A stretch of DNA of 64,000 bases from Botryllus schlosseri (taxonomy: Eukaryota). The translations under genes were made by a program, and so were the position numbers. A model generated the notes under the pieces. It was not told the origin of the DNA. It saw nothing but the letters and a program-made list of their open reading frames with translations, and did not search any database. The stretch is from contig CM119371.1 of assembly GCA_051294905.1 (NCBI GenBank), positions 11,658,001 through 11,722,000 of the forward strand, written 5' to 3'. Every line of letters begins with the position of its first letter. The first letter of the stretch is position 1. Shown one piece after another: positions 1-64,000 of the stretch.

Positions 1-3000
1 AGGTACCAGTCTTCACTGATAGTAGAATGAACCCGTGGGGTGGCATGTTGGGATCGGTGAAACGCGGTTTTGACCTACAAACTATTCAAATTAGTAGCTT
101 CAATGGCGATCCCCTTGATTACCATAGGTTCACCAATGAATTTGATTGTTCATTTGATCCCGAGGATGTTGATCCTAATGAAAGGCACTCTGCAAGAACC
201 AAACTAAATAAGTTGATAAGTCTTTGCACCGGAAAAGCCCGCTCTGCGCTAGAGTGCTGCCGCATTGGGAGGCAAGATGATGCTGCTTATAAATATGCTC
301 GAGATGTCTTGTACGACAACTATGGTCGCACATCCTATGTTGTAGCAGCATTTATTGGACAATTGACTGATGAAACACCAGTCGATACTACAAATTTACA
401 AATGCTTATAGAGGCATCCGACCAGCTACAAGCTGCCAAACGGGTCCTCGAACAATGTGATTCAATATCCCAAGTGAATGCAACTGGTGTTTTTCACGGT
501 ATCTTGAGTAGATATCCCATTTCATTTTTGAACCGTTTTCTCGCAAAGCATGTCGAGCAGGTTGAAGCCGGCATCGATCCAAATTTCAAAGATTTCGTGA
601 AGTTTGTCAAAAGAGAAACATCATTGGCTCGGTCACCATTGGGTCGGTTCATTAATGATCTTCACAGCAAGAAGTACTCGAAGAATCTGCGCAAGACTAC
701 AATAAAGGTGAATGCCACATCTGCCATGGCTTCAAGCTCGACAGATCAAGATGCCGTCGAAAAGAAGCCGCACTCATCTTGCATCCTATGTCAAGGCCCC
801 CATCCTCTCTTCTACTGTGATACCTTCCGTAGGATGTCTATAGACGAACGTCGACGACTCGTGGAAGAGAGCCTGGTATGCCGTAATTGTTTATCCTATG
901 GACATGATCACAATTCTTGCCCATCGTCATATCGCTGTAGAGTTGATGGGTGTGGCTATCTTCATAGCTCGTTATTACATGACGCATTTAAACGACAGGT
1001 ATATCCTAAATCCAATGTTGTTGCCAGCAACAACACAATGATGCCTCTATTTCCCTCGATCGGGGAGAGAAGTTGCCCAGTTCGTTTGTCTGTAGTACCT
1101 GTGGTAATCACCTGTAGAGCTTCCTCTATCAGGATTACCACTCATGCATTCCTCGATTCTGGGGCTACCAACTGTCTTTGTACTTATCGTTTACTAGACA
1201 AATTGGGGATTAGTGGTGAGCCAGTTAAGTGCTTGATGAATACTGCCGCGGGTACCCTTCCCAGCCAGTCTGAATTTGTGTCCATCTCTGTTCAAGGGAT
1301 TGGGGAAAGTACAGTCATCAACTTGAATGATGTATTGGCTACTCGCCACTTTCCTGATGTCGAAAGTCATACCCCAAATGCAGAAACCGTTGCACAATGC
1401 TCACACCTGAAAGAACTGTATATTCCGCTTATTGATATAAATGATGTTGACCTTATTATTGGTAGACAAGTTCTTATGTGCTACCCGGCAGATGAAGTTA
1501 TCAGACCCCGAGATAATTTGCCTGGTGCTGAACACACTGTATTTGGCTGGTGTTTGGGTGGCTCTGACAAAACCCTTCGAACAAATGTCGACTCTACTGA
1601 AGTTAATTTTCTTGATTGCAATAACAAGATTTCTGTTATTGATGATAATTTCAGGAAACATTGTGTTCCTCCAGCATTACCAATGTGTTCTGCATGTAAT
1701 GCTGATTTTCCTGATCTGGATTGTGATCCATATGAAATTCATCCCTCTGTCGAAGACGAACAAGCCATTGATATTATGAAGAAAACTTCTCGCATAACAA
1801 ATGGACGTTTTCAAGTCGGGATGCTCTGGAAATCAGATGACGTCGCTTTACCTCCGAACAGGGAAGCTGCTGTAAAGTCTCTCGAAACTCAACGAACCAA
1901 ATTTAAGAAAGATCCTGAACTTTTTCAGAAGTACAACGAAAAAATTAATGACTATCTGTCAAGGGGATATGCTCAGGCTATGCCGTCGGACATACTTCCA
2001 CCAACGAACCGTACTTTCTACTTGATCCACTTCCACACAAAACAGAAAAAAATGAGAATTGTGTTTGATGCCAGCCGGAAGTTTGCGGGAAAAAGCTTGA
2101 ATAGCCAGTTGCTCAGCGGGCCGGATATAAATTCCTCCCTCATTGGAGTGTTATCTCGATTTCGAATGCACAGATATCCGTGGGCAGCAGATCTGGCACA
2201 AATGTTTTCTCGGATCCAGACCTACCCTAGGGACTCGGACAGTCTCCGATTCCTGTGGTTTGAGAACAATGACATTCATGGAAACATTGTTGATTTCCAA
2301 ATGACTTCTCACGTTTTTGGGAGCACGTGCTCTCCTGCTATTGCACAGTTTTGTCTTCGTCAAATCGTTGCCCTCAACGGTACTAATGCTGACGCTGCAA
2401 CCTTGGATTGTATCCTAAAAAACATGTACGTTGATGACTGCGTTTCCAGTCAAGAGACTGTTGAGCTTTGTAATGAAACTATCAAACAACTTCGCTCGCT
2501 GTTTGCTAATTATGGATTCAACCTTACAAAATTTGTCAGTAATGATGCCAGAATCATGTCTCAAATTCCAGAGTCTGACCGAGCACCAAATTTTGTGAAT
2601 CTTGATTTTGAAAATTCTAATTCAGAAAGCACGCTTGGCGTGATTTGGAATGTTGCTAAAGATACCATCCAAGTCAGTACAAAACTTTTACCTAAACCTA
2701 TCACGAGACGTGGTATTGCGAGCCAGATTGCTCAAGTATACACCCCTTTTGGCTACCTTGCGCCGTTTCTCCTTCCAGCGAAGCTTATCTTACAAGAATC
2801 TACACGTCTCAATCTCGAGTGGGATGCCCCGGTGGAGAGTACACTCAAATCCAGATGGGTGAAATGGACAGAAGGTTTGAAAAACTTGGAAGACTTATCA
2901 TTCCCTCGATGCTATAAACCCCCGGATTTCAATCCTGTCAACATTCAACTGCATAATTTTGCTGATGCAAGCAAAATAGGATACTCTGCTTGTAGCTACT

Positions 3001-5021
3001 TCCGATTTGAAGATGCTAATGGCAAAATTCATTTGACCTTTGTCAGGGGGATCTCTCGAGTCACACCGAAGAATGCTCCTAGCATACCTCGGTTGGAACT
3101 GACGGCTGCGCTCACTTGCGTCAAACTTTCAAGAGCAATTCTCAAAGACGTTGATTACAAGATCGATTCTGTTCATTATTGGACGGACAGCACGGCAGTA
3201 CTTCAATGCATAAAGAGTACGACGTCACGGTTTCATACCTTTGTTCACGAGAGACTCTTAAAAATCCGTTCACTGACGCGGTTTGATCAATGGAATCATG
3301 TTGAATCTGCCTTGAACCCAGCAGATATTGGCTCTCGTGGTCTTATGCCGGATCAGTTGAAACGTGCCAAAGTTTGGTTTAATGGCCCTGAATTCCTTCT
3401 CCAACCACCTCGCTCATGGATGCATAGCACATATCAGGAGTGTGAGTTATCTCAAACTGAATTTCAAAGAGAAATCATCTGTGCCTCTGACATCGCCATT
3501 GTTCCCGATACAATGGCTGTTTATCTGGAAAGTTTCTCATCATTGAACAGACTCGTTCGTTCGACCGCGTGGATCCTACGCTTACGTGCTATTTTACACT
3601 GGAAGTCTAAAGGCTCTCCGGATGATGCAAGCATCAAACCTGATCGTGGATTCCTTACTGTTAAGGAATTGGACACTGCCCTGAGGGAAGTTATAAGACT
3701 TTGTCAGTCTGAATCATTCACAAATGTTACTCCTTTGTTAACTGTCCGTTCTCCTGCCAGTGAACCAATTGACAAAAAATGTCTCCCTAACGCATTGACT
3801 AAACTAATTCCATTTGTTTGTAATGGTGTAATGCTGGTTGGTGGTCGCCTGAATCAATCAGACTTGCCAGACTCATCCAAGAACCCTATGATATTACCAT
3901 CCCACCACCATGTTACTCGCCTAATTATTGAACAATGTCATGTTGAAAATGGCCACTGTGGGACTCTCCACGTCCTGTCTATCCTACGCAAAAAATTCTG
4001 GGTAGTAAAGGGTCAGACCACTATCCGCAAAGTACTGAAAAAATGCTTATTCTGTCAGTGTCGAAGGGCAACACCCGGCTGTCAGTATATGGCAGACCTC
4101 CCAAAATGCAGAATTACGCCCGGCAAGAATGTGTTTCATTATACAATGGTTGACTATTTTGGTCCCCTTATTTGTCGTCGTAATCGAAGCCAAGTGAAAC
4201 GCTATGGCTGTGTGTTTACATGTTTATGCACAAGAGCTGTACATTTGGAGGTGGTGGACTCTCTTGAGTCATCGGCCTTCCTGATGGCATTTTCAAAATT
4301 TATTGATGTTCGTGGCAGACCAGCGCACATGTTCAGTGACAATGGTACTGCATTTGTAGGTGCTCAGAAAGAGTTGGGAAAATCCATTACAAACTTGAAT
4401 GTAGAGTCAGTTGCCAGTGCATTGGCTGCTAAAAATATTCAGTGGCATTTTTCTCCCGCCCTTGCTCCTCATTTTCAAGGTGCAGTAGAGCGGATTGTGC
4501 AAAGTTGTAAACGTATTCTCCATGGATTGAACAATAATGCCCCTTATTATGACAATACCTTGTCTGCTCTGCTCTATGGGGTCGCTCGCATTTTGAATGA
4601 CAGACCGCTTACTCCTGTCTCAAATGATATTGGTGATTTACAGTGTTTGACGCCGAATTCAATTCTATTGGGTAGACTAGATCCATCACTACCCTCACAT
4701 GTATTCAACAAAGCTGATGAGTACGCGAAAAACTGGAAATATGTACAGCATAAACTTGATCTGTTCTGGGGCCGTTGGCTCAAAGAATATCTACCGCAAT
4801 TACAGGCACGCTCGAAATGGCTAAAAGTACAACCCAACTTTAGGGTTGGCGATATTGTTTTGCTTAACGACACTACTGTTCCTCGTGGTAGATGGCCCAA
4901 AGGTGTTATTGAACATGTGTTTCCTGATCGTAATGGGCTGGTCAGGAGAGTAAAGGTTCGTACTGCATGTGGAATCTACGAACGTGACATTCGTAAGTTG
5001 TGTCGTTTAGAACTGTCATGA
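1..5021 (+). CDS. BEL/Pao LTR retrotransposon gag-pol polyprotein (frame open to the window start, so probably 5'-incomplete)
   Basis: 1664-aa ORF with three BEL-type gag zinc knuckles (CILCQGPHPLFYC, CRNCLSYGHDHNSC, CRVDGCGYLHSSLLH), protease FLDSGA, RT YVDD, Pao RNase H FADAS...SIPRLEL, integrase HVENGH...CLFC, DYFGP and SDNGT, and C-terminal FWGRWLKEYL...WPKG. No stop in frame from 3 to 26. Confidence 0.97.
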   Translation, partial: VPVFTDSRMNPWGGMLGSVKRGFDLQTIQISSFNGDPLDYHRFTNEFDCSFDPEDVDPNERHSARTKLNKLISLCTGKARSALECCRIGRQDDAAYKYARDVLYDNYGRTSYVVAAFIGQLTDETPVDTTNLQMLIEASDQLQAAKRVLEQCDSISQVNATGVFHGILSRYPISFLNRFLAKHVEQVEAGIDPNFKDFVKFVKRETSLARSPLGRFINDLHSKKYSKNLRKTTIKVNATSAMASSSTDQDAVEKKPHSSCILCQGPHPLFYCDTFRRMSIDERRRLVEESLVCRNCLSYGHDHNSCPSSYRCRVDGCGYLHSSLLHDAFKRQVYPKSNVVASNNTMMPLFPSIGERSCPVRLSVVPVVITCRASSIRITTHAFLDSGATNCLCTYRLLDKLGISGEPVKCLMNTAAGTLPSQSEFVSISVQGIGESTVINLNDVLATRHFPDVESHTPNAETVAQCSHLKELYIPLIDINDVDLIIGRQVLMCYPADEVIRPRDNLPGAEHTVFGWCLGGSDKTLRTNVDSTEVNFLDCNNKISVIDDNFRKHCVPPALPMCSACNADFPDLDCDPYEIHPSVEDEQAIDIMKKTSRITNGRFQVGMLWKSDDVALPPNREAAVKSLETQRTKFKKDPELFQKYNEKINDYLSRGYAQAMPSDILPPTNRTFYLIHFHTKQKKMRIVFDASRKFAGKSLNSQLLSGPDINSSLIGVLSRFRMHRYPWAADLAQMFSRIQTYPRDSDSLRFLWFENNDIHGNIVDFQMTSHVFGSTCSPAIAQFCLRQIVALNGTNADAATLDCILKNMYVDDCVSSQETVELCNETIKQLRSLFANYGFNLTKFVSNDARIMSQIPESDRAPNFVNLDFENSNSESTLGVIWNVAKDTIQVSTKLLPKPITRRGIASQIAQVYTPFGYLAPFLLPAKLILQESTRLNLEWDAPVESTLKSRWVKWTEGLKNLEDLSFPRCYKPPDFNPVNIQLHNFADASKIGYSACSYFRFEDANGKIHLTFVRGISRVTPKNAPSIPRLELTAALTCVKLSRAILKDVDYKIDSVHYWTDSTAVLQCIKSTTSRFHTFVHERLLKIRSLTRFDQWNHVESALNPADIGSRGLMPDQLKRAKVWFNGPEFLLQPPRSWMHSTYQECELSQTEFQREIICASDIAIVPDTMAVYLESFSSLNRLVRSTAWILRLRAILHWKSKGSPDDASIKPDRGFLTVKELDTALREVIRLCQSESFTNVTPLLTVRSPASEPIDKKCLPNALTKLIPFVCNGVMLVGGRLNQSDLPDSSKNPMILPSHHHVTRLIIEQCHVENGHCGTLHVLSILRKKFWVVKGQTTIRKVLKKCLFCQCRRATPGCQYMADLPKCRITPGKNVFHYTMVDYFGPLICRRNRSQVKRYGCVFTCLCTRAVHLEVVDSLESSAFLMAFSKFIDVRGRPAHMFSDNGTAFVGAQKELGKSITNLNVESVASALAAKNIQWHFSPALAPHFQGAVERIVQSCKRILHGLNNNAPYYDNTLSALLYGVARILNDRPLTPVSNDIGDLQCLTPNSILLGRLDPSLPSHVFNKADEYAKNWKYVQHKLDLFWGRWLKEYLPQLQARSKWLKVQPNFRVGDIVLLNDTTVPRGRWPKGVIEHVFPDRNGLVRRVKVRTACGIYERDIRKLCRLELS

Positions 5022-5128
5022 TGTATTTTTCACAATTTGATTTGTTTCGTTTCACGACCACCTCTCATCAATTATTGTGACCCTCTGTAATGTACCTTGA
5101 CATTTCCAGTTGGTCACAGGGCCGGCCA

Positions 5129-5413
5129 TGTCGCGGTGGATTTTTCTTTATGGCTCATCGTTCACCGCCTTGACTATTTCGTAGTGCACCCTGCACATGG
5201 TATGGCGCAGGGCTCAATATGTCGAGTGACGCGGTGGCGGTCGCCTGTTTTGTTTTGTCGTAGTTCTGCTCTGTCTATCGTTTATGTTTTGTCCTTTCAG
5301 GAAAACGAGTGATTTTTTAACGTCACAAATAAGATATTGATCCACTTGGTGTTCTTGTTTGATGTTAGTTGAAAATCAGAAGAAGTCAGCTTGATACAAC
5401 ACGGTAGTCGACA
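5129..5413 (+). repeat. 3' LTR of the BEL/Pao element (~285 bp)
   Basis: Starts TGTCG after the G-rich tract ACAGGGCCGGCCA, ~100 bp after the pol stop. Ends in the inverted terminus CGACA at 5409-5413, directly before the LINE tail. Confidence 0.75.
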
Positions 5414-7770
5414 TTTTTGGAGACTACAGTTAATGATTTGGCATTTCACTGCTGTCAATCTAGCTATATAATAACAAGTAACTAAACAGATGGTAAAATA
5501 ACAAGTAAACAATACAAACGGTACCAAACTCTCAATGGTAAGAGAATGAAGAAACTAAACAGTAGCCATAAGGTTATGATTGCAAGAGCTGCTTTTTATA
5601 ATGATATTTAAATTCGTTAAAAGACATATTTTTCAATTCAGTTGGAATCTCACCCCATAGTTTTGGTCCTAAAAAGACAATGGATCTTTGAGCCATTGAA
5701 GACACACGTGGAATAAAATAGTTGTTAGAGGAAGCAGATCTGGTATTATAAGTATGGACGTCTTTTTGGAGAAGAAATAGGCCTAGCAATGCATCGGCAA
5801 TATTGCCATTATGGTATCTATGCATCAACTTTGCAATTTCTAGAGAGCACATTTTAGGAACTGTTAATATGTTGAGGGATCTGTATGCTTGCTGAACACT
5901 GTCCCGTGACCCTAGACGGCATATTGAGCGGATAGCTCTATTTTGTTGAACAGATAAGGCTTGCAAGTACGTTTTGAAAGTTGTGCCCCAAAAAATAATA
6001 CCATATAACAGATGAGGATGAATTATGGAAAAGTATAGAGTTCTTAGAACTGATCTGGGAAGTAAACGAGATACCCGTGACATCACACCGCAAGCACGAG
6101 AAACTTTTGACACTAGCAATTCGATATGGGATCTCCAAGACATATCATTGTCAATGTGTATCCCTAGATATTTCACAGTGGAGGTTGGTTTCACAGTGAC
6201 GCCAAGTATTGTTATTGCAAAATGGGGTGTGTGAGTGGGCGGTGCCTTGTTGTTGCTAATCAACAGCTGAGTTTTGGCAGGGTTTATTACTAATTTGTTG
6301 ACATTCATCCAAGTGATAATGTTTTCCATTTCAGAGTTGACTGTATGCTGGAGAGAAGCTAGGTCTGAATCGCGAGCAAATAAGCATGTATCGTCTGCAA
6401 AGAGAGTAGTGTGGAACTTTGATGCGTTTGGCAGATCATTAATGTACATTATGAAAAGAATTGGACCTAAAGTTGAGCCTTGGGGAACACCGGTCTCGAT
6501 TTTTCCATAGTGAAAGGGAGATGACATGTGATGGTCAATGTACTGTAAGCGGTTTGAAAGATAGGAACGAAATAATTCCAGAGATTTACCTCTAATACCG
6601 TAACGCTGTAATTTTTCAAGCAATAAAGAATGGTTGATCGTGTCAAAAGCTTTTTTTAAATCTAAAAATATACTGCAGCAAACATCGTTAGAGCCTAGAG
6701 TTGAATAATGTTTAGTAATGAGATCAGTGATGGCTTGATTTGTGTCGGTGTTGTGTCGAAAGCCAAATTGGCTACTCGATATCAGGGAATTTCGTTCAAA
6801 GAATGTCACCATTCTTTTATAGATGAGTTTCTCAAATAAAATAGCAATACACGGTAGGACTGAGATAGGCCTGTAATTATTCATGTCAGTTTTAGCTCCG
6901 GATTTGTGAACAGGAGTAATTTTAGCTATTTTCAAAGCAGCTGGGAAAATGGCCAATTTTACACATTGGTTGAAGTAATACGCTAACGTGGGCCCAATGG
7001 CAGGAATGAGAGTTTTTAGTAGGTCGGTAGAAATTCCATCATGACCCTCTGCTTTTCCAGTTTTCATATCTCTAACTATTTCATAGATCTCTTCCTCACT
7101 TGTGTCAGTTATGAAAAACGAATCTAAGCTTGACCTGCAGTAAGCCACTGGGGATATATCAGCGCAATTGGCACAAGAAGAGGCCAACTTGTCACCTATG
7201 GAAACGAAATGTTCATTGAGTGATTGTGAGATACTGCGAGGGTCAGTAATCTTGGTGCCATCGTCTTTGATGATATTAAGTGGAAAATTTGTATTAGTAC
7301 GTTTTACATTAATCAACTGTTTGATCAAACGCCAAGTTTGCCTTTGATCTCCATAATGATTGCTGAAGCAATTCATATAATATGATTCCTTTGCTTTTGA
7401 TTTGATGTGATTTAATTTATTGGCATATGACTTATATTTTTTTCTATCACCGTCAGTTCCACTCAGGGACCATGTTTTATGCAAGAGATTTCTCTTTCTA
7501 ATAGAGCGAACGATGCCAGGAGTAATCCATGGTTTAAGTTGCAGCTTTCGCTGCCTTCGTGACAATTTTTGAAGAGGAATATGCTCATTTATCAAACGCA
7601 ATATATTGGCAATAAAATGATTAAAGTTCTCATTGAAGTTGTGTCTTGAGAGGGGGGTAAGGTTATCATTATCAAATTTGTCAAATGCATTGTGCAGCAA
7701 TGAGTCTCGCGATTCAGGTGTTGGGAATCTTCTATACACCTTGGTGGCAGTAGGTGCAGACGATTTAACT
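5414..7770 (-). mobile_element. 5'-truncated non-LTR retrotransposon (CR1/L2 group), reverse transcriptase with open frame to the stop at 5574, plus 3' UTR
   Basis: Motifs KPWIT, KAEGHDGIS, NYRPISVLP, FLDLKKAFDTINH, GVPQGSTLGPILF, FADD, YLG and HTYNTRS. No endonuclease domain. The A-run end reads as TTTTT at 5414 on the + strand. 5' boundary approximate. Confidence 0.92.
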
Positions 7771-8414
7771 AGAACTTCAGCAACTTCAGTACAATCCGTG
7801 AATGACTGGTTGCTCTCACAAGTAACGCCGACGTATATCGTGAACAAGTCCGACATACATAAGATAGGATGATTTAATCGACACCGTTTACTAAATGACT
7901 TCAAAATGACTCGTATATTTTGTTCCGAGTCACGAGTCAATCCATATTTCTGAAGCGCCGAGTCAAGTCAAGTCAAGTCAAGTCATTTTTGGGAAGTGAC
8001 TCGAGCAATACACGAAAAATCGACACCTAGTTACGTATAGTGGGATAATTTCCATTTTATATATCCTGCAAGCTCAATAAATATTGATTTTAAAATAGGC
8101 CAGAGCGAGTCGAGAGCGGTGGTGAAAGATTTCAATAGTCATGACATGAAAATTTAGGTATTCATGGACAAACAACATCGACGGTAAATATCAATAATCG
8201 TTGAAGGTTTTCACAATCTTCTTTACTCATCCATGCGACAGGTGATGCAGTGCCTCACTTGCCTTCCCTGACCGCACGTGACTGGGTAGCTATATATATA
8301 TACCTTCAACTTTTCGTTATAAGTAGCCTAGTCGAGTGTTTTAATGAGGAAGAGGCTCCATACCTGGGTGGGGGGTCATTGTATGCGCATGCTCATTCGT
8401 GATCTAGCTCATAG

Positions 8415-9382
8415 CAGTGTTGGGATCAAGTCACTACCTACGAGTCACGAGTCATTTCGAGTCATTGTACATTTTGACACGAGTCAAGTCAAGTCATTCG
8501 ATTTTCGAAGGTGACTCGAGTCAAGTCAAGTCACTCGATTTTTGGAGGTGACTCGAGTCAAGTCGAGTCAAGTCAAGTCAAGTCACGAGTCAAGTCACAA
8601 TTCAAGTCAAGTAGCCTTTTCGAAGTATGAGGCATGATTACGTCATTGAATTTTGCTGTCTGTCTGAAATACTGATTGAGTGGTCATTGATTCTGAACCG
8701 ATGAGCGAATATATAGTTAAATATACACGCATGAAAGCGCTGCATCACTCACATATACATAGAACTGTTAAACTACGAAAGTAATTGCATAGCATCAGTT
8801 GATAGTTACCAGCCGAAATATAGAATAAAGATGCGAATTAATAAGATGCAATACATTACCCATTTACAAATTGATATGATCCATTTCGAGCCTGCGCCAA
8901 TGGCGGAGGACTAAATAAACTATATTCGAATTCAATTTCAATAAAACAAGAGGTTTGGATAAAAGAACAGAGATCAGAAATAGACATTTTGCATTACTTC
9001 ACTATACTAGTTTACGATAACGTAAGCTGTAAGCTTCGATCACTTCGTTTGTGGTCAATTTATTTGTGAGAGAACAATGTATAGGCTCAGTAGAACGCAC
9101 GCTCATAGAATGATTGGTCGCTATCACGGGTTACACCAGCGTTTCGCGAACAATCAGACCATATGCAAAATACAGTGATTTTTATCGACACCGATTACTT
9201 GATGACTTGAAATTGACTCGTGAATTTTGCTCCGAGTCACGAGTCAATCCACATTTCTGATACGCCGAGTCGAGTCAAGTCAAGTCATTTTAGCGAAGTG
9301 ACTCGAGTCAAGTCAAGTCATACGAAAAAGGTGACTCGAGTCTGACTCGCGTCAAGTCATGACTCGAGTCATCCCAACACTG
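8415..9382. mobile_element. Non-autonomous hAT-type element (MITE) with (AGTCA)n subterminal repeats
   Basis: 12-bp TIR CAGTGTTGGGAT/ATCCCAACACTG and perfect 8-bp TSD GCTCATAG (8407-8414, 9383-9390). Partial copies at ~7870-8005, 16670-16810, 28190-28400 and 30600-30805. Confidence 0.9.
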
Positions 9383-11539
9383 GCTCATAGTCGCATTCGT
9401 GTTCGCGTCTTGCTCAACCAAACAGAATATTTATAATCGGGATACTTAGGCTATTAGGCATACTTGTTTCGTTCGGGATGAGTTGGAAGTGGGAACCATT
9501 AACACTTCGTTTCGTACATCAATTAGCTGGATAGGATTCGTAGGACTTCTTGACTATAATTATCTAAATTTTTAACGGAAAATTCTTGCAATTAATATTG
9601 AAGTGCAAGCAGAAGTCAGACAATGCTGAGCTCAGAAATGATGATTTGTTTATGACTTGAATAATTATGAGCTGGAAACGAATCAAAGACTTTTTGCGAC
9701 CTAAATTTTCTACATGGCAGTCCAATTAATTATGACATGGCAATTCCCATGCGTCATCGGCAATGTTATAATTGCTTTCATTGTCACATCTAACTATAGC
9801 ATCTATTGAAACAGTAAGAGCAGCGCCATGCTTAGCTTTATGCCTATTTCAAGTTTTATAAAGTTATTTCCAAATGTCCAAAAATATTCGCGATGAAGCA
9901 TAGTTCGAGAATCAAATACTTAGGCACTCGGATGAGTGTACCCTGAAAATAAGTCAGCAATATACCAAGAAGGTGGTGTACGGAAGAGCTTGATGTGCTC
10001 GTCGGAAAGGTAGAATAAAGCTATAATTGTTTTACTGGAACCATATCCGATTCGAAAACAAAACTTATGATGAATGGAAGGCGGCAGGAAATTACCGAAA
10101 CGTTAAATGCCGCACGATTTGGATCAAACTTGGAGGCAGAATAAGTAAAAAAGTTGATCGATTGCAAAGTCTCTTGCAAAGAAATCTGTGGTGAAATGCA
10201 GAACAGAACTATTGGTGGTGAAAATCAAGTCGAAACAAGTTTTCCTGAATGGCGATCGCGCGAACACGAATGGTATTGAGTGTTCGTGGTCTGTCGACGA
10301 TATTTGTCCGAATTCACCAAGATTTTTCTCGTCGTGTTCGTGATGAGATCGAACTGTTCGACGATTTCTCGAATACCGAAATTTTGTATTCTGACCATGT
10401 AATAGCCCCAGGGTATTAATCAAAGTAACATTAGGCTGCGAGTCACCAGTCAATCTCACTTTCATGGTTTTGACTCGAGTCAATTCGAGTCATTTTTAAT
10501 TCACCACGGAGTCAAGTCCGAGTCCAAGTCATTGTGTTGGCTGTTCAGTTTTCAGTTAAAAACCCGCATTTTATACCTCTGATTGGTGATATCGAATGGT
10601 TCGCATTTATACACCAATTCTCCTCACTTTTAGCAGTTCTGGTCGCATTTTCAAGTACCAGTACCAATATACGGAATCGCAATTGTAAGGTTACTTTATT
10701 ATTCTCCGAAATTACAATGAAATGTAGGTCTCGGCCGCTCGAGCCTGGAGTCATAGGCCTATGACTTGGTTCGAGTCGTGCGCACTGACTCGAGTCCAAG
10801 TCAATTCAATACACAGATCGACTCGAGTCGAGTAATTTCCGTATTTTGAGAAAGTGACTCGAGTCAATTAAGTCGAGTCATCAGAAAATCGTGACTCGAG
10901 ACGAGTCATTGCAACCCGACATCAAAAAAGGTTGGGAACCACATACTGATCCAAACGGTTTCATACGATATTAGGTTCCCGTGGGGTTTTCCATATTATC
11001 AAGAGAGCAGAGCCCGCGAAAAAAAAATTTCAAGATAGATAAATCCTGCCCCAAAAGACTCTATTTTATGTTGAAAGATAAAATAATTTTGGGTTGTCTA
11101 CGATTGTTACATTTTGAAAACTTATGTTACACGTTTTGCAGCAAACATTGTTATAATATTGCATGGCGTGCCACGAAAAATCATCTCGCGATCAAAAAAT
11201 GGCTCGCGTGGTGGGGGTTGCCGCGATTCCTGCACTACTGTACTGTACCGTCTATATCAGATGTCGCGGTATTGAATTGAAGTTTCAAATATTTTCGATC
11301 ATTTACGATATGACACCCTGGCACGATGTTAACGCCTGCAAACTCTAGAATCGCACCTAGAGAAGATTTTTATACGAGACACGGTGCACTATAATCAGTT
11401 TGCGAGTTATTTTGCAAACATCCATCCATAAAAAAACGAATATACCTGCGACGACTGCGAGGCCAATCGCACGAGGGAAACATTATACAGGATTTTATAC
11501 AGTCAGATTGGCATAATGTCTGTGTTTACTTAGTGCGAC

Positions 11540-14267
11540 CATAGTGTCCTATCATAGTGTCCTATATGGTGTCGACACAAGCAAATCGCACGGTTCAATG
11601 AAATTGTATCACGTCACAGTTTCCATTTGGCTACAGGCAATTTGACGGTGATTTTTGACCGACTTGCCGAGCATTAAATTTGATGAATCGGGTATCAATC
11701 GAAAGCTGACGCTGTACTGCTTGCGAAAACATAAATTTTATTCCACTCATGGCCCTGGAACCCCCACAATCCGCCCCAAATTATTCATTGTCGAGTAGAT
11801 TGGCAGTGTGACGCAACAATGCTGTCTGGCGAAACGAGAGACTAGCTCAAGAGCAAGGATGCGGCCGAGCGGCGAGAGTTGGATCAGCTGACGTCGCGGC
11901 AATAGCAATGTGCAAACGCGCCAGAGAGCAACGCTGCGCTGTTGATACTTTTCCTATGCGTTTCGGTACAAGCGAGCACACACCAGCCTTTCCTTGACTT
12001 GTAAGGGTAGAACTGGGTCCACTGAATGTATTAGGGCCCTACCAATTTTCGCGCAATATCCTTCAGCTGATAAAGATATGTAGGCTACGTCTAAGTAGTC
12101 TACATTGGATATGTCAGATTATTATGATATCGATTGCCTTAGCCCGCTTGTTGCGTAGGGCTCCAGAGACACGTCGCGCTGTTGATGGCGGGTGTCGATA
12201 CTTTCTATAGTCGCTTTTATGGTTAAGTGGGAGCAAGGAGCATTGAGCATGAGCATACATTACGAGCTTTTATTTGATCCGTATGGGTAGGACTTGGTCC
12301 GCGAATGCAGCAGGTAAAATGTTGATTGTTGAATAAAGTTAACAGCAGGAGTGTCGAATTAAACTGGTATCGCTGTCCGGATTCAATCCGTTACTAGAAA
12401 GCTTGCGGGCCATACCTGCCAAATGATTCCAAAATGTTACCACCAAATTCATACCTTTGTTTTTCACTGGAATATATCTGATATCACTATAAACGTTGAC
12501 GTTGGAATTTGGTTTAACATTTTTCAATCACCAAATAGTTTTTTTGAATGCCGGGGACCTTTTGCGTCAAAAGTAATACAGTGGTATCACAGATATTTGA
12601 ATTATATTCATTCAGTAGCCTGTATATATATTCCTAATGTAACTTACGTAAAACGGATTTGCAGTATTTTTTCGCATCTGTGAATAACTGAATGTCCATT
12701 GTCCATTCGGCCCAACAGAGTTTGCACTTTTTTGCCTTCTCGGAATTTGGCAAGGTCACCGACGTGGTGCTTATGGGGACTAGAGTGAAAACTCAACACT
12801 GTAGTTGTATTACTACAATATGATATATTTACATTATCTAAATTTGCTGTCTTGAGTGAATCTTATTACTTAAAAGTATACTTTTCTTATTAGAAATATC
12901 TCTAACAGCTGAAGGATTCCGCGAAAATTGGTAGGGACCAAATACATTCTGTGGACCCAGTTCTACCATTACAAGTCAAGGAAAGGCTGGTGTGTGCTCG
13001 CTTTTAGCGAAGCGCATAGAAAAAGTATCAACAGCGCCACGCATCTCTGGAGCCCTACGCAACAAGCGGGCTAAGGCAATCGATATCATAATAATCTGAC
13101 ATATCCATTGTAGACTACTTAGACGTCTACATATCTCTATCAGCTGAAGGATATTGCGCGAAAATTGGTAGGGCCCTAATACATTCCGTGGACCCAGTTC
13201 TACCCTTACAAGTCAAGGAAAGGCTGGTGTGTGCTCGCTTGTACCGAAACGCATAGAAAAAGTATCAACAGCGCAGCGTTTCTCTGTGGCGCGGTTGCAC
13301 ATTGCTATTGCCGCGACGTCAGCTGATCCCACTCTCGCCGCTCGGCCGCATCCTTGCTCTTGAGCTAGTCTCTCGTTCCGCCAGACATCCTTGTTGCGTC
13401 ACACTGCCAATCTACTCGACAATGAATAATTTGGGGCGGATTGTGGGGGTTCCAGGGCCATGAGTGGAATAAAATTTATATTTTCGCAAGCAGTACAGCG
13501 TCAGCTTTCGATTGATACCCGATTCATCAAATTTAATGCTCGGCAAGTCGGTCAAAAATCACCGTCAAATTGCCTGTAGTCAAATGGAAACTGTGACGTG
13601 ATACAATTTCATTGAACCGTGCGATTTGCTTGTGTCGACACCATATAGGACACTATGGTCCTATATGGTGTCGACACCGGCAAATCGCACGCCTCAGTGA
13701 AATTGTATCACGTCACAACTTCCATTTGGCTACAGGCAATTAGACGGTAATTTTTGGCCGGCTTGCCGAGCATTAAATCTGGTAAAACGGGTATCTATCG
13801 AAAGCTGACTCTGCACTGATTACGAAAATATAAATTTTATTCCGCTCGTGGCCCTGGAACTCCCACAATCAGCCTCGAATTTTTCATTGTTATGGAGATT
13901 GGCATTGGGACGTAACAATGCTGTCTAGCGAAACGAGAGAATAACTCAAGAAAAAAGGACCTAGACAGCATTGTTGCGTCTCTCGTTTCGCCAGACATCA
14001 TTGTTGCGTCCCAATGCCAATCTCCATAACAATGAAAAATTAGAGGCTGATTGTGGGGGTTCCAGGGCCGCGAGCGGAATAAAATTTATATTTTCGTAAT
14101 CAGTGCAGAGTCAGCTTTCGATTGATACCAGTTTCACTAAATTTAATGCTCGGCATGCCGGTCAAAAAAGACCGTCAAATTACCTGTAGCCAAATGGAAA
14201 TTGTGACGTGAATCAATTTCACTGAGCCGTGAGATTTGCTTGTGTCGACACCATATAGGACACTATG
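11540..14267. mobile_element. Outer ~620-bp palindromic member of the same CATAG family, interrupted in its left TIR by the 2.1-kb element
   Basis: Same termini and a 7-bp TSD GTGCGAC at 11533-11539 and 14268-14274. The body 13658-14267 is itself a hairpin. Confidence 0.85.
11553..13657. mobile_element. Foldback-type non-autonomous element, P-superfamily-like, with ~630-bp inverted arms
   Basis: Termini CATAGTGTCCTATATGG/CCATATAGGACACTATG. Arm 11553-~12185 is the near-perfect reverse complement of ~13020-13657. 7-bp TSD GTCCTAT at 11546-11552 and 13658-13664. Confidence 0.85.
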
Positions 14268-15568
14268 GTGCGACGCATTAGCCATTTTCTTCGAAAGATT
14301 AGAGCATGTGTAATGGAATGTACGGTGTGTAACGGAAAATAGATCGAATATGATCTGGAAAAACGTTGCTAGCATGGAAAATAGTGGTTTATTATGGACA
14401 TAGTGAGGCGTGCATGGAACATTACTATTTCCTGTTTTGTACCACACCATACTCTGCTGTTGTTATGTCACTGCGCTATATCCGCTCGTTGTATCCGTTC
14501 TGTAGTTCTCATTATTACGTCACAATGAGAAAATTCCATACAATATACATTTAGAGTTTGGTAAACCATATTAACTGACTCAGTGTAAAAGCAAAAAGTG
14601 TAATGAATCAAGTAATATAGACATATTTTTTGACACGAAGTTGAAGTTCTGTACTTCTAGAATCCTATCTGAATGATATCGCCAAAAAATCCCGGCAATG
14701 ACGTTCTGCATCAATCATTAACATATGTCGAAGTCGATCAGTTTGCCGCCATTTCGTGTGTTTTACGCTGTCTAGGTGAGAACGAGGTATCTTTCGTAAT
14801 GTCAAGTTATGCTAAGAACGCGTTAGGTGACACAGCATGCTTGAACGAGGGGATGTTAAGGAAGTTGAGCGATGACAAGACTTGTGTCGGCTACAGCAGG
14901 CGCGGTAGACAGGCTAATGCCCGCACCAGCACCAAACTGAACCTTCCACATGGAATATAAGTATAGGGCTACCATACGTCCTCGTTTAAGAGGATTTGTC
15001 CTCTATTTTTAAAATGTACTCGAAGGACGCCTAAATGTCCTCTTTTACGAGACATTTGGTTGGAATATAGGAAATCAGCGTCCAAGTAATGGTCCGGCGT
15101 TGTATTTATAGTCAACCGACCATGTGGGCCTATACCCGGGAAAAAATTAGCATTATTTCAGAATTTGACTACAGTATTCTAAGTCGGAAAATTTTGAAAA
15201 AGTGTACACTTTTCAGATTCCCAAAATATGGTAACCCTGATATATGATCCTCGAAATTTTGAAATAAAATGAAATTAAATATCTCAAACGCACTCGCTTG
15301 GATGCCGGTATCGTTGATAGGCTGATGAAAATACCAAGCATCGTGTGCCAGGCATGTCTGAAGGAAGTCTGACGCTGTTTTCAGTAATTTACATCTTGAT
15401 AAGGCCTGGGAAGACTACCGAATGACTTGACTCCAGACAATTTGTGTATATAGACTCTAGTTGCACTGCACTCCAGTCATTGCTCGTGACTCGAGACATT
15501 CAATATAACTTGATTGAAATCTGGTGTATTTGGATCTGGTCCAATACTTGACAAATAAGCCCAGAAAA

Positions 15569-16003
15569 CAGGGTTGTAATGACTCGAGTCATGACTATAG
15601 ACTCGAGTCGCGATTTTCTGATGACTCGAGTCATTTTATCGAAGTACGAAAATGATTCGTCTCGAGTCAATCTGAGATTTCGTTTATTGGTATTGGTACT
15701 TGAAAATGCGGCCGGAAACTGCTAAAAGTGAGGAAAATAGTATATTATCAATGCGAACCATTCGATATCACCATAAACAGAGTTTTAAAAGTGGGTTTAA
15801 CAAGGCTTTAACTGGAAACTAAGCAGTCATCACAATGATTTGGACTCGGACTCAGACTCGAGTCATAATACCATGACTCGGACTCAACCCTTGGCTCGCT
15901 GACTTTGACTTGAACTTGACTCGGTGGTGAATTGAAAATGACTCGACTTGACTCAAGTCAAAGTAGAAAAGTGAGATTGAATTGTGACTTGGTTACAGCC
16001 CTG
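15569..16003. mobile_element. hAT-type MITE, CAGGGTTGTAA family (GACTCGAGTC-rich)
   Basis: TIR CAGGGTTGTAA/TTACAGCCCTG and TSD CCAGAAAA/CCAGAAAC. Partial copies near 10.4-10.9, 27.2, 29.5, 33.9, 34.9, 37.8-38.6 and 40.5-41.5 kb. Confidence 0.85.
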
Positions 16004-17898
16004 CCAGAAACCCACGTTTCATATGTTTGAGTAAATATGCCAAAAGTGAGAGAGATGGTATATTATAAATTTGAGGCCATCGATATCACGCCAGGGTTAC
16101 ACTCGAGTGAGTTGGACCTGACTTGAGTCTGACTTGAACTCGAAAATGAGTAGTGTGTTTTACTATAATTTCATTGTGTTTCAGATCCTAGATCTATAGA
16201 TCCACATCCTATCCTATCAATACAAACTCTGAATATCGATTGAAAAGATCTTTCTGAAGGTGAGTCATGCTATGAGTAGATGTTGATTGCAATAGTAAGG
16301 TTGCTCAGAAAATTACTCTTGTTCTGACTTAATTGGCTTCTTGATATATATATTATTGTTATATTGGCTAGGAATGTGCTGCATGAGAGTAAAAAAAGTA
16401 AATTTTTTCAGTAGCCTGTAAAAATTGAATAAAATTTGTATCGGCAGTCCTAATGTACATGTGGCGAAGAAAGTGGTAATACAACAATTCGAGTTTAGTA
16501 GCAAAAGTCAAGGTTTTAGGGTGATGAGAAAAATCGAAGTCAATACTTTTTATCACTTGACGCACGCTTCAATATATCCAATCATATGAGAATTTTCGCG
16601 GCAGTCACAAATTCTGGTATTCTTGTTCTGACGGGCATTTCGCAACTGCACCTGTCTCATTGTAGAGAAGACTCGAGTCCCCTTTTTTGTATGACTTGAC
16701 TTGGCTCGAGTCACTTTGGAAAAATGACTCGATTTGACTCGACGCTTCAGAAATGCAGATTGACTCGTGATTTGAAGCAAAACTTACGAGTCAATTTCAA
16801 GTCATCAAGTAATCAATGAGGTAAACTCTAAGAACCCTGATATGCAGGTTACATGGAAAATATAATAGAGGTCTTCAGTCTCAAGAGAAACCCTAATTGC
16901 AATATAATAATATTAAGCAAATCCCAATGTCCGTGTTTACAGTTGAATCTTTTGCATTCCTCAACGCATATGCAGGGTTGATACCAATATATTACTAAAA
17001 CTAAGGAAGCATAGAACTATGCCAACTTCTATCATCGTTAGCCGCTGTTTTATCGGCTTATAACTGTATTTAGCCGCCCATATTGCCAATTCCATTGTTT
17101 GCGAATAAATGGTGCTGGAATTGAACCCCGGCTATGATCCGTGTAATATACTGTTGTGAAGACTGGTAAATGAAGTATTCAAAGGAAAAATAAAATCATA
17201 GATTTTGAGGTGTTTTTGGATTGAGGAATTTTGCTGCGGCCCGCGAGCGATCTGAAGTGTTGAATCCGGCCCGCGTCGTCACTTGAGTTTGACACCCCTA
17301 GTATAGAGTGAACCAAATTGAAATCCCAATCGTCTTAGGAAATATAGAATTCATTGCGGCGAATTACGACATATCGTCACGCCACTTCATGGAGTTCCAC
17401 ACATGCGTGAAGGGAGAGTGATGTATTTTTAACACGTTTTCATCTTTAAGATGTCTGGAGGCGGATGGCTCGACGGATGGCTCGCCAAAATGGGAAAACA
17501 TTGCAATGAGTGAGTGCTGTCGCGGTGCCCATTTCTCTCTGTGTCGACTTCCGATGAATGTCTGATGAAGTTTGCCCACTCGATCTCTATTCTTTTTTGT
17601 CAAGTGCTTACTGCTTAGCAGTGCAAAGAAAATTCCAAATTGCTTTATCGCACTTAGGTCACTGTTTCTTAATGTTTTTCACACTCACGCCCCCGAGTTT
17701 TCAATAATATTTCTCGTACCCCCTGCCCCCACCCCCGTTCATATTAAGACAACTTCTAATGTTGCCTATAGTAAAATAAAAAAGACCACAGCCGTCAAAT
17801 CGCTCATGGTGCTAAGAAAATTTGCAAGTTGTATAAATCTGCTAGAAAATTTCCACTTTGTTACAGTTTGTGGAACAATATTAGGCCCCAGTTAGCGC

Positions 17899-18483
17899 GA
17901 GAGGTGGTCAGTAACGAAGTACTTCTACTTTTTTGAAATACTCAAGTAGTTTTCCGCTACTTGCAGTACTTACTCAAGTAAATCTGATTTCCGCTACTAC
18001 TTCTACTTCATAAAATTTTGTGCTCTACTTACTTACTTCTTGCTGTTTTCACTTTGTCTAGAGAAAGTTATGTAATCCGCCAATCAGAAAGATAGCCTGA
18101 CGAATTTTCGGGCTGTTTTCGCGGAGTACCAACATTTAATTTTCATAAAAGTTATAAGTCAAGACTGGAATTTTTGTCGTGCTTCGCGCAAGGTAGGCAT
18201 ACATGTCGAAAATTGATGCCTCCTGGGATGCATCAATATGAATCAGGCTCTCCACACCTTCCGCACAGCTCAATTTGCAGCTTTTGACAGTGTATGCGAA
18301 CGAATTGGGATCTTTTTTCACAACTACTTACTTACTTGGGTAGATTTAAGGTCAGCCAATTCTACTTCTACTTCAAATAGTTGTAGGTTGCTTTTAATAT
18401 CAGTACTGCTAATCGCACTTGAGTAGATTTTTGCATCGCTACTTCTACTTGAGTAGCTTTATTGACTACTTTGACCACCGCTG
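17899..18483. mobile_element. hAT-type MITE with TACTT subterminal repeats
   Basis: TIR GAGAGGTGGTCA/TGACCACCGCTG and perfect 8-bp TSD GTTAGCGC (17891-17898, 18484-18491). Partial copy at ~58705-58930. Confidence 0.85.
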
Positions 18484-18649
18484 GTTAGCGCACAGGACCC
18501 ATTCCACAATGCAGCTCCTAAACCATGATTTAGAGCTTCGTACCGCAAGTCGTCCACGGATTCCCCGTTTAACATCCCTTCTGACTGTCCAAAGATTGTA
18601 TGAATGGAAATCCAGATTGCTCGTTTTTAATTGAATATTTGCTCTTCAG

Positions 18650-21600
18650 ATACCCCAGTCGACTCCGAAGTTTGGGTTGATCCAGACGAAGAAAGGTTAG
18701 TAGCATTTGCTTCGTGGAGTAGATATACAGTACATGTCATTATACGATAGCTCTACCGAATCAATGAACTCTTTTTAAACTAAATTATCTCGTGAAGCCA
18801 GTTCCAATTAATAATAAGTTATGTTGCTCCATCATAAGATCAGTCACTACACGCTTTTGACATCCTACCCACTGCTTCAGTGCTTAATATTACCTATAAA
18901 ATAAGTAATTTGCTTGTAACTTTTTTTCTGTTCATTTTTAAGAGTAAGTTCTATGGAAGTGAGATAGAAACATGTTGCTTCTGCGTCTTTTAAGCCCAAA
19001 ACTGACTTTCTAGTGTAAGCGGTTATCAAGTTATTATGAAATTAGCTATTTTCGGATCGTTTGGTGAAATTACACGACCACTAGAGGGTGTACGAACACA
19101 TGCCAAGACCCTTTTTTGAAATTCAATAATTTTCATTTTTCACTCCACCCTAAACTCCAATACTCTTGCCTGAAGGTCTGTTAACAAAAAGACAATGCAT
19201 TCTAAAATCTGAGCTAGTGAAGTATTTCTTTTCTCATCTAGGATTGAAATATGTCATGTCATGACTAGAGCCCCCCCCCCCCCCCTCGATTATCAGTTTG
19301 CCGATAATAGCCACTCGATCTGACACTTTGCGAGAAATGTCGGTATTGGCCGTTAGAGGTCAAAAAGTATTGGCAATATTCGTTTACTTCCATATTGTTC
19401 AGATTCAGGCTATTTTGCTTTTTTCATGCCGTAGCTTGACAATGGTTGTAAAGCTGAAGGTTTTGAAGTGCGATTTTAAAATTGGATGTGATGTCGGAAT
19501 TATCGGTGAAGGTGTTAGGGCTGGGCACAATGATTCGAATATAAATTTTGATGATTCGAGTTTTTAGAGTACTGAAATGATACGCTCCACGCCACTGAAA
19601 GTCAATTTATCAACGTGAATTATTGTTTCGATACTAATTTTCACTTTTGAAGCCTTGAAACCTTGATTGGCCGTATCGTAACATACGAAACATATGGTAA
19701 AAAGCTACTGGAGATAGCACATTTCTGAATTCATGATCATCCCACAACATTGTCACCGAATGCAATGAAATCGGTATGGTCGGAAAAAGACCAAAGCATC
19801 TGAAATGTGATGGATATTCTTTGTGGTCGTATGAAGGGTACATATTTGAACTTTGACATTTTTCATTATGTTATGACGTCATAATGAGTGATATTCGATT
19901 ACTCGACGTGAAGCATATTACGTGATTCAGAATCGAATCACTCAGGTACTCGATTTTGCCCAGCCCTAATCTGATTACGGCGGGACTCGAGTCATTTATC
20001 ATGACGTTGAGAACACCTGCACTCATTCTACCGAATTGTGCTGTGCCATATTCGATTTTTCCATTCAAATTGAAATAAGCTTAATGTTTGGACAAGCTGT
20101 ACACTTCCACCCGGTTCAGTTTTGAGCTGCTTACAATAAACGAGACTTATGTCTTTCTACAGTTCAACGAACCCGCCAGATCTGGATAACTTGCTTGGCC
20201 AGGTCGTGGGTGATCTTTTCGGGGGTATGGGCATTGTGGCGGAACCTCCGCTGCAAGCGCAGCCATCTTCACTGCCTGCAGAGACAACTCCGCTGCCTGC
20301 AGAGCCTATTACGCGGCCTGCAGAGACAATTCCGTTGCCTGCAGAGACTATTACGCGGCTTGCAGAGACAATTCCGTTGCATTCAGAGCCAATTACGCGG
20401 CCTGCCGAGACAATTCCGCTGCCTGCAGAGCCTATTACGCTGCCTGCAGGGCCATCTGCGGTATCCACTGAGCCATCTTCATCGGCAGGGCCCCCGCTGC
20501 CCGCATTGGATGCCCGCAAGATGAAAAAAACACAAGAGGTGAGGTCTATTGTAGATTACTTTACCTTTTGGCAATTTTTAGTTCTCTCGGGCAGTGGTTC
20601 TCGACCTTGGCCCCGCGAATCATTTTCAGGGGGTCCACGAAACCTCTAAATTTGCAACACAATTCACAACGTAATTTGTAATTCTCAAAGCTAGGCAAAT
20701 TGTAAGGCAGTTTCGCTTCATAACTGCTAAAGCGTCAGGACTCACAGCAACTGAATGACCTTCTCCGAGGAAACATCCTATATCCTGTGCAAACTCATCA
20801 ATTAGTATGATGTTATTTTCACGAAAATTCATTTTGTGGCTGTTTCTCACAAGCCTATACAGTTAACATTTGCGCGAGATAGATGACGGTTGCACGATAA
20901 TTGGGCTAATTTTGAACGAATACTTGAGGTCCGCGGAGGTCTGTCAAGGTCCAAAAGGGGTCCACAATGACTGCGAACCACTCCCCTTTCTTCAAAACAA
21001 CCCCCTTTTTCTCGGCTGGCCAAGCGCCTGTTTTGTGGTATGTTCGTTTGCATCACCTCAAAGTATGAAATATGCTGCGAAATATATGTGTTACGGTAAC
21101 TAAATTTATTTTCGAAAATTACTACAAGTCATTTTTCGTTATTCGCAGGTGTGAGAATAGCCTGATCGCCGGGTCTGCCACGCGGCCAAAGGAAGAGAAA
21201 ACAAAGCGACGTTGTCTTTTGTTGGCGAAGACGCGCATAACCGAACAGCTTTCGAAAAGTGAGTCCCACAACAGGAGTATAGATTGCCAACGTAAGGATA
21301 GATATGCAGCTCCAGTTATCACGCACGCACAATGTGTTTGACTGCTGAGCCTGGGCAAAAGCAGCATTGTTGATAGTCCTATAGCTGGCGACCAGAGTGC
21401 TAAAATTGATTAAAACAGATCTTAATCGAAAGCTAGTGTTGCACTTTCGTCGAAAATACAAATTGAAATCTGGCCAGTGTATTAAAACCAGAGTTGGATC
21501 AATTGTAATTTGTAATTGAGCTGAATGTATTTAATTACATTTTTTCATGTAATTGTAATTGAAGCATTTCTATTTTGTGTAATTATAATTTGATCAAAAT

Positions 21601-24600
21601 TTTGCTCAATTACAATCTCAATTACATTTTCATGGAAACCTGACAATCACAACATAAAATAATCATTTAATTAATCAGTTATTCGTCGCACCAGTGAAAA
21701 TCTGGTACGAACCAGGACCTTAAGGCTTTAGTAAACAGTCACCACATGTAATAATTAGCCTATTTACATCGGTGTTCTATGCGTGCTGCATTATAACTAG
21801 ATAATTCAGTCACGCTAAACTATTTCCCATACTTCGGTAGCAACAGAAAACTTTGTGAATTACAATATAGGCTAAACCACTGGTTCTCAAACTGGGGGCG
21901 TGCCCCCTTGGGCGGCGTGAAAGCATCTGAACGGGGTGCGACGCTCCAGTGAGCTGAAATCTTTTCCACTTTTGGCCCGATTCACCTCCGTTTTGTAGTT
22001 ATTGCTTGGTGTATAGTCTGAATTTCGTAATGGAGAATGCTCTCATCAATAGTCATAATCTTCCATACCATCAAACTATATGTAAAAATTGCTAACTTTG
22101 TGGTTTTATTGTGTGCTATGAAGATAAGGGGGCACGAAATATCCACTGTCATAAAGGGGGGCGTGTCTAAAAAAGAACCAGTGGGCTAAACTAAATCTTA
22201 ATATTTCAAAAATGGATGAACAGCAAATAAACTATTCTGAAATCTGTGCTGAACTATTTCCTACACCACGGTCAAAGTTTCTTTTTTAATCTCTGACGAG
22301 TACCGAGGCTTGTTGCAACAAAAGCAAAAAAAATCATGTTTCCAACCAAGGCTTCATCAAACTTGATCACGCATTTGTAGAGATGCTGTCCCAATCTTAC
22401 CTCCAATCTTGGCCAATCTTACTGTTGCCAGAAACTTTTTGCACCCTAATGTTCATCAAATGCAATCTAACAGTTTTCGAGCAAGTGAAAATGTAAATGC
22501 AAACCAAAATATTGTAATTCTTCGTTATCAGGAGGTTCTTTCCTTTTGCATTTATTTTAATTTTACGCACCTTATCGGAATCTCGGAATCATCCTTATCG
22601 CTGACGCCCTACCAATTACATTTCCTTATCCTGACCTAGCTCTGAGTAGCCTAATCGTTTGGTTACATTTCATTGACTGTCCTGTAGCCTATTTGCTTTA
22701 GTCGCTCAAACCTCAAGTAATGAATACTCTGTTCAGCTTCTCGGATTCGGAGACTGCCGCCAAGTGGCTCCGACTTGGAAGTCGAGCGCATGACTGCCAG
22801 GCGAAAGACCAAGCGGATGAAGAGGCCCCTGTCGCCATCATCCGAATATGAAGGAAAAGGTTAGAATTAGATTACTCTGGTTCAATTAGAGTACTGAAAC
22901 ATTTCACAAATCAGATTGGAATTAGATTGTTTGCATTTCGCTCTAATTTAGTGAAATTAGATCGCTAGAATCATCAAGTTGTCCCAGTCTGTCTGAGACG
23001 AATGTGGTCATAATTGGCTGATTCGTGGATATTAACTTGAAATTAGTTGATAAGCCTAGACACTAAATTATCATGGAAGTGCGTCATGTTCTACATCCTT
23101 AGATGCTTCGTGCCAGCCTGGGTTCTTCTGATACTCATTAATCCAAGCAAAGTTACAATATGGCATCCTTTTTTGCGGCTGCCAGTAAAACTGACCTATC
23201 GATCTCGCATCCCATGACATGCCGTCTTATTTCTTGTCGCTTTCTTTTTCTATACTATATTCTTTACTTTCATTCAGTGTGCATGCCTACTCTTTACATC
23301 ACCTAGGCCAAGCGGGGTGTCTAATTCCGTAGACTACTTCTAGTCACTTCGACATCTTCCTGTCTTTTCGTTGTATCGCATTTTTTGTGGTGTATTGAAC
23401 TGATAAAATTGATAATAAACCAATGATGATGATGATGATGATGTGGTACGGATATAACACTGGGACCGAAAATTCTTGAAAAATTCTCATATATGTCATT
23501 CAAAAGCCGTGAACATTTTTCTTTGTGACCTTCAAAACGACCTATCCAGACCCAGTAATAATTTCTAAGTTGAAGTGTCGGGCCTGTATCGGGCTGTATA
23601 ACAACATATATTTTTCCTGCTTAATACCATGATTGAGTGGACTCTTTTCAATTCAATTACAAAATTTATAACGTGTGGGGTCGATGATGACATAGCCAAA
23701 TCAAGCAGCATAGTTCGACTAACTTATCATTTAGCTGCAGAAACGCGTCTACATACAGAGAGGCTGTATTTCATAAGCAACTACGGTATTTTATCGCTGT
23801 ACCGAGCTATTCGGAAGTCGAAATGTTTAGTTATGGACGATATGACTTAGGGTGGAGTGAAAATAAGGAGGGTTCGTAAGTCCTGACAAATGACCTAAAA
23901 CTTCAATAGAAATTGACGTTGGGGAATTGCCCATTTCGACAACTACTGGCAGTACAGTCATGATATAAAGCTCAAAAGCTGCCAAAAACATTATGTTTCT
24001 ATCTGTCTTAAGAAAGTTATGTCTATTGTGAACGCAGAACGAGTTATAGCATAAAAACACTAAAATTTTTAAGCGGGTAAATAGCGGGAGTAATGAAGTT
24101 GCATGTTAGTTGGATTAACACTAGAAAAGCTAAATATATCAATCTCATGTAAAAGCTCAATGTTTAGAGCTGCTACTACATCAATCTTTCGATCAGGCTC
24201 GCGGGCGACCCATCTAGTCATTTCGGGCTACCTGGGGCTCCTGAGCACGGCATTGGTGATCCCTTATCTGGTTGCCGGTGAACCCAGCCCTCGGTGAACC
24301 CAGCCTTACGAACGCGGCCCTCGGTGAACTCGGCCCTCGGGAAATTTTGTATTCACGGATTGAGTAAGCGGGGGAGATAACACGACGCTCACATACTCTA
24401 CTTGTTTATTTTGTGGTATTCATGGCGTTTCTCGAATACTATGGACCTCGGTGAATTCCGGCCCCGAACAATTTTGAATTAAAGCTGGGAGCTGGGATAT
24501 TAGAATTGGCGGAGGTATAGGATATGAGGGTTGGTGGAGGTGGGAAATTGGGTTGGTGGAGGTGGAGAGGGGATATTAGGGTTGCCGGAGGTGGGATATT

Positions 24601-27600
24601 AGGGTTGGGGGAGGGGGGATATTAGGGTTGGTGGAGGTGGGATATTAGGGTTGCCGGAGGTGGGATATTAGGGTTGCCAGAGGTGGGATATTAGGGTTGC
24701 CGGAGGTGGGATATTAGGGTTGGGGGAGGGGGGATATTATGGTTGGTGGAGGTGGGATATTAGGGTTGCCAGAGGTGGGATATTAGGGTTGCCGGAGGTG
24801 GGATATTAGGGTTGCCGGAGGTGGGATATTAGGGTTGGTGGAGGTGGGGTATTAGGGTTGCCGGAGGTGGGATATTAGGGTTGGGGGAGGGGGGATATCA
24901 GGGTTGGTGGAGGTGGGATATTAGGGTTGGTGGAGGTGGGATATTAGGGTTGCCGGAGGTGGGATATTAGGGTTGCTGGAGGTGGGATATTAGGGTTGGG
25001 GGAGGGGGGATATTATGGTTGCTGGTGAATACAAAATTTTCCGAGGGCGGAATTCACCGAAGGCTGGGTTCACCAAGGTCCGAGTTCACCGAGGGCCGAG
25101 TTTGTAAGGCTGAGTTCACTGGTAATCGTCATAGATCCATATTTTCGAAAGTCGCACGTCCGTCCCTCGCCAAGTCAATTCAACAATGAGCCAAGTTCCC
25201 AAGGGCCGAGTTCACCGAGCGCCGAGTTCACCGAGGGCCGAGTTTGTAAGGCTGGGTTCACTGGTAATCCCTTATCTAGAATATGGCTGTGGAAAGAGAC
25301 CCGAATGGTCGTCGAGCCCCCAATGTTATTATCCATTCACCATAATACGTATGTACCCTCAAATGTGTTAGCTTGAGCCTAAATCGAAACATCTTCTCAT
25401 GCCAACGTTTGAGTTAATATCTATTCTATATTTCCAAAGAGGTGACAAAACATTATTGTTTGGCTTGGCGTAGCTTAGAATATAGTACACGGCAAGAAAA
25501 TTTGGAACAGTATGACGCGGACTTGGTTACAATCCTGCTTGGAATCATGTATTGCAAAGCTACAAATTACTTTTTTGGTGTGCGTCAGTGATCATAATTT
25601 TGGAGGTGGCAAACAAGATACATTTTTTCAACTTTCAATAACTTTCGTACTGTTATGGCGTCACAATGAGAGATACTTGAATACTGGACTCGACTCCTAG
25701 TACTCAATTCAGAATCGAATCACTTGATGCAGTACAGTCATGGATATTAATTTTTCAATTTTAAAATTGACGTGCAATGGGGGGATGGCATAATTTGCTT
25801 TTATCGTGCCTGTTTACGATCTGCTGTGTTTGAAATGAGCTTCTCAACTAGCATTATTTTTTTTTACAGTGCTGCCTGATGGAAGAGGGAGTAGTAGACC
25901 TAAATCTTATGGGGGAAATTGTGCGATTGCCGACGAGGTCGCGGGTAATCTTTTCGGGGGTATCGGGATGGTGGCGGAACCTCCGCAGCGAGCGCAGTCA
26001 ACTTCGCTGCCCGCAGAGCCGGTACCGCGGCCTGCTGAAACAATTCCGCTGCCATCCACGGACACCACAGAGGCATCCTCAACGACAGCGCCCCCGATGC
26101 CCACATCGGATGCCGGCAAGGTGGAAAAAACACAACAGAGGTGAGGTCTATTGTAGATTACTTAACCTTTTGGCAATTTTGAGTTCTCCAGGGCAGTGGT
26201 TCTCAACCTTCATTTTCAGGGGCTCTACGAAGCCTCTAAATTTGCTACACGATTCACAACGTAATTTGTAATTTTCGAAGCTAGGGAAATCGTAACGCAG
26301 TTTCGTTTCATAACTGCTAAAGCGTCAGGACTCACAGCAACTGAATGACCTTCTCCATAGAAGCATCCTATATCCCGTGCAAACTCATCAATCAGTATGA
26401 TGTTATTTTCACGAAAATTCGTTTTGTGGCTGTTTATCACAAGCCTATACAGTTAATATTTGCGCAAGATAGATGACGGTTGCCCGATAATTGGGCTAAT
26501 TTTAAACGAATACTAGAGGGGGTCCGCGGAGGTCCGTCAAGGTCCAAAAAGGGTCCACGATGACAAAAAGGTCGAAAACCACTGAATTAGAACATCGTGT
26601 TTGCGAACCACTTCCCAATCTTCAAAACATCCCTCTTTTCTCGGCTGGCCACGTGCCTGTTTTGTGGTATGTCGTTTGCATCACCTCAAAGTATGAAATA
26701 TGCTGCGAAATATATGTGTTACGGTAACTAAATTTCTTTAAAAAAATTACTACGAGTTATTTTTCGTTATTCACAGGTGTGAGAATAGCCCGATTGTCGT
26801 GACTGCCACGCGCCCCCAGAAACAAAAAACAAAGCGACTTTGTCTTTTGCTGGCGAAGGCCCGCATAAACGAGCAGCTTACGAAAAGTGAGTACCACAGT
26901 AGGAGTATAGATTGCCAACGTAAGGATAGATATGCAGCTCCAGCTATCACGCACGCACAATGTGTTTCACTGCTGAGCCCGGGCAAAAGCAGCATTGTTG
27001 ATAGTCCTATAGCTGGCGACCTGGGTGCTAAAATTGATTGCAACGGGTCTTAATCGAAAGCTAGTGTTGCACTCGCGTCGAAAATACAAATTGAAATCTG
27101 GCCAGTGTATTGTAACAACCTCAAAATAGCCCGCAATATCTGAACATCGGGATTGTTCCTAACAATCACTCTGTTGAATTTTCATTGATGTGGTTATTTT
27201 GTTGTTGCGTCGTTCTTGGATTAGTTAGTTGGCCGCCGACCAGGGTTGTAATGACTCGAGTCGCGATTTTCTGATGACTCGACTTGACTCGAGTCATTTT
27301 CTCAAAATACGGTAATGACTTGACTCGATGGTTAACGTTCTCGTGTTCGAAATTTCATGCTGGTGACGTCATATTTTACGATACGATTGTCGATATACCA
27401 TGTTCTTTCCAATTATCTGCTAGTTGCTGACGATTACCCCAGATGAGTTTCAGCCTAAAATATTTGAATACTCTGTTAAGATTGCCGTACTCGGATTCAG
27501 AGATCGCCACCAAGTGGCTCCGACTCTGAAGTCAAGCAGATGCCCGCCAGGCGAAAGACGAAGTGCATGAAGAGGCCCCTGTCGCCATCATCCGATGATA

Positions 27601-30600
27601 GCGGGCCCGCGTCAAAGCGTGGTACACCTGAATATGAAGGGAAAGGTCAGAATTAGATTGCTCTGGTTCAATTAGAGTACTGAAACATTTCACAAATTAG
27701 ATTGGAATTAGATTGTTTGCATTTCGCTCTAATTTAGTGAAATTAGATCGCTAGAATTATCAAGTTGTCCAAGTCTGTCTGAGACGAATGTGGTCATTAT
27801 CGGCTAATTCGTGGATATTAACTTGAAATTTGTTGATAAGCTCAGACACTAAATTATCATGGAAGTGTGGCATGTTCTACATCGTAAGACGCTTCCTACC
27901 AGCCTGGCTTCTTCTGATACTCTTTAAATCAATAATCAAAGTTACAACATGGCATCCTTTTTTTGCGGCTGCCAGTAAAACTGCACTCGAGCCGCTGCAA
28001 AAACTACAATATAACGTACTCAATGTGGTCAATATTGGCTAATTCATGGATATTAACTTGAAATTTGTCTAGTAGTCTGTCAGATATGGCCCGATGCCAA
28101 ATGTGATGACAATGCACGGTTTTACAGTCACTATTGTATCGTATCCTTGCGATGATCGGATTCAATCTTTTTTCATCCCTTTCGATCATTAATGACATAT
28201 TTTCTACATCTTGCTTTTTTGATTTTCAAACAGCTATCAAAATGCAATGACGTAATTATGCTTTGTTCTTATAATAATTAACTAGACTTGAATTGTGACT
28301 TGACTTTAGTCACCATCAAGAATCGATTGACTTCACTCTAGTCAAAATGTGCGATGACTCGAAGGTGACTGACTTGATCCCGATACTGACACCTACACGC
28401 GTTCATCAGTCACTCCCAATTCAGAGACATATTCTAATCGGTGCAAGGTCAGGTAACAGTTACAATCTAGCGCCTGGATCTGGACGCTACAACGATAACA
28501 TTTTAAATTCTAGCATGAGTCGGAATACTGCCATCATGTGAAGTTTCCGCACAGATTGAACTCATTCCTTGTTTAAGAAACTTCATATCTGTTTGGCAGC
28601 TTCGCAGCCTATGGTGTCTAGTACGGTAGCGGTGCTTTTCAACGGTAGAATTGATACCTGAATTAGTTACAAGTACCCAAAACATTTAGTTACCACGCCT
28701 TTTCTGATCTTGGGTGGAAGATGAGTGTTTTTTTTACAGGAGACAACATATCGTGTACTATGACCGATGCTGGTATGACATATCAATCATGTAGCCTTGG
28801 AAATTCTGGACAACAAAAGTCAATTGCAAAACCATCGAAAGATCGCAACGTATTACGGAAGCCAAAAACAAGAGCTGCTGGGAAGTCGAAGCCGGCAAAG
28901 TTGTCCAGGTGAGGTTGTGATAAGTAGCTTTGCCCTAAGCTTTGCCCTGGGTTATAATCTTTCGTTGATATGACATAAGCTTGAAATGGCCGCTGGGGAC
29001 GGTAGCCTACAGTAGGGTTTATCGAAAGTATTATTTTTCTCAAAGTTTACTGACTATAGTTGGTAAATTGTTTGCTTGGATGATAAAATCTCTGACCATC
29101 AAATTTGACTCATTCCCAACCTGTAGAGGCAAAGCTATTAGGTGAACATTTTGGATTGTGATTTTTTTGTCAAACCTGTCTGGCTACACCGTGAGATTGT
29201 TAGGTTGTACGAGAAAACAGTCCAAAACAAATCTTGCCCAACTCCAAACTTTGGAAGAGAAATTATCAGGGTGGAAAAATTTGTATTTAAAGTGAATAGT
29301 ATTTACGTGTGTAATTACTTTGATTGCAGACCCGTCTCCAAGGCCGGCACAACACCATCTTCGGACGACAAACACCAGCAGGCAAGAAGGCGTAGGACAT
29401 TGGTGCCCCGGATTCCATCACCTGAAGAAGAAGGCGGAGGTCAGTGTTAGATCACGCTGGCCCACAGTAAGGCTGGACACAATGATTGGAACAGGGTTGT
29501 AACCAAGCCACAAGGCTTTGAGTCACAAGTCAATCTCACTTTTATAGTTTTGACTTGAGTCAAGTTGAGTCTTTTTCAATTCACCACCGAGTCAAGTCCG
29601 AGTTCAAGTCAGCGAGCAGAGGGTCGAGTCCAAGTCCAAGTCATTGTGTTGACTGCTCAGTTTCCAGTTGAAATCTTGTTAAACCCACTTTTTATAACTG
29701 TGGTGATATCGTATGGTTTGCATTTCTAATATATTAATTTTTCTCACTTTAAACAGTTTCTGGTCGCATTTTCAAGAGCCGGTACCAATTGACAAAATCC
29801 TAATAGCGTGGTTACTTTACTATTCTTTGAAAGCGCAATGAATCAGGCATGGTCGAAAACATATGAGATGACCTTTACTGTGATTGATGATATACGTAGG
29901 TGGAGCCAAACATCGTCACTCCGCAGCAGTATACCACTGTAATGTGTGATGGGTCGGTGACATGGGGTCAGGGGAGGCAAGTGAGGCAGTGCCTCACCGG
30001 TCTGCTAGATTTTGAATATATTTACTATCAAAATCACGCAACTTGCTTAGTTATTATTTGAAAATAAAGCATGAAAGGAGAGGTAAGACATCGGTGAGGC
30101 ACTTCCACGGCATGCCTTACCTATGATAGCGAAATTCAGCGTAAATATCATAGAATTTATAATAACTGATATCATTCGAATGTAATTGTCGCACTGATTC
30201 CAATTAGACTGCTCAATTCTTAAAGTATTTGGCGGTAACATAACGTTGCGAATTTTTAATTTTTAATGTCACTTCCACGGCAGTTCATTTCTCGTCGTAG
30301 ATCAGGAAGACATTGTGTATTTGAAAACTGCATTGTGATGCAGGCGCCGCCATGTCTCCTAGTGTCTTCGATCAATAAATGCATCGCGCAATTCAAGATT
30401 TCGTGGCGGGTACTTCAAATTCTGTAGTGATATTGGTCTCCGGCGCGACAGCAACTTAAATTTGAGGAAATGGGCCCGAGCCCCTAGCCCTGAATACGCC
30501 ACCGTATTAACATCTCAGGGACATGTTTGTACCTTAAGCGGTGATCAGATTCAATCTTTTTCTACCCGGTTCAATCATAAATGACATATCTTTTACATCT

Positions 30601-33600
30601 TTGACTTTCAAACAGCTATCAAAATGCAATGACGTAATGATGCTTTGTACTTGTAACAATTAACTTGACTGGAATTGGAATTGTGACTTGACTCGTGACT
30701 GGACTTGTGACTTGACTTGAGTCACCTTCAAGAATCGATTGACTTGACTCCAGTCAAAATGTGCAATGACTCGTGACTCGAAGGTAGTGACTTGATCCCA
30801 GCACTGACACCTGCACGCGTTCATCAGTCACTCCCAATTCAGACATATTCTGATCGGTGCAAGGTCCGGTAACACTTACAATCTAGCGCCGGGGTATGGA
30901 CGCTACAACTATAACATTTTAAATTCTAGCATGAATCGGAAACTGCCATCATGTGAAGTTTCAGCTCAGATTGAACTCATTCCTTGTCCAAGAGACTTCA
31001 TATCTCTTTGGCAGCTTCGCAGCCTATGGTGTCTAGTACGGTAGCGGTGCTTTTCAACGGTAGAATTGATACCTGAATTAGTTACAAGTACTTGAAGCAT
31101 TTAGTTACCACGCCTTTCTGATCTTGGGTGGAAGATGAGTGTTTTTTTACAGGAGACGACATTTCGTGTCCTATAACCGATGCTGATATGCCATATCAGT
31201 CATATGGTCTTGGAAATTCTGGACAACAAAAGTCAATTGCAAAACCTTCGAAAGATCGCAACATATTACGGAAGCCAAAAACAGGACCCGCTGGGAAGTC
31301 GAAACCGGCCAAGTCGTCCAGGTGAGGTTGTGGTCGGTAAATAGGTTTTGCCATGGGTTGTAATGACCTGAGTCGCGATCTTTTGTTGACTTGACATAAT
31401 TTTGGAATGGTCGTTGAGGACAGTAGCTTACAGTAGGGTTTATCAAGAGTAATTATTTTTCTCAAATTCTACTGACTATAGTTGATAAATTGTTTGGTTG
31501 GATGATAAAATCTCTGACCATCGAATTGACTCAGTCCAAACCTGAAGAGGTAAAGCTATTAGAGGAGAAAAATTATGGATTCTATTTTTTTTCTCAAACT
31601 TTACTGCACTGGTTCCCAAACTTTTGTAGACACGTCCCCTTTAATGTTACATTGAATAATTTTGCGCCTCCCTCATCGTCATATCACAAAATGCAAATAG
31701 AATGCTAGCAACCCCAACGAATGTTTTTATGGCATGGAAGGTTATGACTAGGGCGATTTTTTTTTACCTAAAAACGGAAGATTTTGACCTAAAAAATCTA
31801 AATTTTGACTTTTTTTGACCTAAAAAAACTGAAATTTGACCAAATTTTGACCTCACGTATGCAAATTAGGTGTTTTCGCACATAATGTTAAAATTGTAGG
31901 GCCTACTACTTATTTTCATTTCTGGTTAGAACTGTCTGTCCTTACAAAGTAGATTGGCCTGAAAAAATGGTATGCCTCAAAAACTGACAAATTTTAACGT
32001 AAAAAACTGGTATTTTAACGAAATATGGCCCTATGAAGAAGTCCAGTAGTTACAATACGTAGTATGGTGGAAATAATTCAAATTTGTTGTACAACGAAAG
32101 ATACTTTCCTGCATTCTCGGGTAAAAAGTATCTGTCCTTACTAAGTAGCTGGTCAAGAATGTAGAAAGAATATTCAACAGTAGCAGTTGTTGGCTGACAA
32201 TACTGAAGTTGTGTGCACACTGCTGGTGACACACCGTGTAGCTTCATTCTGACAATGTTGTCTATATCACAATTTTTCAGCTTGCGCTTCTTGATATAAG
32301 AACATGAATGTCCAATTGTCCAAGCAGTTTTGCTTCAGTTAGGATATTGCGGTACGTTGAGCATAAACCATGTCACTATTTGTTTCATTTGACCGTTTAT
32401 GATTTACAGTGAGCGGACGATGGGCCGTTTACAACGTTAGGCCTATAAATTAGGCTGCAAGCTGTAAAATATCAAATGATAAGTTCACCGACAGCGCAAA
32501 ATCTTCGATACAAACGAAATGCAGTGGTCAAAAAATGTTTGACTTTGTAAACAATTTTGACAAATTTTGACCTAACGCTACAATTTTGACCTAATTTTGA
32601 CTTTTTTTTACATGTCAAAGACAAAATCGCCCTAGTTATGACTGAGGCGATTTTTTCAACTAAAAACGATGGATTTTGACCGTAAAAATCCTAATTTTGA
32701 CCGAATTTGACTTGTCGTATGCAAATTAGGTGTTAGGTAAAGTTAGAATTGTACTACTTCATTTCTGGTTGGAACTGTCTGTCCCTACGAAGTAGATTGG
32801 TCTGAAAAAATACTTCTGGGACTCGGAAGCTGACGAATTTTTACACGAAAAACCTTTTAATTCAACGAAATCTGACCCCAGTGGTTACATTACGCATTAT
32901 GGTGGAAATAAATAAAATACTTTATGGTACAACTAAAGATACTTTCCTAAGATACTCCCCAAGAGCGGAGAAAGAACGTTCAACAGAAGCAGTTGTTTGG
33001 CTGGCAACACTGAAGTTGTGCGTACACTGCTGGTGATACAGCGTGTTGCTTCACTCTGACAATGGTGTCTACGTCACAATTTTTCATCATGCGTTCTTTA
33101 TATTAAGAACCATGCAATGCCCACTTTAGTCTTGCTTCGGTTAGGATATTGCAGTACGTTGAGCATAACACAATGTCAGCCTATTTGTTTCATTTGACCG
33201 TTTATGATTCACAATGAGCAGACAATGGGCCGTTTACGAATGTAGGCCTATAAAATAGGCTACAAGCTATAAAATGTCGAATGATAAGTTCACCGACAGT
33301 GCAAAATCTATGATACAAACAAGATGCAGGTTGCAAAGAAGTTTTAACTTGGAAAACGATTTTGACTTTTTTTGCCATGTCAAAAAACAAATGGCCCTAG
33401 TTATGACTGTTGATGAGATAATTCTCCAATATGAAATTCGGACTATATGGAGAGCAACAAGTATAAACTGGAGGTAAATTGCACAAAGCGCAAAAATTTT
33501 TTGCACTTGGCCGCAGCTTGGCGCCCTCCTTCAGATGCTTTCACGCCCCCCAGTTTGAGAATCACTGCTATTCTGGCTGCCCCTTGAAATTGTCAGGTAG

Positions 33601-36600
33601 TGTAAGGAAACAGACCAGAACAAATCTTGCCCTATTCCAAACTTCCAAGAGAAATTATCGAGGTAGATAAAATTATATGTAAAGTGAATAGTATTTACGG
33701 TGGTAATTACATTGATTACAGGCCTGCCCGCAAGGCTGGCACAATACCATCTTCGGACGACAAAGACCAGCAGGCACGAAGGCGTAGGACTTTGGTTCCA
33801 CGGATTCTGCCACACGAAGCAGAAGGTGAAGGTCAGTATTAGATTACCCCGGTCAACAGTAGTGCTGGACACAATGATTCGAACAGGGTTGTAACCAAGT
33901 CACAAGTCAATCTCACTTTTATAGTTTTGACTCGAGTCAAGTCGAGTCATTTCCAACTCGCCACCACTTTCCGCCCCCTTCAGATGCTTTCACGCCCCCC
34001 CCCCCCGGTGTCTTGTACGGTTGCGGTGCTTTTCAACGGTAGAATTGATACCTGAAGAACAAGTACTCGAATCTTTTAGTTACCATCCCTTTTCTTATCT
34101 TGGGTGGAAGATGAGTGTTTTTTTTTACAGGAGACGACATATCGACTCCTATGACCGATGCTGGTATGCCATATCAGTCATGTAGTCTTGGGAATTCTGG
34201 GCAACAAAAGTCACTCGCAAAACCATCGAAAGATCGCAACATATTACGGAAGCCAAAAACAGGAGCGGCTGGGAAGTCGAAGCCGGCAAAGTCGTCCAGG
34301 TGAGGTTGCGGTCGATAAATAGGTTTTGGCCTGGGTTGTAATGACTCGAGTCGCATTCTTTTGTTGACTCGGCATAAGTTTGGAATGGCCGCTGAGGACT
34401 GAGGACGGTAGCCTACAGTAGGGTTTATCGAAAGCAATTATTTTTCTCAAAGTTTACTGACTATAGTTGATAAATTGTTTGGTTGGATGATAAAATCTCC
34501 GACCATCAAATTTGACTCAGTCCCAACCTGTAGAGGCAAAGCTATTAGGTGAACTTTTTGGATTGTGATTTTTTTTTCACAACTTTCTGGCTACCCCGTG
34601 AAATTGTCAGATTGTATGAGAAAACAGTCCAAAACAAATCTTGCGCAATTCCAAACTTCAGAAGAGAAATTATTGGGGTGGAAAAATTTGTATTTGAAGT
34701 GAATAGTATTTACTATGGTAACTACATTGATTACAGGCCTGCCCGCAAAGCCAGCACAACACCATCTTCGGACGACAAACACCAGCAGGCACGAAGGCGT
34801 AGGACATTGGTGCCCCGGATTCCACCACTCGAAGTAAAAGGCAAAGGTCAGTATTAGATTACCCAGGTCCTCAGTAGGGCTGGACACAATCATTCGAACA
34901 GGGTTGTAACCAATCACAAGGTTCCCAGTCACAAGTCCATCTCACTGTTATAGTTTTTCAATTCACCACCGAGTCAAGATCGAGTACAAGTCGGATAGTA
35001 GGGGGTCGAGTTCGAGTCCAAGTCATTATGGTCATTGGTCAGTTTTCAATTCAATTCAAACCAATTTTTCAACTCTGCTCCAATGATATAGAATGGCTCG
35101 CATTCATAATATCGTATTTTTTCTCAGTCTTAACAGTCTATGGCCCTATGTTCCAAGTATCAGGATTGATAAACGAAATACCAATAAGGTGGTAACCTTA
35201 CTATTCTTCAAAGTTACAAATGTCTCTCTTGGCCGTCCCCGTCTCGAGTCATATGACTAGGTTCGAGTCACGCACAATGACTCTAGTCGAGTCGTGTCCT
35301 TTTATGCATCTGAAAAAATGACTCGACTCGAGTCACCATAAAATCATGACTTGAGCCGGACGCGACAATCCAGAATATACTGCATGTTGGTTTTGCATCC
35401 CATTAAGGTCATGTTTCACCGCTTGAAAAGTGCTTCTTGAAGGTACAGAACTTCAATACATACTTCAATAATTCAATTGAATATAATATTCATAGTGAAA
35501 TGAACCCGAATATTTTCGTGTGACACTCGTCAGGGTTAACGGTCTACTTTTGTTGACGAAGGCTCGGTCTGTGTATTTTGATAAAATTCACGCTTTCAGA
35601 CGTTTACCTTAATTTTCCAAGTATAGTACGCCCCCATGTATAATACGTACCCCTAAAATTGCATGTAAATTCTGTGAAAAAGCCTGTACCCATGTATAGT
35701 ACGCACCCTGCATTTCAGTACATCCATAGTTCCGATTTTGTATACGATGTCATTCTGTCTTGCGATGTCACTCTTGAACAATCATTACAGGACGATCGCT
35801 AATCATTATACAATTAGCGGGATTGTCTTTAAACAATAGTAGATAGCGGCCAAAGCCTGCGAGGTCGGCGGCGAGTTAGTTTAGGCCAACGAACCGACAT
35901 CTTGCGCTCGATGCCTATTACAGATGCGATTGCGCCTAGGCTAACGGTTATGTCATGCGACTGATTATGCAAGCGATTATATCATGCGCACATGGCCTCT
36001 TGTATATGCCATTGTTCGGGCCTGTCGTTGACGCGATGAATTGGCGAGAATTGCTGCGCGCGACTGTCTATTACTGACCTCATTTCGCTCTCGTACAAAC
36101 GGCAAACCAACTCAGCAGGAGATCGCGTGATTGTGCACACGGCACTCGTTAATTAGCAACGCGCTTCCCTTAATTGGCAGCGCGTCACACTCTATAATAC
36201 GAATTACTACCCGCGATGGCTGAAAGTGATGCGCGAGTGGAAACAAACATGAAGAAAGGTGTGATTTCAAGTTTTTTTATCGAGGGAGATTTTTTCAAGC
36301 GTGTTGTTCCCATGTATAATACGCACCCCCCGATTTTAGGGCAAAAAATCGTGTAAATTTTTGCGGATTATACATGGAAAATTACGGTACGTCTCATTGG
36401 TGTGTCTGGTCCCAGTCGACTTTTATCAAAATGCATCAACCAAGCGTTTGTCAACAAAAGTAGTTTTTGTGCCATCGAAAAGTAGTATAATGGACGCTCT
36501 CGTATGCGAAAATTCATGCTGGTGACGTCATATCTTGTGATACAATTGTCGATAGACCATGTTCTTTCCGATTCTCTACGAGCTGCTGACAATTACCACC

Positions 36601-39600
36601 CTGACGAGTGTCAGCCGAAAATATTCGGGTTCATTTCAGTATGAATATACTGTTCAATGGCGTGTTGAAGATGTGTACCTCCGAAAGCTCTTAGCGCCAA
36701 CGAGAATGTAATTTCAGCACTCGACTCGAATCATAAGAATGAATGAATGCTGTGTTCAGATTCCCGGATTGGGAGATCGCCACCCAGTGGCTCCGACTCC
36801 GAAGTCGAGCAGATGCCCGTCAGGCGAAAGATCAAGCGCATGAAGAGGCCCCTGTCGCCATCATCTGATGATAGCGGGATCGCGCCAAAGCGCGGCACAC
36901 CTGAAAACAAAGGCAAAGGTCAGTATTAGATTACGGCGGTCAACACCAAATTGCTTCTGAGACCAGACTTGTACGACTAAGAAATGTTCGGCTTTCCAAA
37001 TTAGATTAGAATTAGAATTGTAGATACTCAAATTATTTCTATTAGATTACAATTATAATTAGAGCTACACATTTTTCCAAATAAGATTAGAATTACAAGT
37101 AGAAATACATATTTTTTTCCAAATTAGATTCGAATTAGAATCAGAAATAAAGTTTTTTTCAAATTTGGATTAGAATTCAGGTTGGAGCTACACATTTTTC
37201 CGAATTAGATTGGAATTGGAGTTAGAGCCAGGGCTTTGGAGCCGGAGCTCTACATAAAATTCAGCCGGAGCTAGAGCCTGTTATTTGAGGAGTAGCTCCG
37301 GCACCAACGTATTTCATAAGATGCTATTATATATGCAACCACTACATCTGCTGATGTATCATAATTGAACAGCAGGCCTGAATTTTAATTCTGAGACAGC
37401 AATGGCATAGAATAAAGTGCGTTGTAGTGCAACTATGATGTTGTCGACAATTGACAAGTATTCATCATAACGTCACAAGCCAGCACGGCGGCACCTCAGA
37501 GATGAGCGGATTTGAAATTTCTATGTCCTAATCCAATCCGAATCCGAACTTAAAATCCAAATCCTAATCCATACCTTTTTCATATTCAAGTCCATGTCCA
37601 ATCCTAATCCGATTCCAAATGGAAATTCAGAAAAAATACTAATTGATGCAATGGAGGGATTCGGAAATTATTTTTCACAACCAACGATTCACTTGATTCA
37701 AGATAACTTAGTAACCATAAGTACATTAATAAAGTTTGTCGCCATTCGCCACACGACATTTCAATCCCCCAGAAAATAGTTAAATCCAATCCAAATTCTG
37801 ATCCGTTCTGAAAAAAAATGTCACAAGGCTTTGAGTCACAAGTCAATCTCACTTTTATAGTTTTGAGTCATGTCGAGTCATTTTCAATTCATTACCGAGT
37901 CAAGTCCAAGTCAGCGAACAGAGTTCAATCCTGTTCAATCCACTTTTTTTCAAATCTGCCTGACTAATAAAGAACAGCTCACATTCGTTATATATTCATT
38001 TTACTTAGTCCTAACAGTTTCTGACCCTGTTTTCCACGTATCAGGACTGATAGACGACATACCAATCATGTGGTGACTTTACTATTCGTCCAAGTTACAA
38101 TGTGATGTTTGTCTCGGCCGTCCTAGTCTCGAGTCATATGACTTGGTTCGAGTCATGCAAAATGACTCGAGTACAAGTCGAGTCAAAGCACAAATTGACT
38201 CAAGTGATGTCGAGTCATTTTACGTATTTCACTACTCAAGACTGGGTAAACCAAGATCGTAATTTCAGTATAATTTCGAAGAATAGTAAAGTTACCATAA
38301 TGTTATTGCTTCGTCTATCGGTACTGGTACTTGAAAATGCGACCAGAAACTGGTAAAAGTGAGGAAAATTAGTATATTATGCATGTGAATCATTTGATAT
38401 CACCAAGCAGATTTGCAAAAAGTATATTTGACTTGACATTTAATAATCGTAACTGAACAGTCAACATGCGCATTGACTTGGGCTTGACACTCTATTCTTT
38501 GGACTCGGACTTGACTCGGTGGTGAATTGAAAATGACTCGACTTGACTCGAGGTAAAACTGTAAAAGAGGGATTGACTTCTGACTCGGAACCTTGAGACT
38601 TGGTTACAACCCTGCTAAATTTACGTATATAAACAAGATTTCAAAGTAAATACATTTTTGGTCAGTTTATTAGTAGTTTTTGTCCACGCAATAACATTGA
38701 TACATAGATTTTATGGTTTAAATTCCTACGAACTTTTTGCAGACCGCTCAGAAGTTGGTAGCGGACCGCATTTGGCTCGTGGGTAGCATAATGCCCAGGT
38801 CCGTGTTATCATATGGTACCCTAGCAGTGGTCGGATGCAAGCCCTTCGCAGCTGGTTCTATTACAAATGTCATATTTTTCAGCATGTTCAGGTGAAAAAA
38901 GTCCTGAATGGTAACCAGTAATGCTGACCCATTCGCTTATCCCATAAAATCACGTGAAACCGATCTTTGGAATCGGTGCAAATGGGCAGAATCAGACCAC
39001 CGCCTAAGTCCATTTGTAGAAGTTAGCCATTCATGTAGGCCTACCCTATAAGATAGCGGTGCATTTTATCGGGAGATTTAATTCATGATTCAGACACTTT
39101 AGCTTACTCGAACCATTTCGTGCAGCCCTAGTTACCACGCCTTTTCTGATCTTGGGGGAGTCATGAGCATTTTTTTTACAGGAGACGACATATCGTGTAC
39201 TATAATCGATGCTGGTAAGCCATATCAGTCATATAGTCTTGGAAATTCTGGACAACAAAAGTCACTCGCAAAACCATCGAAATTACGGGAGCCAAAATCA
39301 AGAGCTGAGAAGTCGAAGCCGGCCAAGTCGTCCAGGTGAGATTGTTGTCAGTAAATAAGTTTTGACCTGTGTTGTAATGACTCGAGTCGCAATTTTATGT
39401 TGACTTGACTCGAGTCATTTTGTGTATTTGTGACATAACAATGAAAGGTACCTCGAGCAATTCAACACTGACGCGTGACACACGATTTCGGACAAGTTAA
39501 TAACATTAGCAACAATTCCAACATAGTTCGAACGAGCGTGTGGTTGATGCGGTGATTGCTTTCCACGAGAGATTACACATCCTTTGTAACAAATTCCGAC

Positions 39601-42600
39601 CCTTTATACATGGGATTTCCAGCCTCTGGGCCATAGCCATTGAGCTTTTTAAGGGGGTACATGGGAAAGTTAACAAATCTTTATCGCCAAGTGTATTTTA
39701 CAATAAGAATTTGCATGATTTTACTACTGTATATTAAAGATGAAGGACGAATGGTCCTTTGTATCACCTAACCAGCAATTACCGTCATTTTTCATGTATA
39801 ATGCGCAAAATTTTCCGATTTTTAGTCCTAAAATGGGGGGCGGGGCGGGGGCGGGTGCGTATTACGCATCTGTATGAGTCTTGAAAAATTCTCCCTCAAA
39901 ATAGATCTTGAAATCACACCTTTCTTCATGTTTGTTTTAATCGCTCATCACATTCAGCCATCGTTTCCAGTAATTTGTATTATAAGTGTTACGCACTGCC
40001 AATCAGCGTGAAGCCTGTTGCCAATTAGCGAGAGACGTCTGCGCTGCACCACAGCAAGCGAACTCCTGAGTGGGTTTGCCGTTTGTACAGGAGCAAAATT
40101 AGGTCAATCCTTGCCAATTTATCGCGTGTACCAATATATTTTAGGGTGCATACTATACATGGGTACAGGCTTTTTTCCCAGAATTTACACGCCATTTTAA
40201 TGGTGCGTATTATACACGGTATATACGGTAGGACGTTTTCAGAGCAAAAACAAGCTCAACCATTACTGCAGATGTAATTACTAATTTTTCTCCATCACAT
40301 TTGATGTGTGTTGTATTGTAGGGAAAGTCATTACAGTAGAGAAATTTGGATTTGAAGTAAATAGTGTTCACGGTGGTATTTACAATATCTATAGGTCCAC
40401 CCGACAAGCTAGCGCGAAACAGAAAAATCTTGGTAAAAGGAAACGCTCACCATCTCCAGATGATGGCTGCGAGATTGCAACCAAGCGCCGAACTTTGGCG
40501 TCCGGGAGGGCCAAATCGTCCAGGTGAGATGGGGCCCTGAGTTGTGATGACTCGAGTTACAATTTTTTGTTGACTTGACTCGAGTCACATTTTGTTGGAC
40601 ATTGAAAATGACTTGAGCCACATTGTGTATGAACTCGACTAAGTGATGTGACCCGAACGACTCGACTTGACTCGAGTCGAATTTTCAAAAGCGTAAAATG
40701 ACTCAATTCGAGTCAACTTTTCTATTGACTCGACTTATCGTCAAGTCGTTGTGCGTGACTCGAACCAAGTCATATGACTCCAGAGTAGGACGGCCGAAAG
40801 AAGAAATTTTGTTGTAACTTAGAATAATGGTGAAGTCACCACATTACAGGTATTTCGTCTCTCAGTCCTGATACTGGGAAAAAATAGGGCTTGAAGCTGT
40901 TAAGATTGAGGAAAAATCACGATATTATGAAAGCGAGCCATTCTATATCACTCGAGTAGAGTGGAAAGTGGGCTGAACTGGATTGAACTGAAAACAGAAC
41001 AGGGACCGTAATGGCTTGGACTAGGACTCGAGTCAATACACTATGTCTTGGATTCGACCCTATGCTAGATCTGACTTGGATTCGGACTTGACAAGGGGGT
41101 GAATTGAAAATGACTCGACGTGACTTGAGTCAAAACTATGAAAGTGAGGCCGGCCGACTTTTCAGTGTAATTTCGAAAAACAGCAAAGTAACCGCATTAT
41201 TGGCATCTCGTGTAGCAGTACTGGTACTTGAAAATTCGACCAGGAACTGTTAAAAGCGAGGAAAATTAGTATGTCATAAATGCGAACCATTCGATATCAC
41301 CAAACAGAGTTTAAAAAAGTAGGTTTAAACAAGACTTTAACCTGAAACTGAGCACTGAGCACTGAGCAGTCAACACAATCTCTCGGACTCGTCCCTCTTC
41401 TTGTTGACTCGGACTCGGACTTGACTCGGTGGTGAATTGAAAACGACTCGACTTGACTCGAGTCAAAACTATAAAAGAGATATTGACTTGCGACTTGGTT
41501 ACAATCCTGCAACAATGTCAAAAAGTTCAATTGAAATAGTAATGGTCTAAAACCTACCTGATAATATTTGATGTGATGTGGAAATAAGATTATATTCTTT
41601 GTGGTGGCATAAAAAGGTACATAACTGAACTTTTCCCATCATTCGTTATGTTGTGATGTCGTAATTAGTTATATTCTATTCGAAGCCTGATATTCTATTT
41701 CGAATCAATCACTCGAGTACTAACCAAGAATGAGTTTAACAAGACTTGAGTTTGAGACTTAACAGTGAACAGTATGACTTGGACTGAGACTCTAGTCTCA
41801 ACACTATAGCTCAGACTCAATCCCTTGCACCCCGACTTCGACTCCTACTTAGTCGGTAGAAAATGTTTCGACTTGACTCAGTCAAGACTGTAATAGTGAG
41901 ATTTAGTGAGACGTCGTCTTATTTTCTAGGAAACCCGTCGTAGCTGCTACCACTGTGGAAGAATTTCCAGGTAAGCTTCAGGTCTTAGGCCCAATTTTAG
42001 GGGATTGGAGATTAACCTTGGCATTAATATTCATGTTGTTCTTCTCTAATCCATATATCACGGGTCGCTATCTCGCCTTGTGGAAATGACCGTCTCACTT
42101 GAAATTTTACATGCAAACGTACCCCAAAAAAGTCAAAATATTCGTATTTTTTTTCTGGTACATAATATTGACCTTGTATCCCTGCTGTCACCTCATGGCC
42201 TTATTCCACGCAAATAATAACTGAAAACTCCGAAATTTCAATAACATAATGGAGCTGTGTGTTTTTTTCAAGTTACAACCAAAAGATCACATGTTTCGTC
42301 CGATAACCCTATAAAATATATGGTTTGACCGTTATAAAACATATCTATCTATATTATCTCTGGGTGAAAATTGACTTCTTACCTTTCAAATGTTTGATAA
42401 TCGTTTTCTCGGATGTAAAATTTTGTTACGTAGCATCACTTTTGCAAAGCTGAGATTCAGACCTGTGCTATGCTTAAAGTTTTTATTCATAGTCTGCCAT
42501 CTCAAGAGGTTCAGAAAATCGCAGTAAACTTACAGCGAATTGTTGACAAAAAAAGGGATTTTTAAAATTTTTTATATTTTAAAATCAAATTTCTCTGAGC

Positions 42601-45597
42601 TGGGTTGGGCGCAATCCTTGAAATTTCAGCATAGGATAGCGCTGTCCTAGTACTTCCTGAAGAGGGCGTTAGATCGGGAAAGGGACTTCACGATATCGAG
42701 ATTTTGCATTTCCCGTATCGGTGCATTTTCTGTCCTTGAAACCAAGAAATCCACAATTTGCATGGTAGAACAAAATATTTTAGTTTTTTGTTTATAGCAT
42801 AGCGACGTCTAGCAACTGTGAAAATTTCATGGGTATCGAGGTAGCCATCCAAAATTTAGGTTTTTTGGTTGCTAGTCCCCTTAATAATGAGATTTAACTT
42901 AACTTTATGCTCTGCGATCAACCGGTTTACTTTATCCTTGGTTGATAAATCCTGACGAACGCGATAATCGACTCCATTGCTAACCCAACTTTATTATCTC
43001 CGCCCTAAGTTGATAGTATAAGTTATTCCGGAAAATAGTATTCGGTCCAAGTGCAGGACTCCCCTGCTATAAATGGTGAATTAAACGCCGATATTAGAAT
43101 CTAAAAACCAATGGCGTCGAAATATTTGAGCTGATACACCTGAATTTAACCCTTTTTTTACAGTTCCGACCGTATCCAATCCGAATGGGCTCCGAAGGAG
43201 TCAACGGGTTCGATTACCAGTAACCCCGGGCGTCCGGTACGGTCTTCACTATTCGTAAGTGAACAGCGAGTGCACTAGGGTTGTTCGAGAGCACCTTTTA
43301 TTGTCAAATTTTACTGGCTACTTGCTAAAATCTTAGAGTTAACCAAAAAAACGGCAAAAAAAATTCTTACAGTATTAACCATATAATTAGCCGCTTTGTA
43401 CACTATTTTTGTATTCTGAAATTTCCTGTTCCACATAGAATAGGGTTGCTCAAAAATGAATTTTTTCCATATTCCAGCCATCCGCCGATTAAATTGTCGG
43501 TTTACCCAAAAAAATCAAAAATAATCCGGGAATTACCAACGAAAACTCAAATAACTCGCCTTCTACTAGTTGAAATTGAGTCAAATTTGTTATGCATGGG
43601 TTTTGAAGACAACTCAACAATTTCACGGTGCTGACAAAAGAATTTGAAAATACTTTTAAAATATATTTGATAAATTATAAATTTGAACTGACTCTGCGGC
43701 GGCTTATACTTGTAATAATTGAACCAAATTTGGTGTGCAGTGTTTTTAGGGTAACCTGACAATTTAATCGGTGAATGGTTTGAATCAAGAAAAAAAAAGT
43801 AATTTTTGAACAGCCCTGACCTATAGCTTTGCTTCTAATGGTTGAAATTGAGCCATTTTTTTGTACACAGCTAAACGATTTCATCGGGTATCCAGTAAAT
43901 GTTGGTGAAAAGTTTTTCTGTGCATTCAAAATTTTCTAACCAAATGATGTGCATCGTTGTTTTAGCCGGTAAAATTTGGAAAAGGTATTTTTGCCCTAGC
44001 GTGAATGTGTACCTGTCGGCTCCAGCTTATGTCTTTTGTGTTGTGCAGATCGGAATTCGACGATTATGGCTTCCGAAAAGTGATCGGAGTAAGGAAGATC
44101 ACTATTAACGGTATGCAGACGCGGTCCTGGTTGCATTCCCTGCGCATTGACACATCTCTTTTCTCAGATGATCCTAAGTTGCAAGCCGCAACGATACTGA
44201 TTAAGGGCTCTCGTCCCCGGAGAGTGAAAAAAGGGACAAAAATCAACAACCAGGGTATGCCGGCACATTCCTAGTTGCATTCTCTACACAATAACACAGC
44301 AGTGGGCAAAAGTGGGCACCAACGCGCCACTGGGGGCGTTCACGAGCGTGAAGGAGGCTGTGTCCATGAAATGGGTGATTTGGGAGGTCGCTGGCTATAA
44401 AATTTGGCCGTAATAGGGCGCTTAGAGCAAATGGGGCGGTGTAGGTTTTGACTCAAAAACTGACAAATAATTACACGAAAAAAAACTTTATTTTAACGAA
44501 ATCTGGCTCTATGAAGAATTCCAGTAGTTACATCACATATTATGGTAGGAGCGATTGAAATTTGTTGTAGTACAAAGTTACTAGGTAACTAGCCAAGAAT
44601 GGAAAAAGAACGTTCAACAGCAGAAGTTGCTGGCTAACAACACTAAAGCTGAGCGTACACTGCTAGTGACAAACTGTGTTGCTTCATTCTGACAATGGTG
44701 TCCATATCACAATTTTTCATCATGCGCTTCTTGATATAAGAACTATGCAATGACCACGCAGTCTTCCGTAAGTTAGGATACTGCGGTACGTTTAGCATGA
44801 CACCATCTCATATTATTTGTTTCATTGGAATGTTTATGATACATAATGACCGCCTACAACAGCAGGCCTATAAAGTAGGCTAAAAGGTGTAAAATGTCAT
44901 ATGATAAGTTCACCGACAGTGCAAAATCTGCGATACAAGCAAAATGCGGGTTGCTAGAAAATCTTGATTTTGTAAAAATTTTGACATTTTTTGACCTAAC
45001 GCTACAATTTTGACTTTTTTTGACACGTCAAAAAAAAATCGCCGCATTGATAAATAAAGCAGCTAAATACGCAGTAAAAATGCAAAACCGAATATGTCAA
45101 GGCAGTTTAGGGTTGCCCGTCCTGCCCATCAATGTACTAATTCAAAAGTCAGCAGAATCCCTAGAAGGTGTGGTTCATTGTGACATTGCCTGTCTTGGCA
45201 TGCAATGCCAGTGGTGGCCTAATTTGCCTTTATTATGCTTTGTTTACGATCTGCTGTCTCTGAAATGAGTTTCTCATGTATGATTCTTCTTTTACAGTGC
45301 TGCCTGGTAGGAGGGAGTAGTGGAGGTAAATCTTATGGGGGAAATTGTGCGATTACAGAAGAAATCGCAATTCCAAATCCCCCGTAAGAATCTCTACTCC
45401 CTCCGAAACCCTTCGGAGACAAAAGATGCCGTTCCATTTTGTGTAATGTGCATGGAGTGAGCTAAGGATTTCATGTTATGCTGTGCGATGGCTGGATGGG
45501 TCTGACTGTTTCTGTTTCATGTCCCGAACTTTCATGTTTTCATGTCAGCAAAAAATCTGATCAACCAACTCAAATCAAATCGGCGATGACTGGTTGA
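18650..45597 (+). CDS. CENPC: Multi-exon CENP-C-like (centromere protein C) gene with internally duplicated exons; 5' start not resolved; possibly a derived or decaying paralog
   Basis: GT-AG exons: 18650-18695, 20163-20538, 21149-21258, 22737-22859, 25870-26140, 26777-26886, 27481-27645, 28740-28908, 29330-29439, 31153-31321, 33722-33831, 34131-34299, 34737-34846, 36760-36918, 39182-39335, 40395-40523, 41930-41970, 43164-43254, 44049-44110, 44168-44254, 45298-45456, 45549-45597. Phases match with no stops from 21149 to 44254. Contains PNGLRRSQRVRLP...Y...DYGFRKVIGV and a cupin-like EGVVEVNLMGEIVRLQKKSQFQIPRKNLYSLRNPSETKDAVPF. Confidence 0.68.
19516..19968. mobile_element. MITE with TAGGGCTGGGCA termini (hAT-like)
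   Basis: TIR TAGGGCTGGGCA/TGCCCAGCCCTA with GATTCGA-type subterminal motifs. No clear TSD. Confidence 0.6.
20270..20450 (+). repeat. Coding 21-bp minisatellite (PAETIPL/PAEPITR heptads) inside exon 20163-20538
   Basis: About 8-9 tandem units of CCTGCAGAG(A/C)CNATT(A/C)CGNNG. Confidence 0.85.
24270..25268. mobile_element. MULE-like non-autonomous element carrying a G-rich minisatellite
   Basis: Inverted termini GGTTGCCGGTGAACCCAGCC/GGCTGGGTTCACTGGTAAT with repeated AACTCGGCCCTCGGTG motifs. 9-bp flanking direct repeat CCCTTATCT at 24261-24269 and 25269-25277. Confidence 0.75.
24495..25025 (+). repeat. 23-24-bp G-rich minisatellite (GGAGGTGGGATATTAGGGTTGCC)n
   Basis: About 20 tandem units with variants such as GGGGGAGGGGGGATATTAGGGTT. 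Confidence 0.95.
25935..27110 (+). repeat. Intragenic segmental duplication of ~20200-21482 (continues as 27465-27985, a copy of 22720-23195)
   Basis: Collinear exon and intron similarity, e.g. GTGAGGTCTATTGTAGATTACT and GAAATCTGGCCAGTGTATT occur in both copies. Confidence 0.93.
31607..33567. mobile_element. hAT/Charlie-like MITE containing two tandem TAGGGCG-family MITEs (31749-32634, 32643-33399)
   Basis: Outer termini CACTGGTTCCCAAAC/GTTTGAGAATCACTG with degenerate TSD CTTTACTG/CTATTCTG. Inner termini TAGGGCGATTTT/AAAATCGCCCTA, with GTTATGAC present three times. Other inner-family copies at ~44.45-45.05 and 58.26-58.64 kb. Confidence 0.85.
35607..36387. mobile_element. Tc1/mariner (pogo/Tigger-like) MITE
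   Basis: TA-flanked termini CCTTAATTTTCCAAGTATA/TATACATGGAAAATTACGG. Related to 39782-40228 in opposite orientation. Confidence 0.75.
39782..40228. mobile_element. Tc1/mariner (pogo/Tigger-like) MITE
   Basis: TA|CCGTCATTTTTCATGTATAATGCGCA ... TGCGTATTATACACGGTATATACGG|TA. Confidence 0.8.
42000..42880. mobile_element. Kolobok-like non-autonomous element
   Basis: GGGGATTGG...CTAGTCCCC termini with TTAA on the right and a degenerate TTTA on the left. Confidence 0.5.
43273..44001. mobile_element. CACTA/EnSpm-like non-autonomous element in the intron after the CENP-C motif exon
   Basis: Termini CACTAGGG/CCCTAGCG with TG on both flanks. Confidence 0.45.
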
Positions 45598-45829
45598 AAT
45601 ATGGAAAAACTCCTGCAACCAATTGTCAGCACCTCTTACGCTCTGAACTTCATGCGTATTCAAATGCTTGAAGTTCAGCTCGTGATAGAAAGAAAGAAAT
45701 CAGAATCGGGACAAAGTAATTGCGACCAGCTGTATAAGAAAGATACGCTTGATGCCACAGGAAAACGAATTACTCGACTGAATTTCTACAGCTTGCTGAG
45801 GTATGGCTAGATAACTTTTCACTGCATCC

Positions 45830-48290
45830 CAAGTAGGCCGCCGATTTTTGAGCTCATTCCGCGGCCGTCGACCTTGTTGGGTCTCGTAACCCATTTTGAA
45901 TCCACCTTCTAACAAATGGTGTTGAGTTTATTAGCCTGCCATGAAATACAGCAGGTCCTTAGTTTCATGGCCTGCATACTGCATGGTTCTTGTATGCTAG
46001 TTCAATACACTACCCTTTTCTAAAGATTTTTGTACAGAGTGTTCATAAATAATTCAAGCTGTAGGGTGTTACAGGATTGTGGGAGTCAATATACGATTAT
46101 GACTTTTATATCATGTTCAAGAATAATTTTATCCTGCAATTTTTGCTGGCTGGTTGGTAAAAGTGAAGTGATAAATTTTGTATCTGAAAAAAAAAATATT
46201 TATAGGGATTAATTCCAAATTATTAATCATGGCACTGAAAAATTAATAAAAAATATTCCAAGACAATATCTAACTCTGATAACGTTGCTTCTACCAGATA
46301 GAATGGAGTCAAATTTTATCATGCAGCGTGTTTTTTAGACAATCCTACTAGGTAGAAAAATTGCAGAAAAATTGTTTTTGAACAACCCCAGCAAATATGG
46401 ATCAGGTATTGTGACATTGCCGTTACCTGGAGGATAGGAGAGAGAGAGCGCCAGAGCTCTGCGTCGTCCTTTTGAAATGCTGATTGTAACTGCAATATTT
46501 CTTGACTTGCAATTTGGCAGTTGGTATTATCAGTGTCGTGAATTAGCGAGAATCGGCAGCGCGCAATGGCATGCGGTCTCACGCTGACTTTGTTATTTAT
46601 TTGCACGCGGTATAGAGAAATTGGTACAATGTGTACCTGTCATCGGCGCGATTTAAACTGCGATACATAACACTCTAATCATGCAAAGCAGTTGAGATTT
46701 ATATCTGAGAAGAGCTATTCATCATACGAGCTCACAGATCATAGATACCTTCACATGATATTTATGTCGTGAATAACCGTGAATAAATATGTTGCATAAC
46801 ATTTTGTCTCGGCAACGCGAGCGTCTTTTGAACATTCTTACGTAACACGCTATATCTCCAGTTTCAGGCTTCCCATGCCATTTGGGTTTATCTTTTCTTT
46901 GGTAACTCCATTTCAAAATATGCGCGCCGAAAAAATACACGAAAGTCGTAGACATATCCACAATATATACATATAAGTCCCTTTTTTTGATAAGCTTCGT
47001 TTATTCTTCAGTTCTCTTTTTTCATTAGGTTATTTTTTAATAATTTGATTAGTTTCAGTGTGTGATTAGCTTGCTTTTTTATCAGATTCATTGTTCTATA
47101 TGTGTGAGATATTCCGTTACATAGGAGCCTATCTTGGGGGGGTAATTGAAGTTTTGCGAATCTCCATAGTTTAGCATCGTCACCTTGGAATCAACAGTAT
47201 TTGTATGGATACCATAATTGATATTGACTTTTCAAGCGTGAAAGAACGCGTATGAACAATAAATCGGTCCTTGCAAGGTATTATACACTTGCATATCCAT
47301 ATTTCATTCATATCGAATGTCGAAATAGCGGTTTCGGCATGCTATTAGGCCCATCGCATTTGCGGTCAGTCAATAACTAGTTGTAGCCTTTTGGCAATAT
47401 CTCTTCCGATCAGCTTAATGTGAGCAGTGATTTGTTCGCGCGTTGCATATTCATTTTTAATGTCGAGTTGATGCTGCATTTTTGATATCCAGCTCTTGAA
47501 TTTCGCATGCGGTTTTAGGGTCGTTATTTTGTACGGTCCGCCATAGGTATTGTAGATTTGTCCATTCTTATTAGGTATTCATATCGACCCTGGCGATATT
47601 AAAAATTCTTTTGCAAGCATTGCATTTCATATGTATATTTCGTCGTGTCCTCGTCGACGTAGCAGAGTTTGCATTCGTTTTTCTGTAGTATGTCCCTAAT
47701 AAGTCTCGTCTCCTGATGCTGATAGTAGACTATGGGCAGACTATTCTAGCAGAAGATTTATTAGGTTATAAGTATATAATCCCATCTACATCTGTAGAAA
47801 AAATGCACCAATGCAAGATTAACAGCACTACTGTACGGCAAGCGGCAATGCGTAAACGTTCTTCAAAACTGCGTGTTGTGAGGCAAATCTTAATACGCTG
47901 TAGCGAGAATCAGGATATAACAGTTCTTTATATAGGTCGCACCTGTAAAAAATGCTTCATTTGAGATTCTAAATCCAAGCACTCTGTCTCTGTTAAGGAA
48001 TATGGTTTTATATGTGGCTTCGTTAGGCATATGCACTCACAGTTCGTAATCTCGTTTGGTTTGGTACCATCGTGGATTAAAATTTGGAAGACTTCCTTTT
48101 CCATGATTATCATCAGGTCTTTGCACTCGGCTTGTACCATTGTGAAGGTTTCGATTCCCTGTTAGTATTTCCATATGACGGCGTACCTTTGACTGAGCTG
48201 CCTTAGTTATTGATTGCTTCTTGTGTTGGTCCGTCGATTTAGGTCAAGCTCCTGGTTTCGATCTGAATATTAATATAATAATTAATATTA
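45830..48290 (-). pseudogene. Degraded L1/Tx1-type LINE ORF2 (endonuclease and RT remnants)
   Basis: Minus-strand fragments IYPDSRYSVLRFASQHAVLKNVYA (endonuclease NVYAP-like), SARIV and GFKMGYETQQGRRP (RT QG motif-like), with many stops. Lies downstream of the matching ORF1. Confidence 0.45.
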
Positions 48291-48295
48291 TTTAT

Positions 48296-48960
48296 TCACG
48301 GTACTTTTTTGTCCTAATTAGTGTGCTTCGGCTCTTTGCTTCGATCTTTTTGGACACTATGGCAGCTTCAAAAGGGAGGCGTTGGTGCCTAGTTTTGGAA
48401 CCACTATGTTCTTCTGTAGGGAATGCAACTTGAACTGCGTATGCATACCGTGGTTGTTGATTTTTTCACATTTTTCACTTTTCGGGAACGAGAGGCCTTT
48501 ATCAGTACGGTCGCAGCTTGCAACTCGGGATCATCTGAGAAAAGAGATGTGTTAATGCGCAGGGAATGCAGCCAGGACCGCGTCTGCATACCGTTAATAG
48601 TGATCTTCCTGACTCCTATTACCTTTCGGAATCCATAATCATCATACTCCGATCTGCACAACACAAAAGACATAAGCTGGAGCCGACAGTTACACATTCA
48701 CCTTGTTACTTTTTTGTCCTAATTGGTGTGCTTCGGCTCTTTGCTTCGATCTTTTTGGACAATATGGCAGCTTCAGAAGGGGGGGGGGCGTCTGTGCCTA
48801 CTTTTGAAACTACTGTCTTTCTGTGTAGGGAAGGCAACTTGTACTGCGTAGGCATACCCTGGTTGCTGATTTTCTTCACTCTGTTCACTTTTCGAGAACC
48901 AGAGGCCTTCTTATTCTTTTTCCTTGGTTGCTTTTTCAGCACAGCTGCAGCTTGCAACGC
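48296..48960 (-). pseudogene. Inverted, tandemly repeated copies of CENP-C-like exons 44049-44254 with introns
   Basis: SEYDDYGFRKVIGVRKITIN, the 57-nt intron and DPELQAATVLIK... match 44005-44300. A second, longer variant reads LQAAAVLKKQPRKKNKKASGSRKV. Confidence 0.9.
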
Positions 48961-49809
48961 CAGATCAGCTGACGCTGTGCCGTGCTCTAGCAGTAGGTAG
49001 CTGAACGACTTGCTGGTAGCTTGCTGTCTTAGTCAGTGATTCCTTAACTCACACGAGTCCACTCGGTCGGCTGTATTGCATAGAATGATGAGTACGTCAG
49101 GCGCTGAGGTGAATCTCAGATCTCAAGGATCGTAACAGAGAAAACGTGGGTTTATATACCCGAAAATGCGTAATAATGCAATTGATTGTAATACTTTATA
49201 GCCAATGAGAACGGGTTGGTGGAGTTCTAGTGTCAGGAAAAAGGCAGTACTCTGGCTAGGACTAGGTTTGACGTAACAATGCTTACGAAGCTTGCACAAT
49301 ACTAGTAGAGTTCTCATAGTAACATACAGTTATGAATGATTGACGGATGGATGTACCGAGTGAATTTTATATTATTACAACATACACTACTAGCCTAAAA
49401 CATAGCATATGCAAAAATGAAGAGCAACAAAAAGTAATCATAACAAGTAAATTACCCACGCAGGAGTGGCAATACGATAGCAATTGGATCGCGCCGCGCG
49501 TTTGGGCAATGTTCTTAAAGACTCACCATACCGAGTGTCATAACACAAGTAAATCACCCACGCGGGGGTTGCAATACGATAGTCAATTCAATCGCGCCGC
49601 ACGTGGGGGCAAATTTCTTACAAAGCCACCATACTGAGTGTGACCAATGAGTGAATTTATAGGAGACCCGGATCACCATGATTGGTTGCCAGGGTAACTC
49701 GGCACTTAGAGTTTGGTATTGTAACGCAACAATAGCATCTGGAATATGATGCCGCAGCTTAGCAGCAAGTGGCCTTTGATCATTTGCAAAGAATGACGTA
49801 ACCTGACTA

Positions 49810-50190
49810 ACCTCATCTCCGTCAGGTTGTGCTTTGTTCCTTATAATCCAACTTTTAGTGACATTACCTTCAACACCCTGTTCTACTCTGACCAGCTTCC
49901 CCCCATCAATTGAATCTGGTAAATAGAGAATATCACATATAATTACTAAAAATAATGAATAAAGCATATGTATTATAAATAAAAACGATAAAATCACATC
50001 TAATCAGGTCTACATTCCGAACATTGGAAGTCTACGCTACAATCTTCCTCCACCATTCTCAAGTACTCTTCTTGTGACATAACAGCCTGTGGGCCACAAT
50101 TGATGTGCTGACACATGCTGCACTCATCGAATTTCAGGGCAGCTTGATCTTCTGAAACTTCGTTTTTACATAAAACACAGAGATCCATCT
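49810..50190 (-). pseudogene. PHD-type zinc-finger gene fragment, probably transposon-derived
   Basis: CVLCKNEVSEDQAALKFDECSMCQHINCG...FQCSEC follows the C4HC3 pattern with one Cys lost. An exon-like piece nearby ends at a GTTAGT donor. Confidence 0.6.
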
Positions 50191-50589
50191 TCTCAAATGT
50201 CGCACGTCCGTTCATCACCAAGCCAATTCAAGATTATGTGAACTTTGTCTTATCTCCCGCGCTTGGTGCTTCCGAAATCCGTAATCATGTGATCTGACCA
50301 CGATGTGACTGCATGAACTACACATGCCCCAACCTCCTTACAAGATTGACCGGTTGTACCGGTCAGTCTTAGTTAAACATTTCTAGCTGGCGATTTCGCC
50401 AACCGTTGATTGTACGCCGGAAATTAGTAATGGCTTGCTACATCGTTCAATATTGGAAAATGCTGCAACCCCTTGCATTTATTCAGGAGAAATGACGTGA
50501 TTGAACTACTCGGCATTAACTCCCAAGTCTTCCGGTTGACACAGGATGCCACGAGAACTACAACTCTGAGCATTTTACCAATCTACTCG

Positions 50590-51170
50590 ACCGCTGAAAC
50601 CTCATTCCTTTCAATGACCACTTCTCTATGAAGCCGAAGCGTGGGACGACATTTGACGGCATGCGCCAACGCAGCACACGGCTGAATTATATCTGCTTCG
50701 GCAGTGCTCAGTGAGCGCCAGAACCTCAAGTCTCTCAGACGTTCCGCTCTGGAACACTGGACGCACATAACGAGCCAGCGCTGTATCTAACCAACGTTTA
50801 CAACGCTGGGCGCTAGGAACGAGTCAAAGCTATTGCTTTTTCTGTGGAAAATGAGTTAGAAGCAGGCCGATCAAGAGCAGCCTCAAAAGCCATCGGTAAA
50901 CTAGTTGGCCTCAAGAGGACCCGCATGAACGTCTGTACGGAAGACATCACAGCACACTTCAAAACCCTCTTATCTACACCTGCACCAAACATCGATGTGC
51001 TCGTTGCACCGCCTTCACTAGCAGCAAATCCTCTAGCGATCAATACAAACCTGATCGCTCTAGGTGAGCTCAGGACAGCCATGCATGAAGTACCACAATT
51101 CAAGGTCATCGGTATGTACGGCATCCCAACAGCTGCGTACACCTCGGGCATTGCACCTTTGCTCGTCGAC
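50590..51170 (+). pseudogene. LINE (RTE-like) ORF2 fragment from the linker before the RT domain
   Basis: HFKTLLS...IALGELRTAMHEVPQFKVIGMYGIPTAAY resembles the KAxGxDGIP pre-RT motif. It is cut at 51170 by an inverted exon copy. Confidence 0.55.
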
Positions 51171-51497
51171 CCAGGGCAAAGCTTGGGGCAAAGCTACTTA
51201 TCACAACCTCACCTGGACGACTTTGCCGGCTTCGACCTCCCAGCAGCTCTTGTTTTTGGTTTCCGTAATATGTTGCGATCTTTTGATGGTTTTGCAATTG
51301 ACTTTTGTTGTCCAGAATTTCCAAGACTACTTGATTGATATGGCATACCAGCATCAGTCATAGGACACGATATGTCGTCTCCTGCAAAAAAACACTCATC
51401 TTCCACCCAAGATCAGAAAAGGCGTGGTAACTTAATGATTTGAGTACACGTAACTAATTCAGGTGTCAACTCTACCGTTAAAAAGCACTGCTACCAT
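51171..51497 (-). pseudogene. Inverted copy of the repeated CENP-C-like exon 'A' with both intron flanks
   Basis: GDDISCPMTDAGMPYQSSSLGNSGQQKSIAKPSKDRNILRKPK with intact AG and GT sites. The downstream flank GTGAGGTTGTGATAAGTAGCTTTGCCC matches the 28740-28950 copy. Confidence 0.92.
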
Positions 51498-51499
51498 AC

Positions 51500-52560
51500 G
51501 TCAACGCATTGATGATATCTTTACTTATTTATTGCGTGCTTTGATCAGAGCCGGTATAGTCTCCATCTTCTAGGTCTGTTTGTATCGGTTTCGTTTCTGT
51601 TCTTGACTCACTGCTGCTATTTGGGTCCCTATATCACTTGCTGTGTTCCGATACTAACGAGTCCTGTGGTATAACGATTCCATTGTGTGGGTCCAGCGGC
51701 TCATTTTCTGAGATAACATATGCTCTTGGATTTCCGTTTTCTCGTAGCTCGGTGGTGAGGTTGGGGTGTCATGGAAGCATACGATCGGTTCGGTATGCTG
51801 TACTTTGGTGTTGTTCTTCTTATTGCAGTTTTTCTATGTTTGTTTCACTTTCTTTGATTTTCGTGCAGGAGATTAGCTTGGGTGGGCCTGTTGTTTTCGG
51901 CCTCTTTATTTTTTTTGTATTGCAGCCTAGACTTGCTCGTTCCATTCAGTAAATGCACTCTGGCTTGGGTTTTGCTCGTTTTTTTATTGCAGCCTCGACT
52001 TGCTCGTTCCATTCGGTAAATACGCTCTGGCTTGGGTTTTGCTCTTATGCTGGTGTAATAATTACATCACTGTTGCGTCTAGACTTTCTTACTGTTGCTC
52101 CTGCTGAGGTACTGCAGGGGTGCAATATTCAGCAGTGTGTCCTATATGATTGCATTCCTGGCATGGTTCTTGCTCTTTTGGGCACTCTCTTGCAATGTGA
52201 TTATCTGCATTACAGATGTACCATTTTCTTTTATATATATCTTCGGCTGTCCGTATTTGACACAAGTACCCATCGATATATTTATAGTTCGGCATATTTT
52301 CTTGTTCAAAAGATTCAATCCGTACGTTGGTACGGCCGATGTATATTCTTGTACCGTTGCTGTAGAGTGTAGACAATCGGCATCTGTTTCTGTGGGTATG
52401 GCGCTCGCAAGGACATGTGTAGCTGGTGGCTACAATAATTCTATTCTGAAGAGCTCAAAACTAGGTCCCTTGAAACTCTGTTTCGCGATTTTCCGGTATA
52501 CCTGGTATGTCTGTTGTTGACACGGCTTGTTTGTCGTTAAAGAATGACATAATACAAAAT
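51500..52560 (-). pseudogene. L1/Tx1-type LINE ORF1 remnant (zinc knuckles), copy 1
   Basis: IYIGRTNVRIESF...MPNYKYIDGYLCQIR...WYICNADNHIARECP...CQECNHIGHTAEYC. Confidence 0.7.
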
Positions 52561-52772
52561 CCTCTACAGCTGGTGGAGATTTAGAAATAGTTTTGCCCTA
52601 AAAACTGTTAGAGTAGAAGAATAGAAGTAGAATAATAGAGAAACTAAAAATTCAGCTAACATGGAGTAAACACACAAAACAATCAAATTTACAAGGCAAT
52701 GATAAAGACAAAATTAAATAAGAACCAAGCAAAGAAACAATACGGTAAAAATAGAAATTAAAAATCAAGAAA

Positions 52773-53160
52773 CATGGAGTAAACTAAGGATTTCATGTTA
52801 CTATTATGCTATGTGATGGTTCGATGGGTTTGACTGTTTCTGTTTTCTAATTTTAGCAAAAAATATGACCAACCAACTTGAACCAAACCACTAATGACTT
52901 GGTAAAACATTGAAAAATTCCCGCAACGAAATGACTATGCCTCTTACGCCCTCGACTTCATGCGAAGGATAGCTGTTAAGACATTCTTCAATTTTTTTTG
53001 AAAGGCAATAGCTATTCGTCCGTAACTCCTTGCCGTAACTAGACAATGGATTCCGTCTCCGCAGAAACCGGCATTGCTGTGATGAAATACCAGAAAGTTA
53101 TTACGTCCAGCTGTATAGTAAAATAAGAAAAATTAGCGCATGTTTGAGGCGGGGAGGAAA
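52773..53160 (+). repeat. Diverged copy of 45451-45760 (last intron, terminal exon and 3' region of the CENP-C-like gene); an inverted copy lies at ~56310-56647
   Basis: Shared blocks CATGGAGT..CTAAGGATTTCATGTTA, GACTGTTTCTGTTT, AG|CAAAAAAT.TGA.CAACCA, CCTCTTACGC and CCAGCTGTATA. Confidence 0.8.
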
Positions 53161-53859
53161 AAAAACACACAGCATCTGGCAGAATCTAAAATAGATGATA
53201 TATTAGTTTGCGTCACATTGTTATTACATGCGCTAGTCGGCTGAGCTCCCATATAGCTTAGACGAAAACTATGTTACTGTGATATTTTCCTGGCAGTGAT
53301 ATTAGATTTTATTGGAATAGTAGCATGTGCCGTTTCTTGAAGCGATACGATAACAGAAGCCGTGAAGTGGCCATCAGAAAATGCTTTATAGTGCATACAG
53401 GCCTACCAACCCAATGTCAACCAGCAAATGAGCTTTTCCTTATCTATTTTCATATAGCTGGCAACGAAGCTTTTGTATTGCGATATATAGCAAATAGAGC
53501 TATGAGTTCAACTACTGCAACCTCTAAGCGCTAACCAAACGTCACATTAGTTTCCCGTCTACTATGTAGCGCTTGACGGATGAAAATATGCATAAAATGA
53601 ACAGATGCGACTTGTAACACTAATTCTTTTTCTGCTCCTCATTTTTCCTCGTCCCTTTTCTCTCTCGCGTCGCGTTTGTGTGAGTAGATAGGAAAACAGC
53701 AGTCGGATATGTTTACGGGTCGTATATTCCCGGCCTTATTTGTATCGGCTTACTAATCGTTTGGACAACCTTTTACAATACTTATGTCCAAGACATAAGC
53801 CATAGCCAGTCGGTAATCCGATTTATATCCATTGTGTGAATCTCTTGCCCAAGTTGGAT

Positions 53860-55330
53860 GTCTATCTTTGATGTTATCATATATTTTTCTAAAAGCGTGC
53901 TCGGATCAGAGTCGATATCGTCTTTCCATTCTGGAACTGTTTGCTTCGGTTTCTTTTTCGTTCCCTATTCACTGCTGCTAACTGGGTCCCTATATCTCTT
54001 GTCGTGTTCAAATACTGATGATTCCTATGCTATGACGGTTTCATTGTGTGAATCCAGTGGCTCGTTTTCCAAGATAACATTTGTGCTTGGTTCTCCGTAC
54101 TTATCGTTGCTCGGTGGTGAGGTTTGGTATCTTGGATGCATACGATTCGTTCGGTATGCTGTACTTTGATGTTGTTCTTATTGTAGTCTTTCTGTGCTTG
54201 TTTCACGTTCTGTGATATTTATTCGGGACATGGTTTGTACATCTGCTTGGGTGGGCCTGTCGTTCCTTTTTTATTTTTGTCGCAGCCCTGACTTGCTCGT
54301 ACCAGTCGGTTAATGCGTTCTGGCTGGGGTTTTGCTTTTGTGTGGGCGCAACAATTAGATAGCTGATTGCGTCTAGACTCACTGTTGCTCTGGCTGAGGT
54401 ATTACAGCAGAGTGTCCTTTATGATTGTATTCCTGGTATGTTTCTTTCTCTTTTGGGTACTCTATCACTCTGTGATTATCTGCATTGCAGATGTAGCATT
54501 TACTTTTAAATATATCTTCGACTGTCCGTATTTGACACAAGTACCTGTCGATCTACATATAGCTCGGCACCTTTTCTCGTTCAAACGATTCGATCCATAT
54601 GTTGGTGGGCCATTGTATATGCTTGAATGCTTTCTGTAGACTCTCGTTATGGACACAACTTTCGCGAAGCCTTGGCTATTAATTTTGTCCATCACAGTTT
54701 TGGTTTCGGTTTTTGTAGGTATGCCATTCGCAATGACATGTGTCGCAGGTGGTTTCGGATCTCAGTAATTCCATTCTGAAGAGCTCAAAACTAGGTCCCC
54801 TGTTTCATGATTTTACGGTGTAGAGTACGTCTCTTGCTGATATGGCTTGTTTGTCGTAAATAAATGACATTATCTATATTCCTCTCCTCAGTTCGTGGAG
54901 AGCTTCGGTTTTTGTAATGTACTCCTTGCTTACTTCGTATTCACGATATTCTGACCTAATGTCACCATAGTTTAAGTCCTCAGGTCCTCTGATGAACAGG
55001 GATCTCGGTCGATGGTGTTGGTATTCCGGTTTCTTTTGGACGATTTTGATTGATGCTGCCTATTCTTCTCCATGATGTATACCTATTTTTACATCCAATA
55101 TCGTTTATATGAGTTTCATATATCTGATTCGCACATCTGCAGCGGCTATGCCCAAGTACTGACTCCCTGATCTTAATCTATATAGGTATTAGCCATTGTC
55201 GTTCTCGTAGGACTGTAAATAGACAATAGACTGTCCTATGTGAAGTGTGTCGGGTAAAAATCTGAGGCCAATACCCACGTAAAGCGCTATTCTGTGTCCA
55301 TCTCGCATTTTGATATCTCTTTTTTGCTTA
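53860..55330 (-). pseudogene. L1/Tx1-type LINE ORF1 remnant, copy 2
   Basis: Collinear similarity to 51500-52560, e.g. GACACAAGTACC and GAGCTCAAAACTAGGTCCC. Extends further 5'. Confidence 0.7.
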
Positions 55331-55519
55331 TTTGTCATTTGATCAGAGCATTAGTGCATGAATCTTAAAAAGTAAAGAGGCAGCGTATGTTCGGTTATAT
55401 ATGCGATGGCTTGATCACGTGATGTGCCATTCAGCCGTATCGGCGAGCTATAGGTCTACTTGAGACCGGGGGTCTCTACACCGTGCGTAACGCATTCGCA
55501 CCTTCTGTGCAACCTTGAA

Positions 55520-56270
55520 ATGTTCATTTGAACTACCAGATTCATTTTATTTTCCATACTGTAAACGAATGTAGGTTTTGAAGCAAGCCGCTCAATTCTG
55601 GCTTGAACTCCATTAATGTACCCATTCATATTGGCTGCCTTATTTGGCTATATTACTGGCCACGACAATCCTAAATAAGCGAAACAATCTTTAATCCCGT
55701 AAGTGAATGTTTGAGGATCACATTTTAGTGTGTGACATAATCCAAAAACAGCTCTTTTGTGATCAAATTCCCAATGAATGTACCGATCGCAGGACGAACT
55801 GCGCTCCTTCATCCCGATGTGTCATCAGCGATGCTGGAGAAATATCCTGATCCTAATTATTTAATGTCTTTTGACAATTTGTTGCAGAATTGCCCATGAA
55901 GCAAACTCTAGAATTTGATGTCCAATTTTAGGACCCTACCACTTAACTTTACTATCATGCATCCATTTTTGTTCGTAGTGTGAATGTTAAGCAAGTAATT
56001 TCATTATTTGTATGAGATTTGAATTTCCATCGGTGTGTTCACAAATGGGAAGGTCCCCGTCATCCACGTAGTTGAACGTTGTCAAAGATAGCGTGTAAAG
56101 CCTTGGAATTTTCTTATACTTGTGATATGTATGTCCCTTGACAATTTGCAAGGACGCATGCTTGACGTTAAATTAGTAAATTGAAGAGAATCCCCTCATA
56201 CCCCTTGATTTCAGCTCGTAACGCCCTTGGACCCTTGAATGAGCTCAGAAATCACCGTCCATCATCAAAT
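55520..56270 (-). pseudogene. hAT (Tip100/ZMYM1-like) transposase remnant
   Basis: Minus-strand fragments FSSIADDTS, KELFLDY, DCRGQ and AANMNG..NGVQARIE. Confidence 0.75.
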
Positions 56271-57464
56271 GCAGTAAAAGTTTTCTTGCCATACTTATGC
56301 GATTTGTTTAAATTTTGCCGTGTGGTTTATTTCCGCCCCGCATCAAGCGTACGCTAACCTTTCTTGTTTTCTTATACAGCTGGACGTAATAACTTTACGG
56401 TATTTCATAACAGCACTGTCGGTTTCTTCGTATGAGTCGGAAAACGGCTTTTCTTCGCATGAAGTTACGGGCGTAAGAGGCATTGTCATTTCGTTGCGGG
56501 AATTTTTCACTGTTTTATCAAGTCATCAATGGTTTGGTTTAAGATGGTTGGTCATATTTTTTGCTAAAATGAGAAAACAGAAACAGTCAAACCCATCGAA
56601 CCATCACATAGCATAATAGTAACATGAAATCCTTAGTTTACTCCATGTTTGTGATTTTTAATTTCTATTTTGTCGCTATCATTGTTTTGTAAATTTGATT
56701 GATTTGTGTGTTTTTCTAAATTTTGTCCGGTTTTATTGTTCAATTTATTTTTTACACGTCGCTTTATTAAATTTCTTTTTGATGATCAGCTTGATATTTA
56801 GGATTATGTAAACGGGGATCTGAATGCGTAAAATCAGTGAAATAGTAAAAAATCATCAGCGAGTCGAGGCCAGGTATCCTCAGCCGCTAGCCAGGATAAT
56901 ACCACTACGCCAACCAGGCGCTCGGAAACTAAGTGCTTCTATAGCACTCCAACAGTTTTCAGCTTTTAGGGCAAAACTAGTTCTAAAATACTTACTTTTT
57001 TACTCGTAAATCGCTATTTATACTTGAGTACCGATGATAACTACTTTGATCATCGCTGCAGGCGGTGTGCTGAGCTAATATAATGAAAGGTAAACGTTTA
57101 ATTTTATTACAGCAATACAATCACCTTGCTTCACTATTGACCACACTTATTCAAGTACTCATTTGGTCAGTTGACGGTCAACTAAGTAACGTTTTTTGGA
57201 GTAGCTCTAGTTCTAGTTACCGATTTAGAAAAGTGAGTAGTTTTAGTTCTAGTCGCATATTTTGAAAATTCATTTGTTCTAGTTGCGAATTTTGAGAAGT
57301 AATTAGTTCTGGTTTTTGTTGTGGATTTTTAAAAGTCAGTACTTCTAGTTCTAGTCCCATATTTCAGAAAAATAGTTCTAATCCTTAATGAGGATATTGA
57401 AAAGTTAGTAGTTCTAGTTTTAGTACATAATGAAAAAAGGAAGATTACTTCAGATATAACCACA

Positions 57465-58200
57465 GAAGATATATTGGAGGATAAAGAGGAAAGATATTTC
57501 GCTGCAGAGCGTGAAAGAATAAACTGTGATGCAGGGTTGTAATGACTCAAGTCATGACTCGACTCGAGTCACGATTTTCTGATGACTCGACTTGACTCAA
57601 GTCATTTTCTCAAAATACGGAAATGACTCGACTCGAGTCATTGCGCATGACTCTAACCAAGTCATATGACTCGAGAATCCGACGGCCTAGACCGACATTT
57701 CATTGTAATTTCGAAGAGAAATATGTTACCACGCACTTGGGATTTCGTCTATTGGTACTAATACTTGAAAATGCAACCAGAAACTGCTTAAAGTGAGGAA
57801 AATTAGCATATTATCAATGCGAAGTATTCGATATCACCAAACAGGGTTATAAAAAGTGGGTTTAACAAGACTCTTACTGGAAACTGAGCAGTCGCCACGA
57901 GGACTCGGACTCGAGTCATAATACCATGAATCGGACTCGAACCTCTGCTCGATGACTTGGACTCGGTGGTGAAGGGAAAATGACTCGAGTCAAAACTATA
58001 AAAGTGAGATTGACTTGTGACTCGGAGCCTTGTGACTTGGTTACAACCCTGCTGTGATGTTTGGAGTTACTGGAAAAGACAAAATCGTTCTCCTCATCTC
58101 AAGGCAGCTACTTGAGAACTCGTAGGCATGAAAGCAACATCAGCTCCATCGGAATGAGTTTTCAGCAATGCAATAGAACCCTTTACTCTGTGCGTAACGA
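57465..58200 (+). pseudogene. hAT transposase C-terminal dimerisation domain remnant, split by a MITE
   Basis: Removing 57532-58059 gives EERYFAAERERINCDVWSYWKRQNRSPHLKAAT*ELVGMKATSAPSE*VFSNA. Confidence 0.85.
57532..58051. mobile_element. Full-length CAGGGTTGTAA-family hAT MITE (520 bp)
   Basis: TIR CAGGGTTGTAA/TTACAACCCTG and perfect 8-bp TSD CTGTGATG (57524-57531, 58052-58059). Confidence 0.93.
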
Positions 58201-60199
58201 CCTAAGCTTCGTTTTCGGACGTTAACCATTCACATGGTTAGTAGTAGTGCGATGTTTTAAAATGTTGACATTTTTCACAAAGCTTAATTTTAACCTCACG
58301 TATGCAAATTAGGTGTTTTCGCACATAATGTTACAATTGTACTGCTCATCTTCATTTCTGGTCAGAACTGTCTGTCCTTACGAACTTGTTTGACTTGACA
58401 AAATGTTTTGACTTGAAAACTTAACTCAACTTAACTTGAAAACTGAAACATTTTCACATGAAAAAGCTTTTATTTTAACGAAATCTGGCACTATGAACAA
58501 TTCCACTAGTTACACCACATTATTATGGTAGAAATAATTAATATTTGTTGTAGTACAACGAAAAATACTTTTCTTCGTTCTCGCGTAGAAAGTGTCTGTC
58601 CTTGCTAAGTAGCTTACCAAGAGTGGAGAAAGAACGTTAAATATCTTCGGGCGCACCCGTTGGTACATAGACTTCGTTACACATGTCATATTACCTCCTA
58701 TCTACCAGAGGTGGTCAGGAACGAAGTACTTCTACTTTTTCGAAGTACTCAAGTAGAACTATTTTCAGCAAATTCTACTTCATAATATTTTGTGATCTAC
58801 TTATTTACTTTTCGCTATTTTCAGTTAGTCAAGTAGAAGTAGTTTAACCTTCCAATCAGGAAGATAGCCTGAGGAATTTCGGGGCTGTTTGAAGGATTAT
58901 CAACATTTAATTTTCAGAAAAGTCGAGTAAATTGCAAAATTTTCTTCGAAATAATTCACGAAAGAATTCTGTGCCCCTTCGAGCTCACCCCCCCCCCATT
59001 TGAGGGGTTTAGGGGGCGGCAGTCACGGTCCTAGTTGTGCGTACACTGCTGGTGACACGTCGTGTTGCTTCATTCTACAATGCGATGCATAAGTATTCTT
59101 ACTGCAGTTAGGATTTTGCGGCATGCTGAAGATATGGAAATCGCCAACACATACTAAACTAAAAGACGCACACGATTTCGAATTGGTATTCTTTTACTGG
59201 GAAATAATTTTCCCTGCGGGATGGCATTTGTTCTGTGGGGCTCAGATCGTCAGGACAGGAACATTAGGCGCCAGCCAGACTTTTGGCGTCTATGGACAAT
59301 TAACACGGACATGTAGGCTATATCGAGGTTTTCGGTCGTCACAAGGGCAGTCCTTTTCGACCAAGGTCTTCTCATCTCTGCTGATCGTTCTGGCACACTT
59401 CTCGGAGTCGCATGTTACATGGCCTATAACTTCGTATGTCGTGGCGCAGTAATGGCCGACGCCGGATAACCCATTTCTATAAATCATGCGTATAGGCCTA
59501 TTTTTGTCGGGGGGAAGGGTACCCAATAATCATGATACTTGTGTCATTATTAAATCGCGAAAAATTTTGAAAAAGTTGCATAAATTTCCAAAAAAAATCT
59601 CTATAATTTATGTTATTTCACGAAGTAACTTTTGGCCCCCTTCGAGCTCCCCCTCCTCGATTGGGGGTTTGGGCTGCGGCCGTTACGGTCCTGCTGATAA
59701 TTATATAATATTATCGATGCACCATCATTAAACCAAGGCTACAGCTGACACGAAGATCAAATGCTTGACTGTGGTCAATAGCAGTAATTGTGTTTTGAAT
59801 GTCTGTGCCTACTCGTAGCCTACTTTACGAAATATAGAATCTGTCTGTCGACAAAGCAATAATTCGAAATTTACTTACGGTACTTACAGTGAACAGCAGT
59901 ATAACCGGTTTCTGCTGCTTAGTCTACAGCAGAATAAGCTGTGGAGAAGGCAGCATTTATTGCGTAGTGAAAAAGGGCGCAGTGCAATCGACACTTGGGG
60001 TAAATAGTAGTGAAGCTACAAATCATAGATAAATGTTTCTGAATTATATTGCGAATATAGTTTTAGCTACTAATGCGGCCGTATAATAATAAGCCCTTAT
60101 TTCAACACCAATGGTACACTCTTATTAACTAATCTTATATTAACTATAATCTAATAAGGTAAACTGAGCAAGCGTAAAGAAGTTTTTCGTGGCAATTAA

Positions 60200-60640
60200 G
60201 AGAGAAGTCAAGTGTATCAAACGAAGCCTGAAGGGCGGGTGTTTCGCACATTGCAATATCTGCAATTGTGGCATTAACTTGGAGGCCATAGGAAAGATCG
60301 CTATTTCAACCCACTATGAGACCAAAAAACACAAGAAGAGTGTCATAACGATTAATTCGAGCCAGTCGATGAATAACTTACACAAGTCGATCAGCACCAA
60401 CGACCATAGACTAGAAGGCAGCTGCTACAGAGGGTACCTTGTCATTCCATACTGTCAAACACCAGCAGTCATTCCTCACCAACGATTGCACATGCACATC
60501 GCAATTGCTCAAAGCAATATCCCTCGATTCCAACATCGCAAAGAACTTTGCTTCGGTCACGACCAAGACTACAAACAATGTTACTGGAGTTCTTGCTTCA
60601 TACGCTCGAAAATGATTTTGTATGAACTTGGTGTACACTG
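60200..60640 (+). pseudogene. hAT transposase N-terminal remnant (frameshifted)
   Basis: Zinc finger AHCNICNCGINL...THYETKKH, then in a shifted frame KAAATEGTLSFHTVKHQQSFLTNDC...DSNIAKNF...TKT...VLA. Confidence 0.75.
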
Positions 60641-60833
60641 CAGACATGGGTTATCGCGATTAGTAATCCTAATCGATTACGGCGATTACAGCATTTTCAA
60701 GTAATCGTAATTGCAATCGATTACATTCGAAAAAATTCCGAAGTAATCGTAATCGACTACTTCTCATATCGAAGCGATTTCTTTGTGAAAGAACGATTAC
60801 GTTTTATTTGTCCAATGAATATGATATTAACTG

Positions 60834-61202
60834 TAGGCTTACCATATTTTGGAAATCAAAAAATAGGACACTTTTTCAGAAATTTGCAACTTGCAAAACC
60901 GGAGCGAAATTCTCAATAACCGGTTAATTTTTCCCACTTTGTGATCAGTTGACTAAAAAAAAAGGTCATCTTTTACGCTCAGAGCTAAAATCACCGTTTT
61001 TCACTCCGAAATACCCGTCGAAGCTTCACTTCTCTGCTAATATGCGCCATATCACTCGCAATTTTCTCTAAATCTGCCTAAATTTTCAAAAAAGAGGACA
61101 AAATCTCAAAAAAGAGGACAAAAGGGCGTCCTCCGAGGACACTTTAAAAAAAGTCAAAAAAAGAGGACAAATCCTCTTAAAAGAGGATGTATGGTAAGCC
61201 TA
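60834..61202. mobile_element. hAT-type MITE (AGAGGAC subterminal motifs)
   Basis: TIR TAGGCTTACCATA/TATGGTAAGCCTA and perfect TSD ATTAACTG. A related copy lies at ~14964-15239. Confidence 0.88.
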
Positions 61203-61779
61203 ATTAACTGGATATTCGTGAACGAGGAAGAGATGCTATACCAGTTACCCAGTTACGTGATAGCACGAGCGTCTGATTTTCAAATGTCATTGCTCATTAT
61301 TACGTCAGAAGTAGCCTTTTAGCTTTGCTAGTCATTGCGTAAGAAGTATCCACTCTACAGTAATAGATGTTCGATGTACGTGCATTAGTGTGATTGTAAG
61401 AACACCCACCGTGCTGTTTATCAGCTTATCAACACGCCATAGTAGGCTACCTCGCAGCAGGATAATTAATCACCACTTTGCCTAGTTTAAAGGTCAACTG
61501 CATCTTCATAGACAACTTTGTGGAATCATGTTCAGAATTTTTTTTCATACCGAAATTACCGACTTTCCGTGTTTCAACTCAATCGGAAATTGCCGTAATT
61601 TTGACTCAAAGTCCCAATATTGGTATGTTTACAGAAAAAGCAGAATGTGCATTGTGACGTCAAGTACATGACACATCTTCTCGCCACCGGTCACAGCGGC
61701 TGTTTGTGTTCTCGCAGTTTTCATTCTCGTCAGTTATGGCCGAGGTTTCCATTGTAACGGACTCGCCCTAACTGATTAT

Positions 61780-63070
61780 GAAACTGAGTCCGAGTACTCG
61801 GATGTCGAATGTATCATTTTTGCACTCATACTTATAAAATTAACGTTCAAATACGGCAGCGGTTGAGGTGTTGCTGCGCTCGATCCCACGTCAATGGGAC
61901 CCCTTGCAGCTTCATATGATGGGTCATTTGAGTATGATCATTGATCAGCCTAGCTTGCTCAGCGTAAGCCGCTAGTCGAGACTACATTAACTACAGTGGT
62001 ATCTACAGTTTCTAGTGCAATTGCTCGTTTCAGTCATGTATCTTGATATCATGAGTAGCAGGTGTCAGTGTGGATGTTGCCAGCTTATGTCATCTATAAG
62101 CGAAAGTTTGTGCTGTAAGGAGGTTCGGAGAGTTACTGGACGTTGACGTATTGGAGATATATTAACATCAAGTTCGATGCAGGAGCGTGACGGGGCTCTG
62201 TTTTAGTTGCCAAGTACTTTTCTCGCACTATTACACTTATTTTCATTTTCCAGGAAGCTGAGACATACGGTACTGCCTACAGAAATTTTGTTTGCTGGGT
62301 GTGGGGATTCTGTGGCAAAATCCTGCCTTCATGCGTTGCTACTGCTGTCCGAACAACATTTACATTTACAAGGATCCCAGTTCAGTAACGCCACATCGTG
62401 AATGAACAGTTTTATTGTAACTAATAAACGCATATAACTAATCGACCAAAATAATGACTGTGTCAGGCAGAGAAGCATATCGGGTTTTATGTCGGGCAAT
62501 AGCTTCCTCTCTGTTAATTTTTATTATGCTGCTAGTCAGAGGAGGGGAACGGTCTCAGCGGCATCGCTTAACTCAACAGTTTCTGGTCCAGTTCTGACGA
62601 GTGCTTGCACTTCTTCGACAAGCTCATTGCAGTAATCTAGAACAGGCATAAAAATGTGACGAAATTTTATGACGCGGTCAGATCAACGGCAGTTACCAAA
62701 TGTTGAATTTTCAAGTATCTTGTGGACAGTAAATTCGCCGTTCTTGTACTTTGGATATTTGACACAGTACCGCGGCGCTCCTTCCCTTGACATTTTCTGA
62801 GCTTTCGCGCAATTTTCATTGAAGTGTAGGATTGCCAACTGCATCCTACAAAAATGCATATTGATGAGGCTAGTAATTATGCCAAAATCTGATATAGGTT
62901 GTTTTGAATAACCAAGACAATGAAAGGTACCTGGCTTTTTGACTGTTATGGTGGCAGTGATATAACTTTGGGCAGAAATGATTAACGAGGGCGTTGAATG
63001 ATTCACTTCCAGCAGTGTTTCCATTCGGAGATAGATGGCGTATCGTAACTGGGTCATTAACACAACTTTC
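61780..63070. mobile_element. Kolobok-type transposon remnant: transposase C-terminus (minus strand) converging on a KolX/P2X7-ballast-like gene (plus strand)
   Basis: Minus strand: LEVNHS, RMQLAILHFNEN...YPKYKNG...TF, DYCNELVEEV and EAIARHKTRY. Plus strand: CQCGCCQLM...ESLCCKEV (62063-62126) and RKLRHT/AYRNFVCWVWGFCGK.LPSCV (62253-62350). Confidence 0.72.
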
Positions 63071-64000
63071 ACAGTGATCTTTTACCCACAGACATGTTAT
63101 GGAAGTTCAGTGCTCCTGAGCAGATGAATATTTTGAAGATAATGGTTGAATTTGGTCAAGAATATTGTGAGTTTCACTGATCCGTGGGCACTCAATAGGG
63201 TGGATCAAACAAACTTATCGCACGGGGCTTCATCCCCTAGACCAGTGGTTCTCAACCTGCGGTATGCGAGTCGATTCTTTTTTTCGACCGAAGGGAGCTA
63301 TTAGTTCAGATGTGGTTGCTTTTGAGTTTTTTGAAGACGTCGATCGTCATCGTGGGTAGGGACAATCCCATCAATGACGGCCTACATTGGGATTCCGTTT
63401 TAATATATTTGACCACTACAGAAATCATACAGCCTACTGCGCCTTAAAATGGGCAATTTATTTTCTGTTTCGATGCCGTCGGCGGCTCAACATAGTGGAA
63501 AATTTTCTTGACCACCTTCGGAGCGCGCAACTTATGTAGGTGATACACGACACGAGCACTGCATAAAACCTCGAAATAGTACGTGGACCTTCCATGTCAT
63601 GACTACTCGAAAGCCCCAAGTCATTGTCATGTAAGCACACCGTTTATCTCTTATGTAGTGGCGCTAACCATTAATTTTTCCAACTCACAACTGAATTTTG
63701 TCAGTAATTGGTAATTGCGTAATAGTCCCGCAACCGCAGACAGCACACTCATAGATACACAATTCTGTACATCATGCGTATTATATAGACTATTCATTTT
63801 TTCATCGAGAGGCAGGTAGGCCTACTCAACAATAAAAAATACCGAAACTGAATATCGTGCAAAGTGTTACAATAAATATATCTGCTGAAAAATACTCCAC
63901 CTTTTATTGATTTACATAACATTTCACAGGCTGTGAAGCATTTGCTACAGGGCCAATGACACATCAGAAGCTGATTGATTCGATTAACATCAATACTTTT

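Follow-up and report, generated by a model that had tools for sequence, protein, structure and literature searches.

CENP-C links centromeric chromatin to the kinetochore, and CENP-C, Mif2 and Cnp3 serve as inner-kinetochore scaffolds; further hallmarks of CENP-C/Mif2 are localisation to centromeres, binding of CENP-A nucleosomes and an N-terminus that binds Mis12. KNL2/M18BP1 proteins carry SANTA/SANT domains. CENP-Cs are described as essential single-copy genes (Talbert et al. 2004, PMC549713), and animals are said to duplicate CENP-C only rarely (bioRxiv 10.1101/134817). A whole-gene duplication in Drosophila yielded Cenp-C1 and Cenp-C2, for which subfunctionalisation has been proposed (bioRxiv 10.1101/134817; PMC12724597). 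In grass Cenpc genes, neighbouring exon pairs of the poorly conserved middle have been duplicated or triplicated in tandem with the frame kept, and a truncated pseudogene with exon-pair duplications was described among them (Talbert, Bryson and Henikoff 2004, PMC549713). A CENP-C-like motif without a CENP-C cupin occurs in M18BP1/KNL2 (PMC4830207; PMC9210943). A limited, phrase-based literature search returned no description of an animal with a large CENP-C family.

We analysed 64,000 nucleotides of the Botryllus schlosseri genome (assembly GCA_051294905.1, contig CM119371.1, positions 11,658,001–11,722,000 of the forward strand; hereafter the window), in which a first-pass annotation had proposed a CENP-C-like gene rebuilt by exon amplification. 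The rebuilt splice model reproduced the proposed exon chain exactly: 18 exons between 21149 and 44254, all preceded by AG and followed by GT, join into 2339 nt and 779 codons with 0 stops (Table 1). The translation bears out a body rich in serine (11.9%), lysine (10.7%), arginine (10.4%) and proline (9.8%), and contains the RRSQRVR motif, although this lies some 60 residues upstream of the chain's C-terminal end and not, as had been stated, at that end. Among candidates in 40524–43163, only micro-exon X combined the required phase with good splice sites; it is retained with an in-frame 6-nt insertion at the closest paralog (C11:8.88–8.92 Mb; hereafter the sister locus). Further copies of A1 are A2, C8:18038943 and C12:25798413. 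No start codon or 5′ exon was found upstream of the chain (A1 contains no ATG and the join from Y1 to A1 is out of frame). Within Y1, a 21-bp (7-residue) unit is repeated 8.5 times in tandem at 20272–20449, and alignment of Y1 with Y2 shows a 2-nt deletion in Y1 just before the donor, so that Y1 ends in phase 0 and the Y1–A1 join reads GTG TGA. Rfam detected no RNA family within the window.

Table 1. Features of the CENP-C-like locus (window coordinates).
Feature	Position	Strand	Remarks
Y1	20163-20538	+	upstream Y-exon copy; outside the open chain
A1	21149-21258	+	first exon of the open chain; 1 leading base completes a codon
B1	22737-22859	+	B family; 36 nt shorter than B2/B3 (deletion, multiple of three)
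Y2	25870-26140	+	chimeric exon; cupin-derived front, Y-type remainder
A2	26777-26886	+	second A-family copy
B2	27481-27645	+	B family
C1	28740-28908	+	first C exon of the repeated C-D pair
D1	29330-29439	+	D family
C2	31153-31321	+	C family
D2	33722-33831	+	D family
C3	34131-34299	+	C family
D3	34737-34846	+	D family
B3	36760-36918	+	B family
C4	39182-39335	+	C family; deletions of 12 and 3 nt, each a multiple of three
E	40395-40523	+	hybrid; 5′ part D-like, 3′ end and donor C-like
X	41930-41970	+	41-nt micro-exon bridging the phases of E and the motif exon
Motif exon	43164-43254	+	CENP-C-motif exon, contains GLRRSQRVRLPV; donor GTAAGT
pre-a	44049-44110	+	followed by a 57-nt, family-conserved intron (44111-44167)
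pre-b	44168-44254	+	final exon of the open chain; 1 base left over
Cupin C-half exon	45298-45463	+	preceded by the family acceptor; Pfam CENP-C_C match
Inverted pre-a + pre-b copy	48379-48701	-	86% identity; its pre-b has a 1-nt deletion
Inverted C exon copy	51169-51499	-	92.8% identity to C1; splice sites and frame intact

The chain exons fall into repeated families that stem from segmental duplications (80–88% identity; self-BLAST blocks, 80–85%) and whose copies retain acceptors and donors: A is present twice, B three times, C four times and D three times, in addition to the single hybrid exon E. The C–D pair occurs three times, plus C4 and E, with the frame kept; C exons carry 2 split-codon bases at each end and D exons carry 1, so only alternation of C and D preserves it. 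Expansion of the middle by intragenic duplication, as first annotated, is thus upheld, but the duplications are not very recent, given that exon copies have diverged by 7–16%. Other paralogs likewise have B-type exons upstream of their motif exon. The first ~73 nt of Y2, together with its acceptor, derive from the cupin C-half exon read in another frame (25767–25942 matches 45195–45368 at 79.8%), and Y2 keeps 2 nt that the terminal cupin exon lacks. A transposon-borne origin of the C exon was considered and rejected: only 6 matches were significant among the 10 listed, with 5 of these inside the window and the sixth at the sister locus.

The composite structure of Y2 bears on whether the exons belong to one gene. 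At least two transcription units may be present—for example, a 5′ remnant (Y1–A1–B1) apart from a gene that starts near Y2—or the exons may serve alternative isoforms. Y2 would mark the junction of two former gene copies, the 3 kb between 22.9 and 25.9 kb are free of exons and contain a G-rich 23-bp minisatellite, the splice from C2 to D2 has to span 2.4 kb, and a D- or B-type exon may precede a C- or B-type exon, which allows many in-frame paths. On the other hand, B1 joins Y2 in frame and the reading stays open through the cupin-derived 73 nt, A1 and B1 are under the same constraint as A2 and B2 (dN/dS of 0.44 for A1 versus A2 and 0.51 for B1 versus B2), and neither a promoter nor a first exon was identified for a second unit. 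We regard a division of the chain in either form as improbable.

The CENP-C likeness of the 3′ end begins with the motif exon. Of 102 retrieved homologs, 32 supplied their motif regions for an HMM, which ranked this exon first among 2822 six-frame pieces of the window (E = 0.009, 12.8 bits). The alignment covers only positions 4–14, that is, the arginine-rich RRSxRV half, and leaves the P-L-E-Y-W part unaligned; the aromatic second half of the CENP-C motif (P-x-x-Y/F-W) is displaced from its usual spacing, and downstream of the arginines the consensus of this family reads LPV..GV.Y. The donor and acceptor between pre-a and pre-b are conserved in an alignment of 8 copies, and the length of the intervening intron varies among paralogs, so that read-through breaks the paralog frames. 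The plus-strand order of the motif exon (43164), pre-a/pre-b (44049–44254) and the cupin C-half exon (45298) is the same at the 9 complete paralogous loci.

A cupin-like exon does follow the chain. The peptide encoded by 45311–45460 matched Pfam CENP-C_C (PF11699) at 27.2 bits (E = 4.6e-6) and no family better, the score falling just below the 29-bit cut-off because only model positions 41–79 of 85 are present. All 12 family cupin exons matched PF11699, and a profile of the window exon and its 11 paralogous exons found the solved cupins of Cnp3 (6o2d, 2.1e-8), Mif2 (2vpv, 5.5e-6) and CENP-C (7x85, 7by0 and 7xhn). In a protein library the cupin profile matched 101 proteins at E ≤ 0.001; 4 of the 10 matches looked up bear the names CENP-C homolog or Mif2/CENP-C-like. 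A word search among longer proteins, in a collection apparently without those of this species, gave no match to the window cupin exon or to the paralog N-half exon described below.

Only the C-terminal half of the cupin is present in the window. Against an HMM of 128 positions built from 72 CENP-C/Mif2 C-termini, the window exon scored 44.1 bits over positions 78–122 only. Five paralogs have an extra exon between pre-b and the C-half exon, with 2 split-codon bases at its start and a phase-0 end. When this exon was spliced in, three of the five aligned to the HMM from positions 47–51 to 121–124 (61–68 bits); the C13 and C15 paralogs scored lower (41 and 39 bits), with the C-half exon incomplete in the spliced query. 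We assign the extra exon to the N-terminal half of the cupin on the strength of this spliced test, which was clean for 3 of 5 paralogs; taken alone, none of 5 copies of the exon matched Pfam, and the PDB yielded no meaningful match. Searches by tblastn and HMM did not find the N-half exon in the window (best E = 1.2), and a genome search placed it at 9 loci, none of them at the position of the window (C1:11.70 Mb). No candidate substitute held up: the plus-strand match at 25135 (E = 1.2) lies within a 16-bp tandem repeat, the ORF at 45014–45268 bears a weak visual resemblance with an HMM E value of about 91, and with pre-b in place of the N-half exon the HMM alignment still begins at position 78.

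Nor can the remaining half be read from the chain. The cupin-like exon is out of phase with exon 18: pre-b leaves 1 base, whereas the cupin frame needs phase 0. That frame is open only from 45311 to 45460, where it meets a stop at 45461–45463; upstream, a 2-nt deletion private to the window exon (1 of 7 aligned copies) creates a TAG at 45308–45310. Joining pre-b to the conserved acceptor at 45298 leads to a stop after 7 codons, and joining it to 45311 enters a non-cupin frame that stops at 45385–45387. A complete in-frame cupin is not encoded at this locus. At each of the 8 positions invariant across the family alignment, the C-half exon still has the conserved residue, so the break may be recent; the gene as a whole may only just have been lost.

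Homologs of the motif exon occur at about 17 loci genome-wide, including the window, and the full C-terminal module from motif to cupin at 9. At one family locus about 9 cupin exons stand in tandem, and several loci have no detected cupin; a group comprising the window, C11:8.88 Mb and C8:18.03 Mb probably lost the domain. The locus had been taken for CENP-C or a paralog of it; membership of the family stands, but identity with the kinetochore CENP-C of the organism does not, given the ~17 loci, the broken cupin and the lack of a start. An unannotated canonical CENP-C with a working motif and C-terminal cupin would account for the order of motif and cupin-like exon and for the disordered, basic body, yet it would have to dispense with the N-half exon and with an N-terminal exon or start, tolerate an out-of-phase C-half with a TAG in frame, and be outscored for CENP-C_C by the nine complete loci (up to 41 bits versus 27 in the window); we find this highly improbable. 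Because the locus is one of ~17 and its dimerising end can no longer be encoded, it is a side-branch or dying copy and not the canonical CENP-C of the organism. In annotation it should not be labelled as the CENP-C of the species, which should be sought among the nine complete paralogs.

The amplified exons have evolved as coding sequence. dN/dS among exon copies ranged from 0.20 to 0.86 (about 0.4), indicating purifying selection and not the positive selection expected under centromere drive. Pooling five independent copy pairs gave pS of 0.20 versus pN of 0.087 (Fisher p = 1.3e-4), and comparison of the motif exon, pre-a and pre-b with the sister locus gave pS of 0.38 versus pN of 0.10 (p = 1.6e-5), the counts in both tests resting on rounded Nei–Gojobori sites. 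Indels within the exons (12, 3, 36 and 6 nt) all have lengths divisible by three, whereas the flanks carry many other sizes. Disabling changes affect none of the 18 window exons, whereas the sister locus has them in 4 of its 12 (p = 0.018). In a neutral simulation that started from the present-day sequence and ignored indels, 5% random substitution left the frame free of stops in only 2% of 4000 trials. The A exon fits simple constraint poorly, having diverged more than its flanks (0.164 versus 0.07–0.10).

Whether constraint persists is a separate matter, as dN/dS between old copies cannot date its end. The locus could be an unprocessed pseudogene, a dead and rearranged CENP-C-like copy whose middle is still open as the decisive lesions (loss of the N-half exon, the 2-nt deletion in the C-half exon and the Y1 frameshift) are recent and constraint predates its death. 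These three defects are independent and affect both ends of the gene, for which no start was detected; 3–6 kb downstream lie inverted pieces of its exons, one of them frame-broken. The sister locus is a pseudogene in its middle, with an in-frame stop in its E copy among the disabled exons and an 8.2-kb, exon-derived 21-bp array of shifting frames. RNA reads gave no support for transcription, nor evidence against it, in the part covered, namely 6–13% of each of four raw-read runs under the same species label (X3, X5, X7 and X8) mapped on 25601–45600. Matches were partial in 1169/1171, 214/214, 910/916 and 1333/1347 cases, and the partly matching reads continued into dissimilar sequence, a behaviour typical of repeat fragments; exon bins were covered at a depth of 0–0.6, and, with this shallow sampling of 25601–45600, none of the predicted junctions was among the 15 of 45 read joints listed. 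Against death of the gene stand the absence of any disabled exon despite 7–16% divergence between copies, the small share of neutral trials that stay open even with indels uncounted, the restriction of exon indels to multiples of three and the contrast with the sister locus. A pseudogene is possible, and we retain it as a tentative alternative.

With moderate confidence, we read the window locus as a cupin-less gene derived from CENP-C that was kept open by selection after its amplification or that died very recently. On this reading it is a lineage-specific CENP-C/Mif2 paralog built by segmental duplication of exon blocks, in which Y–A–B was duplicated to two copies, the C–D pair to three or four and B to a third copy, with a single in-frame fusion between the 5′ part of a cupin exon and a Y exon. 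If the exons are transcribed as one unit and translated from an unseen 5′ exon or an internal Met, the predicted product is a basic, serine/proline-rich and presumably disordered protein of 779 codons. Such a protein could not form the cupin dimerisation domain but would retain the arginine-rich anchor from the CENP-C motif, along with the conserved stretch that follows. As a monomer, it might use this anchor to bind centromeric nucleosomes and perhaps modulate the full-length paralogs or compete with them. A broader reading, which we consider rather unlikely, is that several loci shed the cupin and kept the motif under purifying selection, and that the window holds the most elaborate of them—a monomeric, repeat-amplified binder of centromeric chromatin that modulates or competes with full-length CENP-C, for example in the germline.

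About 17 CENP-C-like loci, including exon-amplified and cupin-less forms under coding constraint, would amount to a natural experiment on which parts of CENP-C are separable and on whether centromere proteins diversify by copy number besides sequence, both of which are testable. If true, a cupin-less competitor would represent a new layer of conflict or specialisation at centromeres.

Compared with CENP-C, Mif2 and Cnp3, the locus shares a long, basic and poorly conserved body and an RRSxR motif upstream of a CENP-C-type cupin, but has only the C-half of that cupin, unreadable in frame, and a displaced aromatic half of the motif. CENP-C is usually a single-copy gene, whereas this gene is one of about 17 loci. 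In Drosophila there are two copies, apparently both full-length (bioRxiv 10.1101/134817; PMC12724597), in contrast to a family of about 17 loci here, several of which have no detected cupin. Similar in mode of change is grass Cenpc, in which adjacent exons of the variable middle are likewise duplicated in tandem with the frame kept (PMC549713). The grass cases concern plants and 2–3 copies of one exon pair, the duplicates are under positive selection and plant CENP-Cs end shortly after the motif (PMC549713); the window belongs to an animal, several of its exon families are amplified and its copies have dN/dS below 1. M18BP1/KNL2 provides a precedent for centromere binders that have the motif alone (PMC4830207; PMC9210943), but the origin differs: the motif exon, pre-a and pre-b of the window are homologous to those of cupin-bearing paralogs in the same genome.

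Self-BLAST of the window (C1:11658001–11722000; G+C approximately 40%; animal assembly of 495 Mb in 219 contigs) revealed an exon region pieced together from segmental duplicates (see table), with open reading pieces inside the duplicate blocks sorting into exon families Y, A, B, C and D. Alignments showed that copies within each family share an acceptor and a donor, and exon boundaries were set from these alignments. The first-pass annotation had read this DNA as a hidden gene for CENP-C or a paralog whose middle was expanded by intragenic exon duplication, and the expansion is borne out by the duplicate blocks and the splice sites common to copies. The 18-exon chain from 21149 to 44254 was rebuilt with identical figures (all AG/GT, 2339 nt, 779 codons, 0 stops; S 11.9%, K 10.7%, R 10.4% and P 9.8%). 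C exons have two bases at the start and two left over, and D exons have one and one, so the frame is kept only by alternating C and D. Between E (a D/C hybrid exon) and the exon encoding RRSQRVR (motif exon, 43164–43254), no candidate other than a 41-nt micro-exon, X, combined a fitting phase with good splice sites; a 57-nt intron was also recognised inside the last block of the original exon list.

At the 5′ end, A1 has no ATG and requires two bases from an upstream exon. Relative to Y2, the unchained copy Y1 (20163–20538) has a 2-nt deletion ahead of its donor, so that the Y1-to-A1 splice runs into TGA. Y2 itself is a rearrangement scar. An exon of the type encoding the C-terminal half of the cupin (C-half exon; terminal copy at 45298–45463) supplied its acceptor and first ~73 nt (25767–25942 versus 45195–45368, 79.8%). 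Y2 retains two bases missing from the terminal copy, but its reading frame is a different one, which happens to be open.

The exon-free gap between B1 and Y2 holds a 23-bp minisatellite (24488–25021, 22.9 copies, 86% match) within a strongly G-skewed stretch (GC skew 0.31), flanked by 16-bp repeats (24276–24340 and 25041–25244). One dispersed repeat (31813–32569, 32674–33374, 44449–45043 and 58286–58634; 74–77% identity) lies in introns of the gene; one copy takes up most of the intron between the pre-cupin exon pre-b and the cupin exon, and the repeat is also present in the corresponding intron region of the C15 paralog. An 8.2-kb array on contig C11 (C11:8906433–8914681) is built from the 21-bp unit behind the 7-residue repeat of Y1 (20272–20449) and looks like an exon-derived minisatellite, not coding, because its open frame switches registers along the array. 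A 797-residue open frame (5574–7967, minus strand) in the ORF listing resembles, by eye, a non-LTR retrotransposon reverse transcriptase. Rfam found no RNA families in the window.

In its 3′ module, the locus is CENP-C-like. The peptide at 45311–45460 matches Pfam CENP-C_C (E = 4.6e-6, 27.2 bits, model positions 41–79 of 85), and no other family matches it better, the next-best being generic cupins (E = 0.057). The condition under which the first-pass annotation would have been refuted, a non-CENP-C family scoring higher, thus did not arise. A profile of the window C-half exon aligned with 11 paralogous exons from the same genome matches solved cupin structures of S. pombe Cnp3 (6o2d, 2.1e-8), Mif2 (2vpv; 7on1) and vertebrate CENP-C (7x85, 7by0, 7xhn), and PF11699 is matched by 12 of 12 family cupin exons. 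Against 1.84 billion representatives, the profile retrieved 101 proteins at E ≤ 0.001, with mostly C-terminal matches in proteins of 400–900 residues. Among ten that were looked up, four, all from fungi, bear the name CENP-C homolog or Mif2/CENP-C-like, two are hypothetical proteins (one plainly a spurious repeat match) and four are nameless; none of the ten is an annotated animal CENP-C. Only one close outside relative of the family's C-half exon turned up (68 bits): a 74-aa protein (P0001) on a 2036-base Logan assembly contig. The protein is probably a fragment from this species or a related one. With an HMM built from the motif regions of 32 retrieved homologs, the motif exon ranked first of 2822 six-frame pieces (E = 0.009), aligning over RRSxRV only. 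The P-L-E-Y-W part was unaligned, and the CENP-C likeness is less clear for the motif than for the cupin.

Comparison with five complete paralogs shows the window copy to have a defective cupin. Between pre-b and the C-half exon, the paralogs carry a conserved N-half exon (TTACCAG acceptor, two bases at the start, phase-0 end at ATG|GTGAGT), which fits pre-b (one base left) and a phase-0 C-half exon starting directly after TTTTACAG. When both cupin exons were spliced by script and scored with an HMM of 72 CENP-C/Mif2 C-termini, three of the five paralogs covered model positions 47–51 to 121–124 (61–68 bits); the window cupin exon covers 78–122 only (44.1 bits), with no extension when pre-b is added (42.9 bits). 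The N-half exon thus encodes the first cupin strands; alone it has no Pfam or PDB match, being too short or too divergent. It occurs at nine loci genome-wide, none at C1:11.70 Mb, and was found in the window neither by tblastn nor by a six-frame HMM (best E 1.2, inside a tandem repeat). Of seven aligned copies, only the window C-half exon shows a 2-nt gap right after the conserved acceptor; the gap places a TAG at 45308–45310 in the cupin frame. With pre-b spliced to 45298, a stop follows seven codons later, and splicing via the AG at 45309–45310 yields a 25-residue non-cupin tail; because no chain exon ends in phase 0, the cupin frame is unreachable by canonical splicing. The reading as canonical CENP-C has the cupin and motif matches on its side but fails on a working cupin, with the N-half exon absent and the C-half out of frame, and we regard it as highly improbable. 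The window copy has kept the motif's arginine anchor but lost a readable cupin.

Several tests point to coding constraint after amplification. dN/dS among exon copies is 0.20–0.86, and five independent copy pairs differ by 0.20 synonymous versus 0.087 non-synonymous changes per site (Fisher P = 1.3e-4). Every exon indel has a length divisible by three (C4, 12 + 3 nt; B1, 36; B2, 6), and these copies carry many indels of other sizes in their 200-nt flanks. At the closest paralogous locus (C11:8876001–8916000, collinear with window 28–44.3 kb at 80–88% identity), 4 of 12 exon copies are disabled through lost acceptors, frameshifts and one in-frame stop, versus 0 of 18 in the window (P = 0.018); the motif, pre-a and pre-b exons (the latter two at 44049–44254) differ between these loci with pS 0.38 and pN 0.10 (P = 1.6e-5). 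In 4000 random-substitution trials (substitutions only, indels uncounted), the chain stayed stop-free in 2.3% at 5% and in 0.5% at 7%. Counted against constraint are the lack of RNA support for the chain (RNA reads were uninformative), a gene broken at both ends, dead fragments of the same exons nearby and an A exon more diverged than its own flanks. Weighing both sides, we give an even chance to a paralog that encodes a protein without the cupin and is alive or has died only recently. A plain pseudogene comes second as a less likely reading, and a split of the exons among several transcription units is unlikely.

The locus is a genuine member of an expanded CENP-C-like family and has itself been amplified internally. 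A genome-wide PF11699 search gave 23 matches (14 above cut-off), with the window's own cupin copy (27 bits) among the weaker ones. Genome matches to the window exons number at least 21 (cupin), 22 (pre-cupin) and 23 (motif), all family counts being lower bounds; grouped by place, the motif exon lies at 17 loci and the complete module at nine, so this is not a single hidden gene, and genome searches detected no cupin at the remaining motif-exon loci.

Further copies were observed elsewhere. Just downstream of the complete plus-strand module at C16:18555452–18562315 lies a minus-strand tandem array of ~9 C-half exon copies (C16:18565481–18568833, period ~560 bp), some open and some with stops. 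Two tandem motif and pre-cupin copies with near-identical scores lie at each of C1:15.24, C1:15.59, C14:18.34, C6:14.58 and C4:13.94 Mb, with no cupin exon detected nearby; these five loci seem to stem from recent segmental duplication of a cupin-less form between chromosomes. More A and B exons, outside any motif/cupin locus, lie at C8:18028230–18039050 (minus strand; A then B, twice) and C12:25798413–25798508, and are a third partial relative of the window's subfamily.

Complete modules (motif, pre-cupin and both cupin exons in order on one strand) and duplicated blocks in the window
Feature	Position	Paired with	Identity	Source
Complete module	C11:18.50 Mb			
Complete module	C13:19.52 Mb			
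Complete module	C13:22.93 Mb			
Complete module	C8:17.48 Mb			
Complete module	C8:19.45 Mb			
Complete module	C15:4.22 Mb			
Complete module	C17:0.13 Mb			
Complete module	C17:1.82 Mb			
Complete module	C16:18.56 Mb			
Duplicate pair	20387–21483	25996–27111	84.5%	self-BLAST
Duplicate pair	22721–23193	27465–27983	83.4%	self-BLAST
Duplicate pair	27465–27659	36744–36932	84.6%	self-BLAST
Duplicate pair	28149–29175	30538–31599	84.0%	self-BLAST
Duplicate pair	28613–29827	34007–35208	81.6%	self-BLAST
Duplicate pair	28687–28958	39129–39378	80.1%	self-BLAST
Inverted fragment, downstream	51499–51169		92.8%	self-BLAST
Inverted fragment, downstream	48701–48379		86.2%	self-BLAST

The exon amplification in the window gene resembles that described for grass Cenpc genes, in which exon pairs were amplified in the variable middle, including in a truncated pseudogene (PMC549713). 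CENP-C paralogs are described in Drosophila (bioRxiv 10.1101/134817; PMC12724597), and motif-bearing proteins without a cupin are represented by M18BP1/KNL2 (PMC4830207; PMC9210943). The present case stands out for the size of the family and for how often cupin-less copies recur in it; no comparable one was found in the literature searched.

Follow-up and report, generated by a model that had tools for sequence, protein, structure and literature searches.

A tandem array of phase-compatible exon modules in Botryllus schlosseri, probably part of a lineage-specific gene for a basic disordered protein

The stretch analysed here, referred to as the window, comprises 64,000 nt of Botryllus schlosseri DNA (assembly GCA_051294905.1, CM119371.1, positions 11,658,001-11,722,000 of the forward strand, read 5' to 3'), and coordinates given below are window positions. 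It is carried by contig C1, and paralogous loci lie on contigs C11, C8 and C17; genome searches were made against the species' own 495-Mb assembly. The forward strand of the window holds an array of exon copies. The first, exon C0 (22737-22859, 123 nt), has an open frame, retains AG and GT, and is in frame with exon C1 (27481-27645, 165 nt), which has a weaker AAG acceptor. Three pairs follow, A1 (28740-28908) with B1 (29330-29439), A2 (31153-31321) with B2 (33722-33831), and A3 (34131-34299) with B3 (34737-34846), each of these A copies being 169 nt and each B copy 110 nt long. The array continues with exon C2 (36760-36918, 159 nt) and A4 (39182-39335, 154 nt) and ends with exon B' (40395-40523, 129 nt). 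C0 differs from C1 by deletions of 6 nt and 36 nt, and A4 carries 12-nt and 3-nt deletions that are both common to the C11 copy. The four A, three B and three C copies counted in the initial annotation were all located at the lengths it gave, but the inventory is amended by a fifth A copy, solitary and inverted (51213-51381, reverse strand). This copy shares 93% identity with A1 and has an intact frame and intact splice sites; on its two sides 120 nt and 43 nt of intron are retained (homology spans 51169-51499), and it adjoins a truncated LINE-like repeat.

Each of the 11 forward exons, and the inverted A copy too, has an AG acceptor and a GT donor, in agreement with the earlier claim that splice sites are kept before and after every copy. 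Length differences between copies are likewise multiples of three, as had been noticed (15 nt within A; 42, 6 and 36 nt within C). Exon C runs from phase 1 to phase 1, A from 1 to 2 and B from 2 to 1. Because A and B are complementary in this way, the A+B pair (279 nt) has the 1-to-1 phase symmetry first ascribed to it, as does C, each of whose lengths is a multiple of three. The same cannot be said of the last pair, in which B' had been taken for the closing B: B' runs from phase 2 to phase 2, so that with its 129 nt the array is exited in phase 2, and A4+B' (283 nt) is not phase-symmetric. Joined in silico, the ten exons C1-A1-B1-A2-B2-A3-B3-C2-A4-B' give 480 codons without a stop, and the eleven from C0 to B' give 521, again without a stop. 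Since A+B and C are phase-symmetric, each copy lengthened the frame without breaking it. All A+B units can be included together in frame, and the frame shift that can bar co-inclusion of mutually exclusive exons does not arise. The idea that the A exons are mutually exclusive because A alone is 3n+1 nt long was dropped after the true B exons had been placed.

The introns of the array carry different insertions and indels, as the initial annotation had stated. A MITE-like element of 351 bp lies in the B1-A2 intron (29492-29842); a first look across the genome gave 5128 candidates for this element, and the 40 that were scored show 83-87% identity and are nearly all full length. Repeat insertions of about 2 kb (31603-33571) are present solely in the A2-B2 intron; part of this sequence is duplicated in tandem (31813-32569 / 32674-33374), with additional matches at 44449-45043 and 58286-58634. 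A piece present in the A-B intron of all three units (29008-29163 in the first) is an old dispersed repeat and not an exon: in a genome search 18 of 29 matches lie on other contigs or at a distance, with 71-89% identity, and 13 of 14 retrieved copies matched the piece and one did not. Within it, 29013-29122 (also at 31434 and 34419) was considered as exon B and rejected, being dispersed repeat with a 110-nt frame that is open in unit 1 only and has stops in units 2 and 3. It was weak peptide similarity to B' that revealed the true B exons.

Duplication at the DNA level is expected to leave homologous exons in tandem on the same strand, together with homologous introns, and this is the arrangement observed. 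The flanking introns of units 1 and 2 are 84% identical over 1.07 kb, those of units 1 and 3 are 82% identical over 1.24 kb, and further upstream the blocks 20387-21483 and 25996-27111 are 85% identical. The unit exon A-intron-exon B-intron was copied in tandem three times, probably through unequal crossing-over; the duplication itself is observed, and its mechanism is what we infer. A larger unit of 5.6 kb, containing C and the segment R described below, was copied once. B, B' and C are mosaics of one another: B combines a B'-type head with a C tail, while B' has a B-like head and upstream intron and an A-like tail and donor. Recombination between units may have generated the mosaic exons B and B'. 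Frame and splice sites, and a part of the sequence as well, have been maintained by weak purifying selection, and the introns have gained indels and transposons.

Two R segments lie upstream on the same strand. R1 (20149-20538) is an open frame that begins with ATG and has a GT donor; it holds a 21-bp minisatellite of 8.5 copies and shares the 5.6-kb duplicated unit with C0. R2 (25936-26140) is a decayed copy of R1 that has lost its 5' part and has a 2-nt indel ahead of the donor. The minisatellite exon R might itself encode an additional repeat belonging to this putative gene. Neither segment joins C in frame, the end phases being 0 for R1 and 2 for R2, with C in phase 1. A scan of the R-to-C interval for conserved open segments between AG and GT returned 107 overlapping candidates and no basis for choosing among them. 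Translated similarity to the C17 locus gave no further exons, a comparison that is uninformative because DNA-level similarity persists in the introns of that locus and extends over several frames. In the window array, neither a start, a stop nor a terminal exon was located. These missing gene ends favor an alternative in which the array is dead, that is, consists of unexpressed relics of a gene or gene fragment amplified by segmental duplication, its frame surviving through youth and luck. The inverted A copy, intact without an obvious surrounding gene, points in the same direction, and because this isolated copy is also intact, intactness alone is weak evidence for function.

Selection on translation was assessed by several further measures. 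In the three comparisons between A+B units, dN/dS is 0.35, 0.52 and 0.31 (one-sided Fisher p 0.002, 0.077 and 0.002, respectively), and the exon C1-C2 pair gives 0.45 (p 0.078). The lineage-specific (singleton) changes in window exons comprise 23 synonymous and 38 non-synonymous changes and no stops, compared with 15-18, 41-43 and 2-2.7 expected from neutral simulation of random mutation (joint P 0.002-0.016). The intron rate predicts about 4.2 indel events in exon A, where none is seen (P 0.015); all four to five exon indel events (12, 3, 6 and 36 nt) are multiples of three, compared with 8 of 31 intron indels. A dead array would thus have to account for dN/dS values of 0.31-0.52, significant in two of three unit pairs, as well as for the absence of the expected stops and, in exon A alone, of about four expected frameshifts. 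In its favor, substitution divergence is alike in exons (9-14%) and adjacent introns (10.5-17%); this holds for A (exon 8.9-10.7%, intron 11.0-12.2%) and for C (exon 13.0-13.9%, intron 10.5-17.0%). The variable sites of exon A are distributed over the three codon positions as 12:8:14. Weak purifying selection on translation of the repeats is what these data support, together with the contrast to C11 described below, and the selection originally proposed can be retained with the proviso that the constraint is weak. The accompanying picture of decaying introns applies to indels and transposon insertions but not to substitutions. The comparison suggested at the outset, of dN/dS and indel spectra between exon and intron copies, gave a divided answer, with dN/dS of 0.31-0.52 and differing indel patterns on one side and equal substitution divergence on the other.

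The paralogous loci provide a reference for this decay. At C11, five of eight exons are broken by a frameshift, premature stop or lost splice site, compared with none of 12 in the window (Fisher p 0.0036), and the two loci are similarly diverged (A identity 87-89% at C11 versus 89-93% in the window). The C11 lesions comprise +1, -84/+1 and -9/-1 in its A copies, loss of AG together with a 17-nt deletion in exon C, and a TAA in B'; all three of its B copies are intact. The marks of a pseudogene are thus present at C11 and absent from the window, which again argues against a dead array, and the sister locus on C11 is decaying. If the gene in the window is expressed, this decaying paralog on another chromosome would be a built-in neutral control, by which the strength of selection on frame could be gauged apart from that on sequence. 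Broken copies are found at all three other loci of the family, a point in favor of a dead array: both C copies at C8 share the same 1-nt deletion, and two of three A-like pieces at C17 contain a stop. Modules also differ in number and order between the window and C11, where they run R, B, A, B, C, partial A, B, A4-type, B', and the minisatellite R is about 8 kb long at C11, compared with its 8.5 copies here.

The distribution of the family also bears on whether the exon-like pieces arrived with a mobile element or descend from one, for example a transposon with captured gene fragments. Occurrence on four contigs (C1, C8, C11 and C17) would suit such an origin, as would the abundance of MITEs and of LINE or LTR elements at the locus and the position of the inverted A copy beside a truncated LINE-like repeat. 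However, A, C and B' peptides found no matches in the assembly beyond these four contigs, and the many dispersed copies typical of a transposon-derived repeat are not seen for A, C or B'. Collinearity between the contig C1 and C11 loci, moreover, extends for over 40 kb (window 14268-60463), which argues for segmental duplication and not transposition. A scan of 135 window ORFs detected neither a transposase nor any other Pfam domain, two weak sub-threshold matches lying elsewhere and being unrelated to the exons. We consider a mobile origin highly improbable.

Expression of the array is expected to yield spliced reads. RNA data, taken from three contig sets and from about 6% of one raw RNA-seq run, were mapped to 25100-45099, with C0 and R1 lying outside this interval. 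In the RNA-seq run, depth was 0 in the A1 bin and 0.07 in the A4 bin, and no exon-exon junction was present among the 15 joints listed, a further 561 joints lying outside the listing. About 99% of the mapped reads are partial repeat matches, with depth at repeats only, and low-depth contigs from other runs pass unspliced across the donors of exons C1 and A1. Protein searches were negative. An exon A profile had a single match (E 4e-4) among 1.84 billion representative proteins, a short motif occurring four times in an 824-aa protein that is otherwise unlike, and this was read as chance. Word-based searches with A, R1 and C1 against longer proteins gave no relatives, and no Pfam family was found at E <= 0.01 on any ORF containing an A, B, C or B' exon. 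The near-zero depth on A1 and A4, the lack of spliced reads among the joints listed for this run and the lack of an annotated or homologous protein, together with the equality of exon and intron substitution divergence, speak for a dead array. Weighed against the selection statistics and the contrast with C11, they leave that alternative somewhat unlikely.

The conceptual protein is basic (pI 10.6) and strongly hydrophilic; Ser, Lys, Arg and Pro are abundant in it, Phe and Trp are absent, and repeated acidic Ser/Asp patches adjoin Lys/Arg runs. From this composition, the product is predicted to be an intrinsically disordered and probably nuclear phosphoprotein. In-frame skipping of C or A+B modules in an expressed gene, yielding isoforms of variable length, had also been proposed. 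Such skipping would be arithmetically possible, as C (123, 165 and 159 nt) and A+B (279 nt) are phase-symmetric, and, since module number differs between the window and C11, the protein would tolerate varying module numbers. Yet any in-frame tandem duplication shows such symmetry, which is uninformative on skipping, and the one RNA run (about 6% read) showed no spliced reads among the joints listed. A gene with skippable cassettes seems quite doubtful to us.

Taken together, these observations suggest that the window contains the repeat-bearing central part of a protein-coding gene, specific to its lineage, that is functional now or was so until recently, a reading to which we give a probability of roughly 0.6. 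Such a gene would probably encode a basic disordered protein and have been enlarged by tandem duplication of exon modules. The selection statistics speak for past selection, and a recent death of the gene is compatible with them. If the gene is expressed, it would add an unannotated lineage-specific gene to a tunicate genome. A more elaborate account, in our view unlikely, would see a tunicate-specific gene family of recent origin, still midway in its history, with one locus holding a selected modular frame of more than 500 codons, three paralogous loci decaying, recombination between modules making new exon types, and module number varying by locus. Were such a gene expressed, the length of its protein would be tunable through skipping of C or A+B modules together with copy-number variation.

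Treacle and Nopp140 are acidic/basic nucleolar phosphoproteins with one repeat per exon. The conceptual protein resembles them in its alternating Ser/Asp-rich and Lys/Arg-rich stretches and in having one repeat piece per exon, but with no sequence relation and no Pfam match on the exon ORFs at E <= 0.01, the likeness may be taken as an analogy only. Tandem internal exon duplication that encodes repeat regions was reportedly also the topic of Bjorklund et al. in 2006. In the parts drawn on here, Schad, Kalmar and Tompa (2013, PMC3632108) describe tandem internal duplication of phase-symmetric exons as encoding disordered or repeat protein regions. As far as that account goes, the present locus agrees with it in its tandem homologous exons and introns, its growth by exon-plus-intron units, its phase-symmetric modules (C 1-1; A+B 1-1) and a product predicted to be highly hydrophilic and of low complexity. 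It differs in that two asymmetric exons (1-2 and 2-1), rather than a single symmetric one, make up the repeating unit, that the exons are mosaics of each other, and that no homolog or domain was found. Tandem exon duplications have further been linked to mutually exclusive splicing and are often unannotated (Ivanov and Pervouchine 2022, PMC9013439, in the parts drawn on here). Duplicated homologous exons with conserved splice sites are common to that system and this one; here, in contrast, co-inclusion of all units keeps the frame, so a choice of one exon among several is not forced. The locus reveals no new mechanism, and the type of event, the growth of a gene via copying of its own exons, is already known, making this a fairly ordinary case. 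If expressed, it would nevertheless be a tidy natural example of a disordered protein lengthened by copying a phase-compatible pair of exons.

Self-comparison of the window and direct reading of its sequence verified the duplicated exon modules, which run in the order C0-C1-A1-B1-A2-B2-A3-B3-C2-A4-B'. The A, B and C copies proposed in the initial annotation are present at their claimed lengths: three of exon C (C0, 22737-22859, 123 nt; C1, 27481-27645, 165 nt; C2, 36760-36918, 159 nt), four of exon A (A1-A3, 28740-28908, 31153-31321 and 34131-34299, 169 nt each; A4, 39182-39335, 154 nt) and three of exon B (29330-29439, 33722-33831 and 34737-34846, 110 nt each). All are flanked by AG (5') and GT (3'), as is B' (40395-40523). 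Exon phases are 1 to 1 for C, 1 to 2 for A and 2 to 1 for B, and joining C1-A1-B1-A2-B2-A3-B3-C2-A4-B' in silico yields 480 codons without a stop, or 521 with C0 added 5'. The proposed final A-B' pair held in part: B' lies in the open frame, but it is 129 nt long (phase 2 to 2) rather than 3n+2, and the chain therefore exits B' in phase 2. A weak peptide similarity to B' identified the true B exons. The sequence at 29013-29122, open for 110 nt, was rejected as exon B, since it belongs to an ancient dispersed repeat within the A-B intron and its frame is not conserved.

The count of four A copies was likewise incomplete, as a fifth, with frame and splice sites intact, lies inverted at 51213-51381 (minus strand). 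With 120 and 43 nt of flanking intron, its homology spans 51169-51499 (331 bp), shares 93% identity with A1 and abuts a truncated LINE-like dispersed repeat (345 first-look candidates) cut off at 51170. This copy looks like the product of rearrangement or template switching. The exon types are mosaics of one another: the last codons of B and its donor-side intron match those of C (26/26 bases for B3 and C2), and B' resembles B in its head and upstream intron and A in its tail and donor (21/22).

Three tandem A-intron-B units were compared with their introns included; unit 1 is 84% identical to unit 2 across 1.07 kb and 82% identical to unit 3 across 1.24 kb. Because intron sequence is shared, the duplications are copies of genomic DNA. 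A 5.6-kb unit carrying C and R (R1, an ATG-headed open frame at 20149-20538, and R2, its decayed copy at 25936-26140) is also duplicated (20387-21483 and 25996-27111 at 85%; 22721-23193 and 27465-27983 at 83%). Repeat insertions account for the differences in intron length; a 351-bp MITE-like element (5128 first-look candidates genome-wide; 40 scored, at 83-87% identity) occupies 29492-29842 between B1 and A2, and about 2 kb of repeats is confined to the A2-B2 intron in the self-comparison. Directly 5' of A1 and A2, the introns (28593-28712 and 31008-31127) share 93-100% identity across about 120 nt, against a 10.7% difference between the exons; this stretch may be a local gene-conversion tract ending near the exon. 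A Lys/Arg-rich segment of about 69 codons, open in both R-C units (21129-21335 and 26757-26963), matches six sites of a locus on contig C17 in translation (best 53% over 89 aa, stop-containing); a related motif there lies directly 5' of one C-like exon. The segment is a candidate additional exon of the family. A 23-bp tandem repeat (about 23 copies, 24488-25021) with strong G>C skew sits between the two units.

The assembly searched comprises 495 Mb in 219 contigs, with the window at 11658001-11722000 of contig C1. The window opens with a plus-strand BEL/Pao retrotransposon polyprotein frame (3-5021, 1672 aa, open and continuing past the window start; Peptidase_A17, Integrase_H2C2, DUF1759, DUF5641), followed by an open minus-strand non-LTR reverse transcriptase frame (5577-7967, 797 aa); the remainder is AT-rich and dense in dispersed repeats. 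No copies of A, C or B' were found in the assembly beyond the loci on contigs C1, C11, C8 and C17, and these exons are therefore not transposon sequences. On contig C11, a collinear paralog of the whole locus matches 14268-60463 at 80-88% identity, with a module order unlike that of the window (R array, B, A, B, C, partial A, B, A4-type, B'). The contig C8 locus holds two C copies with an identical 1-nt deletion. C-like and A-like pieces alternate at the contig C17 cluster, which is older, and two of three A-like pieces contain a stop. A 21-bp (42-bp) minisatellite, open throughout in every plus-strand frame and in one on the minus strand, has 8.5 copies within R1 (20272-20449) and extends for about 8 kb on contig C11 (about 8906400-8914700) and several kb on contig C8 (about 18040000-18047400).

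The C11 paralog allows intact and broken exons to be compared. Five of its eight exons are broken, versus none of 12 in the window (Fisher p 0.0036). Its A copies carry a +1 insertion, an 84-nt deletion plus a +1 insertion, and 9-nt and 1-nt deletions, respectively; in C the AG is gone and 17 nt are deleted, and B' has an in-frame TAA. All three B copies are intact, one with a 6-nt insertion. Identity of A between window and paralog (87-89%) is near that among window copies (89-93%).

The initial annotation held that selection preserved translation while introns decayed. Substitution divergence does not separate the two: exon A differs between units by 10.7, 8.9 and 9.5%, versus 11.2, 12.2 and 11.0% in aligned introns, exon C by 13.0 and 13.9% versus 10.5 and 17.0%, and variable sites in A fall 12:8:14 across codon positions 1, 2 and 3. 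Substitution levels taken alone say little about selection. The kind of change in window exons, however, is non-random. For the 92-codon A+B units dN/dS is 0.35, 0.52 and 0.31 (p 0.002, 0.077 and 0.002 for three dependent pairs; one-sided Fisher tests of synonymous versus non-synonymous proportions), and for C1-C2 it is 0.45 (p 0.078). Changes private to one window copy comprise 23 synonymous, 38 non-synonymous and no stops, versus 15-18, 41-43 and 2-2.7 under random mutation of the same exons; under that model, 23 or more synonymous changes and the absence of stops arise jointly with a probability of 0.002-0.016 across the transition shares assumed. Exon A has no indels across units 1-3, versus about 4.2 events expected from the intron rate (P 0.015), and each of the 4-5 indels found in window exons (12, 3, 6 and 36 nt) has a length divisible by 3, versus 8 of 31 in introns. 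We give roughly 60% to the reading that the array is the middle part of a lineage-specific gene, still active or active until recently, and that this part was enlarged by tandem copying of the two-exon A+B unit and of the larger R-C unit.

Transcript evidence bears on the main alternative, that the exon array recently died, which we consider unlikely though far from negligible. A search of sequencing runs listed none from RNA that contained the locus sequence. One raw RNA-seq run carrying the window's species label (about 6% read) and three contig sets were compared with 25100-45099. Depth tracks repeats, with 0 in the A1 bin and 0.07 in the A4 bin of that run, and about 99% of placed reads match only partly. 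No exon junction occurs among the 15 joints listed for this interval (561 further joints lay outside the listing), and low-depth contigs cross the C1 and A1 donors unspliced. Also counting against a live gene, no protein relatives of A, C or R1 were found in the collections searched, and the gene's start and end were not located in the window. Neither R1 nor R2, which end in phases 0 and 2 respectively, connects in frame to C, which requires phase 1. A scan of 135 window ORFs gave no Pfam domains above threshold.

The conceptual product (pI 10.6, GRAVY -1.29; 14% Ser, 12% Lys, 11% Arg, 10% Pro; no Phe or Trp) points to a disordered, probably nuclear phosphoprotein. Exon lengths and phases would permit in-frame module skipping, as initially proposed. 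The locus adds modestly to what is known, with a two-exon repeat unit, mosaic exons and a decaying paralog usable as a neutral yardstick. That disordered proteins lengthen when symmetric exons are duplicated internally in tandem is well documented (PMC3632108), and tandem exon duplicates lacking annotation are common (PMC9013439); the window locus therefore belongs to an already known kind, internal tandem exon duplication.

What the first reader, a model, noticed from the sequence alone, without database searches (positions are those of the whole stretch)
25770..26140. Chimeric exon reuses the cupin exon's acceptor in a new reading frame
Seen: 25770-25930 is a copy of 45200-45355 (intron end plus cupin exon start), fused to a copy of exon 20163-20538 at about 25935. 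In phase 0 it reads CCLMEEGVVDLNLMGEIVRL (cupin). Entered in phase 1 from exon 22737-22859 it reads VLPDGRGSSRPKSYGGNCAI and runs in frame into the Pro-rich exon. Inferred: a tandem-duplication breakpoint joined the tail of one gene copy to the head of the next and created a new exon that can fuse both copies into one ORF.
Basis: partly seen in the sequence, partly recalled or inferred. Interest (0 to 1): 0.75.

Follow-up and report, generated by a model that had tools for sequence, protein, structure and literature searches.

The report
Hybrid exon in a CENP-C-like gene
A rearrangement inside a centromere-protein gene really did glue the start of its last exon onto a copy of an early exon, making a hybrid exon that fits the gene's reading frame, but whether the animal uses it could not be shown, and such duplication-made hybrids are a known kind of event.

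Summary
The mosaic is real. 25767-25928 copies the intron end and first ~57 nt of the last exon (45195-45354), which encodes half a CENP-C cupin (Pfam CENP-C_C, E 4.6e-6). It is joined without a gap to a copy of exon 20163-20538 from its base 39. A raw-data contig of run X1 (probably the source sample) spans the junction with no difference. Entered in phase 1, the 271-nt exon is open and links a 786-codon stop-free chain of 18 predicted exons. Its acceptor has the joint T-richest tract of 1,599 AGs. Splicing is untested: two RNA runs gave almost no depth on any unique exon. Verdict: a new variant of a known kind.

The parts
25767..25869 (+). Intron end and acceptor copied from 45195-45297; tract with 11 T of 14 (parent 9 of 14)
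25870..25928 (+). Cupin-exon-derived 5' part of the hybrid exon (copy of 45298-45354; 2 nt longer than the parent; cupin frame intact in phase 0; about 20 off-frame codons in phase 1)
25929..25942 (+). Junction zone; both parents match in part (9 of 14 and 8 of 14 letters), only 3 exact shared letters, no insertion
   Evidence: spanned by X1 contig
25936..26140 (+). Pro/Thr/Ser-rich 3' part, copy of 20201-20538 with in-frame losses totalling 135 nt; donor at 26141, exits phase 2
26141..27983 (+). Rest of the duplicated block, with exons 26777-26886 and 27481-27645 (copies of 21149-21258 and 22737-22859)
20163..20538 (+). Parent Pro-rich exon; 2 nt short at the 3' end, exits phase 0 while the next exon needs phase 2
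22737..22859 (+). Predicted upstream partner exon, exits phase 1
   Evidence: prediction only
23194..25766 (.). Spacer between the two blocks: repeats, including a 23-nt tandem array at 24488-25021; no clear exon remnants; weak hint of a 44049-type remnant at 25496-25537
28740..41970 (+). Amplified pairs of short basic exons and one short single exon, all phase-matched in the predicted chain
43164..43254 (+). Exon that resembles the CENP-C motif by eye (recalled pattern); no Pfam or PDB hit
44049..44254 (+). Last predicted exon or exons before the cupin exon (probably 44049-44110 and 44168-44254 around a 57-nt intron); exits phase 1
   Evidence: X1 contig 44119-44506 identical
45298..45460 (+).

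Best explanation
The gene is a CENP-C-like centromere gene. A non-homologous rearrangement inside it joined a point about 57-70 nt into the last (cupin) exon to a point 38 nt into the early Pro-rich exon (shown: the DNA mosaic). This is either an internal tandem duplication followed by loss of most of the first copy, or one replication event with two template switches; the two give the same product (inferred). The copied piece brought a ready-made acceptor. The exon now in front of it exits in phase 1, so the cupin letters are read off-frame as about 20 filler residues and the ribosome arrives in the native frame of the Pro-rich part and of all later exons (frame fit shown; splicing inferred). 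The piece therefore works as a splice adaptor, not as a cupin.
For: Mosaic and clean register. X1 contig of 1,097 nt, depth 7.1, covers 25700-26336 with 0 differences and 0 gaps. Run X5, from another study, holds one contig like the upstream block (26211-26401; the three listed variants are the upstream block's letters) and one like the downstream block (26981-27267, 2 differences where the blocks differ at 8). The left end of the duplicated block coincides with the junction. The chain 21149 to 44254 has 18 predicted exons, all phase-matched, first stop at codon 787. Off-frame 22-codon windows of this gene are open in 333 of 634 cases, times 1/3 for phase gives about 0.18 by chance. Only 2 of 1,599 AGs in 16300-45200 have so T-rich a tract, and 25870 is one. 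Exon 26777 can only be entered after a phase-2 exit (22859 to 26777 stops). The duplicated exons show purifying selection: non-CpG fourfold sites 8 of 39 changed, second positions 6 of 108, p 0.011. Fourfold divergence of the block (12 of 57) equals that of the copied cupin intron (20 of 101), as one event predicts.
Against: No transcript support: mean RNA depth 0.05-0.11 in 25700-26366, and 0-0.01 in the bin holding the last exon; none of the 15 joints shown (of 1,990) has GT..AG ends. The selection signal is weaker with all sites (p 0.066-0.070), is nearly absent in the hybrid exon's own 3' part (pN 0.165, pS 0.190), and does not say which block was constrained. Intron against intron, the cupin piece is more diverged (20 of 101) than the block (84 of 1,155; p 1e-4), which a single event does not predict. 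22859 to 27481 is also in frame, so the exon can be skipped. The locus carries other frame lesions.
Confidence: 0.55

Rival explanations
1. The mosaic is real but silent: the hybrid exon and 26777-26886 are skipped (22859 to 27481 is in frame), or the whole locus is a decaying paralogue or null allele.
For: Three frame problems in this sequence: 20538 to 21149, the 2-nt loss in the last exon, and a phase-1 exit before a phase-0 cupin exon. No first half of the cupin found (0 CENP-C hits among 58 and 50 stop-free stretches). Almost no RNA depth on unique exons in two bulk runs.
Against: 786 stop-free codons with matched phases; strong acceptor; frame fit has about 0.18 chance. Only 6% and 13% of the RNA runs were read, at 90% likeness, and the tool may drop reads, so absence is weak.
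Confidence: 0.25
2. The frame is not new. The gene had already stopped reading its cupin, and the last-exon acceptor was already entered in phase 1 when it was copied; the hybrid exon inherited that frame. This concerns the frame only and can hold together with the best explanation.
For: 44168-44254 exits in phase 1; an X1 contig at depth 15.9 confirms its letters. Two of its three copies in the window have that length. No phase-correcting exon was convincing among 5 candidates in 44255-45297.
Against: After the indel, 3 of 4 differences between the two cupin pieces sit at third positions of the cupin frame (2 silent, 2 conservative; too few to be significant). The cupin half still scores E 4.6e-6. 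An X5 contig fails to fit for its first 18 letters exactly at the indel, so other alleles may be intact (letters not shown).
Confidence: 0.15
3. Two separate events: an older 160-175-nt templated insertion or conversion from the last exon, and a younger local duplication or homogenisation of the three-exon block. No near-gene-length duplication. This concerns origin only.
For: The copied intron end is the most diverged of 8 acceptor-side intron pairs (0.204 against 0.041-0.162). Only about 103 nt of parent intron is present. Other short copies of this gene's exons lie inverted at 48379-48972 and 51169-51499.
Against: It needs the insertion to land exactly at the left end of the duplicated block. 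The best non-self hit of a 44001-44325 profile in the whole window lies at 25496-25537 on the expected strand (E 0.31), a weak hint of a longer lost copy; pairwise controls do not confirm it (13 of 300 shuffles, rank 7 of 100 tiles) and it overlaps a repeat end.
Confidence: 0.2
4. Assembly artefact: two divergent alleles placed in tandem, or a false junction.
For: Intron divergence between the blocks (7%) is no larger than an allelic-looking bubble in X1 (48 differences over 38592-39107). No listed piece spans 23193-25767, which lay outside the stretch laid.
Against: The junction is inside one X1 contig with no difference. As an allele of 20163-20538 the hybrid exon would be entered in phase 2 and stop at codon 3. 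Exons differ by 14-16% with in-frame indels, whereas X5's contig over 27411-27650 differs at 9 of 240. X5 holds both block types.
Confidence: 0.05

Closest known systems
Recurrent exon-pair duplications in grass CENP-C (Talbert et al. 2004, PMC549713; passages seen)
   Same: Exon pairs in the poorly conserved, basic middle of CENP-C are repeatedly duplicated and deleted in tandem.
   Different: In the passages seen those copies are whole exons (one has an internal 14-codon repeat); none describes a hybrid exon built from the last exon and read in another frame.
Chimeric genes from tandem duplications that ignore gene boundaries (Rogers et al. 2017, PMC5460883; passages seen: 76 chimeras among 1,116 duplications in D. 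yakuba)
   Same: A tandem-type breakpoint joins unrelated coding parts and makes a new structure.
   Different: Here both parts come from one gene, the join is inside one exon, and the 5' part mainly supplies an acceptor.
New coding sequence by frameshift (Wissler et al. 2013 by recall of authors, PMC3590893; section 16 read: 268 candidates, 2.2% of ant species-specific orphan genes)
   Same: Old coding letters are read in another frame.
   Different: Only about 20 codons are re-read, and the shift comes from splice phase, not from an indel.
Cenp-C paralogues with partial or full cupin loss in Drosophila (bioRxiv 10.1101/134817; passages seen)
   Same: A CENP-C gene whose cupin is truncated or lost.
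   Different: Those are one of two paralogues; here copy number is unknown and the lesion may be allele-specific.

Membership tests
CENP-C / Mif2 | C-terminal sequence of the CENP-C cupin type | tested here: met
   45311-45457: Pfam CENP-C_C E 4.6e-6, 27.2 bits (cut-off 29), profile 41-79 of 85; only PDB hit of 177,635 sequences is Cnp3, E 0.11; Atlas features all cupin, 0.90-0.94
CENP-C / Mif2 | Whole, translatable cupin dimerisation domain | tested here: not met
   No entry phase at 45298 reads the cupin; first half not found. Holds for this sequence; other alleles unknown
CENP-C / Mif2 | CENP-C motif (CENP-A nucleosome binding) | tested here: inconclusive
   43164-43254 resembles it by eye (recalled pattern); 0 Pfam and 0 PDB hits
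CENP-C / Mif2 | Long basic low-complexity middle region | tested here: met
   Predicted chain S 11.8%, R 10.6%, K 10.6%, P 9.8%; not diagnostic alone
CENP-C / Mif2 | Centromere localisation, N-terminal kinetochore binding | not testable with these tools
   5' end of the gene not resolved
Chimeric exon from a tandem-type duplication junction | Downstream sequence left of the join, upstream sequence right of it, duplicated block starting at the join | tested here: met
Chimeric exon from a tandem-type duplication junction | Junction present in raw data | tested here: met
   X1 contig, 0 differences; X1 may be the source sample, so not independent of the individual
Chimeric exon from a tandem-type duplication junction | The whole interval between the breakpoints is duplicated | tested here: not met
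   Only 20201-23193 and 45195-45354 are; 7 of 8 remnant queries at shuffle level, one weak hint
Chimeric exon from a tandem-type duplication junction | Spliced into mRNA | tested here: inconclusive
   Under one read's worth of depth per run in 25700-26366; the last exon is equally uncovered
Frameshift-derived coding sequence | Parent frame differs from the frame now used, and the new frame is translated | tested here: inconclusive
   Parent frame is the cupin; use of phase 1 is predicted only, and may predate the copy

The most novel reading that the evidence does not exclude
This animal's working CENP-C has given up its cupin dimerisation domain and recycled the cupin exon's acceptor and first 20 codons, off-frame, as a splice adaptor. 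The hybrid exon is now the only in-frame source of the Pro-rich module, because the original exon is frameshifted and skipped (18695 to 21149 is in frame). The result would be an essential centromere protein rebuilt by exon amplification, with synonymous sites diverging faster than its introns.
Probability: 0.15. Interest if true: 0.7.

Novelty: new variant of a known kind. Interest (0 to 1): 0.4.

Why it matters
CENP-C is essential and usually single-copy, yet evolves fast; exon amplification in it is documented in grasses. If the hybrid exon is spliced, it is a clean, base-resolved example of how an internal duplication creates a usable exon by borrowing a splice acceptor and re-reading a conserved domain out of frame. 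It would matter more if the cupin is truly lost in the functional gene. If the exon is skipped or the locus is a dead copy, it is an ordinary rearrangement scar.

Tried and rejected
No whole genome is held, so copy number could not be checked. No RNA holder listed among indexed runs. Protein searches: hybrid exon in phase 1, longer proteins, 0 of 308 candidates and near lengths, 0 of 3; cupin half, longer proteins, 0 of 4. The representative search gave 2 hits, both unrelated repeat proteins by their names and sequences; rejected. Metagenome scans: 0 matches to a 27-nt stretch shared by both copies, 0 of 596 candidates confirmed. Pfam on 58 stretches (57 of the 106 listed plus the hybrid exon in phase 0; the other 49, all in 22860-25700, were left out) and on 50 stretches (49 of the 79 minus-strand ones listed plus one plus-strand ORF) found no first half of a cupin. 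The hybrid exon's phase-0 piece has no Pfam hit on its own. Atlas search of 44050-44253 was uninformative (recognition 1565). Positive selection as the cause of fast exon divergence was rejected: the excess is at fourfold sites. The idea that 25588-25724 is the duplicated block's own upstream intron was rejected: 71% identity, and the same repeat lies at 41588-41716. Cryptic sites that would mend the frames (21156, 45311, 45321) have poor tracts. Microhomology at the junction is only 3 exact letters, so no mechanism is claimed from it. A rough count suggests that the second haplotype of X1 may lack or differ over the junction contig (P 0.007 for 1,097 nt but 0.08 for 570 nt at 9.3% divergence); too weak to use. 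Paper searches: CENP-C with ascidian (1 paper) or tunicate (2 papers) gave nothing on such a gene by title or abstract start; one search gave 0 papers; some searches gave general listings only. Supplements were not read.

Full report
Setting. The window is animal DNA, 41% GC, rich in dispersed repeats. No whole genome is held. A plus-strand gene of about 21 predicted exons runs from at least 17451 to 45460. The exon boundaries were picked by eye from splice signals and open frames; none is confirmed by reads.

The observation. 25767-25942 matches 45195-45368 at 79.8%, and 25936 onward matches 20201 onward; the duplicated block continues through two more exons to 27983, matching 20201-23193 apart from insertions. 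In ungapped register the cupin-exon letters run unbroken to 25928, the Pro-rich-exon run begins at 25936, and nothing is inserted. Left of 25767 there is no likeness to the intron upstream of 45195; a dispersed repeat lies there. The stated translations are correct.

Is the parent a cupin? 45311-45457 hits Pfam CENP-C_C at E 4.6e-6, profile positions 41-79 of 85, just under the cut-off as expected of half a domain. Its only PDB match among 177,635 sequences is fission-yeast Cnp3 (E 0.11), and the Atlas lists only cupin families. The gene is therefore CENP-C-like. A review passage confirms the C-terminal cupin as the dimerisation domain (PMC9252888, passages seen).

The parent exon is 2 nt shorter than the hybrid just after the acceptor. 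At 45298, phase 0 runs into the same off-frame reading as the hybrid's phase 1 and stops at codon 30, phase 1 stops after 6 codons and phase 2 after 3. The exon before it exits in phase 1, and an X1 contig confirms those letters. No first half of the cupin was found. So this sequence cannot make a whole cupin; the hybrid exon holds the only intact copy of the cupin-frame start. An X5 contig fits the last exon only from 45310, with 18 unfitted letters before it, which hints at a different allele at the indel, but the letters are not shown. Also, exon 20163-20538 is 2 nt short at its end, so splicing it to 21149 stops at once, while skipping it (18695 to 21149) stays open. That exon lay outside the stretch laid, so this lesion is unverified.

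Is the junction real? One X1 contig (1,097 nt, depth 7.1) covers 25700-26336 with no difference. X1 may be the source sample. X5, from another study, holds pieces of both block types; no X5 piece across the junction is among the 16 pieces shown of about 100,000. That both blocks sit on one molecule was not tested.

Is it spliced? Not shown. The one read-lay covered 25700-45699, so the 22859 donor was outside it. X13 (12.9 million records, 6% of the run) and X17 (10.0 million, 13%) gave mean depths of 0.05-0.11 in 25700-26366, 0-0.06 in 28368-29034 and 0-0.01 in 45043-45699; 98% of what was laid ran on into unlike sequence, that is, repeats from elsewhere. The gene as a whole was not detected, so this says nothing specific about the exon. 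Indirect evidence favours use: an 18-exon phase-matched chain with the first stop at codon 787; a chance of about 0.18 for the frame fit; one of the two T-richest acceptor tracts among 1,599 AGs; the next exon needs a phase-2 exit; and purifying selection between the blocks (non-CpG 8 of 39 fourfold against 6 of 108 second positions, p 0.011; all sites p 0.07). Against: the hybrid's own 3' part shows pN 0.165 against pS 0.190, and an in-frame skip exists. I put use at about 0.65.

Origin. The duplicated block starts exactly at the junction, which one breakpoint explains most simply. The unit begins inside an exon, so it is an internal duplication within one transcription unit. A plain tandem duplication predicts a dozen more exons between 23193 and 25767. 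Seven of 8 remnant queries scored at shuffle level. The eighth gave a weak hit (4 of 300 shuffles; best non-self profile hit in the window at 25496-25537, E 0.31, but 13 of 300 shuffles and rank 7 of 100 tiles pairwise). A later deletion or a two-switch replication event is therefore needed (inference). If the cupin was then read in phase 0, a plain duplication would have been a null until a phase-1 exon came to lie in front (phase 0 into 26777 stops), which favours a one-step event or a quick deletion (inference). Dating is mixed: the copied intron end differs at 20 of 101 sites, like the block's fourfold sites (12 of 57) but unlike its introns (84 of 1,155).

Comparison. Exon-pair amplification in CENP-C is documented in grasses (PMC549713, passages), chimeras from tandem duplication in Drosophila (PMC5460883, passages), frameshift reuse of coding sequence in ants (PMC3590893, one section), and cupin loss in Drosophila Cenp-C paralogues (10.1101/134817, passages). 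Searches for CENP-C with ascidian, tunicate, exon duplication or cupin and gene duplication listed no paper on this gene or on such an exon; the library lacks most subscription journals.

Verdict. Observation confirmed; interpretation partly supported. Each ingredient is known; the combination in a CENP-C gene is unusual but involves about 20 residues and is unproven at the RNA level. New variant of a known kind, interest 0.4.

Noticed in passing
window 20163-45460 and 48379-48701: Duplicated exons diverge 2-4 times faster than their own flanking introns, mostly at synonymous sites and also outside CpG: 68 of 436 against 84 of 1,155 in the block; 44050-44109 against its inverted copy has 7 silent and 1 replacement codon while adjacent introns differ at 1 of 48 and 2 of 57. 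Unexplained; intron-biased conversion or GC-dependent mutation are guesses.
   Followed up: partly
window 48379-48972 (minus) and 51169-51499 (minus): Inverted copies of this gene's exons. The copy at 48449-48534 is 1 nt shorter and would exit in phase 0, the phase the cupin exon needs; its silent-change excess suggests it was once under protein constraint. CCAAT- and TATA-like motifs lie upstream at about 49150-49210 (by eye).
   Followed up: partly
window 45298-45460 and 44168-44254: The only cupin exon in the window cannot be read in frame; possible cupin loss, null allele or paralogue.
   Followed up: partly
run X5, record 12: One contig joins 38968-39252 in register to 34202-34434, so that allele of the 39182 exon has a 3' part like the 34131 exon: the module array is structurally polymorphic.
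   Followed up: no
window 40395-40523: This exon also looks like a hybrid of the two module types (start like 29330-type, end like 28740-type), by eye.
   Followed up: no
window 6-5018 (+): A 1,671-codon open frame with Pao retrotransposon peptidase, DUF5641, integrase zinc-binding and DUF1759 hits: a Bel/Pao-type retrotransposon.
   Followed up: partly
window 24488-25021: Tandem array of a 23-nt G-rich unit, about 23 copies, containing a telomere-like hexamer, flanked by inverted 16-nt repeats at 24276-24340 and 25041-25244.
   Followed up: no
window 11553-14269: Nested inverted repeats up to 634 nt at 97% identity; looks like a foldback or palindromic element.
   Followed up: no
window 51509-54901 (minus): Two diverged direct copies of a region with a zinc-knuckle hit (PF00098, E 0.0017).
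   Followed up: no
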